In this document: positions 1 through 64,000 of the stretch, in pieces | Position numbering within the stretch: the first letter of the stretch is position 1 | Layout: each line of letters starts with the position of its first letter | Source of the DNA: Adineta vaga | Lineage: Eukaryota > Animalia > Rotifera | Reading direction: 5' to 3' | NCBI GenBank assembly: GCA_021613535.1 | Contig: CP075495.1 | Coordinates: forward strand, 620,001-684,000 | Length of the DNA: 64,000 bases | Notes under the pieces: generated by a model | What the model saw: only the letters and a program-made list of their open reading frames with translations | What the model was told of the DNA's origin: nothing | Databases searched by the model: none | Made by a program: the position numbers and the translations under genes

Positions 1-807
1 TGCTCATCAGCATCAAGTATTATTCCAGTTGGACAATCTAGTGTAACACCTGATGATAGTCCCTGTTCAGCTATTATTGTGCCATTCGGTGATCCCACCT
101 CAAAAAATTGTATTCTATCATTACCACATTCAGACACATACAATCGAAAAGTAATGGTAACAAAAATCCCACACGGACCATAAAGCATGTTGGATGATGA
201 TCCAAATGAACCAGTGCCGGCAACTGTGGCAACTGTACTTGTCATATTATTTAACGATTTTGCCAACACCCGGTGCTTATCCGTTATAGAACAATATAAA
301 GTATTGTTGATATCGATGAAAAGTCCGGCACAGCGTCCAGTATTATTCATGACAATCGTAGTACTACTTGGACTTATCGTTTTCTTTTCTATTCGAAAAG
401 GATTGTTTAGATCAACAAAGATATCATTCATATCGTTGATGAAAAGAGCGTATGGTTCATCAGAATAAGTAATAAGTGATGTTTTTAAATTATATGAATT
501 TGTAGTCAACCACACATCTATTCGCTCATCCTTTTGTTCACTTACATAGATAGTATTATTAGTACTGATGAATAGACTATTAACACGATGATTACCGCCA
601 TTATACTTAATAATATCTATAGGAGATGGATTCCATGTAGCATTTGGACAAAGTTTCGGTTGATTGTATGAAATCGCTAAATAGGAAGAAAACAAATATG
701 AATTATTTCTCGTAAATGATTTTCATACAGAGAGAATGTGTTGTAATTCCATTGAAAGTAAATACTATAACGATCAATAACATATTTGATACATTATCAT
801 TTGACAT
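1..807 (-). CDS. Secreted/surface NHL-repeat protein, 3' end outside window (exons 807-729 and 676-<1)
   Basis: Manual translation gives a hydrophobic leader (MSNDNVSNMLLIVIVFTFNGITTHSL), a phase-1 GT-AG intron at 728-677, then SYNQPKLCPNATWN and NHL blades (CAGLFIDINNTLYCS, TVAGTGSFGSSSNMLYGPCGIFV, LDCPTGIILD). It is divergent from the six-copy NHL family. Confidence 0.8.
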
Positions 808-1111
808 GACGATCGAGTAACTCTCCTTTTTATGTCAAATAAATTTTTGTAGAAAGTAATTCTTTTTTTTATGATTTACATTTTTTATAGAAAATTAAAT
901 AGAAACAATGTTCCTTTCTCTGTTTCAGCTTTTTATTTATTTGTCTACTTCTAGTTCTTGAAAAGTCAGATATTTAAATAAACAAATAAAACTTTGTTCC
1001 ATAAAAAAAAGTCATAATCATGATTTAAGATTGAATAAACATAACGTTCTCATTTTTATTTTATTTAAAAAAATAATAATTAAAAATTTGTTATTGAAGA
1101 TTACAAAAGTT

Positions 1112-2299
1112 TTAAACTTGAAAAAGACATCCACGATAAACACGATCTTCAACATAATCTTCGACATAATTTCCTGATGGTAACGGATCATTATTCTTTT
1201 GTTTTAAAAGTTCTAAATTTGGATCTTGATTAACTACAATAATCCATGAAAGAATTTGCCTTTTACTTTTTACACAAAATTCATCAGCACCGAATGGATG
1301 TTCATAATAGATCGTATCATATCCTTCAACAGTCTTCCATAGAGTTGGATCAGTAATACGTTTTGTCTTTCCTAAGTCAACTCGAGCACATATATACGCA
1401 CCGAATTGATTTGCTTTGAATTCTGTATGATTAAGTGACGTAGCGAAATAAACTCCTGGTCCAATCCAACCTTTCGGTGATGGTTCGAAATTGTTTTTAG
1501 CGATCATCGATGCAAATTTATGACTTGTTTGATGAAAACCAATTACTATTTGACCATCTTGAGTTTTTTCCGGTGAATATTTTGTATTACCAGAATGATA
1601 CATAATTACATGATAAAGATCTCGTGATGAACAATTCTCTCCATGACTACATCGTGAACTTTGCCAATAACTTGTTTGTTGATCATTTGTTATTGAAAGT
1701 GGTAAAAAACGTAAATGATGATCATCATATTTTACTTTTTCTTTAGCTGGTCGATCAGGTCGATAATAAAACCATAGACGATAATAATGTAAATATTCTA
1801 CTAACAACAATATCAATGCAGGAACTAATGTAAATCCAGCAAGTATTGAATAACCTAATCCAATTGGACTATATCGATTAGCACAAACACAAGAGAGAAT
1901 AAATGCAATAAAGCGCATAATTTCAAATAGAATTAAGATTAATAAACGTGTTAATAGAACAAGATGAGGATGTTGAAGATAACATTCACAACGAATACAT
2001 GTTAATGTAGAAAAATTTCATGCAAATATTTGAGAACAACAACCAACTTTTTCACGATCTGATTCAAATAAAATGGGTCCAATATAACGAAGTGAAACAT
2101 AACTTAAATTAGCAATGAATATGATAAATGATGAAGCTAATTCAATTAATAAAATAATGATAGGAAAAGCTATTGAATCACTTTTAGCTGATGATAAATC
2201 AGTACATAAAACAATAAAACGAATAATAAAGAATATTGTACAAATTGTATGTAATGTTACCAACCAACGATAACGTCTGAGATCGTCTTTTAACCACAT
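1112..2299 (-). pseudogene. Multi-pass membrane protein with C-terminal PARP/Gig2-like ADP-ribosyltransferase domain, interrupted by one in-frame TGA (2020-2018)
   Basis: ORFs 2018-2341 and 1112-1918 are in the same frame: IFA*NFSTLTCIRC aligns to SSLWPIATMTCIRL of the neighbouring paralog. About 4 TM helices are followed by GFHQT...GWIGPGVYFA...ICARVDLGK...GYDTIY...DEFCV (H-Y-E-type motifs). Confidence 0.75.
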
Positions 2300-2582
2300 G
2301 ACAATCGAGTATTCAATTTGAAAAAGATGAAAAGATTTCAATGGTAAAACAGAGTCACAGACACTTAAGAATAACGTAGAGATTCCTTTTTACCAACTTG
2401 AATCTTTCACCGAAAATCATCGAATGCTCCGAGTTTTTCTTTTCTTCAAACAATCATAGGTAAAAACCAAGTGAGGTACATTTTTCTTTCGCGTGATGTT
2501 GGCAAACATTAAACGCACAGAAGAAAAAACAATTTGAAACACTCGGATGTAAGAATTACTTACAACAAATCAAGAACAAACC

Positions 2583-3791
2583 ATGGTCTCTATTTGTCGA
2601 CAGCCAATTAACTGTTATAATGATCGAACAAGATGTAAAACAATGTTTGTTTTCCATATATTCGATTTCATCTTCTTTATCATTCGACTCAGTCTTGTTT
2701 CCAATGATATTTCAAAGAAAGTTTCAGAAACAATGCCTTTTCTTATTCCAATTCTTATCTTTGATCTACTTGGTTCAATTCCTATTATTATTTGTAATTT
2801 CATTTATTTATTTATGCGATGTTGTATTGATCCATTATCTAATTCAGATACAACTTGTTCATCATTATGGCCAATTGCAACCATGACATGTATTCGACTT
2901 GATTGTCATCAAAATCGTCCACAAGCTATTCTTTTAGTGAGAATTCTATTTATTTTGATTTCATTTATTCTACGATTTATATGTTTTGTTATTGGTGCAT
3001 CTTGTTCTGCTCGTTTTCAATCTCAATGTACAGCATATGCTGTTGTTGCTGGATTTGCCATTGTTTCATCAATCATTGTTATTATAGTCGAATTTGTTCA
3101 TTTTTTTCGTTTATGGAATTATAATCCAACTGATAATCGAAATAATGATGGAAAAAGTAATTATTCAACACTATCTCAACCAAAAATGATTACGAAAACT
3201 CATCGTCGTCATCTTCGTTTTATTCATAAATCATTATTAAATGATGACAATTCCGAAGGCTTTCGACGTTCACGATGTAAACAAGGAAAGGATTGTATAA
3301 GTCAAAGTCTTCATCATTATTTATTATATCATTCACTTGAGAAACATAATATTCCAGATTTTTCAACTTTATCTGATAAAGAAACGAAATGTTTCATTGC
3401 ATTTTATCAAACAACTACTGATGAAGCGTATCTTATTGCTCAAAATGGATTTCCCTATGGATCAGATCCAGCTAATCACTTCAAAGATTATTTACATCTT
3501 CGAAAAGATATTTTCTTTACACGTACATGTAATTATTCAACATGTGAAGCAGTTGTTTGTGTTCAATTGAATTTAGGAAGAACATATACACTTCTAAATA
3601 TTACAAGTATCGATGATTTAAATCAATATTTTACTAAAGCTGATGGACAATATGATACAATTTATGTAACACATTCCAATCGAATATATATACGAGTACC
3701 TGATCAAATTGAACGATGGATTATAACAATAACTCCAAAAGGAAAAATCAATGATGATCTTGATGGAAATTTTTATCGACCTTGTCTTTAA
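2583..3791 (+). CDS. Paralogous multi-pass membrane protein with degenerate PARP/Gig2-like domain
   Basis: 402-aa intronless ORF collinear with the 1112-2299 product (TCIR, RLW.Y.P, HLRF, SRC..G..C.S..L.H...YH, LG.T, YDTIY). The catalytic His and Glu positions are not retained (FYQTT; NRIYI). Confidence 0.75.
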   Translation: MVSICRQPINCYNDRTRCKTMFVFHIFDFIFFIIRLSLVSNDISKKVSETMPFLIPILIFDLLGSIPIIICNFIYLFMRCCIDPLSNSDTTCSSLWPIATMTCIRLDCHQNRPQAILLVRILFILISFILRFICFVIGASCSARFQSQCTAYAVVAGFAIVSSIIVIIVEFVHFFRLWNYNPTDNRNNDGKSNYSTLSQPKMITKTHRRHLRFIHKSLLNDDNSEGFRRSRCKQGKDCISQSLHHYLLYHSLEKHNIPDFSTLSDKETKCFIAFYQTTTDEAYLIAQNGFPYGSDPANHFKDYLHLRKDIFFTRTCNYSTCEAVVCVQLNLGRTYTLLNITSIDDLNQYFTKADGQYDTIYVTHSNRIYIRVPDQIERWIITITPKGKINDDLDGNFYRPCL

Positions 3792-4084
3792 TAAAACTTC
3801 CATTGATTATACATCACTTTTTCTTTTCTTCGTTCTTCACGTTGATCTTAAAATGTATTATTTTTTTTAATATTTCAGTAACAATTTTTGCATTAATAAT
3901 GATTCCATATGCTTGACTGTTTTTACCAACTCAAGAAAGAGAAAAACAAAACAACAATCCATGAGAAAATGATTTTTTTTTTCAATAATGTTTTCGTCAT
4001 GATAATGAGATGGGTATGGCTATATGTATCTTTTCTCTACATTCACACATTGTATCGATAGAAATTAGTTTCTAAACATTGAAA

Positions 4085-4177
4085 TTATCTGGGTCTTGAT
4101 CTATAAGAATAATCCATGAACGAATTTGATCTGTGTTTTAACACAAAACTCATCAGCACCTAATGGATGTTCATAAA
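4085..4177 (-). pseudogene. 3' relic of a second copy of the 1112-2299 gene
   Basis: acacaaaactcatcagcacctaatggatgttcataa matches ~1272-1307 and translates to YEHPLGADEFCVK...QIRSWII with a frameshift. Confidence 0.7.
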
Positions 4178-4179
4178 CT

Positions 4180-4504
4180 GCTGAAAAAGGATTTCCTGCT
4201 GGAACGGCTAAAGCTTCTAAATATAAAGAATATTTACGCCTTGATAAGAAAGTTGTTTTCAGACGCAATTATATGTGCACGTTTGAATTTAGGAAGATTA
4301 TTAGTAATTTCTAAAGCTGAAAGTCTTAATCTTGATGATTATTTTGCACGTGCCGATGGTAGATATGATTCAGTTCATGTCACAAATAAGGATGAGATTT
4401 ATCTTCGAATGCCAAGTCAAATTGAAAAATGGATAATAAGTATTCATTCAAAAGTGAATGTTAATGATAAACTTGATGGAAATTTTTATCGACCTTGTCT
4501 TTAA
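4180..4504 (+). pseudogene. 3' relic of a second copy of the 2583-3791 gene
   Basis: AEKGFPAG...YKEYLRLDKKVVF is followed, after a frameshifting deletion, by ICARLNLGR...QIEKWII...LDGNFYRPCL*, the same C-terminus as 2583-3791. No 5' part is present. Confidence 0.8.
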
Positions 4505-4915
4505 TAGAACAACTTTTTCTTCTTATATTTTGTATATTGAGAGTATAGAGATGGTCCAGTTTTCTCACGTACCGTCTACACTCTGGAAAAAAAACTTATC
4601 TTGTATAATAAAAGATTTTGAAATAAATGTATTCACTTTCTTGTTTTATAATACATACAAAATGATATATGATGGTTATCAACTGTGTGTGGGTGTCACG
4701 TTAGTGATGTTGTATAAAGTACAATGAATTCTAAGTTTTTCTTTTTCGTATAACACTACTTACACAATTTATATTAGCATAATCATTGGTTCGATCTGTG
4801 TATCTATAGCATTATTCGTCATTCATCGTTTTGTGTTTTTGCTCATTTCCGATAACTTCTGTCAGACTGCGATGTACAAATGTGTATATCTGTATTTAGG
4901 TATTCTTGTTTATTA

Positions 4916-5707
4916 CTAATTCAAGCAAAGTTTATATAGTTCTATGTATTCACAGGATGCTGCAGCTTGTGCCTTCCTTGTGCACATTATAGGTTGCTTC
5001 ACAATGAACACATTTTTCAATAAATGTTGTGCGCATTTCAAGAATATTCCGATATTCAGCATATAGATAGCCTTTTCATTCTTTTGAGCGAATGATTCGT
5101 GTCGAAAACAGCCCATATAGAAAACGCCTTGTTCGAAGAATTCTTCTATTAATTCTTGTCGTTGTTGTAAGCTTAAATTTTCTTTCATATAAATATCTTG
5201 TTTGTTAATACGGTCAGCTAAACTAAAGACAAGTGCGAATATGTGCACATTTGTCACATCATGTGTAATATAAGCATCAAGAAATTCTTTGATTTTTCGT
5301 TGCTGTTTGTAACACCACTTTTCTTCAATTCTAAAAAAAGATCTAAAATAAAAACACGATCACTTTTTAATTTTAATTTCGTGAATGTTAAAAGGTATAG
5401 ACAATGAGACCACCATATCGAGAAATGTATTTTGCATTTCTAAAATTGATTCATATTCTCGTGTCAAAGCAGCAATATTCTTTGTACTATAATATTTTTC
5501 TTGTATTGCTCCCATAAAAAACAAATCCTTTGCAAAAAATATAATATGTAACTTGTTTCGTTGCCTCATAGGATCGTTTATCTCAAGATTTGTAAAAAAC
5601 ATCACCAAGAATATTTGCCACAGTTGACTTTCCAGCTCCTTCTGCTCCAATAAGTATAATATTTCGATAAATATAACTTTTGAATTGATATTTATTATGT
5701 ATGGCAT
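4916..5707 (-). CDS. Hypothetical protein, probably two exons or a disrupted gene
   Basis: Two adjacent same-strand ORFs (5360-5707 and 4916-5257, open upstream to ~5330) with a possible very short intron. The two halves show weak mutual similarity (FFAKDLFFMG / FFEQGVFYMG). No family recognised. Confidence 0.35.
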
Positions 5708-5927
5708 TCGTCATTTTAAAATTTCAATTAATCAAATTCACACAAATAAAATGATGTCGATGAAAAGAAGTTTGATTGTTATTTCGAAAAAAAAGATTTA
5801 TTATACATAATAGAAATTCGCTGATAATATTAGACATTCTCTAAAATGTGATATAAATTAAAAAGGAGAAAACAAGCAGGGTTAAAGTTAAGTGGATGAA
5901 GATAAATAAATAAATATATATATATAT

Positions 5928-6929
5928 TCACACCCAAACCCATTCTTTACCATTATCAGAGAGATCTTTCGCCATTGGATGTCGTAATTGATTAATATAA
6001 ATCGATGGTTCTTCAGGTGAATATTCTCGACCAAGTGCTAATTTTGTTTGAAGTATTGAACCCATTGATGGTTGAATATTTGCCGGAGGTTTATAATGAA
6101 TTATTTGTGGTGTAATTGGACGACGAACACGATCGAGATGAAGAGCAGTTTCATTCATAATTGGTATATCGAATGTTGTACTTGGTTGTATAATTGATGA
6201 AACATATTGTTTCGTTGTATCATTTGCAAATAGAGGTTGTCGTAATCGTGCAATATTAATCGATGTTTCTTGAGCTGGTTCTTCTTCTGTAAGTGCATAA
6301 TGTGTTTTAAGAATTGTTCCAGTTGATGGTCGAGTATTTAGAGGAATTTTATATGTAGTTGGGTGTGATAAACTTGTTCGTTGACGATGATCAAGTTGAA
6401 CAGAACTTTCCAGAGGTTCTGCATAATGATCAAGAACACGTATTTGTGAAATAGATGTAATCTTTTTCTTTCTTCCTCCTGATTGTTGATGACGTGCATG
6501 ATTAATATGAATTGGTGTTTCATGTATTTCTTCATTGTAAATATTCATACTCATTGGAGTTGTACGTAAAATAACATTTGATTTTTGTTTTATATTGGCT
6601 GGTGCTTTATATTCATATGGATACGATACTTCGGAACGACGAAGTTGATGTGCAAGAAAACCTGTATCATCAAATAATCGAATATCTTCAGTAAACATTG
6701 GTTGTAAAATTCTCGTTGCTCTGCCTGAAGTTCCCGAAGAACCTACAGGTAAACGTCGATTAATCATATTGGCAATATAGTGTTCATCTTCATACATATC
6801 TACCGATGGGAATAGATTCGAAATATGAGATACTCGACTTGGGAATAATGATGATGATCCAATATTCTTTAAAAAAAAAAAAACTTTTACATTAATAAAC
6901 TATTTTTCACTTACCTTTGGTTGATTCAT
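5928..6929 (-). CDS. Uncharacterised protein with internal imperfect repeats (exons 6929-6915 and 6866-5928)
   Basis: Micro-exon MNQPK with a GTAAGT donor splices in frame to the 289-aa ORF. Three repeats of YKxPxN...IL[RKQ]T...E..I.I...R are visible. Confidence 0.65.
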
Positions 6930-9160
6930 GATAGACACACAACTAATAATACGTATATCTTCTAAAACAAAACAAAAATAATCAATAAATACTCTCATCT
7001 ACCATAAGAACAACGAAGACTAAAACAGAATCGCTATGAATGTTCTACGCAATAACTAACAAGAAAAAGAAAGAAACTAGTGTCTATTATCTATCAATGT
7101 CGTTTGAAGAGAAAAAAAACAACGACAGAAAAAAATTTGATTTGTATTCGGTCATCAGTGGGCAGCTGTACTGTCGAGAGAATTGTAGAAAGAAAAAGAA
7201 TATTATATATTACAGAAACTTCTTTTTCGTTGATGATATCGTTTATAGATGGAAGATAATGACCGATATATACATACAGAAGGACAAATGTATAGCGTAG
7301 GATAAAAGATAATACATATACAAATACAAAAATAGTTTATATTGTTGAGAGACATCAGACTATCTTTGATATCAATATTTATAAGTTAATAAATAAATGT
7401 GAAAACTTCGCATTTCATCCGAAAGTTATGTGTACTGTAAAAAAGTATATGAGAGAAAGATTAAAATTATCATGAGAAATCTTTTCGATATACACGTTCT
7501 ATGATCACTTGTTTCTGAATGATATGAATTTTTGTGTTTGTATCTAGCGGAAATATCGTTGTAAACAACCTCCTGAATCGATAAAAAATACATGATGATA
7601 GATACGGACATCAGCATTTGGGATGTTTTTTGACAAGTTTTAGTTAGAAAACTAGGATTTTATTCAAAACTAACACCATATTTAGAATCAGCTTTAAAAA
7701 AATCGCTGTACCCTCTCTTCTCGGGGATGATCTGGCCAAAAATCACAATTTTTTCTATAACTCAATTATTCCTTGACAGATCGATCTCATCTTCGAACTC
7801 GACCGAGATATTGATGAGACTGAACTGTATATCCTTTCAAAAGTTATCGTATAAACGGCCGGGCACACTGATCGATTCTATAGTGTCCTCACTTTTCAAG
7901 TAGACAAAAACAAAACAATTCTATAAACCTTGGTTTTTTTCTTTCTTGTTCTGTTTCATCATGTTAAGTAAACATCAATACATTCAATGAAATGCAGAAT
8001 AATGAGAATAATTATCAAGAATATTATCAACAGATTAATCAATGGGAAAAATTCAAATCCAAGAAGGGTGTGAGTGATAGGGCATTAAAAAGTATGTAAT
8101 GTTAAATCACATCGTCATCCATATCCTCAATTCGAAATTTTCTCTTTAGAAGAGAAACATTTCTAAACTGACAAACATATTCAAAGTGTTTTATGTTCGT
8201 CAAACATTTCGAAGATTTCTTTTTGCAAAGAAAAGAATTCTTTCGTTAAGTATTCGAGTGTTTTTTTACTTGTTGGAAAAAATTTCATTTGATTTTTTTC
8301 GTCGACAAAGTAAGTTTTGTATGAAGAAATCTTTGAAGAAATGAATTTCGACTGAAATATATCATTTATCTTTGTTCTCCAATAAATAAAGTTCCGTAAA
8401 AATTTCAGTTTATGTTCTTTTACTTTTCTTTATAAGGTTAGACTTCTTCTAAATGAGATAAGCGAGTTCCAAGAGAGATTATATTGTATGCCTTCACTTA
8501 TCTTAAGCATAACTTATGAATCATTTTTTTTGTTGGGTTCAGTTTAAATTGTGAGAAGCGCACACGTTTATGTTCATCTCTAGCGAGACAAGTAGACATA
8601 TTGATTAAAATCTAGAAGAAGTACAGATGAACATCTATCAGATAAGTTTCTTCACGCAAAATGTGATTTTTTTATCACTGAATATCATGAAGGAGATGTG
8701 TGTGATTCAAAAATTGAGTAAGAATGAAAAGAATTTATAATATAAGATCTAAAACTAAGAATTTCCCAAACAATGTCAAATACTTCTACTAGTATATAAA
8801 GGAAATTAAATCTTATTTTATTTATCATACTAAAACGTGTTGTATCGACAAAAGAGAAGTATTTGAGTATAAATGAATAAACACATATTCTCTTTTGAAA
8901 ACTAACAGTTTCTGAAGTTTAAAAGAATCTTTCATAGATCTAACAGAGCTTTTAGTGATGCTATTTGAAAATTTTCAAAGAATATGAAGAAAAATTTAGT
9001 CATCGAACGAAATATTTTTCGACTTATATTGTAAAATAAATATTATTATTCTACACACAATAAAGATACTCTGATAGTCAAAATAAGTGATAATTCATTA
9101 CTGATTGACATAATTATTTTAGATTATTTCTTATCTTCTTTCTCTCAATTAAACGAATAA

Positions 9161-11221
9161 ATGACAACAAAAACTCGTTTTAGTGATATTGATTGTTCAT
9201 TTAAAAGATTAACACCAATTTATGGTTTTCAAAGTCAAAAACTCGTTTCACTTGATGAAGCATTAAAACCAATTGAATCACAAATTGATCAATTACAATA
9301 TTATATAAAAATCGCAAAAAAACATTGTCATTATCCATCTTCAGATGGATTAACACGTGATGAATCAGCTTCGATTTATATTTATACAATGGAATGGGGT
9401 GAACAAACTTTATATCGTCTTTTAAATCAAGCATTAAGAAATGAAAATAGACAAATTATTAAAATTTGGTTTCCTTATTTAAAATTATTTCATTCTGCAT
9501 TGAATAAATTACCAACTGTTAAAGAAATTATTTGGAGAGGAATTCCTGAAGATATTGGAAAACATTTTATTAAAAATCAACTTTTAACTTGGTGGTCAAT
9601 CAATTCATGTTCATCATCTGTTAATGTTATTAAACATTTTCTTGGAGATAATCAAAAATCAACTATGTTTTTAATTGAAGCATTAAAAGGAAAAAAAGTA
9701 TCGGGTTATACAGAATATGAAAATGAAGATGAAATTATTTTATCAATGGGAACTCAATTTCGTGTCAAATCTAATGCATTAGATCATCCAAATGGATCAT
9801 ATATTGTTCATTTAATTGAAATTAATGATGACGAAGATAATGAAGATTCATTAGCAACAGCAACAAATCAAATTAGTTTAACAAAAATTAAAATAAATCA
9901 AAGTAAATTCATTTCAATTTAATCTTTTCTTTTTAATAAAATAAATCTCAAAATATTTACAAATTAAAAAGAAAATGAGATGTTCTTTGATCTTTTAATT
10001 GATAAAACAAAAGAAACGAATGATTTTCTTATTCCAAATCTCGTCAAAAAACAAAGAAAATTTTCGGTTTTTTTCTTTAATTTCTTCGAAAAAAATTAAA
10101 ATCAAATTTGTTTTCATTGAAATCTTTTCTATGAACAAAATTAATTCTAAAGAGCTTCTTAGAAAAGTTTCTTTTTGAATAAAATCTTCGATTCAAATAA
10201 ATCAAACATTTCTCATTTACTTTTAATCAAAAAATTCAAACTCAATTTCGAATGAAAATCAAATCAAAAAGAAAATCTTTCGTTTTTTCATCAATTTCAA
10301 ATCTTTTCTTTTCTTTGTTTAGAAACGAAATTTCAACAAAATGGAACAATTGTTGCGGGAGGAAATGGAGATGGAAATCAATTAAATCAACTCTATCTTC
10401 CTGTTGGAATCTTTGTTGATGAAAACAAAAACATTTTCATTGCTGATTATGGGAATCATCGTATTGTTGAATGGAAATGTGATGAAAAACAAGGACAAAT
10501 CATTGCAGGTGGAAATGGACAAGGAGAGAGAATAGATCAATTGAATCATCCATCAGATGTGATTGTTGATCAACAAAATCATTCAATCATCATTGCTGAT
10601 CAACACAACAGCCGAGTGATGCGATGGTCAAGAGATCAAAAACAACAAATTCTCATTCAAAATATTGATTGTTTTGGTTTAACAATGGATCAACATGGAT
10701 TTATTTATGTTTCTGATTATAAGAAGGATGAAGTGAGAAAATGGAAGTTAGAAAAGATTAATGAAAACAAAGAAGGAATATTAGTTGCAGGTGGAAATGG
10801 AAATGGAAATCAAAGAAATCAACTCAACTATCCTTCGTTCATCTTTGTTGATAAAGATCAATCTCTTTATGTTTCAGATTATTGGAATCATCGTGTGATG
10901 AAATGGAGAAAAGATGCGAAGGAAGGAATTGTTGTGGCTGGAGGAAATGGTCAAGGAAACAATCTTAATCAATTGAATCATCCTCGAGGATTGTTTGTTG
11001 ATGAATGGAATCAAATCTATGTGGCAGATTCGGTGAATCATCGAATAATGCGATGGTGTGAAGGAGATGAAGAAGGGGAGATTGTTGTTGGTGGAAATGG
11101 TTTTGGAAGTGAATCAAATCAATTGAATGGTCCTCGAGGTTTATCATTTGATTTTGAAGGAAATCTTTATGTTTCAGATTGTTGGAATCATCGAATTGTT
11201 CGATTTGATAAAATTCATTGA
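9161..11221 (+). CDS. Gene A: ARTC-type (R-S-E) ADP-ribosyltransferase fused to 6-blade NHL propeller, 546 aa (exons 9161-9902, 10323-11221)
   Basis: ART motifs IWRG, WSINSCS and ENEDEII. The phase-1 donor A|GTAAAT at 9903 joins in frame to the acceptor TTTAG|AAACGAAA at 10323. Confidence 0.88.
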
Positions 11222-11830
11222 AATGAACTTTGCATTTCAAAGGAAAAGATTTGATAAAAAACGATTTTTGTTGATTTGATTTTGATTTTAAAAAAGAAAA
11301 AAGATTTTTTTCGAAATAAAATTGAGAAAATCTTTTAGTTTTTTGGAAAGACTTAGAATGGAAAAAAATGCAAAAGTTGATTTGTTTCGCTGAAATTGTT
11401 TTGTCAAAGAATTTTTCTTGTCGTGAAAAATGATTTTTGATTAAATTGAAATGAAATTTGTCGAAAGAAATATTTTGATTTGATAAAAATGTTCGTTGAA
11501 TCAAAGATTTTGTGTTTTTGATAATTCTATTTCTTTGAAAATAAAAAAAAGAATTTGTTTTGGTCAAATATCGATTTAAAATGATTAAAAATTAATTTGG
11601 ATTCGAAGGATTTTCGAAGAAAATTATTTGTAAATGTTGTTTGAAGAAATATTTCTAAAAAACGATTCTTTTTGCGAATGTTTTGACAAATTCGATGTGA
11701 TTTCTTAAAACTTCAACAAATTTTACGAGTGAAAACGAAGAAAAAAAAAGTTGAAATCGGATGGAAAAGTTATTTAAATTTTGTTGAATTTGAGTTTATT
11801 TTGATTGATGAAATGATCGAAGATATTCAA
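11222..11830 (+). repeat. 3' flank of gene A, highly similar to 3' flank of gene B (20703-~21310)
   Basis: Direct comparison shows long identical runs through to gatgaaatgatcgaagatatt. A further weaker block is 12240-12385 vs 21310-21480. Confidence 0.85.
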
Positions 11831-12459
11831 ATTAATATTTTAATCTAAAGATGAAGAAAGTGAAAATGGTTTTCATTGTTATAACGATGAAAGTTTCATC
11901 GACTTTAATGAAAAGAATCGAAAGATTTTCATTAAAATATTTTAATTTGATGCAAAAGAAAAGTTTTTAATTATTTGATTTGTTTCTCATTTGAAGAACA
12001 AAGAATTTCTTTTTTTTTTCACAAATTTCTTTGAAATGATCAATAAAATAGAAAAAAGAAATTTAAGTTTTTTGATCTCATATAAAAACATTTCTTTTGT
12101 CTTTTGTTTTTTGTTTTTAACATTATTATTGATTATGATCAATTTAGAGAAAAAAGAAAAGAAAATAGTTTTGTCTAGTTGAATTTTTTGTTTAATTAAC
12201 TTAATTTGTTGATGATCGTGTTAATGGAGAGAAAATATCATTTTCATAATGAAAAATATAAAAGAATATTCAACGAGTTAAAAATTAAGAGAGAAAAACA
12301 AGGAACGGATGACGAAAAAATAGAAAAAGTATCCACAGAAATGGAAACGAGGAAAGGCATTTACGAATGTAACTAGAAAAAATTAATCTTTCACTCGAAA
12401 TCTTACTGCACGATTTACATTGTTAAAGTTTCAGTTGAGTTTTCAATCTGGAATCTATT

Positions 12460-12514
12460 AGGGTGTGGGTGCGGATGAAGAAGGCCACAACATGCATATC
12501 CACACCCACACCCT
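12460..12514. repeat. Short hairpin element with telomere-like inverted arms
   Basis: AGGGTGTGGGTGCGGAT ... ATCCACACCCACACCCT, a 16/17 inverted match. Confidence 0.8.
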
Positions 12515-12539
12515 CGTTTTCTAGTCGGCATCATCATTC

Positions 12540-13535
12540 TGAAATCGACAAATCAAGAGTACAATGGAAGTGGAAATCAAACACAAATCCATAGTCGACA
12601 GAAGAACCTGATGAGTGGGAAAGCTTTTCGGACATCGAAAATATAATCATTGAAGAGGCGTTGGTGACCAAAAACGTTGTAGTCATACTCGACGATTGCC
12701 ATATTAACTTCAACAGCAACATTAAGATTAGCAATAGTAATATCAATAGACAACGTCCTATGAAAAGAGCCATAGATGGTGAACAAAGCAACCAAAAACT
12801 GAGACAAGGTCGGTTCATGTAAATTCCAATCATACTTAAAGCCTCATTTCACAAACAACATGCACTAACAAGAAATTGAGAATTCACTACAACTGCATCA
12901 GAACAACTCAACATAGCACACAAATTTTTCAAGTAAAGTTTATCAAAAATAGTTCAGTGCGCAGCTGACGGTCTAGTTGTCAAGGGTTAGTCATAAGGGA
13001 TGGAAGCATGCAGCAAATAGGAGAATGTTGTGCGCATCTATACACAATGGAAAGTTTTCTCTATCATAAACTCAATAGTATAATGCGACTAGTGGCTGAC
13101 GAAAAACATTACAGTGTATGGTTACACAAGATTGAAACATTTGAACCGTTTGCACTACTCTTAAACAACCATATAGATGAGTCAAAATCTGACAAATCAA
13201 AAATAGTTTATCGAGACGCGTACTTAACTGATGAAATGATCCAAAACTATTACACTGCCATTCGACGACCAAAAGATCTTAATGAAGACGATGATATGAC
13301 TCCATCATTTCCGGCTTTTACATCATGTTCGCGAAATCGAGCCAAAGCGGAAGAGTACGAAAATGTTCTCTTTATCATCGAACTAATATTCAACAGATCC
13401 GTTGATGTATCTCAATTTTCTGATTATCCTGATGAAGAAGAAGAAATTATCAAACCAGGCGTACTTTTTGTCATCGAAAACATTGAATACGATTCCGAGT
13501 GCGGCAAACATCTCATTGATCTGAGCATTATATAG
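12540..13535 (+). pseudogene. WWE-like domain plus ARTC ADP-ribosyltransferase pseudogene
   Basis: VQWKWKSNTNP*STEEPDEWESFSDIENIIIEEA...RQRPMKR is WWE-like, with stops at 12592 and ~12819. The downstream ORF has LYTMESFLY, VYRD, FTSCSRNR and YPDEEEEII. Confidence 0.75.
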
Positions 13536-16500
13536 CATTACGCGTTAGAGATTTCGTAAAATCTTATATTATACATTCTAAAGTTATTTTCTATATAAAC
13601 AAAGGAGAAATTTCGCTATCCCAAAGTGAATTGCTCGATGCATACGAGAAACATCTAGAGGGCGTGAATATTTATGAAGATTAACAAAAGACACCCTTAG
13701 GAATATCCATCTATACTGTACAAAATAAGCGCATAATATGGAATCTTTAAGGGGTTTATGGTAGTGCAACGGATCATATATCCTTGTTAACCATTTTCGA
13801 ATTGATCAAAAATAACTCGTCAAATACCAATTGAAGATGATGATACATTTGATGATTATTTCAAAGAGATACGATAAAACAAAAATCTTTGAATAATTCT
13901 CATTGATTTATTCAAATTTTCACAAATATAAATATCGAAAAAGAAAGTTAATAGATTTTTCATTGTTATAATAATTAAGATTTTATTTATTTCAATGGAA
14001 TTTTATTCATAAAATATGAATCATGTTGATTAATTTTATCATAATGTTTCATAGATTTAATGCTCTCTGTAGGTAGTCCTTATTATTATTATTAGTTTTT
14101 ATATGTAATCGGACTCTTTCGTCTTATATTCTTATTATAAACTGTGTGGTATCCGTAACTTCTTTTGTTGAACATACTAACGAATCATGTAGTCACTATG
14201 GATAATTCATGTGAAATGAATCATTTACGATAATTTAGTCGTTAGTGATTTGTTCACGGTTATTCTATTCTATGAATGATATTACTGACATTTGAATATA
14301 ATATCTTGTAGATATGTTCTGTCAAACAATGTAACGATTCACAACCATAACGGTGATGATTAATTTAGACAAAAGAATAAATGAAAATATTATTGATGAA
14401 TGAATTTGAAGAATTTATTAAAAGAGTCTTACGAATTGAAATTTAAATAAGAAATAAACACAATTATTGTTAGAAGAAATCAATTCGAGGATTTTCATCG
14501 TCGATCATTTTATTTATGAAATTGTTCGATTTTATTAAATTATTTGAAAAGAAATATGATTTTTGTTTTTAAGAAAATATTTCTATGAAGAAAAAAAATC
14601 AAAATCAAATCATTGTATTTGTTATTCTTCTATTATTGAGATCTTGAATTCTTTAAGTTTTTTTTATTATTCTTATAATAAATCTTTTTTAAATATTTCA
14701 ATAAAATATAAATTCAATTTTAAATATTTTATAATCGAAAAAATATTATTGTTTTTCTTCTTACAAATTCAGATACTTTTTATTCAATCGAATAGTTTGA
14801 ACATCATGATATCTATTTTGTTAAATAACACTTTGCTTCTTGTTAATTCTTCTTTTTGAATTCATCATAATTTGATTTAAGGATGAGATTAAACGTATCA
14901 ATATGAATTAAAAAAGAAATAACAGACTTTAATTTTGTCAAATCCCCATGGATTGTTTAGAATTTCGAAACAAAAATAAATATAAAAATCAGTGAAGTAA
15001 TGATCGATTCTTTCAAATTTATTCTTCATTAGAATAAAAGTACAAAGAAATCAAAGATTAGTTTTAGAATAATATTATCATTTAAGAAAAACAATTGAAA
15101 TAATACTCCGTAACGCGTGTCTGTCTTTCAATTTTCATCACTATACTAAATTTGTGTATTTATCAGCTTAGATATTCACACAGTCAAAATAAACAGATAA
15201 AAGCTTTTCTATAACTGAATTCTAATGATTAACTAAATAGGATTGAGATATTATTTCATACAGAAGAAAAATTTATAATCTCTTCATATTTTTCAACTCT
15301 CATTCATAGATTTGAAAAGTCATTTGTAAGAAGATTCAAGGAACAGTTGAATTAGTAAGAGTTCTATTTATATAGTAACAGAAAAAGGATATTTTTGAAT
15401 TCAACGAATCATAAAATAATATTGTTTAAAATTGTCAAATTCTGAAAGTGTTAATTAGATACTTTTAGGATTTAATTCTATTGAGAATATAGTGTGAAAA
15501 ACTCAAAAATTGCCTTATTTTATTTACAGAATTGAAAATATTTGAGAACGCGAAGTGTTTGTTGTATGTAACAAAAAACAAAGTTTTTTTTCTTCTAAAC
15601 TTTGATAAGAAAGTGATGTTCCATTGTAATGACTTTTACATGTGCATATTTTTCTCTATCAGAACATCGGACAAAAATTAGTTATTGATTTCTTTCATTT
15701 TATACGAACTTCAAAGACAATTAGTTGGTAGATTTTATAAAATACATATTGTTCTATATCGATTGTATCTGTGTAGATGATTTCTTATTTTTCTGAAAAT
15801 ATTTTGGTGTTTTTTTAACGACTACACATGTATTGGGAGTCTCTCTCAAAGTCCAACAACCCGCTGTTCTGTTTTGATCGAAACTTGAAGGTAATTATTC
15901 TTGTTTTGAATCAAATCTTCGTCTATTCTTTTTTTCTTCGAATAGAGATAAGAAAGTAGTTATAAAGAAAGAGAATTTTTTCATTTATCTTTTATTTATG
16001 TTGGAAAAAAAACAAAGAAGTTTATCAAAGTAAGATGCACATTTATTCTATGTAAAATTCTAATCGAACTTTTTTCTTTTACATTTAAATATCTGAAAAG
16101 AAAAATGAAGATTTTATTCTAAAACAATTCGAAATTTTATCTCATTGAACAAAACCGTTTCGTTTGTTAAAAAAATCAAACTTGATGAACATCTTTTCAT
16201 GATTATAAATAAATCTAAAAACGTTTGTGTCAATTAAAATTACAACTAAGATTTTTCTCTCAAAGAAAATGTATCAAAAACAGAAAAATAATGTCCACAC
16301 AGTTCTATAAAAGATTAATAGATCGAAGTGAAGTTTATGTAGACAAATCTTCTATAGAATATGAGTAAATAAGGTGAATAGAAATCCATCCATTTCCACA
16401 TTATTTTTGGTACTAATATACAGAAATGGTCGAGATATTAGACAATTGTAGAACTGTTTCGAAAATATCAAATAGATCTTTATCAATCTTGAAGAACTGA

Positions 16501-17620
16501 ATGGGATTTTATCCATTTCTAAGTTCCTTAAATGCGCGAATTTAATCTTAGTCTTTTCTAAACATAAGAATCTGATTGATAAAGTTCGTTGGTATTATTA
16601 GCTGATACAACAATGAAGTGCATAAAGATAACAACGCACCTTTACTCTTTTTCCATCTTTTGTGTTGATATTCATCAATGATCACTAAATTTCGATATTA
16701 AAACTTGTCACATTGAAAAACGAAAATTTATATCAAAAGGATATTATCGAAAGTTTCTTATTCATTATCATGATAGGAATTGGCAAAGATACATTGAGTA
16801 AAGATAACAGAAGAAGGTCACTGTATGTTCTAACAACTAAGTGAAATTTCACGTATGTCGAAACTAAATGTAATTCGGTTGGTGTAATGAACAGGGTTGC
16901 CAAGAGTTCTATAGCAATTACGCATGTCAAACGAAAGTGGAGAATGACTCATTAGAAGTAAGGAAAATCGAGAAAGAACTAGATATAGGTTCATGCATGT
17001 CAATCAATCAATTTTAGACACAAGGACTAAAGATCGTTAGTATTAATATAGAAATATTTAATTCGAAAGACTCTCTTAGTCTACGAAGTATATAGATAAG
17101 AAAGGCTGTCAAAAAGAAGAAAGAACTTCTTAAAAAAACTACGACGTGACGATAAAAAAAACTGAAAGAAGATTAAGATCTTCAATGAGAACAAGGCCAT
17201 AATGATATCTTTTCTTTTTACATCAAATATGTTCTGTCAAATTATCTCGATCAGCATCAAATACACGTTCGCTTATTAAGTGATAAGTGATTCTTTTATT
17301 TCAATTATTATCATTTCAAATCAATTCTGATATTATATCAAAATATTAGTTTTATACGATAATTTAATTTTAACATTTTTAGAACAATGAATTATTCATT
17401 CAAAAACAAAATATTGATCAAAACTACGAAAATCAAAGAGAAAATTAGTTGTAGAGATTCTTTTATTAGAAATGTTTACTTTAATAAAAAAAACATCGAT
17501 GTGAACAGAAGAGATCGAGATAAATAATGACCATTGATACTCTCATATGTATAAACAACAACGAGAAACCAAATCTTTATCTTTTTTATATTTTTTTAGA
17601 TAAAAATTTCATTTCTTCGT

Positions 17621-20600
17621 ATGGCAACTTCTCAAAAGATCATTTCTTTATCTTATTCACGACGTAAAATAGCACTTATCATTGGTATTGGTGATTATAT
17701 TATGGGAAAACAATTACCAAATGCAATAAATGATGCAAAAGATATGTCAAAAGAATTGAAAAAGATTGGATTTATTATTCATAATGATGGTGAAGCAAAA
17801 TTAAATTTAACATATAAAGAAATGAGAAGAACTCTTACAGATTTTGAATGTTCAATTGAGAAAGGAGATATGGTTTTATTTTATTTTGCTGGACATGGAA
17901 CACAATGGGAAGTAAGAAAGATTTATTTATTGAGAATTTTCTTTTCTTTTATTTTAATTTTAATTTAGGATCAAAATTATCTTATTCCAATAAATAATTT
18001 TAAAGAAGAAAATGAAACAAAAGTTGAATTAAGTGGTTCTGATTTAAAAAAATATTCAATTAATGCACAAAATCTTTTAAATAATATTGATGATCGAGAA
18101 CCATTTCTTATTATGTTTTTCTTAGATTGTTGGCGAACATATCATTTACGTCATATGGAATTACAAAGAAATACAAGAGAATATTCAAATAATAATTCAT
18201 TACATGGACTTCAATCAATGCCTATTAAAGTTGGATCATTAATTGCATTTGCTTGTGCACCAGGAACAACAGCAGATGAGGGAAATAATCAAGAAAAAAA
18301 TGGTTTATTTACTAAATATCTTCTTCAACATATTTCAAAACCAAATGAAGATATTCTTGAGATACTTCGAGATGTTACACGTGATGTGATTAATGAATCA
18401 AACAAAAAACAAATTCCACATGTTACTTCTGTTTTGACACATCGAAATATTTATCTCAATGAAATAAAACAAGGTATAAAAATAAATTTCTTTTATTAAT
18501 TTTATTGTTCTGAAAATAAAACAAAATTAAAATCATTTCTTCTTTTAGATTCATTTGAATCATCAATAAAACAATTATCGATTTCAACTATGAATAAATC
18601 AACAATAAAACAAAAGCAAAGTAAATTTATTTTATTTTTAATATTAACTAAAATTATTCTTTCGATATTAAAAGAAAAATAATTTATTTGTATCGAAATC
18701 AAATGTTAAAAGTTAAACAAAGAAATATTTATAAGAATATTAAACAATTTCACTAATCCTTTTTAAATCATAAATTCAATCTTTTGAAATTATTTAATTC
18801 ATATGAACTAATTAATTAGATGTTTTTCTCCTTGATCTTTCTATTAATCACGTTTTTTCGATACAAATAGATAAAAAATAGTTAAGTATCTGTGTATTTC
18901 TTTGTTAATTGTGATTTAGACTGACTGATTTTCAATTTATATTATTGAGATATAATGAATTATTATTTATCTTTTGTTCGTTCTTGATAGTTGAAGGCGA
19001 AGTTAGGAGTAATTAGAAATCGACAAATAATTTAACATTTGTTTGGAAACATTTCGATGAAGAAATAACTTCTTAGATCAACTTCAGTCAAGATTAAACA
19101 GATCTTCTCGATAAACATTGTTATTTATTTATTTTAAAATAGAAATTCAATTTCTAAGATATTTTATTTTGATTTACAAATCAAAAGATTTTTCTTTTCA
19201 AATTAATTTCAATTTAAAACAAATTTCTTTCTTTTACGTTTAAAAATTAAAAAGAAAAGAAAAGAAAAGAAAAGAAAAGAAAAGAAAGATTACTTTATTT
19301 TATAATTCAATCAAAGTTCATTTTCTTCAATTTTATTTTAATTACAAAAATTAAAATTAATCTTCGAAGAAAATAATTCATTAATCAAATAAATTATATT
19401 TATTAATAAATAATTTGATCAAATTATCAATTCAACAAAAAAGTAAATTCGTTTCTTTTCTCTTCGATTCTTTGATAATTATTCGATCAAATCAAATCTT
19501 TTTATTTATTTTAAAAAATAAATCAAAACAAAAACTTTTCTTTATTTATCAATTTAAAATTCATTTTTTTCTCTTTCGTTTTTTCAACAAACAAAATCAA
19601 TTTTACGAATTTATTTCGTTTTTTTAATTAACTTAAATAAAATTCCATTCGAAAAGAAAATATTTATTTTCATCTCGTTATTTGAAATTTCATCAAATTA
19701 TTAATGATTTTATTCAAATGAAACTTTTTTCAAAAGAAACGAAACTCAAAATATAAAAACATCGATCAAAACAAATCGTTTTTCTTTTCTTTTCTTTGTT
19801 TAGAAACGAAATTTCAACAAAATGGAACAATTGTTGCGGGAGGAAATGGAGATGGAAATCAATTAAATCAACTCTATTGTCCTCAAGGAATCTTTGTTGA
19901 TGAAAACAAAAACATTTTCATTGCTGATTGTGACAATCATCGTATTTTTGGGTGGAAATGTGATGAAAAACAAGGACAAATCATTGCAGGTGGAAATGGA
20001 GAAGGAGAGAGAATAGATCAATTGAATTGTCCATCAGATGTGATTGTTGATCAACAAAATCATTCAATCATCATTGCTGATCGAGGGAACAGACGAGTGA
20101 TGCGATGGTCAAGAGATCAAAAACAACAAATTCTCATTCAAAATGTCGATTGTTGGGGTTTAACAATGGATCAACATGGATTTATTTATGTTTCTGATTG
20201 GAAGAAGAATGAAGTGAGAAAATGGAAGTTAGAAAAGATTAATGAAAACAAAGAAGGAACATTAGTGGCAGGTGGAAATGGAAAAGGAAATCAAAGAAAT
20301 CAATTCAACTTTCCTATGTTCATCTTTGTTGATAAAGATCAATCTCTTTATGCTTCAGATGAAAAGAATCATCGTGTGATGAAATGGAGAAAAGATGCGA
20401 AGGAAGGAATTGTTGTGGCTGGAGGAAATGATGAAGGAAACAATCTCAATCAATTGAATGGTCCTCGAGGATTGTTTGTTGATGAATGGAATCAAATCTA
20501 TGTGGCAGATTGGGGGAATAATCGAATAATGCGATGGTGTGAAGGAGATGAAGAAGGGGAGATTGTTGTTGGTGGAAATGGTAAAGGAAGTGAATCAAAT

Positions 20601-20702
20601 CAATTGAATTGTCCTTATGGTTTATCATTTGATTCTGAAGGAAATCTTTATGTTTCAGATTGTGTCAATAATCGAATCGTTCGATTTGATAAAATTCATT
20701 GA
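17621..20702 (+). CDS. Gene B: caspase-like peptidase C14 (catalytic Cys replaced by Trp) + Ser/Lys linker + NHL propeller, 588 aa (exons 17621-17911, 17969-18473, 18549-18620, 19804-20702)
   Basis: Motifs ALIIGIGDY, LFYFAGHG, LDCWR, GSLIAFACAPG and NGLFTKYLL. All junctions are GT-AG and frame-consistent (phases 0,1,1). Confidence 0.85.
19250..19284 (+). repeat. (AAAAG)7 microsatellite in the last intron of gene B
   Basis: Direct reading. Confidence 0.9.
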
Positions 20703-23700
20703 AATGAACTTTGCATTTCAAACGAAAAGATTTGATAAAAAACGATTTTTGTTGATTTGATTTTGATTTTAAAAAAGAAAAAACATTTTTTTCGAAATAA
20801 AATTGAGAAAATCTTTTAGTTTTTTGTAAAGAAGTCGATGAAAAAAATGCAAAAGTTGATTTGTTTCGCTGAAATTGTTTTGTCAAAGAATTTTTCTTGT
20901 CGTTAAAACCGATTTTTAATAAAATTGAAATGAAATTTGTCGAAAGAAATATTTTGATTTGATAAAAATGTTCGTTGAATCAAAGATTTTGTGTTTTTGA
21001 TAATTTTGTTTCTTTGAAAATAAAAAAAAGAATTTGTTTTGATCAAATATCGATTTAAAATGATTAAATATTAATTTGGATTCGAAGGATTTTCGAAGAA
21101 AATTATTTGTAAATGTTGTTTGAAGAAATATTTCTAAAAAACGATTCTTTTTGCGAATGTTTTGACAAATTCGATGTGATTTCTTAAGATTTCGACAAAT
21201 TTTACGAGTGAAAACGAAGAAAAAAAAAAGTTGAAATCGGATGAAAAAGTTATTTGAATTTTGTTGAATTTGAGTTTATTTTGATTGATGAAATGATCGA
21301 AGATATTATTTTCAAAATGAAAAATATAAAAGAATATTTAACAAATTAAGAATTTAACAGAGAAAAACAACGAACGAATGACGAAAGAACAGAAAAAATA
21401 TTCACAGAAATGAAAACGAAGAAAGTCAAATGATTGTAGAGTTGATCGATGAAACGCGTCATTTACGAAAGTAACTGTAAAACAAAAATATTTTTATTGA
21501 CTGTGAATCATTCAAATATCAATATTTTTGATCGAAATAATATTAATTCATCATTTACTTTTTATATAAATTAAAAATCGATCAACATAAAAGATTTCAC
21601 AAAATTGTTCTATTAGAAAGTTTTCATCAAAGAATTATTCTTAGAAATGAAATTATCAAAACTAAATCTAAAATTAATTCAAATGTTCTTCTCAATTTTC
21701 CAACAAGAAACTTATCCGTTGATGAATACGAAACTATTTGAATTAAAATAAAATATGACATTGTACTGAAGAACTAAATGTATCGTTATGAAATTCAATC
21801 GATATTTAATAAAAATACATAAAATAAGTTATGTTATTCATCTAATTAAATATAATTAATCCAACGAAGGAAAATTAATCGAAATAGTAATCGTTAACAT
21901 TAGAATATACATGAAACAAATGAACATTTTCTTCAATTATAGAAATTCACATAAAAATGTTCAAATACAAAATATAATAAAATACAAAAGAGAAAATAAA
22001 TACATTGAAATTAACGATAAATATAATTCTAAATTGACTATTAAACATAACAATGAAAGTATTATGAAATATACATCGAGAGTTGCAATTCTTATTATAA
22101 AACCAATCAAAGGTTCAATTATTCGATAATTTAGAAAACAATGATCATCTATTATATCCATAAGCCATAAATTTTGAGATTATTTATCTCTTTTACAAAA
22201 CAAACTCGGATAACACGATGCACAAATATACATAAAATCATCGATCGAAGAATCAATGAAATTAAACATTTCGAACGAATTTTTCTGAAATGATATTTTC
22301 ATCAATAAAATACGAAACTATTCAAATATAAATATGTTATTTCCACATTGACTTCCTCCTCATAAAAAAGTATTTACTAATTTTTCATTTTCAAAAGTAA
22401 TACAAAGAAAATGAATAATGCATTTCTTTAGATCCAGAAAAGAAAAAGATGTTTTGTTGAACTTACTTTTACTCTTCTCATTATTATTTATTATGATTTC
22501 GGATTTTTTGTTACACATCGATATTCTATTAAAGGTTTAAGAATTGTATGATGAATTATTTCAAAGATATTTTTGTTATTTTCATTCTGTTGTGATTGGA
22601 ATAATTCTTTATTTAGTTTTTTTTTCATTTCATCAACTAATGGAAATAACACAAAGAAAAAATTATCAAATGATTCAACATTAAATGTTGTTATCATTGT
22701 TTCAATTTATATTCCAACTTTTATTTTTACTGTAAATATTTTCTCTTGAAATTATCGAATCATTATGGTTCTTTCTTTTTGAGTAAATGGCCGCTATAAT
22801 ATTAGCATATATATTGGCACGAGCAATTCATATGGATAAGTATTCGATTATTCAGACTATTTAATAATTTCATGCAAAATAAAAGAATCTTCTTCTTCGA
22901 AATCTTATTAAATACTCGTTTATATTGTATCAGAAATCTATGATGAATTTATAATTCTATCAAAATATATCAAATGTTAGGAACTTCTTCCATTGTTTAG
23001 TTTTTACTGAAAGTTTTTTCCTTTCTCGAAGAATGAAAATTGCAAGAAAGAATCCCTCTATCAATCTTGATTTATTAAATAAAAAAAAAGTTTTTAATGA
23101 AAACGTCCTAAATATTGACGTAGATCTCTTGAAGATGCTTCACAATTAATTGAACTAATAAAATCATCTTCAAAATAAAATTGAACATCTGCTTGTATAA
23201 TTATAATAACTAAACTTCGAACAAAAATAAATGTAATTATTGAACAAACAAAACTCATCGAAAAGATTGTTTTAGATAGAATTCTTCGCCATGGTTTCTT
23301 TCTTTACGTGTTCGAGAGATATAGAATTTTATCAGAACAATAAGAGCAATTAATAGTGATCTCATTTTTTAATTTTTAATGAAAAATCCATCCGATTGAG
23401 AAGAATTGTGAATGGATTATACTTACAATACTCATACTTATTTTCTATCTAATTCAAAAATCGTGATGTTCAGATGTGGCTGGAACAAGAAAAATATAGC
23501 TGATCTATTAGTGAATTGGTCATGAAGAAGAAGAAGAAGTTTTTTGAAAAGTTATTAATTGTATTTCCGATACAACGAATCATTAGGAATAATAATTATT
23601 TCGAGAAATCGAATAGATTGTTATCATTGTTCTCTATCGAATATTTTCATCGTGAGAGAATGTGAAAATGTATCATTGAAAGAAAACGTTAACCGTAACA

Positions 23701-23750
23701 TATCTTATCGTCCGATAAAAAAAAGAAACTTCATAGTACTTTTCTTTGAT

Positions 23751-24833
23751 TTAAATTGTACTTAATATTGTATGAACGATTTGTGCTGAATTTGTAACTC
23801 GTGTAAAATATGGACTTGGATCTCTTGATGTTGCTTCACGACTAAGTGCATCCCAGAAATTTTCTCCATAATAAAAATATTGTGATAAATTAAATAAAAT
23901 CGACATTAAATATGGAAATAATCGAAGACTTGTTTGAATAAATAAAAATCGATTATAATGAAGTTTTATAATTTGTCGTTTAAAAAAATTCAAATTTTCA
24001 TTTTCAAGAGAAAATACTCGACCTGTTGTTATTGTATAACATTTTAATAACATGTTGACAACTGTAAATATATATACATAAGTAAAAACAATAAAACAAT
24101 AAATAATTATCATAGGTAATGCATTTGTAAAGAAATAAGGAAGAACTAATGCTCCAACAAGTAGAAATGTTAATAAAGATAAACCTAATGCAATATAAAA
24201 GATAACTTTTGAAAGAATTCTTCGCCATGATTTCTTTCTTTCATTCATTCTTTGAATTTCTTTTCGATTAATATGATATAAATATAATTTTGAAAGAAAT
24301 GTATAAGCAAAACTTGTAAATGGATCAAATAAATAATTATATATTCGATAACCAAATAAATTATAACAATTCCATGTTGAAGCATTATCACCAGATGAAC
24401 AATTTGTTTGAATTATACAATACCAAATTGTATGAGCAATTAATGGTAAACAAGAAAAAAGTATATCAAATAGATCAAATGTTGGTAATTTTTCGCGTTT
24501 TTTAGTTTTTAATGAAAAACCTTTCATTTCTTGAAGAATTAAAATAGTTGAAACAAAAAATCCATTTGAATTTGTACGAATTTGTTGTGTAGAAATTCGA
24601 CGGGTTTTTTCTTCTTCGTCTACTTCATCTTCTTCTTCAATTTCAATAAATTCCATTGGTAATAACCATGTATCATAAACAGCTTTATCCCAAATTCGTA
24701 AGGAGAAATCAAAAATCAAAAATTGTGCAGCAATAACAAAATATGGTTGAATTCCTGTATGATAATCACGAAATGTATAAAGTAATGGATTCGCTTTTTG
24801 ATAATCTGTTGGAATAGAAGTTACTGTACTCAT
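23751..24833 (-). CDS. Uncharacterised multi-pass membrane protein (tandem paralog 1)
   Basis: 360-aa ORF with several hydrophobic segments. It is strongly similar to 25075-26163 (NPLLYTFRDYHTGI, WDKAVYDTWLLPMEFIEI, WNCYNLFGYRIYNYL). Confidence 0.8.
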   Translation of the reverse strand: MSTVTSIPTDYQKANPLLYTFRDYHTGIQPYFVIAAQFLIFDFSLRIWDKAVYDTWLLPMEFIEIEEEDEVDEEEKTRRISTQQIRTNSNGFFVSTILILQEMKGFSLKTKKREKLPTFDLFDILFSCLPLIAHTIWYCIIQTNCSSGDNASTWNCYNLFGYRIYNYLFDPFTSFAYTFLSKLYLYHINRKEIQRMNERKKSWRRILSKVIFYIALGLSLLTFLLVGALVLPYFFTNALPMIIIYCFIVFTYVYIFTVVNMLLKCYTITTGRVFSLENENLNFFKRQIIKLHYNRFLFIQTSLRLFPYLMSILFNLSQYFYYGENFWDALSREATSRDPSPYFTRVTNSAQIVHTILSTI

Positions 24834-25074
24834 TTTTTATTCAAAATTTTTATATTGAATGAATACACATTTTTATATATGTATAGACGAAAGAAATAAC
24901 CTCGATCTTTATCATATTTTATAGATGAAGGTATCTAGTTATCATTAAAATATTTATTTCTCTATGAATATTATTACCGTAACCAAGGAAAAAATTTCTT
25001 TTATATGGTTGATAAAAAGTTTGAAACATGTCCTTCTTTCTTTCTATGACAAATGTTCAGTTAAAATTCTTTTT

Positions 25075-26163
25075 CTATGTTGAACTTAAAGCTGTATGAG
25101 CAAGTTGTGATGAATTTCCTGAACGATCAAAAAATGCTGTTGGATCTCTTGATGATGCTTCACGACTAAGTGAATTCCAAAAAGTTTCTCCATAATAAAA
25201 ATATTGTGATAAATTAAATAAAATTGACATTAAATATGGAAATAATCGAAGACTTAAATGAACAAATACTAAACGATTATAATGAAGTTTTTTAATTATT
25301 CGTTGATAAAAATTTAATTTTTCATTTTTAAGAGAAAATACACGACCAGTTGTAATTGTATAACATTTTAAGAAAATATTAATAACTGTAAATATATAAA
25401 TATAAATAAATACAATAAAACAATAAATAATTATCATAGGAAATGCATTTGTAAAGAAATAAGGAAGAATCATACCACCAACGAATAAAAATGTTATAAT
25501 TGATACAATTAAACTAAGAAAAAAGATGATTATTACAGTAATTCTTCTCCATTTTTGTTTTCGTTGAAATATTGAAATACCTTCTCTTCGTTTTTGAATA
25601 ATTAAAATTGTTTTTGAAATAAAATTAAAAGTAAAACTTATAAATGGACTAAGAAGATAATTATATATTCGATAACCAAATAGATTATAACAATTCCATA
25701 ATGTTGCATTATCACCTGACATACAATTCGATTGAATAACACAATACCAAATTGCATGAGCAAGTAATGGTAAACAAGAAAAGATAAGATCATATAAATC
25801 ATAGATTGGAATTGTTTTACCTTTAGTTTTTGTTTTTATTGAAACTTTTTTATAGTGTTCAACAAAAAATAAACTCGATATTGAAAAGGAATTTTGTGGT
25901 TTAGGTGGTGATTGAATTATTTGTCGATGACGACGTTGAGGTAAAGGTTCAGGTTCTTCATCTCTTTGAATTTCAATAAATTCCATTGGTAATAACCATG
26001 TATCATAAACAGCTTTATCCCAAAAACGTAGAGAAAAATCAAAAATTAAAAATTGTATTGGTAAAATAAAATATGGATGAATTCCTGTATGATAATCACG
26101 AAATGTATAAAGTAATGGATTACCATTTTGATAATCAGATGGAATTGAAGTTGTACTACTCAT
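25075..26163 (-). CDS. Uncharacterised multi-pass membrane protein (tandem paralog 2)
   Basis: 362-aa ORF collinear with 23751-24833, with conserved protein blocks and silent-site divergence. Confidence 0.8.
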   Translation of the reverse strand: MSSTTSIPSDYQNGNPLLYTFRDYHTGIHPYFILPIQFLIFDFSLRFWDKAVYDTWLLPMEFIEIQRDEEPEPLPQRRHRQIIQSPPKPQNSFSISSLFFVEHYKKVSIKTKTKGKTIPIYDLYDLIFSCLPLLAHAIWYCVIQSNCMSGDNATLWNCYNLFGYRIYNYLLSPFISFTFNFISKTILIIQKRREGISIFQRKQKWRRITVIIIFFLSLIVSIITFLFVGGMILPYFFTNAFPMIIIYCFIVFIYIYIFTVINIFLKCYTITTGRVFSLKNEKLNFYQRIIKKLHYNRLVFVHLSLRLFPYLMSILFNLSQYFYYGETFWNSLSREASSRDPTAFFDRSGNSSQLAHTALSST

Positions 26164-27072
26164 ATTTGTATATGTCTTTAGAAATGAAACCTTGTTCGAA
26201 TAATTTATTAATATAAAAAATAATGTTTCTATTTATGATATTGTTTATGTTTTTCGAGACATCATATAATGAATTGTTGTTGGATGGAAAAATATTGTTC
26301 GTGATATGCTTATTTTCTTTCATTGACATTACTTTTTTGTTTCTTAGTCATATTTCTATCGTTGTGTGTAGAAAACAAAAGCGAAACAATATGAGTTTTT
26401 CATTTTTTCATTGAAAATCATATTTTTCTCATTTGTTCGAAAGACATTCAACGAAATCTCGAGATATATATGTATATAGATCAAAAACTGATAATATACA
26501 TTTTACTAAAGTTGAAAAATCATTAAAAAAAGCAAAAGAGATGTCCTTGTATATATGATCATATACGTTGACTAATAAGCGTAAACTATTCTCCTTGTAT
26601 CTTCAAATGTTCATCAACATACAAATTGAAGAGAAAAGTATAATGACATTGAGATAATTTGAATTAATTTAAATGGAAGAAAAGAAAGAAAGAAAGAAAC
26701 GTTTTCTTTCTTCTATTTTCTTTATATATTTATCATAATGAGGTATCATTTCTTTCTTATTCAAACAAATTTTCGATCGTAAATTGTTGTCCTGGATATA
26801 ATACGAAAGGATTCTCGAATTAGATAAAAAAAAGCAATTTTATCATGTAAATCTTCTTTGACAAATATGATTTTATCCGTCAACTTCGTCTAGTTATCGT
26901 AGTCAAACATTAGTTAGCACGTGAAGTCAATCTCAACGGATGATGAATCCAAACAAAAGTTTTCATTAAACTAAGTAGGAGATAACCATGAAATTGAATG
27001 AATAAGTTTTTCTTTTCTTATAATTCTTTCAACATCATATTATAGAAGAAAAAGAAAGAAGATATATCGAAT

Positions 27073-28146
27073 ATGTCAAATTTAACAAGTTATTTTACTT
27101 TAGTAAATCAATCATTAAATCGTTATGGTCCAATTCCACTTCTTTTATTTGGTACAATTGGAAGTCTTTTGAATTTATTAATTTTTACACGTAAAATTTT
27201 TCGAAATAATATTTGTGTAATTTATTTCTTAGCTTCAACTATTTCGGATATATTTATGATTGCATCTGGTCTTCTTTCTCGTGTTCTTAATGGATTTGGT
27301 TATGATCTTGCTCAAAATATTTCAATATTATGTAAATTAAGAATATTTACAACATATTATACGGGTTATGCAGCTGCTTGGTTTATTAGTTTTGCTTGTA
27401 TTGAACGTTATCTTAGTTCATCAACAAATGTACGAAAACGACAATTTGTAACAATGAAAAATACATTTATTTCAATTCTTTTTATTCTTTTATTTGGTTT
27501 TATTGCATTTGGTGAACAATTCTATTGTATGGATATAAATCAACATTTATTAGGTGGGCCACAATCATGTTATCAATTACAATTAAATATTTATTGTCAA
27601 ATTGCTGATAGTTTATTACAATTTTTCTTTCAAATACTTACACCAACAATAATGATGATTATTTTTGGTTTATTAATTGTACGAAATGTTCGTCGAAAAC
27701 ATATGCGAGTTGATATTGGACAACAAACAAATACAATTGCTTTGTCAATAGAAAAACATCGTCCTTTACATGAAGGAGAATATTTGAGAAGAAAATCAAC
27801 GATTACAATTGAATTTAATCGAACAACACAAAAACGTGATGCACAATTAATTACAATGTTACTTATTCAAGTAAATCAAATGATTTTCAATAGTTTTAAT
27901 TGTTGCTTTTTTTTTCTTTAGGTTATTTATTTTATAATCTCATCATTTCCAATTAGTGTTTATAAATTTTATGCCATTGCAACATTTCATGATCCGAGAT
28001 CGTCTCTTCAAAGATCTATTGAAAATACGATCTTTATTCTTTGTGTTTTAAGTTTATTTTCAAATAATTGTGTTAATTTTTATATTTATACTCTTTCTGG
28101 AGCAGTTTTTCGTAAAGAATTCATTAAATTATTTCGATTTAATTAA
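27073..28146 (+). CDS. Rhodopsin-like (class A) GPCR (exons 27073-27870, 27922-28146)
   Basis: GTIGSLLN (TM1), YFLAS..SD (TM2), CK.R...CIERY (TM3, DRY-like). Exon 2 supplies TM6-7 with NFYIYTLSGAVFRKE. Confidence 0.88.
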
Positions 28147-28456
28147 TCTTAATTATATTCATCAATGTTGTCATTGTAATTATAAACAATTCCTTTGATT
28201 CGAATAAAAGAAATTTCGATGGATTTTCTAACGTTGCTTTTATTCTTTCTGAGTAATTTATTTGTTGATTTGTTAAAAGATAAATAAATTCCATTTAATC
28301 CTTCGAGTTTGTTTGATTTTATATTACGAATTCTCTTTGCAATCGATGATTTTTCCAACAATGAAATATTTTTTGTTGACTTTGACTCATGTTTGTTTAA
28401 AATACTCAAATGCATCGACAGACATTTCATTCTTTTACCAACTTCAATTCAAACAA

Positions 28457-30710
28457 ATGGCAACGGCTAACAACACAAAACAATGTTTCAAATGTTTGAA
28501 ATATAAAAAAATTATAATTCAGTGTCAAGGTTGTTCAAAGGAATTTTGTCAACAAGATTTCAAAGGACATCAAGAATCATTAAATGAAGAATTACATCTT
28601 ATTATCAATGATTATGATCAATTTAGAGATACGATAAACGATCAAAAACAAAATCCACAAAATCATTCACTAATAAAACAAATTGATCAATGGGAAACAA
28701 ATTCCATTCAAATTATTCAACAAACAGCGGAAAAATGTCGACAAAATGTTATTGAACATTCCAAAACATCTCTTAGAAACATCGAACAAAAGTTAAGCGA
28801 ATTAGGTGAACAAATCAAAGAAATTCAACGAGAAAATGAATTTAATGAAATTGATTTGAATGAATTAAGAGGAAAATTAAATCAAATGACTGAAGAACTA
28901 AATAATCCATCAAATATTTCAATTCAAGAACATTGTCAAGGATTTATTAATGAAATATCAGTTATTTCAAGAAAGAGTAAGTTGAAAGTTTTCAATTCTT
29001 ATTTTATTGAAATGAAAAACTGATTTAAAACTGATGTCTAAAAAAGATCTTTATTTTCTAATGAAGAACAAAAAGACAAATCAAATTAATACAATTTAGT
29101 TTTATGTTCTTCATTCGAATGATTACGAGAAACTTTGATATTTCGTGTTCAAAGGGTAACAATAACTGAAAAATGTTGTCTTTAAATAGATTAATTTAGT
29201 CTTTTCTTCTTTATTTTATTTTATCATATTTACAATCATAAATATTTCATTTTGGATCTTTAGTTCAATTAAACATATGTAAAATAATGATGAATTGAGT
29301 AAGGAGAGAGAGAAAATAAATATGTCAATGTGCATTTATATATTACTAAATCTTTTATAGAACACTAAAATGAACAAAAAAAGATTCGAAAATTATCTAA
29401 AATCTGAGAAAAACGCAAAGATTTTATATTATTATTATTAATTCATTTTTTTATTCGAATCTTCAGAAAAAATAAAAACATTTTTATTGATTTTCAAATT
29501 TCGAATTATTTTTCGTTCATTAAATTATAATAATCAATTGAAAAGATGTTTTTCTTCGTTTTCATAATTTAATTTTCGATGAAATCAAAGATTTCCTCTT
29601 TACTTTTAATTCAAAATCAAACTGAATTTCTAAACGAAAATTAAATTAAAAAAAAAATTTTTGATTTTTATCTCAAACTTCATGAAATTCGAAATGATTT
29701 TATTCAAAGCAAATTTCTTTTTCTTTGTTTTCAATTTTTAGTTGATTGAAAAACGAAAAAATAAACTTTTCATTTTCTTTTTCACAAATCTTTTTTCTTT
29801 TCTTTGTTTAGAAACGAAATTTCAACAAAATGGAACAATTGTTGCGGGAGGAAATGGAGAAGGAAATCAATTAAATCAACTCTATTGTCCTGGAGGAATC
29901 TTTGTTGATGAAAACAAAAACATTTTCATTGCTGATTGTGACAATCATCGTATTGTTGAATGGAAATGTGATGAAAAACAAGGACAAATCATTGCAGGTG
30001 GAAATGGACAAGGAGAGAGAATAGATCAATTGAATTTGCCAACAGATGTGATTGTTGATCAACAAAATCATTCAATCATCATTGCTGATCAAGGGAACAG
30101 ACGAGTGATGCGATGGTCAAGAGATCAAAAACAACAAATTCTCATTCAAAATATTGAATGTTGGGGTTTAACAATGGATCAACATGGATTTATTTATGTT
30201 TCTGACCGACAGAAGAATGAAGTGAGAAAATGGAAGTTAGAAAAGATTAATGAAAACAAAGAAGGAATATTAGTTGCAGGTGGAAATGGAAAAGGAAATC
30301 AAAGAAATCAATTCAATTGTCCTACTCACATCTTTGTTGATAAAGATCAATCTCTTTATGTTTCAGATTGGGATAATCATCGTGTGATGAAATGGAGAAA
30401 AGATGCGAAGGAAGGAATTGTTGTGGCTGGAGGAAATGATGAAGGAAACAATCTCAATCAATTGAATTATCCTGAAGGATTGTTTGTTGATGAATGGAAT
30501 CAAATCTATGTGGCAGATTGTGATAATCATCGAATAATGCGATGGTGTGAAGGAGATGAAGAAGGGGAGATTGTTGTTGGTGGAAATGGTAAAGGAAGTG
30601 AATCAAATCAATTGGATTGTCCTTCTGGTTTATCATTTGATTTAGAAGGAAATCTTTATGTTTCAGATTGGAGAAATCATCGAATTGTTCGATTTGATAA
30701 AATTCATTGA
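28457..30710 (+). CDS. Gene C: B-box-like zinc finger + coiled coil + NHL propeller (RING-less TRIM-NHL-like), 472 aa (exons 28457-28976, 29812-30710)
   Basis: CFKC-x10-CQGC-x4-C-x2-D-x3-H is followed by a heptad-rich Q/E/K region. The phase-1 donor A|GTAAGT is in frame with the NHL acceptor. Confidence 0.87.
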
Positions 30711-31992
30711 AATGAACTTTGCATTTGAAACGAAAAGATTTGATAAAAAACGATTTTTGTTGATTTGATTTTGATTTTAAAAAAGAAAAAAGATTTTTTT
30801 CGAAATAAAATTGAGAAAATCTTTTTGTTTTTTTTTGTAAAAACTTAATGAATAAGGAGCGAAATTGTCGATTTGTTTCGATGAAATTCTTTTGTTAATC
30901 TGAAGTGAAATTTGGTAGAAGAAATGTTTCGGTTTGATAAAAATGTTTGTCAAATCAAATCTTGAAAAGTTCTCAAAATTTCTCATTGAACAAATGAAAA
31001 TCAATGAAAAGATTTTCTCGAGGTTTTTCTCATCGAAATTTTATTTCTTTCAAAGTGATTTTAATGAGAAATGAAATGAAATTGATTTTCGAAGATTTTG
31101 AAAAAGAAAAACAAAACGATCGAGGAAGAAAAATAATTTTAATATGAAAACGAAGATAATTTGTAAATTGATTTGTAAAATGATCAATTCTTTAAAAGAA
31201 AATTTCGAATATTTATAAAATAAATCAACAATCGATTTTGAAATGAAAAGTTCAATTATTTTAACAAGGAAAAACATAATTAAGAAGAAATGTTTTCGAA
31301 CTAAAAGATGTATTAATTAGTGACGAAAACATTGATCTCACTTGAAGATTCTCTAGCATTCTCTATGAAAATCAAAGACATTAATCGAATTCTATGATGA
31401 GATATTCAATGAAGTTTTTCAGTTCAATTAAGTTCAAAATGATTTAAATTTTCATCAGAAATTGTTTTGATTAATTCTCGAACACGTTGAATGTTTGCAG
31501 TTCGATAAATCTGTTTTTCAGTTAAAATATTGGATGCATTTATTTAGAATTATTAATATTATTCTCTTTTTTCAATTTTCGATGAAAAAGAAATATTTCA
31601 AATAACTTTTGATAAAAATATTCGTGATAATGAAAGGATAATAACATTATTTAAATAAAAATATGTTGTGTTCTTTATTAATTTCTTTTATTCATTTTAA
31701 TTTCACTGAAAATCAATTTAACTTATAACGATTTTTTACAAAATAATTTCGACATGATTAATAATTACATCGCAAATTTTTCTTTTATCTCTTATGAAAA
31801 TTCATTTCAAAATCGTAGATAAAAAATTATTACTCGTTAAATTCAACCTTAGAAGTATTTGTATATTCATAAATAGAAATAATTAATATCATCTTGTTTT
31901 ATTCCAAAATATAAATCAGATCTTAATCTATTCTTTTCAATTGATTCGATTATATTCTTAATCTAATGTTGTTATAATGTTTGAATGATATA

Positions 31993-32892
31993 CAGATTGA
32001 TTACAATTATTTTGAATAGTTTTCCTTAGTGTTTATTCTTTTTAAATGGAACATCAGTTGCTCTATCGAAATTGACTATTTCGATTTTATTTATCATTGT
32101 TTCTAGTCTAAAAATTTTAGTAGTTATAGAAAGACACTAAAAATACCATGTTTGCACTTTTGGTGAATTCATACAGTGTGTTTTGTTCTTATTTTATATC
32201 TTCGAATAGATTTTGTTAATAAACAAAATAAACCAAAAAATCTCTTTAGATTACACAAGAATATAGTTTAATGTCTTTTTTGATTTCAAACAGAAAAAAC
32301 CTGTAATTTTATTTCAATAAAAAATTCTTTTTCTCAAGTATAAGATATATCTCTACATAATTTTTAATTTTTATCGTCTGATACATTTTTAGAAAAAAGC
32401 TAAATACCCCATGTGATCTTAAATGAAAAGCTCTACAAACTACGCTATGAAGCATATTGTGATCGATTTAAAAAAGTTCAAGAAATGATGTGAGATTATA
32501 ATACGTGTACATTGAATATTTCATTAATGGAATTTTAATTGATTTTAAAAACAAAATGCGCAAATGTAAGATCATTAAATTTATATAAGTCAAAGAGTTT
32601 TTCACGGCGCATCTTCTGGTACATTTTGATTTTCCTACGACATATTGAATAAGATAATAAAATTTAAAAAGATACGTAAATTTTATATTATTTTAACTAA
32701 AAATGCAAACATTGTGTTTTTAGTGTGTTTCTGTAACTACTAATTTTTTTAGACTAGAAATAAAGATAATAAAATGGAAATAATCAATTTCAATAGAGTA
32801 ACTGATGTTCTATACAACTATATGAGAATAAGAAAAAAAGGTGATGTTTCAGTTAAGAAGAATAAACTATTAAAAATAATATAATCAACTTG
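31993..32892. mobile_element. Non-autonomous DNA transposon/MITE, Tc1-mariner-like, ~900 bp
   Basis: Long imperfect inverted arms (32049-32156 vs 32704-32810). Outer termini are TA|CAGATTGATT ... AATCAACTTG|TA, consistent with a TA target duplication. No transposase ORF. Confidence 0.7.
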
Positions 32893-35800
32893 TACATAAC
32901 AATCGAGTTGTTTCATCATTAATATTATTTCAACTGAAATACATAGAGTCGTTCGTATCTATATCAAATCCTATGCACATAGTGAAAATTCGTAATATTA
33001 TTCTTAAAGTATTATATTCTTTTGAAGATTAATTGTTGTAATATTCTAGATAAAATCAAATCAATTTGATAAGATAATGAATAGTTTAAAACAATTCTTC
33101 TTTCTTTATCATCAATTGCATTGTTTTTATAGATTTATTATAATTATTCTCTACAGAAGATTTCAAAAATATAAAAAATCCAGATAAATTTCCTTTATTT
33201 TTTAGTACTGTGTTTATTAATTGTTTTCCAACTACTCCATTAATTCTCTTATCTTCCAGATTTAATTCATTTAATGATTAAATTATACTAATCAAATATT
33301 GTATTTCTTGATTATACAATAGATTAAAATTCAAATCAATAAAAAAAAAGAAACATTGTTTATTTATTGTGATTTGATAGAGAACTTTTGTTAAACATTT
33401 TTCTACTTCCGAAAAAGATATAATTTCTTTCTAAAATTTTTGTAGATTGATGTTCATAACAATATCTTTGTATTGATTTATCTAATCTATAATCTTTTCT
33501 TATCTTATTAATTGTTAATTCATATTACACAAAAAAGTTGATTATTCTATTTGTGATTCGAATACTTTTTAGATCTAATTTAATGATTATCTGTTTTTAA
33601 TAGAATAGAAAATTAATCTTTGAAATATTATTTTATACAATGTATCAATGAATAATTGTATCTAATATGAATAAAAGAAATCTTTATCGAATTATGTAGA
33701 AACATATGAAAATCAATATTTTCTTTATTAAAAAAGAATAATTTTACTTCATATTTTCTTGTATCATTGATTCAATTTCCTTTTATCAATGTTTAAATTA
33801 TATAAAATATAATACAAATGAATTTCTTTTTAATTTATTAAAGATCAAATTTTAACAAATATTTGAAATGATTTTTATAATTATATAGAAAATATGAATA
33901 GAATTTGATATTTACGTTATGTATCAATAACTTTTGATTGATTATAGAAAGATCATTCGAATGTATTTTCTTTTAAAAGATTTCGATTATTTCTTTTCAT
34001 TGTCAAAATGATTCATATCGAAATGAAATTATACAAATGATTTTCAATATGATTTTGAATTTTATTTAATAAAAAATCGAGTATTATCAATATCTTCTGA
34101 AAATAAATGAAATTAATAAGAAGAAATACTTCATTGTATTAGATTTAATAATACATCAAATAATAATTGTGTATCTTCATCACAAAGATCAAGAAATCAA
34201 ATAATTAAATATGTCTATAGATAAAAGTTTTTTCATAAAGTTTATCTGAAACGAATGAATTTACTCGATTATATTTCAATGCAAAAATAATATGTTTTAT
34301 ACTTATGTATCATTATAAAGTATTGTGATCGAAATTGAAATTTATTAAATATCTATGAACAAACATTGAATTAATTAATAATATAATAAATAAATTCTAT
34401 GAAGATTCAATGTTAATTTTATCGATATGTTTTATAAATTTATCTCAATTATTTTAATTTCACAAGGAAATTTAAATAAAGATAATTTTCATGTTTTCAT
34501 AATAGTTCTAAACACATTTCATATTCTTCAAACAGAGTCTTCGATTGTATCAAAATATGTTCAAATAAAAACATTCAACACTGTCTAATTATTCACTTCG
34601 TATGAACCATTAAAAGTAATAATAAAAAGATCCTATTTATCGAATGACCAATTTTGATCAGACAGATCACTGTGATAAGAAAGAAGACAACGATAGAGTT
34701 GAACATGATTTGATAATGGGAGAAATCTGATGGATCTTTGCAAAGATCTGAGAAAATTGATTATTTTGTCGATTTGATCTTTTTTCTTGATGTATTGATT
34801 ATATCGATAAATTCTAAAAGAAATCATTCATCTTGATGATAATCGAATTTTAGAAAGAAGATATTCAATTACAAACGATAGAAGAATATATTTAGAAATA
34901 AAATTGTCAATGATCTTACGAGATCAACTATCGAATATCATTCAAATACATATTTTGACATATCAATGCCATGTGTAGATGAAGTCGAATCCATCTTATT
35001 ACAGATTTATGTGAAGAAAAGATTCTTCACTTTGATAAAAACTTCTGGAAATGTTCTCAATTTTACTGAATTGTACCTAGAATTAAAATATACATTGGTA
35101 TATATTTTCTCATCGGTATCTTATTGATATAAGATTATACACAAGTTTATTTCTTAATTCAATTTAATGAAATACTTTGAATATCATAAACTCGTCATAT
35201 CCATTGTTTTTTTTTCAACATTTAATTCTCAAAAAAATTGACAAAAATAATATTAGTTTACAGAGAACAAGTCTGGGAAAGGGTAAGTTTTTGTAATGAT
35301 TTTCTATATTAGTATCGATCTTTGTAATAGGAACATGTTTCTTTTCGTAAATTCTCGAAAGAAAAAAAAATAAACAAAAGAAAATATTTATATTGATAAT
35401 GATAAGAATTAAGAACATATCATAATCTCTTTTTATACGATTCATCTTCTACGTTCTATTTTTTTCATCGATACTTTATAGAGTTGTTGCACAAGTCCAC
35501 GATGTTATGATTTGCATAATAAGTAAAAAGAAAAACATAACGAAAAATATCTCATGTTATTTTATCAAAGAATAAAACTAGACGGATATATTATTAATTT
35601 ATGCGAATAGCACAAAAATGAATTTTGAGATAAATACATAGAGTATGATTGACCATGTTCTGTTCTTACAGAATCCGTTCGATTTATAAATCAATATCTT
35701 TGCAGATTGTCAAATTTTTCGAGATTTCTATTTTCTATAGACGAGTGAAATTTGAAGGATTTTTAGAGCATAAAATTGATTAATAGATGACACGATGTAA

Positions 35801-37869
35801 CTTAAGAAATTCTGTGAATGTTTGTGTTGTTAGCATAAACTAGTAATACTTCACAATATATGATTGTTAATTACAAAGGAGAGTAACGAAACATTTACTG
35901 AATGGATTCGAACAACCTATTACTCGATTAGTAACCGATTGCGTTTACTACTTAAACCACAAGAACACATCATATATGAATATATCATTTAATTTGTTCT
36001 ATTTTCAAAATGATAAGGATTAAAGTTACAGATCTTTTCAGCTAATTCGTAATTATAAACATCCTTTTTAGAAGAGGTTGTTCATTATTACAAATGTCTA
36101 CGAATATCTAAGATACCAATACTTTAGTTCGATAGTTTTGTTTCAATAATGAAAACACAAAACAAATCGAGAAGAAAAACTATTTATTTCCTTTTCTTTC
36201 TAAGTATAAAATCAATTCTTCTTCTCAAATAAATAATTTTACCCTATTCGTTAAAATCTCGATAGTTCAGTATGAAAACATTAATGAAATTCCCTTGTAA
36301 TCGAATATGGAAAATGGTACAAACAAGAACTATAATAGTCAATTGTTTATCTAATTTACATCAAACAAGTAGATTTGTTCGAATAATTTATGTTCGGACA
36401 TCTCCATCAGACATTATTTCATAGATCATTACAAAAACATTAATCAATATAAGAAAATATTCATAAATATGATATTGCATGTGAAGTAAAGAGAATAGAA
36501 ATGATTATTGGGATATATTGAGTTAATCAAATATTTGATCATTGTTATCATCGTGAAACGTGAAGAAGTAACTAAATATTGAACAATAATTGACTGGAAA
36601 TACCATCGAAATAATAATAAAGAAGGAAAGAAAGAAAAGAACTATTGACGTAATTCAAATATTCCGATTCTCCGATCGAGATTATTCATGATGATAAAAA
36701 TCATTGAATTAAATCGAATTCACAAGAATATCCATCATCTATTTATTACTAAAGAAAATAATTAATTAAAAATAAACAACGTTGTCGGTATTTCTTTCAA
36801 ATGAGTTTTATATTGAATGTATCAGAACTATTGTCGATACATTTTAGTAACATTTAATATAAAATTATTTCATGTACATAAAATAAGAATATACATGAAG
36901 AAAATAGAAAAGAATAATGTTTCCATTCGTTTTCAATCAAATTGACTTGATTTATCGTAGAATAATAAATAAATATCGAATATATTTCTCACTAATTATT
37001 ATTCTCATCCAAATTTAAATGTTATCAAATGTTTATATGATCAACGAGACTAATATTGTCATTTCATATTCTATAATCATCAAATCTTTATCAATTTCAA
37101 TTAAATTTTCACAATCATTGATACACAATTCATAGTTAATGTTTGTAGATTATCATAGAAAAATTCTATTATCTAATAAATCACAATTCAAATAATATTT
37201 TCCAAATGTAACTTCTTAAATGTCTTCATACTGAAGAAAACATTGCTTTTCGAGAGAAAATAAGTATTTTCTTTATTTTATCGTACTTCATGAATTTGAA
37301 TTTCATTTCTTTTAACATATTCAAATAAGTTAATGTCTAAATGGAATGAAATAAAGATGAGATGTATAATCATCTATCAATTTGTATAAATTTTAGTTTA
37401 TTAACTAAATAATTCTACGGTTACACAAATTCGATATGTTGTTCAAAAGTTCTACTTTCATCTCTTGGACAACATTAATGACATGTTCTTTGATTTCAGC
37501 ATTATTTCCATAAATTTCAACATATAAATTCATCAATATCTCTTTTGAAATATTGAAAAAAAGAAGGTTTTATAAATTGTAAAAGTAAGTTTATATTTCT
37601 GTTGATTTTTAATTCAAAAACGATACTTTTGTATTCGTTCACATTCGATGTGACTGATATTTCAGAAATCAAATATCATTTTATATTGACACAAGAAATG
37701 ATTTTAATGAAAATACATTCAATATTTTCTTCTGAATTTCATTGTTCGTTTTATGACGAAATTATCCAAAAGGAAAGATGGATTTTAAGGTAAAAGATCA
37801 GAAATTGGTATCTTGACCACTCAAAGATTAATTAATTATTAATTCGAACTATTTTATAGTTATAATATT

Positions 37870-40800
37870 AAAATTTAATTCTTGGGAAAACTTTTCTCGA
37901 TATCTTTAGTTTGATTTTGTTATTTTTCAAATTCAACATATTACAGAACAATCATTCTATTCCGAGATTTTGAACATCGTTAAATCAGTTTCAACTGATT
38001 CTCTTAATTTCCCAGTGGGATTCGATTGTGTTCAAACTGATTGATCTCTTATATCAATACAATAAGTAATGGGGATGAGGAAAGAGAATGTGATTCCATG
38101 GAGGAATTCTGAAACTAATTCCACACTGTTCAACATCACAGAATAGAAAATATTCTCTTTATATCGATTCTTTTCATGAAAATAGATAAAACTTTCTTTG
38201 TTAAAACAATGAAAAATACCTTCACTTCTTTTTCAGTTTCAAATTTCTCCAAAACTTCATAATCATTTTTTTAAACGATTCACAGGTTGTTTCATTTCGT
38301 TGATCGATTATTGAAATATCATCTTGAATATGTTCGACCATTTCATTATTGACAATAAAATCGAATTCATCAAAATTCAAGTATCTTTTCTATCCGATTT
38401 CAATCTTTTTTCTTCGTTTTCATTCTTAAAGTTCGTTGAATTTCAACGAAATTACATCGAATTTTTCAAAATCATCGAAAATCAATTTTATTTTATTTCT
38501 CATTGAAAACACTGTGAAATCACTTTGACAGAAACAAAATTATCGAAAACACAAAAAATAAAAGAAAATCTTTGTTATATCGAACATTTTCATCAAATCA
38601 AAACATTTCTTTCGCCTAATTCAAATTAAATTTAACAAAAATCTTTTCGTTTGAAATGCAAAGTTCATTTCAATGAATTTTATCAAATCGAACAATTCGA
38701 TGATTTAGATAATCTGAAACGTAAAGATTTCCTTCTAAATCAAATGATAAACCATAAGGACAACTCAACTGATTTGATTCACTTCCTTCACCATTTCCAC
38801 CAACAACAATCTCCCCTTCTTCATCTCCTTCACACCATCGCATTATTCGATGATTCCACAAATCTGCCACATAGATTTGATTCCATTCATCAACAAACAA
38901 TCCTTGAGGATGATTCAATTGATTGAGATTGTTTCCTTGACCATTTCCTCCAGCCACAACAATTCCTTCCTTCGCATCTTTTCTCCATTTCATCACACGA
39001 TGATTCGAATAATCTGAAACATAAAGAGATTGATCTTTATCAACAAAGATGAACGAAGGCCAGTTGAGTTGATTTCTTTGATTTCCTTTTCCATTTCCAC
39101 CTGCAACTAATATTCCTTCTTTGTTTTCATTAATCTTTTCTAACTTCCATTTTCTCACTTCATCCTTCTTATAATCAGAAACATAAATAAATCCATGTTG
39201 ATCCATTGTTAAACCCCAACATTCAATATTTTGAATGAGAATTTGTTGTTTTTGATCTCTTGACCATCGCATCACTCGGCTGTTCAATAGATCAGCAATG
39301 ATGATTGAATGATTTTGTTGATCAACAATCACATCTGATGGATAATTCAATTGATCTATTCTCTCTCCTTCTCCATTTCCACCTGCAATGATTTGTCCTT
39401 GTTTTTCATCACATTTCCATTCAACAATACGATCATTCACATAATCAGCGATGAAAATGGTTTTGTTTTCATCAACAAAGATTCCAAAAGGATGATAGAG
39501 TTGATTTAATTGATTTCCTTCTCCATTTCCTCCCGCAACAATTGTTCCATTTTGTTGAAATTTCGTTTCTAAACAAAGAAAAGAAAAAAGATTTATGGAA
39601 AAAGAAAATGAAAAGTTTGTTTTTGTTAAAAAAGATAAATTTCTTTGTCGAATTAAATTTTTTGTTTTAAAATTGATTTTCATTTGATTTATTTGAAAAA
39701 AGAAAAGGAAATTTTCAACGAAATTGTTTTATTAAATAATCGAAGATAAAATAAAGAATTTGTAATTTTTGTTGAAATGATCATTTTTTCTTTTAGTTGT
39801 TTTTCTCATTTAATAAAGAAATTTATTTTCGAAAATATTTTGAAATGAAGATAAAGAAAAGATTTAATTAATCGATAATTTTTCATTTTAAATTGAAGAA
39901 AAAAAGAAGATTTTCTATTGAATTTTTAAATCGAATAAAACATTTTCCACTTCAATTTCTAATTAAAAAATAAAATAAATATTTACCACGTTTTGATTTT
40001 GTTGATGTTTTATTATTAGTTGAAATAGATGAATGTTGTTTAGATGAAACTGAAGAATCTAGAAAGAGGAAAAATTTCAATTTAAAATCTCTTTGATATG
40101 ACTACGATTAGAGTTCGAAAGAAAAAAAGGTCTCCATTTTATGAAGATACTCATTACCGAGTAGTTTTCATGTTTTTTTCTCTTAAATAATAACATTGTA
40201 TACGAGTCAAAACGATGTTTTCCTAAAATAATTCTGAATAATAATATTTAACATTATGCTTTTTTATTAAAATAAATATTTTTTAATTTTTATCAAATTA
40301 AGAATATTGTGTAATTGAAAAAAGTGTCGTTTTCTTTTTTATTTCAGATTAGATTATGATTTAACTCTTAATCGTCTAAAATATTCTTTTTATTGTTTAT
40401 AAATAATAAAAACAACAATGTTAAATATTTTATATTTAATTTATAAATCTCTTTTATAAATTCAATTTTTTTTCTCCTAAAAGATAATTTAACGTACGTT
40501 GATATAATTAGATCTTAGTGTTTACATTGATAGATGTACAAACATCGTTAACAAAATGTAGAGAACATCACAGACAAAGTTCTCGAAACTATTCGATATT
40601 AATAAAGCTTTTTTTAACAGAAAAAGAAATTTTATTGTTTAGAAATGAATGCAAATATCAAATCGTTCTTTTCTTCAACTCTCATATTTCGATCTTGTGG
40701 ATGTATTTAGAACTGAACTTCATCGTCAGGCACGTAAACATTCACGTCCTTAACTTGAGAAAGAAATTGCGAAGAGAAAAAAGATTTCTGTTTCGGACAG

Positions 40801-40990
40801 TCGAGGGTCAAGTGAGTCGAACAACGAACGTTACTTGTCCCTTTTATTCTCATTTTTTAGCGTCAAACATATTTTGTTGAAAAATGATTCTCGAAAGTCA
40901 AACATTGTATTTAATTTGATGTCTCAGCAAGGAGGGAAGTGCGAAGCCAGCACGTATCGGATTTTTCAGGTGTTAAGGTGCTCACACTTC
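37870..40990. repeat. Segmental duplication shared with ~49515-52810 (3' flank, NHL exon, intron, linker exon, most of next intron)
   Basis: Near-identical core ~38115-40610 vs ~49805-52310 apart from the NHL variable codons, with more diverged shoulders on both sides. Confidence 0.9.
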
Positions 40991-41816
40991 CTCTTTGTGT
41001 GCGCGTATGAATAAAATCTAATAAATTAAACTTACTCATTGATTGAATTGATGATGTAGTTTTCTTTTCATTTGAAATTGTTAATTTCTCAATAATTGGT
41101 AAATTATCATCAAAAGGCGAAGCAAGTGTTACATAAGGAGGAGTTTGTTCTTTCAAATGAATAATAAATAAACGTTTTGATGCTTTCCATTTACTAACAA
41201 TTTTAAAAAACGTTCCAGGAAGAAGAAGAATTTCATTTTCATCTTGAAAATAAGAATGAGATTGAATAAATTTTCCATGTAAACATTCAATATTAAAAAT
41301 TGTTCGTTGTTTATCTGTTTGAAGAAATGTTTTGATAACATTCATTGTTTCTGTACATGAACTCATTCCCCACCAAATTTGATCTTCATTTTCATAATGA
41401 TCATTTAAATTTTCTGAAACACCTCGATAAATAATTCCTTTAAATGATGGAAGTTTAAATAAAGCTGTAAAGAATAATTTAAGATAAAGAAACCACGAAA
41501 CTAATTGATTTCGATTTTTTGATCGAAGTTTTTCATTAAGTAATTGAAATAAACTTGGATATGGATGAGGCCATTGCATTGTATAAAGATGAATTGCAGC
41601 TGATTCATCTTGTGTTAAACCATCTTTTGGTTTTCGACAATTCTTTTTTGCAATTTCAATCATTGTATCACAGTCATAAAGTAATGATTTTATTGGTTCA
41701 ATTGCTTCTTTTAATGAAACTAATGGGTATTTTTCATAACCTTTAATTGGTGATAATGCCTGATCTGATTCTTTATCAGCATCTAGAAAGCGTTGTGGAA
41801 TTATTCTTTCAGCCAT
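38670..41816 (-). CDS. Gene D: ARTC-type ADP-ribosyltransferase + 72-nt linker exon + NHL propeller, 583 aa (exons 41816-41036, 40058-39987, 39568-38670)
   Basis: Motifs IYRG, WGMSSCT and QDENEILL. All junctions are phase-1 GT-AG, and the linker exon is nearly identical to that of caspase gene F. Confidence 0.85.
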
Positions 41817-44438
41817 TAAATCAAATTTTATTCAAATCAAAGTTTGTCTTACGAAAAATATGAAGAAATGATTTCGATTTAAATATGATATAAATGAATG
41901 AAAGGAAGAAAGAGAATGAAATGTTTTTCGATGATTTTTTTGTTTATGTAAATAGAATTGTTTGAGAAGATTTTTCTTCATTTTGATTCAACAACGAAAG
42001 TAGAAGTATGAAAAATAAAGAAAACTTTCAAATTGTATTTTTCTTTCTACTTCCTATAGACATTTAAGTTTCTCTCTATTCGATTCAAAAGAAAATTAAC
42101 GAAAACAAAACTATCGTGATTTCTTTGATAATATTTTATTAAAAATTGTCTAAGATGATTTTTCATCACCAGTTCTTTCGAAGTCAACGATTTTATTTCG
42201 TCGTATAATTTTGAAATAAATTTCTTTTCGAACTGATTCTTTCCTCGGTAAAAATTCTTTTCTTCAAGTATAGATGAAGATTCATCACTTGTCGTCAAGT
42301 TTTCTGTTTCTATCGATTGTCGAACGGTTCATTGAAAAAGTTCAATTAAATTTATAGAATAAGATAAAACTCAAACAACTAATGAAAAATACGAAATCAA
42401 CGATTTATACAAATAAAAAAGAAAGAAAAAACGTGAATTTGTATTGATTTTTTGTTGAAGAAATAAATTAAGAAATTCAGTTGAATCTAAAATCATAATT
42501 AATAATTGAATTTGTATCATAAAATTTCATAGAATTTTAATTAAGTATATAAAACATCTTTAAACATATTATTATGTAATAATACAGATTTATCATGTAA
42601 GATTAAATTAAAGAAATATTTAATCAACTATCAATGAATAAACATAAATAAACATGAACACAATGAACTTCACGTTGTTTTCTATAAAGCGTGTGCGAGA
42701 GATGAACGTGCTTCTTATCCTTCACTAAAAGTTACATCTTTTCCATCGCTCATTCTCAAATCATTCGCAGTAAATATTTGTAAATCTGCAAATAATTGAC
42801 AAAATAGAATATTTTCATAAATTGTTCTAGAAAAGTTCTAAGCAATTTGATTTGTATCTTTAGCTAAACACATTTTATCAAGAATCGCTGCTAAACGTGA
42901 AGACTTACATGAACCTGTCGCACGGGTAATTCCAATTAAATCATAGATAATTGAATTGAACTTCAAGTTAACGAAACTTTCTTCATATTAAAACTTCGTA
43001 TAGAATTTCATTTTGTTAATATAAATTCATTGATTCTTTTCGATACAATTCGACTTTCACTTCATTTTTTAATCACATAAGTCAAATTAATCTTAATTGA
43101 ATATCTCAAATAATCAAGAAATAATAAAAGATATTCGCTGTGAGTAAAACTTTATTCATCAACCAACTTTCAACAAATAAAATATCCATATTAATCGCAC
43201 AAATTCGATTCACTTTAAGATTTACTTAATCATTTTCATATGTTTATCTGATTATTTAATTGTATAAAAGAACAAGAAAAAGTCATCAAAATCAAATAAT
43301 GTTGAAGAACAATGATTTCTTCAAACAGTGTTATCCATATTTGATATAAACTATAACATTTAATTCTTCAGATTTCTCCACATTATTCGAAATAAAATTA
43401 ATAATTTGATCTGTTATTGTTTTGATCAATAAATTTGTTCATAATCTTCTGTAAATTATCGAAGAAAGTACAAATTCGTGTTTGTAAACCGAATATACGT
43501 ATCAATATCTTAGATTATTTAAAGAATTTCTTTTAAAAATAATGATTGAATAACTTTTGCATCGAGATGATGAATTAGTCTTTCCAATTTGTTTCAAGAA
43601 GATTTATTAAACGATGATATTCATCTTTTGTTGAAAATTCGAATAAATTATTGTTTATGATCGATTGTTAAAATTAAATTAATCCATGTTGAGAATTTAA
43701 TTTATATTCAATGATACCAAACAGATTCAGTTCAATCTAAGACATTTCTTTTGTTGTTCTTGTTGTTGTTTTCTTCGTCATGTTTGAACAATAAAAATCA
43801 ATCAAAGATCGACGAATTTATTTTAGAATAATTGAATAAAATTTACCTTTGTTTGTTCTTTTACTTGGAGAATCAAAGAGTTTTATAGAATTTATCATAA
43901 TCGAGATTAAATTTTGTACATTTTTTTTCATTCTTTTGGATGATCATGAAAGAAGAAGGTCATTATTTACGACAATTAGTTTTTCTTATTTATTTCAAAT
44001 GTCAGATGAGATAATGCCTTAACTTATTCAGATTTTTAAACAATTTCATTCGATTTTCTGATTACAAATCGAAAATTGATGTCTTTTCTTCAGAATGTAA
44101 AGTTTTTTTCTAAATGATTCGATGGTTTTTCTCAATCATAAAATAAAAGCTTTTTCATTCAAAGGTTTCCAATCAATTTATATTCTTTTGTTTCTTTCAT
44201 TGATTTTCAAGAAGGAAAATACGATTTAGGTGTTGTTAGCAATTTGACACTTTTTCAAAGCTTAGAACAACTTGTCCTCGTGTTCAAGTGTCCACATTTT
44301 TCGCATGATGATTTGATTAGCGAAGAAAGAAAAGAAATCATTTCATTCTATAAAAAAAAGAAGCGAATTCTTATTGAATCTTTTTACAAAAAACAAATAT
44401 ATTTTCTCAATCATTTTTCTACCTAAATTTTGTTTATC

Positions 44439-46713
44439 TTAAAATAAAAACTTTTCTTTTTCTTTTTCGAAATCAAATCGAACGATTCGATCATTTCCAC
44501 TATCTGAAACATAAAGATTTCCTTCTAAATCAAATGATAAACCTTGAGGACAATCCAATTGATTTGATTCACTTTCTTCACCATTTCCACCAACAACAAT
44601 CTCCCCTTCTTCATCTCCTTCACACCATCGCATTATTCGATGATTCCTCCAATCTGCCACATAGATTTGATTCCATTCATCAACAAACAATCCATGAGGA
44701 CAATTCAATTGATTAAGATTGTTTCCTTGACCATTTCCTCCAGCCACAACAATTCCTTCCTTCGCATCTTTTCTCCATTTCATCACACGATGATTCGAAT
44801 AATCTGAAACATAAAGAGATTGATCTTTATCAACAAAGATGAAAGTAGGATAGTCGAGTTGATTTCTTTGATTTCTATTTCCATTTCCACCTGCAACTAA
44901 TATTCCTTCTTTGTTTTCATTAATCTTTTCTAACTTCCATTTTCTCACTTCATTCTTCTCACAATCAGAAACATAAATAAATCCATGTTGATCCATTGTT
45001 AAACGAGAACAATCAATATTTTGAATGAGAATTTGTTGTTTTTGATCTCTTGACCATCGCATCACTCGTCTGTTCCCACGATCAGCAATGATGATTGAAT
45101 GATTTTGTTGATCAACAATCACATCTGTTGGGCCATTCAATTGATCTATTCTCTCTCCTTCTCCATTTCCACCTGCAATGATTTGTCCTTGTTTTTCATC
45201 ACATTTCCATTCAACAATACGATCATTCCCCCAATCAGCAATGAAAATGTTTTTGTTTTCATCAACAAAGATTCCTTCAGGACGATAGAGTTGATTTAAT
45301 TGATTTCCTTTTCCATTTCCTCCCGCAACAATTGTTCCATTTTGTTGAAATTTCGTTTCTAAACAAAGAAAAGAAAAAAGATTTGTGAAAAACAAAATGA
45401 AAAGTTTATTTTTTCGTTTTTCAATCAACTAAAAATTGAAAACGAAGAAAAAGAAATTTGCTTTGAATAAAATCATTTCGAATTTCATGAAGTTTGAGAT
45501 AAAAATCAAAAATTTTCTTTTTAATTTAATTTTCTTTTAGAAATTCAGTTTGATTTTGAATTAAAAGTAAAGAGGAAATCTTTGATTTCATCGAAAATTA
45601 AATTATGAAAAAGAAGAAAAATATCTTTTCAATTGATTATTATAATTTAATGAACGAAAAATAATTCGAAATTTGAAAATCAATAAAAATGTTTTTATTT
45701 TTTCTGAAGATTCGAATAAAAAAATGAATTAATAATAATAATATAAAATCTTTGCGTTTTTCTCAGATTTTAGATAATTTTCGAAACTTTTTTTGTTCAT
45801 TTTAGTGTTCTATAAAAGATTTAGTAATATATAAATGCACATTGACATATTTATTTTCTCTCTCTCCTTACTCAATTCTTCATTATTTTACATATGTTTA
45901 ATTGAACTAAAGATCCAAAATGAAATATTTATGATTGTAAATATGATAAAATAAAATAAAGAAGAAAAGACTAAATTAATCTATTTAAAGACAACATTTT
46001 TCAGTTATTGTTACCCTTTGAACACGAAATATCAAAGTTTCTCGTAATCATTCGAATGAAGAACATAAAACTAAATTGTATTAATTTGATTTGTCTTTTT
46101 GTTCTTCATTAGAAAATAAAGATCTTTTTTAGACATCAGTTTTAAATCAGTTTTTCATTTCAATAAAATAAGAATTGAAAACTTTCAACTTACTCTTTCT
46201 TGAAATAACTGATATTTCATTAATAAATCCTTGACAATGTTCTTGAATTGAAATATTTGATGGATTATTTAGTTCTTCATTCATTTGATTTAATTTTCTT
46301 TTTAAATCCTTCAAATCAATTTCATTAAATTCATTTTCTCGTTGAATTTCTTTGATTTGTTCACCTAATTCGCTTAACTTTTGTTCGATGTCTTTAAAAG
46401 ATGTTTTGGAATGTTCAATAACATTTTGTCGACATTTTCCCGCTGTTTGTTGAATAATTTGAATGGAATTTGTTTCCCATTGATCAATTTGTTTTATTAG
46501 TGAATGATTTTGTGGATTTTGTTTTTGATCGTTTATCGTATCTCTAAATTGATCATAATCATTGATAATAAGATGTAATTCTTCATTTAATGATTCTTGA
46601 TGTCCTTTGAAATCTTGTTGACAAAATTCCTTTGAACAACCTTGACACTGAATTATAATTTTTTTATATTTCAAACATTTGAAACATTGTTTTGTACTAT
46701 TTGCCATAGCCAT
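44439..46713 (-). CDS. Gene E: B-box-like + coiled coil + NHL propeller with alternative C-terminal tail, 479 aa (exons 46713-46194, 45358-44439)
   Basis: Inverted paralog of gene C with the same 835-nt intron. The NHL exon ends RFDFEKEKEKFLF instead of RFDKIH. Confidence 0.87.
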
Positions 46714-49700
46714 TTGTAAGAAAGAGACGTTGTAAAAGTGAAAATGAAAAGATTGATGTTGATGAAGATAAGAATAAAATGTCTCAAAGACAATAATGAT
46801 AAGATATAAAATATGTTGGAAAATAAAGATGGTTGAGTCATATTTTAATATTATTTGATTCTCTTTCTTTTTATCATGAAAACATATTATCTAGTATTGA
46901 AAAATCATATGAAAGAAAAGAATGTATATTCGATCTAGTAGAGTTATTCGATCATTTTATACATATAGATATAGCGATGAGGGACAAACTCTTTAAAAAT
47001 TTCTTTGAATTATAAATATTCAATTACGACGAGGTTTGTGCACAAGTGAAAATTAAATTTTACAATCTTGACCATTTTTACAGAAATAAAAGAAATGTTT
47101 TGTAATTATTGTTTCGAATAATTCGAGTCACATAGTCGAATTAACATTCTCAAGTTTTTGAGTCCAAGTCGAGATTGAGAGTGTATCTTTTATGCCTTAA
47201 TCTTTCCATTCATTGATCGATTTCAATACTCTTCGAAATATTTCAATATGATTTTATCTGAATAAAAATCTTTTTTTTGAACTCTGTTGTATTGAAATCT
47301 TAACATTTGATTGATGAATTTTGTTTCTTTTTTTTAATATTTATTATCATTTTGATTCAAATTTCTAAAATTGAAAATTAATTTATATATCTTTTTCAAG
47401 ATTTTTTAAATTTGTTCAAAAAAAAGAAACATAACATTAGAATATCGATAAATAAATCTCTTAAATTGATTGAAAACAATTAAATATATTAAAAAAGAAA
47501 AAACAAATCTGTTCAATAATTATAATATTTTCTTCTATTAGATAACTTACCGTTCATCATATTCAATCACAAATTGACATAGTTTATTAATGAATCATAA
47601 TTGTATATAACGATATATTGATGATTATCTAATTCTTTACTATAGTCAATTTTCTTTGTAGAATTCTAAAGTATATTACGATATTCTTCAAAAATGAATC
47701 ATTATAATTATTATCGTTTATAAATGGATAAACAGCAAAATAAGAGAAGATATTGATAACATCTTCTCGACATTTGTTTGACAATGAAAACATCAACTAA
47801 TATAACAGTTGTTTTTTTTTAATCATCTCACGAAATATATATAATCAAATGTTTTATTAAATCATAGAATGAGTGTAATGTTTCGAAATAAATGAAGAGC
47901 AGATTCTAACTGACAAACAATTGTTGAAATTTAGTAAATTATAATAATCGAATTATTAAATATCAGTTTTTATGATAATTATGAAGAAAAGTTTAGTATC
48001 AACTTAATAAAATAATTAATATTAATTATATTTATATAAACAAAATCTTTCTCTCGATAAAATAATCGATATTTCAATTTTTATCAATGAATAATTTAAC
48101 TAAACTACTATCTGTTGTGATAAAACTCCTCGCATTGCTTCATCATAAGTATAAAAGATAAAACTTTAGGAAATCTTGTTAAAAATTGTTCATTTCGATA
48201 AATTACTATTGTTATTAATTAACATTGATATGAATTCAAACTATTTTAAAAATAATATTGTTCAAATACTTGAAATAATAGTATTGGAAGAAAAAAAGAA
48301 CACATTGACAATAAGATTCTTGAAAAATGAATTATTGATTCGAATAATCGTATAACATATTCTATTGATCTAAAACTAATCAAAGTTAATTAATTTATTA
48401 ATATTATAACTAATGTAATTGAAATATTATCTAACATTTGAATTTTATTTATTTTCAATGAAAATAAATTTCATTTCTTTTTGTTCATATCGATATCTTT
48501 TAAAATTTAATCTAAATAATAATTATACAATTATTCTTTCATTCAATTATATAAATCATAAAGAATATTAGAAAAAAAAACATTATTTTTCAAAATATTT
48601 ATCACAATTTGATTAAAACTCAATGAAAATATCGATATTGTTAAAACTATTAATAGTTTTTCATATTAAAATATAATTATTTGTTGTAAATTCATTGACA
48701 ATATTTTTAACACTTTGAAATTTAGTTCAATATTTTATTGATTTAGTAAGAAAATGAAATAAGAATGATTTGATTTGAATATATTGATTCAGATTTAATT
48801 ATCAAATGAATATGATAGAATATGTTTAACTATTCTGGATTTTTCTTTCGATTAATCATTTGAAATAAAGTTGATTTGAGATTTTATTTGAATAAAATAT
48901 TTTGATTTTAATTATTAAATAGATAAAATACTTTTCTAATAGAACTTCACAAATGAAATCAAGTTTAGTTTTTAATTTCTTTTTAAATATAAAGTAAATG
49001 ATCTATTTATTAAAGAAAATCTATAATTCTTCTCATTTTATTTGTACATACTATTTCAAATGATTTCAATAACAATTTAATTGATTATAATCTTATAAAA
49101 TATCATGTGTGTAATATCTCTTTGATTTATTGATCAATATTTATATAATTCATTGAATGTTCATTTACGACGATTATAGATTAGATTTCTTTCTATCATT
49201 CAGAAGTATTTGTTGAGTCTGTTCAATATGTATTATAAACATTATCGGTTGATTCGACGATCAGAAAATCAAATATTCATTATTATTATCTCGATATCAT
49301 ATCATTTTATCTAAATCGTCTTGATACAATTCGATTTTTCGGAAAGAAGTTGTCAAACTTATTTCATTGTTGTTGGTATCGATATTAAAATATTTTCCAT
49401 GAAGAATTATTTTCCAAAATGAATTTCAATGATGAACACATCGATCATCAGTAGAATATTTTTGACTGAAATCATATGTAAGTACAATACAAGTTTTACA
49501 TTTACAGTTCATCTTTAATTCTTGAGAAATTTCTCTCGATATCTTTAGTTTGATTTTGTTACTTTTCAAATTCAACATATTACAGAACAATCATTCGATT
49601 CCGAGATGTTGAATATTGTGAAATCAGTTTCAACTAATTATCTCAATGTTTTAAAGAGATTGGTTTGTATTCAAATCGATTGATCTGTCTACACAAAACA

Positions 49701-50361
49701 ATAAGTGATGAGGGTGAAGAAAGATAATGTGATTCCATTAAGGAATTTAGGGAGATAGAATGAAACTATATACCAATATTAAGTGTATTTGGTAATTGGT
49801 TGGAACTAATTCCACACTGTTCAACATCACAGAATAGAAAATATTCTCTTTATATCGATTCTTTTCATGAAAATAGATAAAACTTTCATTGTTATAACAA
49901 TAAAAAACATCTTCACTTCTTTTTTCCGTTTCAAATTTCTCCAAAACTTCATAATCATTTTCTTAAACGATTCACAGGTTGTTTCATTTCGTTGATCGAT
50001 TATTAAAATATTATCTTGAATATGTTCGACCATTTCATTATTGACAATAAAATCGAATTCATCAAAATTCAAGTATCTTTTCTATCCGATTTCAATCTTT
50101 TTTCTTCGTTTTCATTCTTAAAGTTCGTTGAATTTCAACGAAATTACATCGAATTTTTCAAAATCATCGAAAATCAATTTTATTTTATTTCTCATTGAAA
50201 ACACTGTGAAATCACTTTGACAGAAACAAAATTATCGAAAACACAAAAAATAAAAGAAAATCTTTGTTATATCGAACATTTTCATCAAATCAAAACATTT
50301 CTTTCGCCTAATTCAAATTAAATTTAACAAAAATCTTTTCGTTTGAAATGCAAAGTTCATT

Positions 50362-53300
50362 TCAATGAATTTTATCAAATCGAACGATTCGATGATTAAC
50401 ACAATCTGAAACATAAAGATTTCCTTCTAAATCAAATGATAAACCAATAGGAAAATTCAATTGATTTGATTCACTTCCTTCACCATTTCCACCAACAACA
50501 ATCGAACCTTCTCGATCTCCTTCACACCATCGCATTATTCGATGATTCTCCCAATCTGCCACATAGATTTGATTCCATTCATCAACAAACAATCCTTGAG
50601 GATGATTCAATTGATTAAGATTGTTTCCTTGACCATTTCCTCCAGCCACAACAATTCCTTCCTTCGCATCTTTTCTCCATTTCATCACACGATGATTCGA
50701 ATAATCTGAAACATAAAGAGATTGATCTTTATCAACAAAGATGAACGAAGGATAGTTGAGTTGATTTCTTTGATTTCCTTTTCCATTTCCACCTGCAACT
50801 AATATTCCTTCTTTGTTTTTATTAATCTTTTCTAACTTCCATTTTCTCACTTCATCCTTCTTATAATCAGAAACATAAATAAATCCATGTTGATCCATTG
50901 TTAAACCAAAACAATCAATATTTTGAATGAGAATTTGTTGTTTTTGATCTCTTGACCATCGCATCACTCGTTTGTTCCCTCGATCAGCAATGATGATTGA
51001 ATGATTTTGTTGATCAACAATCACATCTGATGGATGATTCAATTGATCTATTCTCTCTCCTCTTCCATTTCCACCTGCAATGATTTGTCCTTGTTTTTCA
51101 TCACATTTCCATTCAACAATACGATGATTCCCAAAATCAGCAATGAAAATGTTTTTGTTTTCATCAATAAAGATTCCAAAAGGACTAGAGAGTTGATTTA
51201 ATTTCTTTCCAACTCCATTTCCTCCCGCAAGAATTGTTCCATTTTGTTGAAATTTCGTTTCTAAACAAAGAAAAGAAAAAAGATTTATGGAAAAAGAAAA
51301 AGAAAAGTTTGTTTTTGTTAAAAAAGATAAATTTCTTTGTCGAATTAAATTTTTTGTTTTAAAATTGATTTTCATTTGATTTATTTGAAAAAAGAAAAGG
51401 AAATTTTCAACGAAATTGTTTTATTAAATAATCGAAGATAAAATAAAGAATGTGTAATTTTTGTTGAAATGATTATTTTTTCTTTTAGTTGTTTTTCTCA
51501 TTTAATAAAGAAATTTATTTTGGAAAATATTTTGAAATGAAGATAAAGAAAAGATTTAATTAATCGATAATTTTTCATTTTAAATTGAAGAAAAAAAGAA
51601 GATTTTCTATTGAATTTTTAAATCGAATAAAACATTTTCCACTTTCAATTTCTAATTAAAAAATAAAATAAATATTTACCTCGTTTTGATTTTGTTGATG
51701 TTTTATTATTAGTTGAAATAGATGAATGTTGTTTAGATGAAACTGAAGAATCTAGAAAGAGGAAAAATTTCAATTTAAAATCTCTTTGATATGACTACGA
51801 TTAGAGTTCGAAAGAAAAAAGGTCTCCATTTTATGAAGATACTCATTACCGAGTAGTTTTCATGTTTTTTTCTCTTAAATAATAACATTGTATACGAGTC
51901 AAAACGATGTTTTCCTAAAATAATTCTGAATAATAATATTTAACATTATGCTTTTTTATTAAAATAAATATTTTTTAATTTTTATCAAATTAAGAATATT
52001 GTGTAATTGAAAAAAGTGTCGTTTTCTTTTTTATTGCAGATTGGATTATGATTTAACTCTTAATCGTCTAAAATATTCTTTATATTGTTTATAAATAATA
52101 AAAACAACAATGTTAAATATTTTATATTTAATTTATAAATCTCTTTTATAAATTCAATTTTTTTTCTCCTAAAAGATAATTTAACGTACGTTGATATAAT
52201 TAGATCTTAGTGTTTACATTGATAGATGTACAAACATTGTTAACAAAATGTAGAGAACATCACAGACAAAGTTCTCGAAACTATTCGATATTAATAAACT
52301 TTTTTTTTTAACAGAAAAATAAATTTTATCGTTTAAAAATGAATTCGAATATCAAATCGTTCTTTTCTTCAACTCTCATATTTCGATCTTGTGGGTGTAT
52401 TTAGAACTGAACTTCATCGTCAAGCACGTAAGCATTTACGTTTTTAACTTCGGAGATAAATTGCGAAGAGAAAAAATATTTCTGTTTCGGACAGTCGAGG
52501 GTCAAGTGAGTCGAACAACGAACGTTACTTGTCCCTTTTATTATCATTTTTTTAGGGTGAAACATATTTTGTTGAAAAATGATTGTCGAAAGTATAACAT
52601 TGTATTTAATTTGATGTCTGAGCAAGGAGGAGAATGCAAAGCAGGTGCCGCCAGCACCTATCAACATATACAGGTACTGAGTTACTTGTATTCTCTCCCC
52701 CGGTAGGTGACGAAGCGCTGGTAGTATCAGATGCGCATTTTCCATTTAGCTCGTACTCGCTCAGTATCTATCGGGGTTTTCAGGAGCTTAGGTACATACA
52801 CTTTCACCCATGTGTCAGCGGGCGGATGTGGGTATATGTGTAGATGTGAGTGAAGAAGATATATCAACACACCCACTCACATCCCCACCCTTAATACGTT
52901 ACTTATGAAAAATTCTAAAATTCTTTACCTTTTTTCCCATTGAATAAACAAATATGATCATCTGTTAAAATAGAAATAACATGTGGAATTTGGTCTTTAT
53001 TTGTATTTGTCATCACATCTTTTCGAACACGACGTAAAAGTATATCAATATCTTCATTTGGTGTTGGAAGATGTTTAAGAAGATATTTTGTAAATAAACC
53101 ATTATTTTCTCTATTATTTCCATCCTCTGCTGTGGTTCCTGGTCCACAGGCAAATGCAATCAATGAACCCGCATTTTTTGTAGACATTGAACTTAATCCT
53201 CTGGTATGATTAGTTGAATTACCTCTTGTAGATTTTTGTAAATCAGCATTACGTAAATGATAAGTTCGACAACAATCTAAGAAAAACATGATTAAATATG

Positions 53301-53770
53301 GATTTTGATCATCAATTTTATTAAGAAAATGTTGTGCATTGATTGCGTAATTTCTAAGTTCAGAACCAGTTAATCCTTTTTTTCCATCGTATTCTTCTTT
53401 AAAATCATCCGATGGAATTAAATAATTTTGATCCTAAAAATAAAGAATAAGAAAATAAAAAATTGTTCAATATTAATCTTACTTCCCATTGTGTACCATG
53501 TCCTGCAAAATAAAATAAAACCATATCATCTTTTCTTAATGAACGTATAAAACTATTAACTGTCGATTCAAATTCATCACAAGTTAAATTTAATTTTGCT
53601 TCACCACCATGAATAATAAATCCCATTGATTTTAACATTTTCGACATATCATTTGCATCGTTAACAGCGTTTGCTAAAGAATTATTAATTTCATATTTAC
53701 TAATACCAATAACAAGTGCTATTTTACGATGAATATTAACTGAAGAAGAAAGATTTTCTATGGAAGCCAT
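50362..53770 (-). CDS. Gene F: caspase-like peptidase C14 (intact His/Cys dyad) + linker + NHL propeller, 587 aa (exons 53770-53483, 53433-52929, 51751-51680, 51260-50362)
   Basis: LFYFAGHG and LDCCR are intact. Intron positions and phases match gene B. Confidence 0.87.
52820..52891. repeat. Degenerate telomere-like hairpin element in the intron of gene F
   Basis: G/T-rich arm (ggatgtgggt...gtgagtg), core gaagaagatata, then C/A-rich arm (cacacccactcacatccccaccct). Confidence 0.6.
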
Positions 53771-55862
53771 GAATGAAGTTATGTTTTATCTAAAAATATT
53801 CAAATCATATTGAAATACAAGATTTCAGCCTATCCGATGTTTGTTTTAGATCAGATTGAAGACTGAATAACTACGATTTAAATGAAAAGAAAGATAGCTA
53901 AATGACGAGATGAATTTGTCTTGTTTAAGATATTTTCATTAATGGTGATGTTGCAGAAGATATTAGAAGAATAAAATTCATATCCATATTTTTGTTAGTT
54001 ATTTTAAAGAATTGAAAATTAGGAATAATAGGATTTTCATTTATAAATTTATTTATTGAAATTTTGTTGAATGATATATTAAATGAATAGAAAGAATATT
54101 TCTATATCGATATGTTCATTAAAAATATTCATAAAAAGATAAAATATATTTTGATCAAAATATCGAATATAATATTCTTTGGATTCTTTTAATGTTTTGT
54201 CTTGAAGATTCAAATTAAATTCTTTAAATTGAAAAGAGTAAAATTCTAAACATTACCTTTTAATTGATATTGGATAATAAAAAAAGTAAAAAGACTCTAA
54301 AATTTGATGAAATAAAATAAATTTCCAACAAATGTTTTTGTTTTCTTCTTATCTTGATAAAATACTCTTGTAGGTTTTCTTTTAAATTAATAAATATAAA
54401 GAATTATGATGACATCATTTTGAATAAAGATAAGATAAATGTGAAGAACTTTGTTTTAATATTTTGATTTTCTTTCTCTCATTATTATTCTTTTATAAAT
54501 GTACTTTATTAAACGATGAAATCACATTAACACTATAGGATATCCCGTTAGTCTATATCTATCATTTTCTGGAAGTATTCGATGACAATCGAATATGAAA
54601 TATTTCGAAACTCGCATAATATCAAAAACTATAAATATAAAGCAAACAATTTTCATTTAGTTATTGATTATGTATTCACATCAAGTATTCAAACGCCATC
54701 TTTTCATACTATACTTTAAGAATTTCATCTTCGTTATCATTGAATGTCGTAATAACACATACTGAAGCGTAACATCTTTCATTGATATTTTCTATTAGTA
54801 CATTCCTCTTATAAAGTATCACATTGTTCAATAAAATCCAAAAAAGATACGATAGATGACTAGGCACATAATCTTTGAGAACAAGATCACTATATACCAC
54901 ATTATCGATTGATATCATACATATCTGATAATGAGAATAAACAATGTTAAAGATTGTTTTATATACCCGATTATTATTACTATACCAGTTATTTGATGTT
55001 ACAAAGGATTTTAGAATAAAATATCGACAACTTGTTTGTACAAAAATTTCGTCTAAAGCAGATTAATGAAATTGTAACAAATGCCTATCAAATTTCATCA
55101 ACAACATCAAAACGTTTTTTATAATTACTTGAGAGTTGTTTTTATGAATACAGAATCCATCGTATCAATTGAGTTCACTTCTGCTAATGCAGCAGTAAAC
55201 AAACAATTGATTTCTCATAATGTCTCAGAAAATCTAATATGAATTTTATTTCAAAGAGAACAGCTACACCATCAAGTATAACAAGAGACATTTACCTCTT
55301 AATCCTTGAAATCAATTTCTTTCACAACAGTTCTAAGTGAACCACTATGAAAAACGTTTGATCATTTGACCTAGATTTACTTTAAATGCCGTCAGATACT
55401 AACATATAATATCCGGTTCATTTAGCTATTGACTTGTGAGTCTTTGAAAAAAGATAATAATGTTATGTAATCGAAATATGATCTAAGCAGCGCCAATATT
55501 ATTATTCAGTATAAAATAATCATTTCGACGTAAAATATTTTACATGAATTTGAATTATCTGTAAGATTATATATTATATTTTGTCTTGAAATGTTTGATG
55601 ATTATCAATTAATGAATAATAATAACATTGTCTAATATCAAACCAAATTTCTCTTGAAGTTTGAAACGTTAAGTTAATTGTATAAATCATTTTTGAGATA
55701 TTCTGAAGTGAAAAGAAAGGAAGCGAATGTAAGGATAGATATTCGAAATCAAGTCATAATCATCAAATTCAAAGATTTGATTTACTTTCTTATTAAAAAT
55801 TTATTTTTTGACAAAAATAATTTGAAAAAACTTAGTAAATGATATAAAAGATTTGTTAATTT

Positions 55863-57239
55863 CTATTTATATGTTATTAAATATTCAGCATATGCTTGAG
55901 CATCATGATAAGTAACAAAAATATGTTTGTTATCTGTAGTTGAATCAAATCCTTGAGGTGGAGTACTCATTGAAGTGTTACCTAAAGTTGTTTTACCAAC
56001 CAAAACAGATACAACAAACATACATCGTTCTCCATTCGAATTTGGTAAAGCATAACCATGACTATAAGTTGCTTCTGTTGAAAAATAAGCACCTTTTCCA
56101 TAAACAGTTCCTATTGAAAAAAAAACAGATAAATTTTAATAAAAATTATTAAAGAAATTCACCATTGATTCCCGCGAATGTTCTATTGAAAAAACTTCCA
56201 ATGATCAAATCAGCAGATACTTGAGTACAACCATGATAAAGTTTTCGTTCAGTATCTTCATCTAATCGTTTTTTGAAATCTTTTTTAAATGTTACATATT
56301 GTCTATACCATTGTTCATTTTGAACTCGTTCGATTTTTATTATTCGTTTATAATGACCCTTCATTGCCATCGTAAATTTAGTATTAATTAAATTATATTC
56401 ATCCGATTCTTTTTTTAAGACAACACGCATTACACCTGGTTCTGTCTCTTCTCATGTAGATGGAACATTATAAGTCTGAAGTTCCATAAGCTCTGGAAAA
56501 TACATTAAATATATTTTCTATTATTGTTCGCTCTCTGAAATAGTTTTTCGATTGAGTTAATTATTTTTATCCATAAGAACGATTATTTTGCTCTCAATAT
56601 GTTAGTAGTATCACATATTCGACAGATAGGTCAAAATAAATCATCTTTCGCATCTCTAAAGATATCTTCACCATCCCCCCCCTCCAACAATCTCTTAACA
56701 TTTGAATTAGCTTTCGTTGGAAAAATACTTGCCATATTTTTCTTTACGTTTTCTTTCTTTTTTTTGCTTGACGCCTTTTTCGATAACAGCAGCAAATCAA
56801 AAGTGATATTAAAACAAAAACAGTTGCTCCACCTGTTATCCCGCTTAGAGCTGTGATATGCCTTTTAAGATCAAATAATGGATAAATTGTTGTAGTCCCT
56901 AAAAGAAAACAATTTAAATGATTATTCTTCATAAGAATCTCTCTATTTTTACTAATCATAATCGATTAATAAATCATATATTCTTTTAACAGATAAGTAT
57001 TATTATGACGAAAAAATAGTTTATTGCTTATTTTAAGTGATTATAGCGAAAACCGACTTTCGAAAAAGAAAGAAACTTAAGAATATGAATTCAAAGTATT
57101 GTATTTTACCATTATTCCATCCATCATATGTGACTTCATTCGTAATATTCATGAATTCGATTGAAACTGAATGAGTTATGGGCAATGCAATAGAAGATAT
57201 GAAGTGTATCCAATAGAATATTGTAAAAAGATACCTCAT
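55863..57239 (-). pseudogene. Signal peptide + single TM + PARP catalytic domain (mono-ART-like), disrupted
   Basis: Leader MRYLFTIFYW..., TM ALSGITGGATVFVLISLLICCCYRKRR, then KIERVQN...ERKLYHGC, an intron, and GTVYGKGAYFS...YSHGY...VLVG...IFVTYHDAQAYAEYLITYK*. Frameshift/stop near 56745 and an in-frame TGA at 56454-56452. Confidence 0.8.
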
Positions 57240-58113
57240 TGCTTAATATCTTAAAAATAGATGATAGAAAAGTAAATAGATCGAAAGAATCTCTTAGGAA
57301 CCAAATTTTTAGCCCTTTCTGCAAATCCTATCATCATATATGAGATAATCTTTAAATCCTCCTCAAAAGTTCTACTCGTGTTTTTTCATGATTTTCCAGG
57401 ATTTTTACTGAGAGTCTTCTTTGGTTACCGAATGAGATTTAAAACCCGAACATTTTTATACTAATAGATGTGTTTCGATGAGATCTATTATATTCTTTCG
57501 AAAAATACTAAATATCAAAAATCCTCAAATTTCACAAAGTAAGATCTGAAGATGGCTCAAAGATTATCTTACATCTCATGATAGGATGCTCAGAAAAGGC
57601 TAAAAATTTGGTTTCTAGTATAATTTTCTCATGGACCTTCTCTTAAATTGACTCAAAGACTTGATCTCAATTCGAAAATTCTCGCTAACTATGTGTGTAC
57701 GATTTACACTATTGGACTTTTTTTTCAAGTCTAAGTTGGTAATTCTACATCATTTTTTTGTTATCATTTTAAATAGTATTTAATAATTCTTTGTTTCTTT
57801 TTCTAATAGATAAGATTTATCATTAAATTTCACATGTTATTTTATTCTTTTTCTCAAGAAATGTTTTTCGACGAAATAATTAATATCAGAGAATTTGTTA
57901 CAATCAGAAGAGAAAAGTTTGTACAAGAAGTTTACATAGATCCTTTTTTGTTTATTTTAACAAATAAAATATTATTTTATTTCAAAGATCGAATATGAGA
58001 GTATCTTCCTATATCTAATTCTTACTCTATCATTTTTTATTTTACAGTTACATAATTTAGGATGACCCGTTGAAGTAACAGTGAAAACACCATGTCCGTA
58101 ACTACCACCATCG

Positions 58114-58168
58114 TGAGGGTGTGGATGTAGATCTAAGTCAAGAAGATATACCCACACTCGAGATCTAC
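58114..58168. repeat. Degenerate telomere-like hairpin element
   Basis: tgagggtgtggatgtagatct...aagaagatatacccacactcgagatctac, sharing the aagaagatata core with the 52820 copy. Confidence 0.55.
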
Positions 58169-58446
58169 TAGAACACTTCACTAGTGTTTCGCAGGTTTAC
58201 AAAACAAGACGACTATTGAAGAGAAAAAAATAAAGACAAACTACTCTTTTCGTTGTATTTTAAAAGATCAAAAAATTCGATTATTTATCATAACAATATA
58301 TAATGAAATCATTCTTTATACATTTGAAATTTGTTTTATTTTGTATTTAGAATATCATCTTCAACCTTTTCTTAAAATTCTCAATCAATTATCATACACA
58401 ATTTCCTTATTCTCGCAGTCTATCTATCCTTAGTGAAGTATTTATC

Positions 58447-60492
58447 ATGGATCGTAGTGTTTTGATTTTATATCCGTCTCCTGAATCATTATCATCGACG
58501 GACGAGATTGAAACTGATGAGATTCTCATTAGTGCTGATGTTTCTGAAAAATTATACAAATTACATCCGTTACCAAATCCAACTATGGTTGTTATACCAC
58601 GTGATACATTTCCAAAGATTGCTTGTTTGATAGGCTATACTTTAGACGATGCAATACTTTTATATCGTCAGTTATTTTATTCGACATGGGAAATATCACC
58701 ACCAGGTTTTGATACAGACAAACTTAGTAAAATCCTTGATTATATCGATAAATGGTCATTGAATTCAGTGCCAGTTATTGTTGATTATGGAGGTTCATTT
58801 GAAACGAAACATCTACATTCGATACAATACGCATTTCCACAAGCTGTCATTTATTCAGTTGATACATTGTATGCTACACTTGATTTATTAATCTTGCAGA
58901 TAAATCAAGATGCAACTAAATGGTGTATAATACCTGTTTTCAATAGTACGAGTGAAGTCGATCAGCTTGAATTAGTTGAATGTTTATGTCAAGAGTTGAT
59001 AGGAAAATCATCTATTTCTACCAACATTCAAATAGATCATTTGGAGCTGTTTAAAAAGATTTATGATTTACGTATTTATGATCCATACTCAGAAATTCTC
59101 AGTTTCAAAAATATTTATTTCGTTGATAGTTTAGAAAAGTGTTCAATTGTTCCATGCAGTATATTCATGGCTTATAATACATACGATGCAACACCAACTC
59201 ACAAATCACTATTATCACTAGATTTAATTGATCCTACTCATACAAGAGTTGATATGTGTAATGATAATGGAGGTCTTTATTACTCTAGAAAGCACTTTTC
59301 ACAAGCTCAATCTGCAAAACCAACTACATGCAATTTGTGTAATAGAACAAAATGGGATAATATTTCTGCTAAACTTAGTGAAATAGACTTAATACTTCCG
59401 ATAAAACCCAACGTTTATCCACTTCCGAGAACAGATAAAATAAATTGGCTTGGTACTAGCGATATCACAAAATTCCTATGTGGTAAACGTTATGTCTGGA
59501 ATAGCAACTACATTGATTCCATGGCGCATTTATTTCGTATAAAAAAAACACAATTTTTACAACATGTTGACTGTTTAAATCTAAGTTCTCTTTTAACTGA
59601 AAATCATATTGAAAATGTAACAGCTCCAATTGTTCAGCAATTTATCGAACAACATGTGAATGATTTTTGGAAAAATAATGATCAAAACAATGATATTCTG
59701 CAAAAGTGTCCAAAAACTTTTCTTAAAGAATGTCTTCACGAACTATTGGGTCCGATAAACAACCTTCGAATTTATATAGAATGTGATGAAGATATAGTTT
59801 ATTCGTCTGAATTAATTCGACAAATGAAACATGAAGATTCAAATCTTCATATTGAATATTCCTATAATGAATACATGGAAACGAAAACAACAACTATCTA
59901 TGAATCAGCTATCATTCTAGTTTTTGAATCTAATCAAAATTATGTTTTGGTATTTGGTGAACTTGAGCGTTTCTTTAAATATATATCAACTTGTACATCA
60001 TTAAAGGAAATTTGTCAACGAATAGAATCATCCGTTGCTTTTGTTGATCAATTAGGTAATGAACAAAATGTAAAATGGCATCAAAATCTTTCATTTGTTT
60101 ATGTAGCTGCTCACCAAGAATCATTAATTCAACAAACAGAAGATTCCCTTTTAAAACTAGGTTTAAAAGATATTAATTTCATATCGAAAAAATTAAAATA
60201 TTTGGATTATGATGAATTATCACAACAGTCCAGTACGAATCAAGCAGTTATTTGTTTTAATTATTCTTCATCTCCTGAGCTCGATTGTCAATCAATACCA
60301 TGGAATCGACTTGATCAATGGATTTTTGATAAGGACAAGTGTAAATTTACTGGCCCAATCATATCTATGTATCCAAAAGTATCAACACATTTAAATCTCG
60401 AATATCCACAAGATCAACAACACACACATGTTGGTTATGCTTACAGTCTACTTTGTGACCAGATTTTAATACTTATTCAATGGCGCAATTAA
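58447..60492 (+). CDS. Uncharacterised 681-aa protein, intronless ORF
   Basis: A 2-kb open frame in very AT-rich DNA with globular-like composition. No domain recognised. Confidence 0.75.
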   Translation: MDRSVLILYPSPESLSSTDEIETDEILISADVSEKLYKLHPLPNPTMVVIPRDTFPKIACLIGYTLDDAILLYRQLFYSTWEISPPGFDTDKLSKILDYIDKWSLNSVPVIVDYGGSFETKHLHSIQYAFPQAVIYSVDTLYATLDLLILQINQDATKWCIIPVFNSTSEVDQLELVECLCQELIGKSSISTNIQIDHLELFKKIYDLRIYDPYSEILSFKNIYFVDSLEKCSIVPCSIFMAYNTYDATPTHKSLLSLDLIDPTHTRVDMCNDNGGLYYSRKHFSQAQSAKPTTCNLCNRTKWDNISAKLSEIDLILPIKPNVYPLPRTDKINWLGTSDITKFLCGKRYVWNSNYIDSMAHLFRIKKTQFLQHVDCLNLSSLLTENHIENVTAPIVQQFIEQHVNDFWKNNDQNNDILQKCPKTFLKECLHELLGPINNLRIYIECDEDIVYSSELIRQMKHEDSNLHIEYSYNEYMETKTTTIYESAIILVFESNQNYVLVFGELERFFKYISTCTSLKEICQRIESSVAFVDQLGNEQNVKWHQNLSFVYVAAHQESLIQQTEDSLLKLGLKDINFISKKLKYLDYDELSQQSSTNQAVICFNYSSSPELDCQSIPWNRLDQWIFDKDKCKFTGPIISMYPKVSTHLNLEYPQDQQHTHVGYAYSLLCDQILILIQWRN

Positions 60493-60523
60493 CATTCAAA
60501 TATATTTTGTGGAACTTATATTA

Positions 60524-60630
60524 ATCTTGAGGGTGCGTGTGGGTAATACACTTCTCTTCATCTACACCCACACCCACACCCACACCCACACCCACACCCA
60601 CACCCACACCCACACCCACACCCACACCCT
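60524..60630. repeat. Hairpin element whose right arm is a perfect (ACACCC)11 array, i.e. a (TGTGGG)n telomere-type repeat on the - strand
   Basis: 60564-60629 is 11 perfect hexamers. The left arm ATCTTGAGGGTG matches the start of the 61313 element. Confidence 0.9.
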
Positions 60631-60649
60631 TTTCCTTCTAATTGAATAT

Positions 60650-61070
60650 GATGTTGAATATTTTTAATTAAACTATGTTGTTCAGTAAGGATTCGAATAA
60701 TCTTCATTTTCAATTAATATCTTTTCATATAGAATATAAAGATACTATCAATTTGATGAAGATTACATATTTTCGATAATAAATTATGTGCATCAACTCC
60801 GGATATAATCAGAAATATTCTTTCTGATTTGATTGATTCAATATATTGTATACATTCATTTATATCAGTAAATAATAAAGTATAATCATTAATTTCTCTT
60901 AACTTACTTTTTGTTAATTGAATATCTGGTGAATTTATTTGAATTCTTCTATCAAACCATATTGATGTGATGTTTTCTTTATTACCATGAATTCTTTCTT
61001 TATTCTCATCATTTTGTGATATTTGTTCGTAGTTACGACACTCATCTCTTTCCTCGTGATTTGTTGCCAT
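60650..61070 (-). pseudogene. Truncated N-terminal fragment resembling bdelloid ART/TPR-family proteins
   Basis: ENITSIWFD...LREINDYTLLFTDINECIQYIESIKSERIFLIISG...QIDSIFIF, then a stop. Family assignment is from recalled similarity only. Confidence 0.5.
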
Positions 61071-61312
61071 TGAAATGATTGTTTTTAATCTTCTACAGAA
61101 TAGCAATACATTAAAGGAAAGTTGGTACTTTTCAAGGTAATGTAGGAAGAGAAAAACTTTGTTATTCATTATTTGTAATGATTCATTCAGAATTGATGTA
61201 TGCATTAGGTTGGCAACAAAGTTTTTTGCGTTTTTATCAAAAATTTAATTTTTTCCATTTCACTGCTATAACTGGCTTTCAGTTATATAAGCACCACTAC
61301 TATCTATGACTT

Positions 61313-61370
61313 ATCTTGAGGGTGTGGGTGTGGTTATATATTACCTAGTCCTCACACACACCCTCAAGAT
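61313..61370. repeat. Short hairpin element with 14-bp perfect inverted termini
   Basis: ATCTTGAGGGTGTG ... CACACCCTCAAGAT. Confidence 0.85.
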
Positions 61371-62187
61371 GGTGGGGATGGGGCGAGGGGTGAGTCCAAA
61401 TTTCTACGCTTAAACACTGCAACACTCCTTTCAGGTCGTGTTTCACAAAAAAGAATACCAAAGAGAGTACTAAAATCACATTGATAAATGCCATTTGAAT
61501 TAATTTCTTCGACATAATTTTAAGACAAACCAGAGTATGAATATGAGAACGAAATTTTTGCGATAAATTTTTGTGATAGAAGAGCACAGAATAGAGAAGA
61601 AAAATAAAAAAAACAAATAAAATGCTGTCATCATCCATTCTACGAAGAAGTTACATAATGGAACTACGATGTTTTCAGTAAACAGAGTTTCACAGGCTGT
61701 TAGAATATTCGATCCTTCTGTTGGTTTTGCACTCGACTGAGAAGACTTTTGATATGGTTGTTGTAGTTGGTATCTTTCGTTTTCTATTTTTGCCAGCTGA
61801 CAACCAGGAATATTTCTTTGTTCATGGGTGGTATTCATATTTTTTCCAGTAGTCAAATCTGTTGTCCTACGATGGAGTTTCCTGTGCATCATTGTTTTAT
61901 GGAATAGTAGCGTTTACGAAATACATTTGTTAGTGGCATATTTAATACAAAAAACTATGCGTACGACAATCGATGCAAAATGGGTAACTATGTCAGCACT
62001 TTTATTGACACAAAATCGTTGCATGATGTTGTTTTTTCGTTTGAAATTGTCCTTTGTTATGAATAAGAAGGAGAAATGACGTAATGACGAATGAAAACCA
62101 ACGCTTTTAATACACGTCTCGCTCACAACAGTTCCGAGAATGCGATGAAGCTCATACGCTCTTTCATTATTTTTATGTTAGGAAATT

Positions 62188-62239
62188 GGGTGTAGCTGAG
62201 GTTGAGGGTGAACAAACGATAACTACACCCACACCCTCA
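62188..62239. repeat. Telomere-like hairpin element
   Basis: gggtgtag...tgagggtg ... ctacacccacaccctca. Confidence 0.6.
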
Positions 62240-62396
62240 TCACTCTAGTTGTATACAACTCTTGGTATTTATCTAATGAAATAAAAATCAATTGTATTTT
62301 CATATTCTTTTCAAATTCAACTTCAAATTAGATTTCTTTAGTGACTATCTGCTATTTAAAACACTCCGGAATGTGTCAACAATTTTTATTAGTAAT

Positions 62397-62708
62397 TTAA
62401 TTAGATTTAATATCGAGTCCACATGTATTACAACAAGGTGGTTTTCCACAACACATGAGACACATTGGAGGTCGAGTTACACGAACGACCGGAGTGGAGA
62501 CAGTTGATGTGATTACCATTGGTTCGGTAGTTAGGTTAATTAAGTCAGTTAGATTGAAGTTAAAACCACATTTTGGTAAACCACAACAGTTACAACATGG
62601 AGGTGGGCCACAACAAGTTGCACAACGTTTGTCACGATTGAGTTCACTGGAATAAACACAACCGAGAACGAATATTAAGAGGAAAGCAGCTAAAGGATAA
62701 CTACGCAT
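62397..62708 (-). CDS. Secreted Cys-rich peptide precursor, 103 aa
   Basis: Signal peptide MRSYPLAAFLLIFVLGCVYS, an RDKR processing site, and two C-x2-CCG-x-PPCCN-x-CGL modules separated by a Thr/Pro/Val linker. Confidence 0.8.
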   Translation of the reverse strand: MRSYPLAAFLLIFVLGCVYSSELNRDKRCATCCGPPPCCNCCGLPKCGFNFNLTDLINLTTEPMVITSTVSTPVVRVTRPPMCLMCCGKPPCCNTCGLDIKSN

Positions 62709-63290
62709 ATTGATTGAAACACTAACAAAGTGCAAATAGTCAAATATTTTCACTGATTTTTATAATCATGGTATTATTAAAGACATCTGTATTGTTTCAC
62801 ATATATAGTTTGGTATATTGCTACCAGTAGGCGTAAATAAATACGTACCTTGTATCATTCGTTTTCTTTTGAAAATTTTAAAGCTTATACCGGTACAAAT
62901 GCATACGTTTGGTAGAAGAATCTATTAAACATTTTATTCACTCACTGGCGATGAAAATCTATTTAAGAACAGTATCTGATATGATAACAAATCAATCGTT
63001 GATACAAAAAAATTGTAGACAAGACTGATTTTCCTCTCGATAGAATGCATCTTGTGAATTACACAGTTTATAGCGAAAATATTATCGAATGATAATGATT
63101 TTACATGTGACAGTGCAATTCCATAATCATGTGGTTCAACACAGAAATTTTTTGATTGCAATCATATTTGTATCTGTCACTCTCGATGTGGTAATATTCT
63201 TCTTTATTATCCATTGTCACTGATGAATGAAAGTGTTTGTCCGCCATAACCAAATGGTAAGTAAAGAGTGTGTAATTATTTTCCATCCAG

Positions 63291-63500
63291 ACAACACACG
63301 AATGATTCTATGATTGAATGAAAATCAAAAGGAGATTCTTATTGAAAATATCGATTGTCAAAGTTTGCTCATGGATATTTACGGATTTCTTAATGTTTCT
63401 GATCGGGAAAAGCAAAAAGTCCGTACTCCGGTATACTTTCATTAATTTGTCACTTGATTTAGAAAGTAATCTTTACGTTAGTAATTGGTGAAATGATGAA
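63291..63500 (+). pseudogene. Decayed NHL exon relic related to the six-copy family
   Basis: NTRMIL*LNENQKEILIENIDCQSLLMDIYGFLNVSDREKQKVR and LSLDLESNLYVSNW*ND match blades 3 and 6, with the middle deleted. Confidence 0.7.
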
Positions 63501-64000
63501 ACCTTAGATTCTCCTGAGTGAATAATATCACATATTTTGTTAACCATCTGGTTATGATTCTATCATTTTTGCATCCATTCTCCTATCAGAATCTCACCTT
63601 GTTTTTTTTTGATAATTGTTTATAGTGTCAATGAAGTCTTCTCCAACTTCATAGAATAGATCGGAAATTTTCAACGAATTCTTCTTCACAATTGGATGTT
63701 CATTATAAGTTTTACTGTGTTTGTATGAGATGTTTATCTACTTATTATCCATTATATCTTTCAATAACTAAACATAAACAATGAAAAAGAAATCCTTTTG
63801 AATTTGTTGAAAAATGACTAAATATATTTCAATTGATGTCCAAGCAACAATGACATATGTAACTGAAACAAATCCAGAAAAATCAATATAAATTCATCAT
63901 AAAAGACAAAATATATGTGATGCTGATAATATTCTTTCACTCTGATAAAAATCAATTAATCAAATAATTAACGTTTGTCGGGAGCGACTTGCTTTGCCCT

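What the first reader, a model, noticed from the sequence alone, without database searches (positions are those of the whole stretch)
9161..53770. Candidate modular immune-receptor system: one diversified NHL sensor exon plugged onto three different effector modules
Seen: six genes share a near-identical terminal NHL exon (10323-11221, 19804-20702, 29812-30710, 39568-38670, 45358-44439, 51260-50362), always entered in phase 1. Upstream is an ARTC ADP-ribosyltransferase (A, D), a caspase-like C14 protease (B, F) or a B-box+coiled coil (C, E). Known: NHL propellers bind ligands (RNA in Brat/LIN-41) on their top face; ART and caspase domains are common defence and cell-death effectors; fungal HNWD NLRs pair effectors with homogenised but hypervariable WD40 propellers. 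Inference: a sensor-effector repertoire without a NACHT/NB-ARC hub, in which specificity and output are reassorted independently. I do not know of a description of this system but cannot exclude one.
Basis: partly seen in the sequence, partly recalled or inferred. Interest (0 to 1): 0.95.

Follow-up and report, generated by a model that had tools for sequence, protein, structure and literature searches.

The report
Hypervariable NHL propeller genes with swapped effectors
In the asexual rotifer Adineta vaga, six neighbouring genes share an almost identical NHL propeller exon that differs only at about 29 surface codons. The exon is spliced behind an ADP-ribosyltransferase, a caspase-like protease or a zinc-finger/coiled-coil module, and the set looks like a diversified recognition-plus-effector repertoire whose function is still untested.

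Summary
Six 899-920 nt NHL exons lie at the stated coordinates. In the 295-codon core, 230 codons are nucleotide-identical in all six and 29 carry three or more amino acids.

The hypervariable codons recur at the same places in each blade, in the d-a and b-c loops. These loops form the top, ligand-binding face of Brat and LIN-41. In four recently duplicated gene pairs, introns differ by 1-3% and the NHL framework by 2%, but the hypervariable codons differ at 32-45% of bases.

Pfam confirms ART (genes A, D) and Peptidase_C14 (B, F). The "B-box" of C and E is an unclassified cross-brace zinc finger followed by a long helix. RNA contigs show GT..AG joints linking ART exon, a 72-nt mini-exon and the NHL exon. 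They also join gene F's caspase exon to the same cassette. All junctions are phase 1.

ART A and D are 43% identical and caspases B and F 57-60%, yet their NHL frameworks differ by 1-3%. D and F share a 3.1-kb 3' cassette.

The genome is Adineta vaga. The family has at least 134 scored copies here and thousands of protein clusters across bdelloids, with MACPF, BTB and DED partners as well. The scan flagged the same pattern in other windows of this genome. An immune role is inferred, not shown.

The parts
9161..9902 (+). Gene A exon 1: ART (R-S-ExE type) domain, ends in phase 1 at AAA|GTAAAT
   Evidence: Pfam PF01129 2.3e-09. Donor read. WRG, SxS and EDE motifs, aligned to Tre1 6DRE. Paralog P0211 is annotated with the same ...KINQ|K|TKFQQ junction.
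10323..11221 (+). Gene A NHL exon (six blades, stop TGA)
   Evidence: AF2 model pLDDT 88, pTM 0.89, 24 strands. Foldseek to Thin, TRIM2 and TRIM71 NHL with TM about 0.8.
17621..17911 (+). Gene B exon 1: caspase-like N-terminal half (FYFAGHG His), phase 0 donor GAA|GTAAGA
   Evidence: Pfam PF00656 6e-18.
17969..18473 (+). Gene B exon 2: caspase-like C-terminal half. FFLDCWRT has Trp where paralogs have the conserved Cys. Ends in phase 1 at CAAG|GTATAA.
   Evidence: Pfam 7e-14.
18546..18620 (+). Gene B predicted 75-nt phase 1-1 mini-exon (Ser/Thr/Lys linker)
   Evidence: 75.6% nt match to D's RNA-supported mini-exon, with AG and GTAAAT borders. Prediction only.
19804..20702 (+). Gene B NHL exon
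28457..28976 (+). Gene C exon 1: Cys-rich cross-brace zinc finger (C-x2-C-x9-C-x2-C-x4-C-x6-H) plus a long helix or coiled coil. Phase 1 donor AAGA|GTAAGT.
   Evidence: B-box unproven.
29812..30710 (+). Gene C NHL exon
41036..41816 (-). Gene D exon 1: ART domain, 43% aa identical to A's, 781 nt, phase 1
   Evidence: Pfam 1.5e-09. RNA joint 41036->40058 with GT..AG on the minus strand..
39987..40058 (-). Gene D 72-nt phase 1-1 mini-exon (SSVSSKQHSSISTNNKTSTKSKR)
   Evidence: RNA joints on both sides; sequence.
38670..39568 (-). Gene D NHL exon. Poly(A) addition seen near 38462.
   Evidence: Joint 39568->39987 and an 18-T loose end at 38462.
46194..46713 (-). Gene E exon 1: zinc finger plus coiled coil, paralog of C
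44439..45358 (-). Gene E NHL exon (divergent 7-codon longer tail, stop TAA)
53483..53770 (-). Gene F exon 1: caspase-like N-terminal half
   Evidence: Pfam 2.3e-17.
52929..53433 (-). Gene F exon 2: caspase-like C-terminal half with intact FFLDCCRT. Ends in phase 1 at AAAAG|GTAAAG.
   Evidence: Pfam 6.5e-14. RNA contigs carry this exon's last 30 nt (1 mismatch) joined to the mini-exon or directly to the NHL exon.
51680..51751 (-). Gene F 72-nt mini-exon
   Evidence: 70/72 nt identical to D's, same splice borders; RNA loose ends.
50362..51260 (-). Gene F NHL exon
37873..40946 (-). 3' cassette of D (most of intron 1, mini-exon, intron 2, NHL exon, about 800 nt of 3' flank), shared at 93.9% with F (49513-52641) although the 5' effector exons are unrelated
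   Evidence: blastn D-F, 3132 nt; divergence by part.

Best explanation
SHOWN. The window holds part of a tandem and inverted cluster in Adineta vaga chromosome contig C2. It belongs to a bdelloid-specific gene family.

Each gene ends in one roughly 900-nt exon that encodes a complete six-bladed NHL beta-propeller. The propeller scaffold is kept almost identical between neighbouring paralogs, synonymous sites included. About 5 positions per blade are extremely diverse. They lie at the end of the d-a loop, at the first residues of the innermost strand, and in the b-c loop (G-N-G-x-G, L-x-x-P-x-G, [AS]-D-x-x-N-x-R). All are on the top face around the central channel.

The NHL exon, with or without a 72-75 nt linker exon, is a phase 1-1 module. 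It has been recombined behind unrelated 5' exons:
- two deeply diverged R-S-ExE ADP-ribosyltransferases;
- a caspase-like C14 protease;
- most often a small zinc finger plus coiled coil;
- in other copies and species, MACPF+FN3, BTB and DED modules.

INFERRED.
- No N-terminal signal peptide is evident by eye, so the proteins are probably cytosolic.
- The top face is a variable ligand-binding site for protein or RNA. The N-terminal module acts on, or because of, what is bound. The propeller would either recruit the bound target to the enzyme, as the substrate-recognition domain of a TRIM protein does, or clustering on a multivalent ligand would activate the protease or the coiled-coil assembly.
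- Scaffold identity is maintained by local duplication and ectopic gene conversion. Diversity at the contact codons is maintained by diversifying selection, with variants shuffled among paralogs.
- The most likely biological role is recognition of non-self or genomic parasites (pathogen, virus or transposon products), coupled to ADP-ribosylation, proteolysis or cell death.
For: Hypervariability:
- Of 295 codons, 230 are invariant, 29 have three or more amino acids and 8 vary only synonymously.
- Framework dS is 0.027 and dN 0.019, against hypervariable-codon dN of 0.71.
- In the recent pairs C-E, D-F, A-L031 and L031-L032, introns differ at 1-5% of bases (mostly 1-3%) and the framework at 2%. 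The hypervariable codons differ at 32-45% of bases, with 17-23 of 29 codons changed.
- The same positions are the most variable in 105 domains from other bdelloids: 3.0 vs 0.77 bits, 24 of the top 29 shared, p=7e-18.
- 89% of the hypervariable codons recur as the identical codon in another close paralog. PHI is p=0.001 on 25 copies.

Top face:
- AF2 strand map.
- Brat's definition that the b-c and d-a loops form the RNA-binding top surface (PMC4015489).
- The C-terminus lies on the bottom surface (PMC9634614).

Splicing:
- GT..AG joints and a poly(A) tail in RNA contigs; the F caspase exon end.
- GenBank protein P0211 of paralog L032 has the same ART|NHL junction.

Module swapping:
- ART A vs D is 43% aa identical and caspase B vs F 57-60%, while their NHL frameworks differ at 8/798 and 25/798 nt.
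- D and F share a 3.1-kb cassette.
- The NHL framework tree groups copies by location, not by partner.

Family size and partners.

Catalytic motifs.
Against: - There are no functional data: no ligand, no enzymatic activity, and no link to infection.
- The one infection study read did not analyse metazoan families. It says that the few C14 genes differentially expressed on infection were mostly down-regulated (PMC11258130).
- AU tests against partner-monophyly on the NHL framework are only marginal (p 0.03-0.12), and the groups were named after the tree was seen.
- PHI within the 8-copy cluster is not significant (p=0.42).
- RNA evidence comes from assembled contigs with 1-3 mismatches, so a given contig may derive from an allele or a close paralog.
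- Models for A, B, C and E rest on splice-site logic and homology.
- The face assignment is topological. No coordinates were available to measure it.
- Gene B lacks the conserved Cys.
Confidence: 0.6

Rival explanations
1. The family is a diversified set of RNA-binding regulators, like TRIM-NHL proteins. The variable top face would read different endogenous RNA motifs for ordinary gene regulation, not for defence.
For: The closest natural structures are RNA-binding TRIM-NHL propellers: Thin, TRIM2 and TRIM71/LIN-41, with TM about 0.8. The top face is the RNA site in Brat. The commonest architecture is zinc finger, coiled coil and NHL. Tyr, Trp, Arg and His are frequent at the hypervariable sites.
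Against: Housekeeping regulators are normally conserved. Here the contact codons change 15-30 times faster than the introns, and copy number runs to hundreds. ART, caspase, MACPF and DED partners are typical of conflict and death pathways, not translational control.
Confidence: 0.12
2. The genes act in an intragenomic or intraspecific conflict system, such as toxin-antidote, allorecognition or selfish gene families, rather than in anti-pathogen immunity.
For: The ART is nearest to a bacterial interbacterial toxin, Tre1 6DRE, at E 0.01. The family shows rapid turnover, clustering and inverted duplications.
Against: No antidote-like partner gene was seen next to the copies. Bdelloids are asexual, which limits the scope for drive. 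The same hypervariable positions persist across genera.
Confidence: 0.1
3. The pattern is neutral. Unconstrained loop positions drift freely while gene conversion keeps the rest identical, and no selection for diversity is involved.
For: Concerted evolution clearly operates: framework dS is 0.027 between genes whose ART domains are only 43% identical.
Against: Conversion tracts would overwrite codons that sit 10-25 codons apart inside the converted exon. Hypervariable codons diverge 15-30 times faster than the neighbouring introns in the same recent duplicates, which drift cannot produce. The same sites are variable in other species.
Confidence: 0.04
4. The copies are an assembly or annotation artefact, from collapsed or chimeric repeats or from unspliced neighbouring genes.
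For: Near-identical 0.9-kb repeats are hard to assemble.
Against: Each copy has its own hypervariable haplotype and unique flanks. RNA contigs cross the joints. The same architectures are annotated independently in A. ricciae, A. steineri and Rotaria.
Confidence: 0.02

Closest known systems
TRIM-NHL proteins (Brat, LIN-41/TRIM71, TRIM2/3/32, Thin)
   Same: Both have a C-terminal six-bladed NHL propeller whose top face binds the ligand, preceded in most copies by a small zinc finger and a coiled coil. These are the best natural structural matches.
   Different: There is no RING, and the B-box is unproven. The family has hundreds of copies instead of 3-5. The top face is hypervariable. The N-terminal part can be replaced by ART, caspase-like, MACPF, BTB or DED modules.
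Positively selected TRIM restriction factors (TRIM5alpha, fish finTRIM) with variable B30.2/SPRY loops
   Same: Both are germline-encoded, clustered, rapidly duplicating cytosolic proteins. A conserved scaffold carries a few hypervariable surface patches that set specificity. This comparison rests on my own knowledge and was not tested here.
   Different: The recognition fold is NHL rather than SPRY. The outputs are enzymatic toxin or death domains rather than a RING E3 ligase.
Fungal NLRs (HET-E/D, NWD) with hypervariable WD40, ANK or TPR repeats
   Same: Both combine swappable N-terminal effectors with a propeller or solenoid whose contact residues are hypervariable on a homogenised scaffold, with recombination as the diversifier (papers listed).
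   Different: There is no NACHT or NB-ARC hub here. Homogenisation is between paralogous genes, not between repeats within a gene: blades are only 65-72% nt identical.
R-S-E ADP-ribosyltransferases (Pfam ART PF01129; T6SS toxin Tre1, PDB 6DRE)
   Same: The ART exon keeps the Arg, Ser-x-Ser and Glu-x-Glu motifs.
   Different: It is fused to a eukaryotic NHL propeller, and no signal peptide is evident by eye, unlike vertebrate ecto-ARTs.
Published notes on bdelloid gene-family expansions
   Same: NHL is listed among expanded repeat families in A. vaga (PMC3846280). A bdelloid-specific expansion of 101 Peptidase_C14 proteins is noted (PMC11258130).
   Different: Neither paper describes the fusions, the shared exon, the hypervariable face or the module swapping.

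Membership tests
NHL-repeat six-bladed beta-propeller (PF01436) | Six NHL repeats folding into a closed propeller | tested here: met
   Pfam 1.7e-33. AF2 model with 24 strands, pLDDT 88, pTM 0.89. Foldseek E 1e-21 to 1e-17 to Thin, TRIM2 and TRIM71 NHL.
TRIM-NHL (RING, B-box, coiled coil, NHL) | N-terminal RING finger | tested here: not met
   The exon 1 reading frame of C and E starts at the zinc finger and holds 188 aa (173 aa up to the splice donor), with no RING in Pfam.
TRIM-NHL (RING, B-box, coiled coil, NHL) | B-box zinc finger | tested here: inconclusive
   No Pfam hit and no PDB profile hit. Foldseek best is an AN1 finger at E 0.49, with PML B1-box at rank 8. Atlas neighbours are B-box clusters at only 0.83. 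Relative P0147 matches ANCHR-like B-box below the cut-off. Six ligand positions are invariant: C, C, C, C, C, H.
TRIM-NHL (RING, B-box, coiled coil, NHL) | Coiled coil between the zinc finger and the NHL domain | tested here: inconclusive
   A long helix from residue 32 in the model, and only coiled-coil-type weak PDB hits. No oligomer test was run.
R-S-E ADP-ribosyltransferase (PF01129) | Domain match plus the Arg / Ser-x-Ser / Glu-x-Glu catalytic motifs | tested here: met
   Pfam 2.3e-09 and 1.5e-09, above the cut-off. WRG, SCS and EDE in A align to YRG, STS and EAE of Tre1. D has YRG, SSC and ENE. Activity was not assayed.
Caspase / Peptidase_C14 (PF00656) | His-Cys catalytic dyad | tested here: inconclusive
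   The domain is matched in both genes. F, L042, P0139 and P0151 have AGHG and FFLDCCRT. B has FFLDCWRT, Trp for the Cys before Arg. Assignment of the catalytic Cys is by motif only.
NLR / STAND immune receptors | Central NACHT or NB-ARC NTPase | tested here: not met
   No NTPase in any exon or neighbouring ORF. D is fully accounted for by ART, a 24-aa linker and NHL.
Fungal HNWD-type hypervariable repeats | High internal conservation between repeats of one protein | tested here: not met
   Blade-to-blade matches are only 65-72% nt. The conservation is between paralogs.

The most novel reading that the evidence does not exclude
Bdelloid rotifers carry a germline-encoded recognition repertoire with no NTPase hub, built on hundreds of NHL propeller exons. 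Ectopic gene conversion among paralogs keeps the scaffold uniform and reshuffles a shared pool of contact-codon variants. Phase-1 exon shuffling couples any specificity to ADP-ribosylating, proteolytic, pore-forming or death-domain outputs. This would be a recombination-based way for an ancient asexual animal to keep pace with pathogens and genomic parasites. A more extreme form, codon-targeted mutagenesis, is not excluded, but nothing here points to it.
Probability: 0.35. Interest if true: 0.9.

Novelty: new variant of a known kind. Interest (0 to 1): 0.82.

Why it matters
How bdelloid rotifers have persisted without conventional sex while facing coevolving pathogens is a long-standing question. 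Their innate immune recognition is essentially undescribed.

This family is a concrete candidate. It has thousands of members across bdelloids. It shows one of the sharpest scaffold-versus-contact-site contrasts I know of in an animal gene family. Diversity is apparently shuffled between paralogs, and the outputs are domains used in defence and cell death elsewhere.

It also gives an unusually clean case of exon shuffling caught in progress, in the D/F cassette. It is a natural library of NHL propellers varied at defined positions, which could guide binder design on this fold.

Tried and rejected
- A genome-wide census of N-terminal partners was planned for 60 further copies.
- Tree-based proof of module reassortment is weak. 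The NHL framework tree is star-like, and AU tests give p 0.03-0.12. I rely instead on the divergence contrast and the D/F cassette.
- PHI on the 8-copy cluster was not significant.
- The B-box could not be established by Pfam, a PDB profile search, AF2 plus Foldseek, or the Atlas.
- A single-sequence PDB search with the caspase exon gave nothing useful.
- Pfam found nothing in the flanking ORFs at 1112-6797 and 58447-61892, nor in 23751-26163.
- Six literature searches found no description of the system.
- Joined (spliced) protein models were not typed, searched or folded. Exons were used by reference, and public full-length relatives (P0211, P0079, P0139) stood in for them.
- Residue-level mapping onto Brat or TRIM71 contact residues was not possible, because no coordinates or alignments to those chains were returned.

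Full report
**Observation.** They align without gaps except for E's tail and have 95% mean column identity. The proteins are 88-92% identical.

All six share the same acceptor, and homology between copies usually starts only 20-57 nt upstream of it. Of the 295 common codons:
- 230 are identical at nucleotide level in all six;
- 8 vary only synonymously;
- 57 vary in amino acid, 29 of them with three or more residues.

The variable codons are periodic. In every blade they fall at G-N-G-x-G, L-x-x-P-x-G and (A/S)-D-x-x-N-x-R.

**Domains.** Pfam confirms the following:

| Feature | Coordinates | Result |
|---|---|---|
| NHL | six exons | 1.7e-33 |
| ART PF01129 | genes A and D | confirmed |
| Peptidase_C14 | genes B and F, two exons each | confirmed |
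| 7tm_1 receptor | 27073-27921 | a separate gene |
| Further lone ART ORF | 13008-13535 | ART match |

C and E start with an invariant C-x2-C-x9-C-x2-C-x4-C-x6-H finger followed by a long helix. It has no significant match in Pfam, a PDB profile search or Foldseek. The best Foldseek hits are an AN1 finger and then PML B1-box, all weak. Language-model neighbours are B-box clusters at a score that is only a lead. I therefore call it a B-box-like zinc finger, unproven. No RING and no NTPase domain is present.

The ART exons keep the Arg / Ser-x-Ser / Glu-x-Glu motifs. Their nearest solved relative is the T6SS toxin Tre1. F has the conserved AGHG and FFLDCCRT motifs. B has FFLDCWRT and may be inactive.

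**Gene models and transcription.** I laid contigs of four runs on 38300-42500 (4.2 kb, within the operators' limit). They show three joints whose skipped ends read GT..AG on the minus strand:
- 41036->40058 and 39987->39568, that is ART exon, 72-nt mini-exon, NHL exon.
- 39990->39568 in a single X1 contig, 3 nt from the second joint. It carries three unaligned letters (TAT) and is probably a paralog or misalignment.

An 18-T loose end at 38462 marks a poly(A) site.

Other contigs that fit the mini-exon, and one that fits the NHL exon directly, continue into sequence absent from this stretch. That sequence is the last 30 nt of F's caspase exon, with 1 mismatch. So caspase-to-NHL splicing is also transcribed, with and without the mini-exon.

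The contigs carry 1-3 mismatches and may come from alleles or close paralogs.

All effector exons end one base into a codon, and the mini-exons are 72 or 75 nt, so every junction is phase 1. GenBank protein I4U23_005867 (P0211, 546 aa) is the paralog 30 kb beyond the window. It is annotated with exactly the ART|K|NHL junction I infer for A.

Exons were used by reference.

**Organism and family size.** The genome has six contigs totalling 100.8 Mb. Two GenBank Adineta vaga proteins sit on contigs of exactly the lengths of C1 and C2.

The NHL exon gives 955 first-look candidates and 134 scored matches at 49-100% identity. Most are uninterrupted single reading frames.

A search limited to proteins of 299-950 aa found 3,791 clusters at E<=1e-40. 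Every one of the 120 listed that carries an organism name is from a bdelloid: Adineta, Rotaria or Didymodactylos.

N-terminal partners seen in those proteins:
- ART
- Peptidase_C14
- MACPF+FN3
- BTB_2
- TPR
- Apple/PAN
- DED, by the source's name
- most often the roughly 170-aa zinc finger/coiled coil, which gives proteins of about 470 aa

**Diversification.**
- Between the six copies, framework dS is 0.027 and dN 0.019. At the 29 hypervariable codons dN is 0.71.
- The cleanest control is four recently duplicated pairs: C-E, D-F, A-L031 and L031-L032. Introns and upstream regions differ at 1-5% of bases (mostly 1-3%) and the NHL framework at 2%. The hypervariable codons differ at 32-45% of bases, with 17-23 of 29 codons changed.
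- Drift on a converted scaffold cannot give this result, because conversion tracts would erase codons interleaved every 10-25 codons.
- 89% of the window's hypervariable codons occur as the identical codon at the same site in another of 24 close paralogs, and up to 12 residues occur per site. PHI detects recombination across 25 copies (p=0.001) but not within the 8-copy cluster.
- The same sites are the most variable in 105 domains from other species: 3.0 vs 0.77 bits, 24 of the top 29 shared, p=7e-18.
- Tyr, Cys, Ser, Trp, Arg and Gly are the most frequent residues at these sites.

**Where the variable residues sit.** The AF2 model (pLDDT 88, pTM 0.89) has 24 strands. Its best natural matches are the Thin, TRIM2 and TRIM71/LIN-41 NHL domains.

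In TRIM NHL domains both termini belong to blade 6 and the C-terminus lies on the bottom surface (PMC9634614). That makes the P-x-G-hhh-D strand the innermost strand a. The variable positions then fall in the d-a loop, at the start of strand a, and in the b-c loop. By the Brat definition those loops form the top, RNA-binding surface (PMC4015489).

This is a topological inference. No coordinates were available to measure it.

**Independent histories of sensor and effector.**

| Pair | N-terminal domain identity | NHL framework differences |
|---|---|---|
| ART A vs D | 43% aa, 65% nt | 8 of 798 nt |
| Caspase B vs F | 57-60% aa | 25 of 798 nt |

B's caspase is 89% identical to a copy on another chromosome.

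D (ART) and F (caspase) share a 3.1-kb cassette at 94%. It begins about 90 nt inside intron 1 and covers the mini-exon, intron 2, the NHL exon and the 3' flank.

Among the 26 closest copies the partners are zinc finger/coiled coil (15), ART (6, of two types), caspase (3) and none found (2). The NHL framework tree groups copies by genomic location, not by partner. It is star-like, however, and AU tests against partner monophyly are only marginal at p 0.03-0.12.

**Interpretation.** The structural and evolutionary description is well supported. It comprises a shuffled phase-1 NHL module, a concertedly evolving scaffold and a diversifying top face.

The function is inferred. The partners are ADP-ribosyltransferase, caspase-like, pore-forming and death domains. 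Together with the copy number, clustering and contact-site diversification, they point to a conflict or defence role. The propeller would target or trigger the N-terminal module.

The family is not an NLR, since it has no NTPase. It is not a canonical TRIM, since it has no RING. It is not HNWD-like in its mode of homogenisation. It is closest to a TRIM-NHL derivative that has taken on the evolutionary behaviour of TRIM5/finTRIM-type restriction factors and fungal NLR sensors.

**Literature and earlier notes.** The literature I could search mentions NHL only in a list of expanded families (PMC3846280). It also notes an unexplained expansion of 101 C14 proteins in A. vaga (PMC11258130). Six searches found no description of this system. 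The searched library is incomplete, so prior description cannot be excluded.

First-stage readers of this scan flagged the same pattern in several other windows of this genome. None had been followed up.

Noticed in passing
window 17969-18473 (gene B exon 2): The conserved FFLDCCRT motif of the caspase-like family reads FFLDCWRT in B only. The Cys before Arg is replaced by Trp (TGG), so B may be a pseudo-protease attached to an intact hypervariable propeller.
   Followed up: partly
window 27073-28143 (+): A rhodopsin-type 7TM receptor ORF (7tm_1, 6e-07, just under Pfam's cut-off) sits directly upstream of gene C. It is a separate gene, not part of the C model.
   Followed up: partly
window 13008-13535 (+): A lone ART-domain ORF (PF01129, 5.7e-07) of a different subfamily lies between genes A and B, with no NHL exon detected behind it. 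It may be a fragment or a gene with another partner.
   Followed up: no
window 12-593 (-): A distant NHL propeller (about 23-24% identical to A's) runs off the start of the window. It belongs to a different NHL subfamily.
   Followed up: no
window 23751-24833 and 25075-26163 (-): Two tandem ORFs of 360 and 362 aa have no Pfam match and lie between genes B and C.
   Followed up: no
L043 1077-1223 (G000:C3:19285612-19292196, minus strand): In this paralog the zinc finger (49 aa) runs in frame directly into the NHL domain in one open frame of 387 aa. It has no coiled coil and no intron, so it is a natural deletion or fusion variant.
   Followed up: no
L034 3165-3526 (G000:C3:3619391-3625984): Only fragments of a D-type ART lie upstream of an intact NHL exon. 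This may be a decaying effector exon in front of a preserved propeller.
   Followed up: no
window 39568-40060 / RNA contigs of run X1: One contig joins the caspase exon end directly to the NHL exon and skips the 72-nt linker exon. This suggests alternative splicing of the linker.
   Followed up: partly
window 58447-60492 (+): A 681-aa ORF with no Pfam match. A TPR-like tblastn match lies nearby at 60732-60962 (-).
   Followed up: no

Follow-up and report, generated by a model that had tools for sequence, protein, structure and literature searches.

Bdelloid rotifers are the standard example of anciently asexual animals. How, without sex, they avoid falling behind their parasites is an unanswered question. 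The window analysed here, a stretch of 64,000 nucleotides from chromosome 2 of Adineta vaga, carries six intact, single-exon copies of an NHL propeller, each of 298 codons, in which most of the differences fall at a small, recurring set of codons. The question is what keeps these codons diverse in sequences that are otherwise nearly identical. The copies are probably germline versions of a sensor cassette that is under diversifying selection and is homogenised and shuffled by gene conversion, with a presumed role in innate immunity or non-self recognition.

NHL copies and their N-terminal domains

The sequence-only reading had placed six NHL copies in this region, and all were found at those positions. 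They are listed here with the exons assigned to the same genes (positions are those of the window).

9161..9910, + strand: ART (NAD:arginine ADP-ribosyltransferase) exon upstream of copy A (Pfam PF01129, E = 2.3e-9)
10323..11221, + strand: copy A NHL exon, with a phase-1 acceptor after a ...tttgtttag tract and a stop codon at 11219-11221 (alignment and translation; Pfam NHL on the paralogous copy C)
17621..18628, + strand: caspase (peptidase C14) exons upstream of copy B (Pfam PF00656, E = 6e-18 and 7e-14)
19804..20702, + strand: copy B NHL exon (alignment and translation; 99.65% match to residues 290-575 of P0132, I4U23_005852)
28457..28976, + strand: copy C exon 1, with a Cys-rich zinc-finger-like motif and a coiled coil (173 codons + 1 nt, GTAAGT donor)
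29812..30710, + strand: copy C NHL exon, the reference copy used for AlphaFold modelling (Pfam NHL, 112 bits; pLDDT 95.4; Foldseek)
38670..39568, - strand: copy D NHL exon (alignment and translation; RNA contigs; splice joint at 39568)
39987..40058, - strand: copy D linker exon, 72 nt, Ser/Thr/Lys-rich (RNA-contig joints; open in the required phase)
41036..41816, - strand: copy D ART exon, 260 codons + 1 nt (Pfam PF01129, E = 1.5e-9; joint 40058^41036; phase arithmetic)
44439..45358, - strand: copy E NHL exon, with an alternative short C-terminal tail (alignment and translation)
46195..46713, - strand: copy E exon 1, zinc-finger-like motif and coiled coil (inverted duplicate of copy C exon 1)
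50362..51260, - strand: copy F NHL exon (alignment and translation)
51680..51751, - strand: copy F linker exon (BLAST, 70 aligned bases identical to the copy D linker)
52915..53770, - strand: caspase-like exons upstream of copy F (ORFs 53405-53770 and 52915-53289)

The NHL exon is spliced in phase 1 behind differing N-termini: ART, caspase, or a zinc-finger-like coiled coil. Residues 1-251 of P0131, an annotated ART+NHL protein, align to the ART exon of copy A at 98%, while P0132 corresponds to gene B itself and is annotated as caspase+NHL, its residues 1-293 mapping to the caspase exons at 17621..18628. Exon 1 of copy C was located by tblastn with residues 1-173 of the annotated protein P0002 (78%), and its donor context fits. 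Gene D is transcribed and spliced: GT-AG joints in RNA contigs (39568^39987 and 40058^41036) connect its ART, linker and NHL exons in frame, and one contig exactly matches the D-specific hypervariable codons at 39011-39107. The caspase-like region of copy F shares 75% nucleotide identity with that of copy B, and its ORF translations contain AGHG and FAC-x-G motifs; these exons are presumably spliced to the NHL exon of F.

No RING family match was returned by Pfam for the exon-1 ORFs of C and E, the remaining four copies having ART or caspase domains instead. The same two exons gave no Pfam B-box match but weak coiled-coil-like matches (ATG17-like, Sec2p), and their language-model neighbours were B-box clusters at 0.83, below the 0.9 reliability mark, a weak lead. 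NACHT/NB-ARC (NOD-type) families were absent from the upstream ORFs scanned, and annotated family members list only an effector and NHL. In other bdelloids, annotated proteins join NHL to DED-, US22-, Apple- or EGF-like domains. In A. vaga the family occupies more than 200 loci, and its proteins number thousands when all bdelloid rotifers are counted; a search of the literature did not find a published description of this NHL receptor family.

Variable codons, propeller face and selection

A hypervariable set of 35 codons was defined by motif (GxG, xPx and DxxNx in each blade). Among the six copies these codons account for 73% of the mean pairwise nucleotide differences (39.1 of 53.5). Variation occurs at 65 of 295 codons, only nine of them purely synonymous, and the exon outside the motif codons (the framework) is 98% identical, with pS = 0.027 and pN = 0.016. 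A 58-nt tract said to be shared by all copies does occur exactly once in each of the six, and the residue strings listed for the xPx, DxxNx and GGNG-x-G sites all agree with an ungapped codon alignment. The proposal that about 30 of 298 codons carry nearly all the change holds as to concentration but overstates the share, because 31 framework codons vary too, mostly as singletons; similarly, the framework is near-identical rather than strictly frozen. Twenty-four intact copies from the genome show the pattern too, and so do 106 database proteins (most of them from Adineta steineri), in which the hypervariable positions coincide and 27 of the 35 highest-entropy sites lie within the motif set. 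Hypervariable codons vary at all three codon positions, and residue preferences differ by position class: the first D-x position takes Cys, Tyr, Trp, Arg or Ser, the N-x position His, Asn or Asp, and GxG Glu, Lys or Gln.

Copy C scores 112.2 bits against the Pfam NHL family (PF01436; cut-off 20), in four stretches. Its AlphaFold2 model (pLDDT 95.4, pTM 0.92, 24 strands), together with Foldseek and a profile search of PDB sequences, predicts six blades of four antiparallel strands. Foldseek matches to Thin, TRIM71, TRIM2/3, PknD and Pizza had E-values of 1e-19 to 1e-21 and TM-scores of 0.73-0.82. About six hypervariable positions fall in each blade: GxG after strand D, xPx starting strand A, and DxxNx at the B-C turn.

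The nonsynonymous rate at hypervariable codons is 20.4 times the framework dS among the six copies (bootstrap 95% interval 12.1-45.6), which chance would not give, and 6.6 times among 24 copies (hypervariable dN 0.70, framework dS 0.106, framework dN 0.061); gene conversion may lower framework dS and so inflate these ratios, but it would lower hypervariable divergence equally. Counting on a tree of the 24 copies, in a test that ignores recombination, placed 29 sites above the neutral rate after Bonferroni correction (omega 4-11.5), and 27 of them belong to the motif set fixed beforehand. The expectation that dN at these codons exceeds the neutral level is thus borne out by each of the three measures. 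When mapped by the strand topology of the model rather than by coordinates, 28 of the 29 sites are predicted to belong to the D-A and B-C loops or to strand ends on that side, and none among the 63 loop residues of the opposite face (p = 7e-9). The variable sites therefore appear to be clustered on one face and not scattered, as had been anticipated. Judged from the sequence comparisons, a few hypervariable codons in each blade, on one predicted propeller face, are under positive diversifying selection.

Gene conversion and competing explanations

Recombination among the copies is evident in the framework, where 36-43% of site pairs are incompatible by the four-gamete test and a PHI-like permutation is significant (p = 0.002-0.004). 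The nearest paralogue switches along each exon, and runs of at least five identical hypervariable codons number 13 against 4.1 expected. In the comparison of copies L016 (chromosome 1) and L021 (chromosome 3), codons 1-144 are identical except for two codons and are followed by 60 nucleotide differences, which reads as one clear interchromosomal conversion. Two pairs in the window share flanks: C/E has 1.3 kb of common upstream sequence at 98.7% identity, and D/F has 1.06 kb upstream at 99.2% and 360 identical nucleotides downstream. Within these pairs, 28-40% of the nucleotides of hypervariable codons differ. For most other pairs the flanks are unalignable, yet the framework is about 98% identical.

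Under the favoured explanation, each gene would encode an intracellular two-part protein in which an N-terminal output domain (ART, caspase, or zinc-finger-like coiled coil) is joined to the shared NHL sensor cassette. Positive diversifying selection on the protein would keep about 35 codons, some six per blade, diverse, and these residues would line one propeller face, presumably the ligand-binding one. The framework, with its silent sites, would have stayed near-identical through recent spread and through ectopic gene conversion limited to the exon, the flanks being unrelated between most copies; conversion would also transfer blocks of hypervariable codons from copy to copy. The relative weight of point substitution and conversion is one that we infer, and ligand binding and an immune function of the cassette are likewise presumed. 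The outcome would be a set of germline-encoded recognition surfaces, linked to effectors of cell death or modification. The family has the look of an extensive and hitherto undescribed repertoire for recognising non-self, with hundreds of germline receptor-like genes in one genome whose sensor is joined to caspase, ADP-ribosyltransferase, death-effector and TRIM-like modules, and it would provide a concrete adaptive role for bdelloid gene conversion.

A different account is that the loop codons are merely unconstrained, and neutral in an old family whose framework differences have been erased by conversion or by constraint on silent sites. Conversion among copies is indeed demonstrable, and framework dS is only about 0.1 between copies on different chromosomes. 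However, the L016/L021 tract takes hypervariable codons along, so that neutral loop codons would have been homogenised too, and the 28-40% divergence of hypervariable codons is found in pairs whose non-coding flanks differ by 0-1.3%, a margin that neutral sites cannot produce. The framework evolves at about the flank rate in flank-matched pairs, which makes silent-site constraint unnecessary, and the residue repertoire of each position class is restricted and of a binding type. Neutrality is considered unlikely. Collapsed or chimeric repeats, a known hazard for assemblers in a large repetitive family, might also give rise to such a pattern, but the reading frames are intact in all six copies, their flanking contexts are distinct, as regards the stretch itself, runs from 2013 (type not on record) contain 23-63% of the words sampled from it, copy D is matched exactly by RNA contigs across its specific codons and splice junctions, and the pattern recurs in separately assembled species. 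An assembly or annotation artefact is scarcely credible.

The speed of divergence raises a further possibility, that the loop codons are randomised afresh, once a copy has been duplicated, by a dedicated, codon-targeted process in germline or soma, with selection only filtering the products. Hypervariable divergence is saturated already in the closest pairs, such that pairs with flanks identical or only about 1% diverged resemble random pairs; in C/E, the codons differing at 0, 1, 2 and 3 nucleotides number 8, 16, 7 and 4, compared with about 8, 13, 10 and 5 expected from family-wide frequencies. Divergence at hypervariable codons hardly tracks that of the framework (r = 0.28), adjacent hypervariable codons show weak linkage, near equilibrium, and a near-identical donor for C or E was not found in the genome. 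Given the saturation, the weak linkage and the lack of a C/E donor, the speed and independence of the changes are hard to attribute to either stepwise point substitution or block conversion on its own. Against a targeted process, local hypermutation left no sign: silent sites flanked by hypervariable codons vary no more than those of the framework, synonymous diversity at four-fold codons touching them (e.g., Pro in xPx) being 0.058 versus 0.067. There is no adenine-directed signature of the diversity-generating retroelement (DGR) type, since the numerous third-position adenines of the framework are invariant, hypervariable codons vary at all positions and residue preferences are class-specific; nor was a template-like copy seen among those examined (40 scored, 42 fetched, 34 intact and aligned). 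All copies are complete exons in the germline, and the transcripts of gene D carry that gene's own hypervariable codons. D/F differences are linked to framework variants, which fits ordinary conversion tracts, and the other letters of RNA contigs at hypervariable codons are explained by paralogues mapping at 97% identity. An active bdelloid mechanism that re-randomises some 35 face codons soon after duplication, leaving neighbouring bases untouched, is considered improbable. Its candidate routes would be templated micro-conversion, in very short tracts from the 200+ copies or from other blades, or an enzyme-directed, motif-guided mutator; if real, it would amount to a germline counterpart, in an anciently asexual animal, of the gene conversion or hypermutation that diversifies antibodies.

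Comparison with known recognition systems

Teleost finTRIM and primate TRIM5alpha proteins have B30.2/SPRY loops under diversifying selection. The rotifer genes resemble them in forming a multigene family with a (possibly) B-box/coiled-coil N-terminus, a C-terminal recognition domain and hypervariable surface loops. They differ in that the recognition domain is NHL rather than B30.2, no RING was detected, the B-box is a weak lead, and ART, caspase and DED domains, too, are found joined to the sensor exon. To our knowledge, the silent sites of the rotifer framework are far more uniform than in known reports for finTRIMs.

Antibody CDRs, lamprey VLRs and DGRs share with the NHL cassette a few variable surface positions on a constant scaffold and a repertoire rich in Tyr, Trp, Ser, Gly, Arg and Asp. 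Unlike these systems, the rotifer diversity sits in many complete germline genes, with no adenine-specific pattern or template repeat found among the copies examined, and somatic diversification of the CDR or VLR kind is not supported by the assembled contigs of public runs. The suggestion of one variable binding face like that of CDRs or VLRs stands for the single variable face, and the likeness is one of outcome, not of somatic route.

The NWD/HNWD genes of Podospora anserina (HET-E/D/R) are fungal NLRs with WD40 propellers of highly conserved repeats, as described in PMC4986451 (citing Paoletti 2007 and Chevanne 2010). Both systems have propeller sensors in which a few codons per blade, on an interaction face, are under diversifying selection, the remainder is kept near-identical through concerted evolution by exchange within and between family members, and various N-terminal effector domains are attached to one sensor type. 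In the rotifer genes, by contrast, the fold is NHL and not WD40, NACHT/NB-ARC is missing from the upstream ORFs scanned, variation in repeat number was not seen among the copies, and the host is an animal without RIP. Membership of the NWD type presupposes repeats that are at least about 85% conserved within one gene, whereas the blades within copy C are only 49-71% identical in nucleotides; the blades within a gene are thus old, and what is conserved is the entire six-blade exon across paralogues rather than the repeat. The rotifer family would extend the fungal-NLR design (conserved scaffold, selected hypervariable positions, concerted evolution) to an animal host and a different propeller fold, NHL.

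Canonical TRIM-NHL proteins (TRIM71/LIN-41, TRIM2, TRIM3, Brat, Thin) have the same six-bladed NHL fold (TM about 0.8) at an identity of only 24-27%. They are conserved, single-copy RNA-binding regulators, unlike the rotifer family, which is lineage-specific, has hundreds of copies with differing N-terminal domains, and carries a predicted hypervariable top face. In TRIM-NHL proteins the interaction surface is the top surface around the central groove (PMC9634614).

Hypervariable codons of the six NHL exons

The window (GC content 21–32%) carries six exons encoding NHL propellers, which are referred to as copies A to F:

10323–11221, plus strand: copy A
19804–20702, plus strand: copy B
29812–30710, plus strand: copy C
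38670–39568, minus strand: copy D
44439–45358, minus strand: copy E
50362–51260, minus strand: copy F

Alignment of the six loci revealed about 900 nt that are conserved in all of them, with flanks that are not. The conserved block begins directly 3′ of a polypyrimidine tract and AG, and codes for 298 residues up to the stop codon. A 58-nt tract quoted in the sequence-only reading is present once, and only once, in every copy; three copies are on the plus strand and three on the minus strand. Copy E (nt 44,439–44,480, minus strand) has an acidic/lysine-rich alternative tail (FEKEKEK...) in place of the usual ...DKIH stop; this tail results from a small 3′-terminal deletion in the exon and is also found in at least two other members of the family (genomic copies L023 and L025).

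The sequence-only reading described CDR-like variable codons on a frozen NHL framework, and an ungapped codon alignment reproduced every residue string it had listed. Of the 295 codons shared among the six copies, 65 are variable, and only nine show purely synonymous variation. A set of 35 hypervariable (HV) codons was fixed from the motif alone, before rates were examined. The codons counted are those for the variable residue of GGNG-x-G, for the two residues on either side of the Pro in xPx (of the Cys in blade 3, which has xCx) and for the three unspecified residues of DxxNx; all other codons of the exon are taken as framework. Of a mean of 53.5 nucleotide differences per pair among the six copies, 39.1 (73%) are at HV codons, so that change is indeed concentrated in them, but their share is about three quarters rather than nearly all. 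Likewise, the framework is nearly but not absolutely frozen (pS 0.027, pN 0.016), compared with a pN of 0.40 at HV codons. The ratio dN(HV)/dS(framework) is 20.4 (bootstrap 95% interval 12.1–45.6), which bears out the expectation of a dN/dS far above 1 at the variable codons. A parsimony count on a FastTree tree of 24 intact genomic copies gave 29 sites at which, with Bonferroni correction, non-synonymous change is faster than synonymous change in the framework (omega 4.2–11.5); 27 of these sites belong to the pre-defined HV set. This site test ignores recombination and is taken as supporting evidence only.

Two mutational accounts of the pattern were considered and rejected. Regional hypermutation would also affect the silent positions nearby, but four-fold codons adjacent to HV codons, such as that for the Pro of xPx, have a synonymous codon diversity of 0.058 versus 0.067 for the framework, and sites sandwiched between HV codons are thus as quiet as those elsewhere. 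Adenine mutagenesis of the type associated with diversity-generating retroelements (DGR) does not fit either, as differences at HV codons affect each of the three codon positions, while the many adenines at third positions of framework codons do not vary. A reading of the 'other letters' in presumed RNA contigs as somatic variation was also rejected: they are located at HV codons 75, 115 and 117 and at silent codon 214, and contigs from paralogues, mapping at ≥97% identity, would produce just such letters. The residues found at HV codons form limited repertoires: Cys/Tyr/Trp/Arg/Ser at the first position after the Asp of DxxNx, Gly/Glu/Asp/Trp at the second, His/Asn/Asp after its Asn, and Glu/Lys/Gln within GxG. 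The simplest reading is diversifying selection at the amino-acid level.

The variable face of the propeller

Modelling of copy C (AlphaFold2, 30-sequence alignment) returned a structure of 24 strands forming six four-stranded blades (pLDDT 95.4, pTM 0.92). Foldseek comparison gave TM-scores of 0.73–0.82 against the NHL domains of Thin, TRIM71, TRIM2 and TRIM3, and against PknD and the PknD-derived Pizza designs; a profile search of PDB sequences agreed with the NHL matches. Faces were assigned from strand topology, since the connections of an up-and-down four-stranded blade alternate between faces. The long D-A connection holds GxG and the first x of xPx, the second x being residue 2 of strand A, and DxxNx is located in the B-C turn. 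Because successive connections alternate, the D-A and B-C connections lie on one face. By this topology, the D-A and B-C loops and the strand ends of that face account for 28 of the 29 selected sites, in line with the single variable face proposed by the sequence-only reading; no selected site is among the 63 residues that make up loops A-B and C-D (hypergeometric p = 7e-9). The interaction surface of TRIM-NHL proteins is the top surface around the central groove (PMC9634614), and the D-A/B-C face is the putative binding face of the rotifer propellers.

The wider family and exchange between copies

A search of the genome (100.8 Mb, six contigs) with copy C as query returned more than 250 first-look candidate loci. 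Forty scored candidates show 78–100% identity to copy C and are spread over all six chromosomes. Among the 30 closest, which were fetched first, 24 have intact frames and six carry frameshifts or stops (L012, L014, L019, L024, L028 and L030), suggesting that pseudogenes make up roughly one fifth of the subfamily. The intact copies are hypervariable at the same positions, with 25 strictly periodic sites of at least 2 bits entropy. Pairwise Nei-Gojobori estimates for these 24 copies gave a dN of 0.70 at HV codons and 1.05 at xPx codons, with a framework dN of 0.061 and dS of 0.106. Protein searches returned 6343 proteins at E ≤ 1e-10, and the best 120 of these matches are exclusively from bdelloids (A. 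steineri, A. ricciae, A. vaga and Rotaria). In 106 of these 120 proteins, mostly from A. steineri, the motif set accounts for 27 of the 35 positions with the highest variability. The pattern is therefore an old property of the family. Expansion of NHL-containing families in A. vaga is mentioned in passing in one report (PMC3846280). In the literature on bdelloids or rotifers with NHL, immunity or ART, no description of a hypervariable face, frozen scaffold or effector swapping was found. Over its full length the NHL cassette is about 36% identical to bacterial NHL proteins (database entries P0152 and P0163; a Bacteroidota T9SS protein and a YvrE-like protein), compared with just 24–27% to animal TRIM-NHL domains, and an origin by horizontal transfer from bacteria is conceivable.

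Self-comparison of the window revealed three larger duplications, each containing a pair of copies.

Larger duplications and divergence within each pair (framework and HV: differences over positions compared)
C/E: 2.3 kb, inverted; upstream flank divergence 1.3% over 1.34 kb; framework 12/780; HV 42/105
D/F: 3.1 kb, direct; upstream flank divergence 0.85% over 1.06 kb, no difference in the first 360 nt downstream; framework 18/780; HV 29/105
A/B: exon plus 600 nt downstream; downstream flank divergence 3.2%; framework 13/780; HV 46/105

In all three pairs, divergence of the framework resembles that of the neutral flanks, and the HV codons alone stand out. The remaining pairs have flanks that cannot be aligned and yet a framework that is about 98% identical, so the exon has spread or been homogenised independently of its surroundings. 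Between 36% and 43% of framework site pairs fail the four-gamete test, and incompatibility is lower at short distance (p = 0.002–0.004). The nearest paralogue switches along each of the six exons, and some 120-nt windows are identical, HV codons included (for example, A/F at 301–420). Elsewhere in the genome, copies L016 (chromosome 1, 13601476–13602366) and L021 (chromosome 3, 3636623–3637513) are identical over codons 1–144 except for two codons, and differ at 60 nt beyond, which marks a clear-cut breakpoint of conversion or recombination between chromosomes near codon 145. Identical runs of five or more HV codons are threefold more frequent than expected under column independence (13 observed, 4.1 expected).

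These data suggest a scheme in which diversifying selection would act on point changes at HV codons, while ectopic conversion would homogenise the scaffold and shuffle blocks. Even between the most similar copies, divergence at HV codons has reached saturation, with about 25 of the 35 codons differing at a framework difference below 2.5%; the C/E spectrum of one-, two- and three-nucleotide codon differences is that of random pairs, and neighbouring HV codons are weakly linked. Replacement of the whole exon from a donor still in the genome is unsupported, as the best other match to C and E among the 40 scored copies is just 95% identical. Selection and conversion do not fully explain the speed and independence of the HV changes, and for this reason a targeted mechanism is kept in consideration, at low probability.

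Gene architecture and related systems

Exons were searched separately, one by one. An ART domain (PF01129) is encoded upstream of A and D, a caspase (PF00656, two ORFs) upstream of B, and a caspase-like ORF pair upstream of F. For the Cys-rich coiled-coil ORFs that precede C and E, a Pfam search found no family; a B-box in exon 1 of these genes is without a Pfam match and, with an atlas score of 0.83, is a lead only. Contigs from four runs, recorded only as presumed RNA, carry GT-AG joints in the region 38,600–44,500 that connect the exons of gene D on the minus strand. Joint 39568^39987 is supported by three runs, the fourth having a variant 3 nt off, and joint 40058^41036 by one contig with three mismatches, which possibly derives from a paralogue.

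Exons of gene D
41816–41036, minus strand: ART exon, 260 codons + 1 nt
72 nt, minus strand: linker exon, Ser/Thr/Lys-rich, open in the required phase
38670–39568, minus strand: NHL exon, completing the split codon with 2 nt

D itself is transcribed, since one contig is an exact match to it across HV codons that are specific to this copy. The annotated protein P0132 (I4U23_005852, caspase + NHL) corresponds to gene B (99.65% over the NHL part). Another, P0131 (ART + NHL), is specified by a chromosome-2 paralogue with an ART exon 98% identical to that of A but an NHL part just 88% identical. P0002 (472 aa) sets exon 1 of C at nt 28,457–28,976, with a GTAAGT donor and again phase 1. Genes D and F have the linker exon and intron in common but differ in their first domains, and other bdelloids encode DED-, US22-, Apple- and EGF-like + NHL proteins. 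The NHL exon thus acts as a phase-1 cassette behind many output domains. No signal peptide was evident by eye in the N-termini, which suggests that the proteins are probably cytosolic.

The pattern is genuine and pronounced, and it makes biological sense; it is best read as an NHL sensor cassette of a bdelloid rotifer, diversified in the germline and linked to effectors of death and modification. Its closest analogue is the NWD/HET-E family of Podospora. According to PMC4986451, four positions per repeat of these WD40 propellers are under diversifying selection and lie on the interaction face, repeats of the same and of different genes undergo concerted evolution, and N-terminal effectors vary. 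In the rotifer genes, by contrast, no NOD domain was found in the upstream ORFs scanned, and the fold is NHL rather than WD40. Their blades are just 49–71% identical within one gene, and therefore the conserved unit is the whole exon common to paralogues. A second analogue is provided by the B30.2 loops of finTRIM and TRIM5. In contrast to canonical TRIM-NHL genes, no RING was found in the exon-1 ORFs of C and E, and the other four copies follow ART, caspase or caspase-like exons. The likeness to CDR, VLR and DGR systems is in outcome only.

Several other features of the window were recorded:

2583–3791, plus strand: ORF of 402 aa, no Pfam family at E ≤ 0.01
13008–13535, plus strand: ORF of 175 aa between genes A and B, ART domain (PF01129, E = 5.7e-7), without a nearby NHL exon
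23751–24833 and 25075–26163, minus strand: two paralogous ORFs in tandem, 360 and 362 aa long and 77% identical in nt sequence, resembling multi-pass membrane proteins
27073–27921, plus strand: ORF of 282 aa directly upstream of gene C, resembling a seven-transmembrane receptor
40518–40880, plus strand, and 52389–52876, both strands: related, relatively GC-rich segment in the long intron/intergenic region that D and F have in common; short ORFs occur in both orientations
58447–60492, plus strand: ORF of 681 aa, no Pfam family at E ≤ 0.01

The ART ORF between A and B may be a truncated or orphan effector gene; for the GC-rich segment of D and F, a small mobile element or an RNA gene is conceivable.

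Follow-up and report, generated by a model that had tools for sequence, protein, structure and literature searches.

Divergence between bdelloid NHL-exon paralogs is concentrated in loop codons of a predicted beta-propeller

How can an exon come to differ more between two paralogs than the intron beside it? The window analysed here, a 64,000-nt stretch of the Adineta vaga genome, raises this question through two inverted genes, C and E. Gene C consists of exon 1 (28457–28976, plus strand), a 173-codon open reading frame with a Cys/His zinc-finger-like motif and a putative coiled coil that ends at a phase-1 GT donor, an intron of 835 nt (28977–29811, plus strand), and an NHL exon (29812–30710, plus strand). 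Its counterpart E comprises an exon 1 (46194–46713, minus strand) that is 97% identical to that of C (93.6% amino-acid identity by tblastn), an intron (45359–46193, minus strand) and an NHL exon (44439–45358, minus strand). The two genes align without gaps over 2267 nt (28432–30698 against 46738–44472), with 86 differences; homology stops at 44472, and the final residues of E differ. The introns, which use the same splice sites with GT..AG borders in both genes, differ at 8 of 835 positions (0.96%), as opposed to 54 of 887 (6.1%) in the NHL exon (29812–30698 of C), a 6.4-fold contrast (Fisher p = 2.6e-9); exon 1 differs at 15 of 520. By the Nei-Gojobori method, 45.6 of the NHL exon differences are non-synonymous and 8.4 synonymous. 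An earlier note, made from the sequence alone, had claimed an exon several-fold more diverged than the adjoining intron, with about 10 intron differences by eye and about 50, mostly non-synonymous, in the exon. These claims held, that for the intron approximately, and the codon examples given were all real (TTG/GGC at codon 79, TGG GAT/TAT TCG at codons 190–191, TCT/CAA at codon 275). Similar divergence of intron and exon in an exact alignment, which would have refuted the claim, was not what we saw.

Gene C is expressed and spliced, and its intron is real, since the intron has no read depth in two RNA-type runs that cover the exons on either side of it, and RNA contigs that follow the gene as far as 28976 then continue with 11 letters from the start of exon 2, placing the splice from 28976 to 29812.

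The excess divergence does not extend over the whole NHL exon, and on this point the earlier note needed correction. Framework codons of C and E differ at 8 of 765 nt (1.05%), matching the intron, and 46 of the 54 differences reside in ~44 codons, ~24 of them hypervariable and ~20 moderately variable; the excess is confined to these. Among copies, nucleotide diversity reached 0.46 at hypervariable codons compared with 0.018 in the framework, and non-synonymous divergence at the former was 0.35–0.53 as against a framework synonymous divergence of 0.02–0.04. With other bdelloid species as the only basis for defining hypervariable codons, 36 codons held 40 of the 54 differences between C and E (p = 1e-28), and 23 of the 24 codons defined within the window coincided. 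Synonymous diversity showed no more than a non-significant trend towards hitch-hiking with nearby hypervariable codons (Spearman p = 0.14).

With respect to protein structure, the NHL exon of C matched the Pfam NHL profile (PF01436) with E = 4.5e-33 and 112 bits (cut-off 20), and is predicted by an AlphaFold2 (AF2) model (pLDDT 92.3, pTM 0.91) to encode a six-bladed NHL beta-propeller, its 24 strands forming six four-stranded blades. Foldseek returned the NHL domains of Thin, TRIM71 and TRIM2 as well as the Pizza6 designs at E values of about 1e-19. Adjacent blades within one protein are ~60–62% identical at the DNA level. The variable codons occupy matching positions in each of the six blades, with four to five hypervariable codons per blade in the contexts GNG-x, x-P-x and (A/S)D-x-x-N-x. 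All hypervariable codons map to the d-a and b-c loops, which alternate along the confidently predicted model and, by NHL convention, form the ligand-binding top face (PMC4015489).

The contrast is not peculiar to C and E. Comparison of genes D and F, whose NHL exons lie at 38670–39568 and 50362–51260 (both minus strand), yielded 47 differences over 896 exon positions and 13 over 1403 positions of intron and 3′ flank (p = 4e-10), bearing out the earlier claim for this pair. Near-identical DNA borders the D/F exon on both sides, including the intron upstream of D (39569–40579, minus strand), which is ~99% identical to its F counterpart (51261–52271). The twin genes L001 and L002, just outside the window, are more extreme still, with 45/897 exon differences versus 1/1213 upstream; in this pair the framework itself (10/765) is more diverged than the upstream DNA (p = 5e-4).

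Two further NHL exons, those of genes A (10323–11221, plus strand) and B (19804–20702, plus strand), have the same acceptor sequence as C, and the heads that precede these exons are of different kinds. Gene A carries an ADP-ribosyltransferase head (9161–9902, plus strand; PF01129, E = 2.3e-9) with a donor at 9902 in the right phase (phase 1), from which the splice is inferred, not observed. The ADP-ribosyltransferase head upstream of D (40911–41816, minus strand) shares only 65% nucleotide identity with that of A. Caspase-like (Peptidase_C14) head exons belong to B (17621–18499, plus strand; PF00656, E = 6e-18 and 7e-14) and to F (52915–53770, minus strand; 75% nucleotide identity to the B head). 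Exon 1 of C and E, a linker exon of F and several neighbouring open reading frames matched no Pfam family. For exon 1 of C and E, no RING finger was matched even at E ≤ 10, and the single Cys/His motif starts nine residues in. An ANCHR-like match in gene E (E = 1.8, non-significant) was the only B-box hit, and B-box clusters at a feature score of 0.83 for exon 1 remain a weak lead. Residues 40–160 gave many weak matches to coiled-coil families, with no dedicated coiled-coil predictor applied. No NTPase (NACHT or NB-ARC) was found in any head scanned by Pfam, and C and E consist of two exons only, head plus NHL. All profile and fold analyses were made on exons separately, not on the joined spliced protein. 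More than 6000 proteins from Adineta and Rotaria make up the wider family, in which a DED head also occurs. An NHL expansion has been mentioned in passing only (PMC3846280), and in the literature searched we found nothing specific on NHL hypervariability in bdelloids and no description of a hypervariable face.

When NHL exons are compared across genes, their histories prove mosaic and reticulate. Exons behind heads that are unrelated, or only 65–75% identical, are themselves ~94% identical, and their frameworks differ at just 3–16 of 765 positions (98.4–99.6% identity). Homology among NHL exons begins 20–56 nt before the exon and stops ~30 nt past the stop codon; introns are rich in AT, and those of different gene types are not related. 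For every copy, the nearest neighbour differs from blade to blade (heterogeneity p = 2.6e-12 for L006/L009 and 5.5e-6 for A/F). Gene F has framework variants at nt 40 and 103 in common with L002 and at nt 451 with both L001 and L002, despite flanks that are sister to those of D. The four-gamete test was failed by 26 of 66 pairs of framework sites, with Rm of at least 4, and the PHI test was modestly significant (19/1000). Hypervariable codons, in turn, are near linkage equilibrium even one to three codons apart (1.25x null, z = 1.2), and therefore simple block transfer fails to explain most of the pattern. A donor search among the 26 closest copies recovered about half of the states in C/E patches elsewhere, the rest being unique; for about one-fifth of differing patches neither state was found. 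More distant copies were left out of this search, so 'unique' is an upper bound. At hypervariable codons, 89% of states recur in other copies and 11% are private. A model of pure patch import is disfavoured by the weak linkage between adjacent hypervariable codons.

With moderate confidence, we favour ectopic gene conversion and diversifying selection acting together on the NHL exons. All six genes are members of a very large bdelloid family in which one ~900-nt NHL exon follows any of several exchangeable heads (a zinc-finger-like head with a putative coiled coil, a caspase-like protease or an ADP-ribosyltransferase) and is joined to them through a common phase-1 junction. In this view, frequent ectopic conversion among NHL exons would keep the scaffold homogeneous and carry variable patches between genes; it would also keep DNA present in only two copies near-identical, namely the intron and exon 1 of C/E and the intron and flank of D/F. 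Diversifying selection for new binding specificities would block homogenisation of the face codons and fix new point changes there. Conversion is supported by the blade-wise mosaics, the variants shared by F and L002 despite the D-sister flanks, and the four-gamete failures at framework sites; selection by the placement of variable codons at the same position in each blade, all on top-face loops and recurring in other species. The earlier note had held that the contrast needs imported conversion patches, targeted mutation or very strong diversifying selection, which is borne out in part: conversion and selection are jointly supported, targeted mutagenesis is not. Also compatible with the data, though missing from that list, is that the exon has not run ahead: with only two copies carrying them, the intron and head may instead have been slowed by conversion that homogenises those copies. 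From a single haploid assembly, recency and homogenisation cannot be distinguished, and the support for selection does not draw on a recombination-aware codon model. Linkage of patches along a copy likewise rests on the assembly, as public contigs break at every variable patch and are too short for phasing.

The best surviving rival, which we consider unlikely, is recent duplication followed by in-place point substitutions under very strong positive selection at face codons, without gene conversion. It is in keeping with the equal divergence (~1%) of framework and intron in C/E, with single-step changes linking all states at 10 of 24 hypervariable codons, and with the nearly independent assortment of adjacent hypervariable codons and the private states. 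Yet it needs a 40- to 400-fold excess in rate at these codons (~50% vs 1% for C/E, ~28% vs 0.08% for L001/L002), and leaves unexplained the near-identical framework across unrelated introns and old heads, the blade-wise mosaics, the shared framework variants and the four-gamete failures.

Less plausible still is a dedicated mutational process that rewrites loop codons and leaves the scaffold intact, whether in the germline or the soma and whether by templated micro-conversion or by targeted hypermutation. The extreme contrast between L001 and L002, the invariance of the scaffold next to nearly randomised and nearly unlinked face codons, and a transition/transversion count of 36:65 at hypervariable codons vs 34:22 in the framework speak for it. 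Against it, all six substitution types are present without an adenine-only signature, as of diversity-generating retroelements (DGRs), or a C-to-T-only, deaminase-like one; variation affects all three codon positions; no reverse transcriptase was matched among the larger window open reading frames scanned, and no untranslated template copy was noticed, although the window was not exhaustively searched; and most states recur in other copies, with framework variants travelling along with the patches. Given the non-base-specific spectrum and the lack of a reverse transcriptase in those reading frames, DGR-like or deaminase-like mutagenesis is set aside for now but not excluded. A bolder reading, in which loop codons are rewritten at hundreds of times the background rate by a targeted mutator or by templated conversion over very short tracts, with hundreds of paralogous exons as donors, possibly also in the soma, appears improbable at present.

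An assembly or polishing artefact, whereby short reads misplaced among paralogs create false differences or mosaics, is conceivable given that the framework is common to many copies, so that short reads cannot be uniquely placed, and that public contigs break where they do. It is nevertheless very unlikely: DNA runs from two studies, together with RNA-type runs from another, yield contigs that cover copy C at ≥97% likeness and show other letters at just three positions of the exon; confusion of C with E during polishing would remove differences, not make them; and independently assembled species vary at the same positions. Unusual purifying constraint on introns and flanks (such as an embedded regulatory element or RNA), with the exon showing the true age, would suit the three independent pairs with very conserved non-coding DNA, but is made very unlikely by a similar degree of conservation in the introns and at the framework and synonymous sites of the exon, by conserved stretches of differing kinds (intron, 3′ flank, head exon), and by the AT-rich introns being unrelated between gene types.

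Among the known systems nearest to this one are fungal HNWD/NLR genes, whose WD40, ANK or TPR repeats are highly conserved (het-d, het-e; PMC1805685, PMC4986451). Both combine a beta-propeller sensor whose repeats each vary strongly at a few positions of the interaction face with concerted evolution, exchange among members, diversifying selection and variable effector heads. Unlike the fungal genes, the rotifer genes lack a NACHT/NB-ARC NTPase, their propeller is NHL rather than WD40, and the host is an animal. Nor are the rotifer repeats within one protein near-identical (~60% at the nucleotide level), which argues that exchange takes place from gene to gene, by entire exons or blades, and not by intragenic repeat shuffling. 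TRIM restriction factors and fish finTRIMs, with their variable B30.2/SPRY loops, and TRIM-NHL proteins (Brat, LIN-41/TRIM71; PMC4015489, PMC5908797) place a zinc-finger/coiled-coil head before a C-terminal recognition domain, a layout that the zinc-finger-like, putatively coiled-coil heads of C and E resemble, and TRIM-NHL propellers have a similar fold (Thin, TRIM71, TRIM2) and use the top face as the known ligand face. However, C and E lack a RING and their B-box match is not significant; TRIM-NHL genes of the canonical type are few in number and act as conserved regulators of RNA, whereas the rotifer family numbers hundreds to thousands, with a hypervariable face and alternative caspase or ADP-ribosyltransferase heads. 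In MHC class I and II genes, old diversity of the peptide-binding site persists in the exon while introns are homogenised by recombination. The likeness lies in an exon more divergent than its adjoining intron, in patchwork motifs, and in conversion together with balancing or diversifying selection, but the MHC concerns alleles at one locus in a sexual population and the rotifer case paralogs in one genome of an asexual animal. Bacterial diversity-generating retroelements (PMC10907252, PMC7159879) similarly join an invariant scaffold to randomised ligand-binding codons in putative conflict systems; the rotifer exons, in contrast, show neither an adenine-specific pattern nor a fixed third codon position, and a non-exhaustive search revealed no reverse transcriptase in the reading frames scanned and no template repeat.

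The pattern fits a diversifying family of recognition receptors shuffled by gene conversion. Recognition is probably coupled to the effector head, possibly in innate immunity; this role is inferred from domain architecture only, with no known ligand or phenotype. Bdelloid rotifers are the textbook example of ancient asexuality, which leaves the still unanswered question of how they match pathogens that coevolve with them. The family runs to hundreds of propeller sensors in A. vaga alone and to thousands in bdelloids overall, built on a domain not known for a diversified-receptor role, with death-type heads (caspase, ADP-ribosyltransferase, DED) swapped onto a uniform scaffold whose binding face is nearly randomised. 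It would thus be an animal counterpart of the diversified receptor repertoires of fungi and plants, without the NTPase switch. Because the non-coding DNA adjoining the exon measures elapsed time, the near-identical gene pairs provide a natural clock by which the rate and mode of diversification could be measured in clonal lines. Should the unlikely rewriting process prove true, an ancient asexual would have a receptor repertoire of an anticipatory style, standing in for sexual recombination in its arms race against pathogens.

The window (73% A+T) lies on contig C2 of the searched assembly (G000; 100.8 Mb, six contigs) and holds six copies of a ~906-nt NHL propeller exon, each a single open reading frame: A (10313-11218, plus strand), B (19794-20699, plus), C (29802-30707, plus), D (38673-39578, minus), E (44472-45368, minus) and F (50365-51270, minus). 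Weaker NHL-like matches (25-43% amino acid identity) at both window ends (6-602, minus; 63272-63424, plus) indicate that the NHL gene cluster extends further. The exon family is very large. A first look at the genome returned 945 candidates, 130 of which were scored, giving 132 significant matches. With a cut-off of E ≤ 1e-20, over 6000 database proteins match, and those listed are nearly all from bdelloids (A. steineri, A. ricciae and Rotaria among them); their typical length is ~470 aa, as for C, and one carries a DED head. Expansions in bdelloids of NHL and other repeat proteins, with guessed defence roles (PMC3846280), and of caspase domains (PMC11258130) are on record.

The alignment of paralogs C and E is ungapped for 2267 nt (28432-30698 versus 46738-44472), and the two copies have their splice sites in common, a GT donor following 28976 and an AG acceptor preceding 29812. 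The earlier note had claimed that their NHL exon is several-fold more diverged than the adjacent intron, and that the D/F pair behaves likewise. Both claims held, as did the codon examples cited for C/E, which are present in the sequence. Exact alignment placed 54 differences in the 887-nt NHL exon versus 8 in the 835-nt intron (Fisher, p=2.6e-9), the exon differences comprising 45.6 non-synonymous and 8.4 synonymous changes by Nei-Gojobori count. RNA-type contigs from two runs cover exons 1 and 2 but not the intron or upstream DNA, and in those that end at 28976 the next 11 letters are the start of exon 2; the intron of C is therefore genuine. Exon 1 (28457-28976 versus 46713-46194) has 15 differences in 520 nt. 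These are mostly non-synonymous and clustered, at codons 3-6, 106-108 and, in the coiled-coil part, 135-139, with the zinc-finger-like motif identical. At the other end, E loses its homology to C just short of the stop codon (44439-44472); E has a Glu/Lys-rich tail of ~11 residues after a shared Asp, and other copies end in KIH.

The D/F pair is more telling because near-identical DNA borders its exon on both sides: the intron (39569-40579) has 11 differences and the 3' flank (38281-38672) two, against 47 in 896 nt of NHL exon (p=4e-10 versus intron plus flank). A third pair, the ADP-ribosyltransferase (ART)-NHL twins L001 (G000:C2:712992-715897) and L002 (G000:C2:704339-707244), sits at C2:704-714 kb, 20-30 kb past the window. 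The twins differ once in 1213 nt across the whole head exon and intron, and at 45 of 897 nt in the NHL exon. Their likeness is limited to the gene body, with unrelated DNA further upstream. The exon/intron contrast is thus real and highly significant.

The further claim that the coding exon outruns the intron held only in part. We aligned the codons of the ten closest copies (A-F, the twins, and two further copies, L003 and L004) and called those with an entropy ≥1.5 bits hypervariable. This yielded 24 hypervariable and 20 moderately variable codons, the other 255—the framework—being almost invariant (nucleotide diversity 0.46, 0.24 and 0.018, respectively). C and E differ at 22 of the 24 hypervariable codons, yet at only 8 of 765 framework nucleotides (1.05%), equal to the intron. 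The excess is therefore confined to ~44 codons, and the exon overall is not ahead. As a guard against circularity, variable codons were redefined from 118 homologues of other species only. The resulting 36 codons include 23 of the 24 hypervariable ones and hold 40 of the 54 C/E differences (37% divergence versus 1.8% elsewhere; p=1e-28), with similar figures for D/F, L001/L002, A/C and A/L001. Among variable residues, Tyr, Cys, Trp, Glu, Ser, Asp, Arg, His and Gly are frequent. At the hypervariable positions of the window's NHL exons, Cys equals Tyr in frequency (28 of 240 each) and 83% of codons have a purine in second place, which is unusual for a binding surface.

With blades aligned on their (A/S)D anchor, variable codons fall at matching places in all six: the residue after GNG, both neighbours of a conserved Pro, the pair of residues following (A/S)D and, in some cases, the residue after the next Asn. 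A confident AlphaFold model built from 23 family members (pLDDT 92.3, pTM 0.91, 24 strands), for which exons were searched and folded separately rather than as the joined spliced protein, most resembles, among solved folds, the NHL domains of Thin, TRIM71, TRIM2/3 and LIN-41, and the Pizza6 designs. In this model all 24 hypervariable codons map to the loops that precede strand a or link strands b and c, or to the margins of these loops; the a-b and c-d loops have none. The NHL convention assigns the d-a and b-c loops to the top surface, with which Brat binds RNA and partners (PMC4015489). The hypervariable codons are thus predicted to share one face, the top, as judged from alternating-loop topology rather than measured distances.

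The NHL exon is a cassette common to genes with different heads; this is shown for exon homology, the splices of A, B, D and F being inferred rather than observed. ADP-ribosyltransferase ORFs (PF01129) lie upstream of A and D, and caspase-like exons (PF00656) upstream of B and F. C/E exon 1 combines a Cys/His motif with a coiled-coil-like stretch (B-box leads being weak only), and no homologue of it was found at the other four genes. One acceptor sequence is common to all NHL exons, and downstream of the A head there is a donor in the matching phase. Head DNA is 65% (A versus D) or 75% (B versus F) identical; the corresponding NHL exons are ~94% identical overall, with only 3-16 framework differences in 765 nt. 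Between gene types, homology starts 20-56 nt before the exon and stops ~30 nt past the stop codon. D and F carry different heads on one linker-intron-NHL-flank unit, which means that a head has been exchanged on one cassette. Outside the exon this unit (D, ART head, 37888-40858; F, caspase head, 49527-52552) is ~99% identical; its linker (40580-40876), at 90-95%, is more diverged than the intron. Among neighbouring ORFs, a third ART-like one (13008-13535, plus; PF01129, E=5.7e-7) falls between A and B without any NHL exon found beside it, a tandem pair of ~360 aa (23751-24833 and 25075-26163, minus; 86-88% DNA identity) has no Pfam match, and 27073-27921 (plus), just upstream of C, gives a rhodopsin-type 7TM match of 29.6 bits against a Pfam cut-off of 30.5.

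NHL exons have reticulate histories. No copy keeps one nearest relative across its blades (those of E are, in order, C, B, L002, A, F, L002), and differences are spread unevenly over blades in A/F (p=5.5e-6), D/F (p=1.9e-3) and L006/L009 (p=2.6e-12). The last two copies, at C1:13.60 Mb and C3:3.64 Mb, have 5 differences in blades 1-3 and 57 in blades 4-6, a clear inter-chromosomal half-exon exchange. F has flanks sister to those of D, yet L002 has the framework variants of F at exon nt 40 and 103, both twins have the one at nt 451, and copies further removed have its three-nucleotide change at 765-767. The 12 informative framework sites form 66 pairs, of which 26 violate the four-gamete test (Rm at least 4); recurrent mutation is an unlikely cause of this at 1.8% diversity. 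With all informative sites included, the PHI test result was 19 of 1000 permutations. Even the twins' framework (10/765) is more diverged than their upstream DNA (1/1213; p=5e-4), so that exon and upstream DNA differ in history. Combined with the contrast between heads and exons, these findings show that NHL exons have exchanged sequence. The evidence rests on one haploid assembly, and public-run contigs are short and broken at each variable patch, so that neither phasing nor allelic or somatic variation could be read.

Exchange alone does not account for everything. Hypervariable codons, even neighbouring ones, are almost unlinked (joint identity 1.25 times the null, z=1.2), between a fifth and a quarter of the patches that differ have neither state among 26 sampled copies, and 11% of hypervariable codon states are private. 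The twins' contrast means that turnover is very fast or that the head was homogenised very recently, up to the exon border and no further. Some of the change at face codons must therefore come from point mutation. A dedicated mutational process is very unlikely, though it cannot be excluded; no sign of one was found: single-step changes at hypervariable codons include all six substitution types (transitions to transversions 36:65, versus 34:22 in the framework), all three codon positions vary, and the larger window ORFs scanned gave no reverse transcriptase match. By these tests the family is not DGR-like.

The family is not a canonical TRIM-NHL either, C/E lacking a RING and any significant B-box match. 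Of the mechanisms on record, that of the fungal het-d/het-e WD40 family comes closest: there, evolution is concerted within and between genes, and each repeat has four positions under positive selection on the interaction face (PMC1805685; also PMC4986451). The rotifer family differs in being animal and NHL-based, in lacking an NTPase, and in that blades within one protein are not near-identical. Exon divergence above that of introns is known for MHC alleles. We found no description of the hypervariable face or the intron/exon contrast in the literature searched.

Gene conversion combined with diversifying selection fits best, a reading we lean towards without the support of a recombination-aware codon model. 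Most simply, frequent ectopic conversion wherever homology exists would keep two-copy DNA identical (C/E intron and exon 1; D/F intron and flank; L001/L002 head and intron) and the scaffold common to many copies nearly uniform, while at face codons selection for differing specificities would counter homogenisation. The contrast would then be a property of a diversifying family of propeller sensors, a function inferred from architecture only.

Follow-up and report, generated by a model that had tools for sequence, protein, structure and literature searches.

Two expressed genes of Adineta vaga, lying 11.7 kb apart in the same orientation, place an ADP-ribosyltransferase (ART) head and a caspase-like head on a common downstream cassette, an arrangement that very probably arose by a genuine exon shuffle followed by gene conversion. 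The cassette comprises an S/T/K-rich linker exon of 72 nt, the greater part of the intron that precedes it, the 418-nt intron that follows it, an NHL exon and ~0.8 kb of sequence 3' of the gene. Both genes, here called D (ART) and F (caspase-like), belong to a large A. vaga head-NHL family whose members combine an N-terminal effector, either an arginine-type ART, a caspase-like protease or a B-box/coiled coil, with a six-bladed NHL propeller whose loop positions are hypervariable; splicing joins the two parts in phase 1. Their features, and the linker exon of a third gene, are listed by position in the window (the whole 64,000-nt stretch analysed).

41036-41816, minus strand: D exon 1, the ART head, 260 codons plus one base, ending in phase 1 (ORF, Pfam, RNA joint 40058->41036)
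40059-41035, minus strand: D intron 1, 977 nt; 40059-40947 common to F, 40948-41035 specific to D and its copy G except for a weak match at 40955-40989
39987-40058, minus strand: D linker exon, 72 nt, phase 1 to phase 1 (sequence and RNA joints)
39569-39986, minus strand: D intron 2, 418 nt, 99.0% identical to F (RNA joint 39568->39987)
38670-39568, minus strand: D NHL propeller exon, 899 nt including the stop, 94.8% identical to F and 93-96% to genes A, B, C and E
37874-38669, minus strand: D 3' flank common to F (38236-38669, 99.3%; 38110-38235, 94%; 37874-38109, 83-84%)
53483-53770, minus strand: F caspase-like exon 1, with the GHG histidine (ORF, Pfam)
52929-53433, minus strand: F caspase-like exon 2, with the DCC cysteine, ending in phase 1 (Pfam; one RNA contig, from study X9, joins the exon end to the linker)
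52643-52928, minus strand: F-specific intron start (sequence comparison)
52903-52928, minus strand: 26 nt of the F intron start homologous to the paralog H (alignment)
52824-52890, minus strand: telomere-repeat hairpin element in the F intron start (sequence)
52769-52803, minus strand: weak match to D in the F intron start (alignment)
52643-52768, minus strand: 126-nt insertion in the F intron start (alignment)
51752-52642, minus strand: portion of F intron 1 common to D (BLASTN)
51680-51751, minus strand: F linker exon, 71/72 identical to D (sequence)
50362-51260, minus strand: F NHL propeller exon (ORF, alignment)
49514-50361, minus strand: F 3' flank common to D (BLASTN), with a 53-nt F-specific insertion at 49748-49800
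18549-18620, plus strand: linker exon of caspase gene B, homologous to the D/F linker (50/72 nt, equal length and phases; in public annotation I4U23_005852)

Exon 1 of D matches the Pfam ART profile PF01129 (38.5 bits against a cut-off of 22.3, E 1.1e-9). In alignments with the arginine-ARTs Vis (4xzj) and Tre1 (6dre), for which the PDB E-values are weak (0.012-0.02), its YRG and E-N-E (ExE) motifs line up and SSC occupies the S-T-S position; the head is a predicted, toxin-like arginine-type ADP-ribosyltransferase of the R-S-EXE clade. Exons 1 and 2 of F match Pfam Peptidase_C14 at profile positions 1-84 (63.9 bits, E 2e-17) and 121-231 (52.6 bits, E 7e-14; cut-off 21.4), and the GHG and DCC seen in their translations are candidates for a His/Cys dyad; a PDB sequence search with caspase exon 2 gave no match. 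The NHL exon matches Pfam NHL (E 2.8e-26) and holds five in-register 87-nt repeat copies per gene, and the NHL translations show six GGNG...D..N.R units, predicting a six-bladed propeller. Genes C and E of the same cluster have a Cys/His-rich, B-box-like start, a coiled coil and a six-bladed NHL domain; Pfam gave only weak coiled-coil-type matches for the E head, with no RING or B-box at E < 0.01. The setting is subtelomere-like, with interstitial telomeric repeats. Scanning 37-54.5 kb for Rfam families (E <= 1) and tRNAs returned nothing, so a GC-richer segment of the shared intron is not a known RNA. NHL is among the families listed as expanded in A. vaga (Arkhipova et al. 2013, PMC3846280); beyond that listing, the literature searched yielded no description of ART-NHL or caspase-NHL genes in rotifers.

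BLASTN aligns D 38110-40947 with F 49801-52642 at 96.5% identity (2844 columns, seven gap openings), a match also seen by repeat search, and extends to a 3' shoulder of 84% identity (D 37874-38108 with F 49514-49747). The near-identity that a first-pass annotation had described across the 3' flank, NHL exon, last intron, linker exon and next intron is thus real, and the shared part of that next intron is 889 nt (D 40059-40947) rather than the ~550 nt first given. Identity reaches 414/418 in the last intron and falls, in the upstream intron, from 98.2% next to the linker (40059-40660) to 92.3% in the outer part (40661-40947). Homology stops within the intron behind each head, although a weak 35-nt match (D 40989-40955 with F 52803-52769; 26/35, with 0/500 shuffles as good) carries it to ~45 nt from the ART donor. 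The D-E and E-F pairs have the NHL exon alone in common (~94%).

Could the assembly itself have made this pattern, through a chimeric or collapsed paralog join? The region is repetitive, and among the short public DNA contigs listed none bridges 40947. An artefact is nevertheless scarcely credible. Within the core, 18 noncoding and 47 exonic differences mark D and F as distinct copies, the D-type junction occurs again on another chromosome, DNA contigs of two studies cover 30/30 bins and none is listed with a loose end at the breakpoint, and RNA contigs splice both ART and caspase exons to the linker. The junction, which had been expected to fall if reads spanning 40500-41100 failed to support it, stands. 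In RNA contigs of two studies (X9 and X15), the ART exon is spliced to the linker (joint 40058->41036), and the D linker is spliced to the NHL exon (39568->39987), showing that D mRNA includes the linker. In one X9 contig, which cross-maps to D with a loose end at 40060, the linker follows directly on the end of the F caspase exon. Every head-linker-NHL junction is phase 1, in the sequence and at the RNA joints, as first noted, and any head can therefore be spliced to a linker or NHL exon without a frameshift. The locus thus combines the marks of exon shuffling: an intronic breakpoint, phase-compatible junctions and a chimeric mRNA. Two other RNA observations were set aside: a joint 39568->41376 with non-canonical ends and a 21-nt side, treated as a paralog or assembly oddity, and an X15 contig running from a caspase-type exon end directly into NHL, assigned to neither F nor H because it is one base off both.

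The D/F cassette is of the caspase-gene type. A genome-wide pattern search found five linker exons, in B, at C1:15650459, and in D, F and G (0 with the reversed control pattern); three of them belong to caspase genes (B, F and the one on C1) and two to the ART pair D/G. The proposed homology to the 72-nt exon of caspase gene B is upheld by a gapless alignment (50/72 nt) and a shared donor-side intron start, and the linker peptides lie where the first-pass annotation had placed them. ART gene A lacks the exon, as claimed: nhmmer finds none, and in P0004, an annotated A-like protein, NHL follows straight on ART. A separate linker exon is present in 0/14 of the closest ART paralogs, 12 of which run from ART to NHL without an intron or with a short gap only; in the remaining two, NHL was not found within the 1.5 kb examined. 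In another assembly, the nearest relative (P0211/L077, 67% aa) carries no linker, and its intron is just ~60 nt long. ART-NHL relatives do not, then, ancestrally carry the linker exon, the state on which the proposed swap depended. A B-like linker occurs in P0136, a caspase-NHL protein of Adineta ricciae. Among 360 retrieved proteins scanned for the motif, B's protein alone has the linker. The ART tail is S/T-rich and weakly similar to the linker (nhmmer E 0.003-0.016).

The presence of caspase+ART fusion proteins in Adineta steineri (P0121, P0122) raises the prospect of differential exon loss, in which an ancestor with caspase, ART, linker and NHL parts was duplicated and D then lost the caspase exons and F the ART exon. 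We regard this history as very unlikely, as tblastn for relics of the missing head gives only matches with E > 0.3, both for caspase exons in the intron and upstream region of D and for ART in those of F, and the ART of D falls in a clade of plain ART-NHL genes.

The timing of the shuffle is constrained by copy G, on another chromosome (contig C3), which has an ART exon (truncated), the same intron, a linker and NHL; the ART-exon/intron junction occurs twice in the genome, in D and in G. Because this diverged copy already has the ART/intron/linker/NHL order, the fusion is old, and the initial picture of an effector swap caught in the act has to be abandoned. In the D/F core, noncoding sequence is 98.8% identical (18/1453 positions differ) versus 83-94% in the shoulders, and this near-identity is a later, recent gene-conversion tract of ~2.4 kb, not the trace of a recent fusion. 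Paralog near-identity here dates the last conversion and not the fusion. Conversion has also crossed chromosomes: a D/G patch at 41200-40898 is 98-100% identical between flanks of 68-78% and 88-95%. Elsewhere D and G are 91% identical in the NHL exon, ~81-82% in the introns, 94% in the 3' flank and 93-94% in the shoulders, values that do not polarise the D/F conversion when compared inside and outside the tract, and within it D-G and F-G distances are equal. Divergence declines from F/H heads (18%) through F versus D/G shoulders (8-16%), D/G flanks (5-8%) and the D/F core (1.2%) to the D/G patch (~0%), a self-consistent order that counts for the explanation we favour, with the proviso that repeated conversion makes all such orderings uncertain.

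We propose that long ago an illegitimate break-and-join, no more than ~45-90 nt from the ART donor site, attached a caspase-type cassette to an ART exon that already had its own S/T-rich tail, giving the ancestor of D and the chromosome-3 copy G. D and F would then have swapped sequence by non-reciprocal gene conversion, with a last tract from ~40660 to 38236 that left 1.2% noncoding divergence. D and G would also have exchanged a ~300-nt patch, now essentially identical, and the NHL exon would have been further patch-converted from other paralogs under diversifying selection. This account in its entirety, direction included, we judge somewhat more probable than its negation. The earlier proposal that an ART exon captured a caspase linker+NHL module by intronic recombination survives in its real swap, intronic breakpoint and phase fit, and fails, given G, in its recency.

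As to direction, the closest head paralog of F is H (82% identical), which sits on C3 in a cluster paralogous to this one and alike in gene order (caspase, B-box, ART). H lacks the cassette: F/H homology ends 26 nt into the intron, the H intron and 3' flank match nothing elsewhere in the genome, and a possible linker remnant in H is B-like rather than D/F-like. In F, H-like sequence gives way to D-like sequence across a gap that a telomere-repeat hairpin fills almost exactly, and the 126-nt insertion comes next, whereas the D junction has no such filler. No caspase gene in the genome other than F has the D/F intron. H without the cassette and F with hairpin and insertion fit F as the recipient. 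The recent transfer might then have run in reverse, with the D/G ART lineage owning a cassette obtained earlier from a caspase-type gene, and F losing an H- or B-like cassette and taking that of D by break repair, the join being sealed by the hairpin and later homogenised. The nesting of the F tract, on both sides, in longer D-G collinearity points the same way, yet is equally expected if G is a mere copy of D. Reversal also requires two transfers and an unknown first donor, and the hairpin, present at no fewer than seven other loci (at least), could be an unrelated insertion. Moreover, the 3' shoulder makes F the outgroup to D+G (39 and 36 versus 16 differences), which dates the arrival of the cassette in F to the D/G split or earlier. 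We hold reversal to be possible rather than probable, and, for the caspase-to-ART direction of our favoured account, we infer the F lineage as donor with even confidence for and against. Among neighbouring genes checked at the ~140-nt shared-intron repeat (D 40838-40697) and the hairpin element, caspase-like exons occur near one locus only (L017), and the two elements therefore have no consistent association with family genes.

The NHL exon differs between D and F 4.4 times more than its flanks (47/899 versus 18/1453, p 2e-8). At 30 of these 47 positions both alleles are present in other paralogs, and the genome holds at least 27 potential NHL donor copies. In 19 of 21 pairs the dN/dS of this exon is 1.1-2.0, and in the other two it is 0.91-0.95. 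As a result of patch conversion and diversifying selection, D and F already differ at the presumed recognition surface.

Several known systems offer parallels. First, under Patthy's phase-compatibility rule, symmetric phase 1-1 modules are shuffled in metazoan genes; here too modules were joined by recombination inside introns with all junctions in phase 1, but what is shuffled is a set of cytosolic effector and sensor modules within a single lineage-specific family, with interlocus conversion continuing afterwards. Second, fungal NLR-like/STAND proteins combine interchangeable N-terminal effectors with hypervariable WD, ANK or TPR repeats and, as here, set unrelated heads on near-alike repeat domains shaped by concerted evolution and by diversifying selection at a few positions per repeat. 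By contrast, no NACHT or NB-ARC was found in D or F, an NHL propeller serves as the repeat domain behind ART, caspase-like and B-box heads, and the host is an animal. Third, C and E resemble TRIM-NHL proteins (RING, B-box, coiled coil, NHL) in pairing a B-box-like start and coiled coil with six-bladed NHL, but they have no RING, and D and F bear enzyme heads instead, outside the TRIM-NHL class. Fourth, interlocus (ectopic) gene conversion operates in the subtelomeric var, VSG and yeast FLO multigene families, likewise with near-identity tracts bounded by older divergence, mosaic exons of paralog-shared variants and a subtelomere-like setting; the A. vaga case, in contrast, concerns the germline repertoire of a putatively asexual animal and implies no expression-site switching. 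Finally, primate TRIM5-CypA (TRIMCyp) gained its new module pairing by retrotransposition of cDNA. There, as in D and F, an effector/recognition pairing was made by DNA inserted or joined at an intron and then used by splicing, but the D/F cassette keeps its introns, which places its joining at the DNA level.

Resolved to the base pair and backed by RNA, this locus shows a recognition domain re-paired with unrelated enzymatic effectors in an animal, followed by gene conversion over 11.7 kb and even between chromosomes, while the recognition exon diversifies by importing paralog variants. On a broader and rather unlikely reading, linker and NHL would together form a swappable recognition module within an immune-like repertoire that an asexual animal diversifies in its germline. 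Break repair, leaving scars of telomere repeats, would re-pair the module with heads of toxin, protease or scaffold type, while paralog-templated patch conversion would continually re-pattern the propeller exon and selection would keep the loop-codon changes. Were that so, one target specificity could be coupled to different killing or signalling outputs. The architecture of the family suggests a defence repertoire, and if it is one, bdelloid rotifers would make it tractable to study how innate receptors evolve combinatorially in the absence of sex.

Six genes in the window have almost the same last exon, which encodes an NHL propeller (93-96% identical among all six) and is preceded by N-terminal effector exons, or heads, of several types.

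Window genes ending in an NHL exon (window positions, strand, head)
9161-11221, + strand: gene A, ART head
17621-20702, + strand: gene B, caspase-like head
28453-30710, + strand: gene C, B-box/coiled-coil head
41816-38670, - strand: gene D, ART head
46713-44439, - strand: gene E, B-box/coiled-coil head
53770-50362, - strand: gene F, caspase-like head

Judged by sequence, genes with the same type of head carry paralogous heads of old divergence. The B and F heads share 76% DNA identity, and no BLASTN alignment could be obtained between the ART exons of A and D. Between A and B stands a lone ORF with an ART domain (13008-13535, + strand; PF01129, E 6e-7). ORFs near the window start (1112-1918, - strand; 2583-3791, + strand; 4163-4504, + strand) have a conserved C-terminal domain in common; one carries hydrophobic N-terminal stretches, and a Pfam scan of ORF 1112-1918, the sole member of this group scanned, returned no match.

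Genes D and F share far more than the propeller. D 38110-40947 aligns with F 49801-52642 at 96.5% identity over 2844 columns, and a second block (D 37874-38108, F 49514-49747) aligns at 84%, bearing out the first-pass annotation, which had described the two genes as near-identical over a downstream cassette of intron sequence, linker exon, intron, NHL exon and 3' flank. D/E and E/F homology is limited to the NHL exon.

Exons of D and F (window positions; from sequence and RNA joints)
41816-41036, 40058-39987, 39568-38670, - strand: gene D
53770-53483, 53433-52929, 51751-51680, 51260-50362, - strand: gene F

All head-to-linker-to-NHL junctions are in phase 1, as first described. The intron sequence common to D and F upstream of the linker measures 889 nt rather than the ~550 nt originally estimated, and an extra 35-nt match (26/35, equalled in 0 of 500 shuffles), separated from the main tract by a 126-nt insertion in F, extends homology to D 40989 and F 52803. 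Exon 3 of B, which is present in B's public annotation, has the length (72 nt) and phases of the D/F linker, matches it at 50/72 nt ungapped and shares its donor-side intron start; by these features it is a true homologue, as had been proposed. A ~140-nt element in the shared intron (40697-40838 and 52394-52532) recurs at 12 or more other loci with 76-95% identity; neither Rfam nor the tRNA scan matches it, and no gene accompanies it consistently.

Transcripts support the D junction directly. Among same-organism public runs placed on window 37500-42300, which yielded short contigs, two (X9 and X15) cover exons alone and are therefore taken as RNA. In each, a contig connects 40058 with 41036 across a 977-nt gap that has GT..AG ends on the gene strand, the joint expected of splicing between ART exon and linker. 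The X9 contig reaches 41242 with one mismatch, which fits D rather than G, a diverged D-like copy on contig C3. The linker-NHL splice (39568 to 39987) appears in one contig. A loose contig end at 40060 corresponds to the end of F caspase exon 2, showing that the linker is spliced to the F head as well, and a contig with G's private linker ending spliced to an NHL exon shows that G is transcribed too. DNA contigs from two studies cover all bins, and none listed among these short contigs on 37500-42300 bridges 40947; the junction is independently backed by a second genomic copy of this joint between ART exon and intron and by 65 D/F differences inside the core of the shared tract. The D junction is thus real, with the linker included in the mRNA of D. 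An RNA contig of run X15 with a loose end at 39570 runs from a caspase-type exon end, one base off both F and the C3 caspase-NHL gene H, directly into an NHL exon without the linker; it could come from an allele, from a paralog missing from the assembly or from skipping of the linker.

When the genome was searched with the shared intron, a single additional copy came up, in G (L013:6128-9788; C3:3622125-3625788). From the E-D spacer to ~1.6 kb past the stop, G is collinear with D, a stretch that takes in the 3' part of the ART exon, the long intron, linker and NHL exon; G lacks ~720 nt, among them the first ~140 codons of the ART. An exon-end/intron-start segment of G is duplicated in tandem. 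Homology of F to D is nested at both ends within the D-G collinearity.

Identity of G to D and to F, by part
Introns: ~81-82%
Linker exon: 96-97%
NHL exon: 91%
3' flank: 94%

Because G has diverged from D yet keeps the same ART-cassette layout, the joining of ART exon and cassette must long predate the near-identity of D and F. The swap was therefore not ‘caught in the act’, as the first-pass annotation had it; the fusion is old. More broadly, C3:3600-3627 kb repeats the F-E-D gene order as H (locus L069), ~12 kb of extra sequence with unrelated ORFs and an inverted B-box-NHL gene, a B-box-NHL gene and G, and the H head is the best match of the F head (82%). If contig numbers follow the chromosome numbers of the genome paper, C2, which holds the window at 620001-684000, and C3 are probably not homoeologues, in which case the D and G clusters would reflect segmental duplication of the kind reported for subtelomeric regions (Simion et al. 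2021, PMC8494291). An intron region of H (L069:5858-6010; C3:3601858-3602010) has a reading frame open into the NHL exon and begins, after AG, like the B linker exon (peptide DSSIKYN versus ESSIKQL), and may be a decayed or exonised linker.

Identity among the three cassettes varies along their length.

Pairwise identity by segment (window positions in D)
40947-40661, 5' shoulder: D-F 92.3%, D-G 94.1%, F-G 90.9%
40660-38236, core noncoding: D-F 98.8% (18/1453 differ)
38109-37874, 3' shoulder: D-F 83.4%, D-G 93.2%, F-G 84.6%

F is the outgroup to D and G in the shoulders, whereas D and F are sisters in the core, the signature of a recent ~2.4-kb conversion tract superimposed on an older common ancestry. 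In addition, a ~300-nt patch of D (41200-40898) is 98-100% identical to G (L013:6740-7040), with flanks at 68-78% and 88-95%; the end of the ART exon, the donor site and the D/F breakpoint all fall inside this patch, which points to recent gene conversion between chromosomes C2 and C3. D is thus a mosaic, and its identities date the last conversion rather than the fusion.

Within the core, the NHL exon differs between D and F at 47/899 sites, an excess over the flanking noncoding sequence (odds ratio 4.4, p 2e-8). Whole-exon dN/dS is 1.1-2.0 in 19 of 21 A-G pairs and 0.91-0.95 for B-C and C-G, synonymous divergence is raised as well, and variable residues fall at the same few positions per blade, adjoining the LNQL..P.G and D..N.R motifs. 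The genome holds at least 27 NHL copies, and the NHL exons of D and F are each nearer A than one another. When nine other copies were compared, both alleles occurred elsewhere for 30 of the 47 differences, leaving 17 private ones (1.9%, near the 1.2% in flanking DNA). Import of patches from other NHL copies, kept under diversifying selection, thus explains the excess best, rather than new mutation alone.

How did an ART head come to share a cassette with a caspase gene? A genome-wide search for the linker, using a gapped pattern with splice sites and up to 3 mismatches, found exactly five copies (B, a B-type copy in a C1 caspase gene, D, F and G); the reversed control pattern gave 0 matches. 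In A. ricciae, one caspase-NHL protein has a B-like linker and other such proteins lack a linker. None of the 14 ART heads nearest D comes with a linker exon of its own. Three run straight into NHL with no intervening intron, nine have an NHL reading frame close downstream, and for two no NHL was found within the 1.5 kb examined. The nearest relative in another assembly (P0211, locus L077; 67% identical) has an intron of just ~60 nt, so ART-NHL genes do not appear to be ancestrally linker-bearing. Moreover, the D ART exon ends in its own S/T-rich tail, only weakly similar to the linker, so that D has such a segment twice. Together, the linker distribution, ART relatives and tail favour acquisition of a caspase-type linker+NHL cassette by an ART exon, the intronic capture originally proposed.

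The F lineage as donor is more contested, and we give this version of the caspase-to-ART transfer an even chance. The order of divergence is consistent (F/H > F versus D/G > D/G > D/F core) and fits capture from the F lineage, but is also compatible with early passage of the cassette from the D/G ancestor into F; F as recipient is a tenable if somewhat doubtful alternative. Several findings speak against F as the native donor. H and F have just 26 nt of intron sequence in common, the intron and 3' flank of H are unique in the genome, and the possible linker remnant of H is B-like. Furthermore, ~100 nt separate the H-like from the D-like sequence in F, and they consist almost wholly of a hairpin formed by telomere-type repeats, (GGGTGT)n-loop-(ACACCC)n (52824-52890, - strand), which are inverted around a conserved 24-nt core; the element recurs at seven or more loci genome-wide. 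Further hairpins of this type lie at 12458-12516 and 61317-61366, and a ten-unit (TGTGGG) array at 60561-60626; telomere-repeat matches number 21 in the window versus 0.4 expected. Differential exon loss from a common ancestral gene has little support, as a search of D and F for a relic of the alternative head found none.

Domain content suggests how such genes might work. The propeller would serve as the recognition part, with variable loop positions setting specificity, and the head as the output; with phase 1 at every junction, any head could be read in frame with any cassette. The output in D is an ART of arginine type whose R, S-x-S and E-x-E motifs are present, and in F a caspase-like protease with a visible GHG histidine and DCC cysteine. 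As their propellers differ at ~30 residues, any shared specificity has presumably been lost. The nearest non-rotifer relatives of the caspase-like head (P0153-P0210) are bacterial or metagenomic (31-40% identity, for example Desulfonema and Thioploca), which hints at a bacterial-type C14 peptidase, possibly horizontally acquired. In other bdelloids its partner is an ART, protein kinase, Ig or NACHT domain (P0121, P0122, P0137, P0146, P0159), so head/partner combinations reach well beyond NHL.

The literature searched yielded no description of ART- or caspase-NHL genes in rotifers; the sole mention found concerns the expansion of NHL families in A. vaga (Arkhipova et al. 2013, PMC3846280) and a possible role of these families in defence. 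Fungal NLR-like repertoires, with swappable effector heads and hypervariable repeats, may be the closest conceptual parallel. The mechanisms, exon shuffling through introns and gene conversion between loci, are well known; the contribution of the D/F locus is a dated, expressed head swap together with its conversion history.
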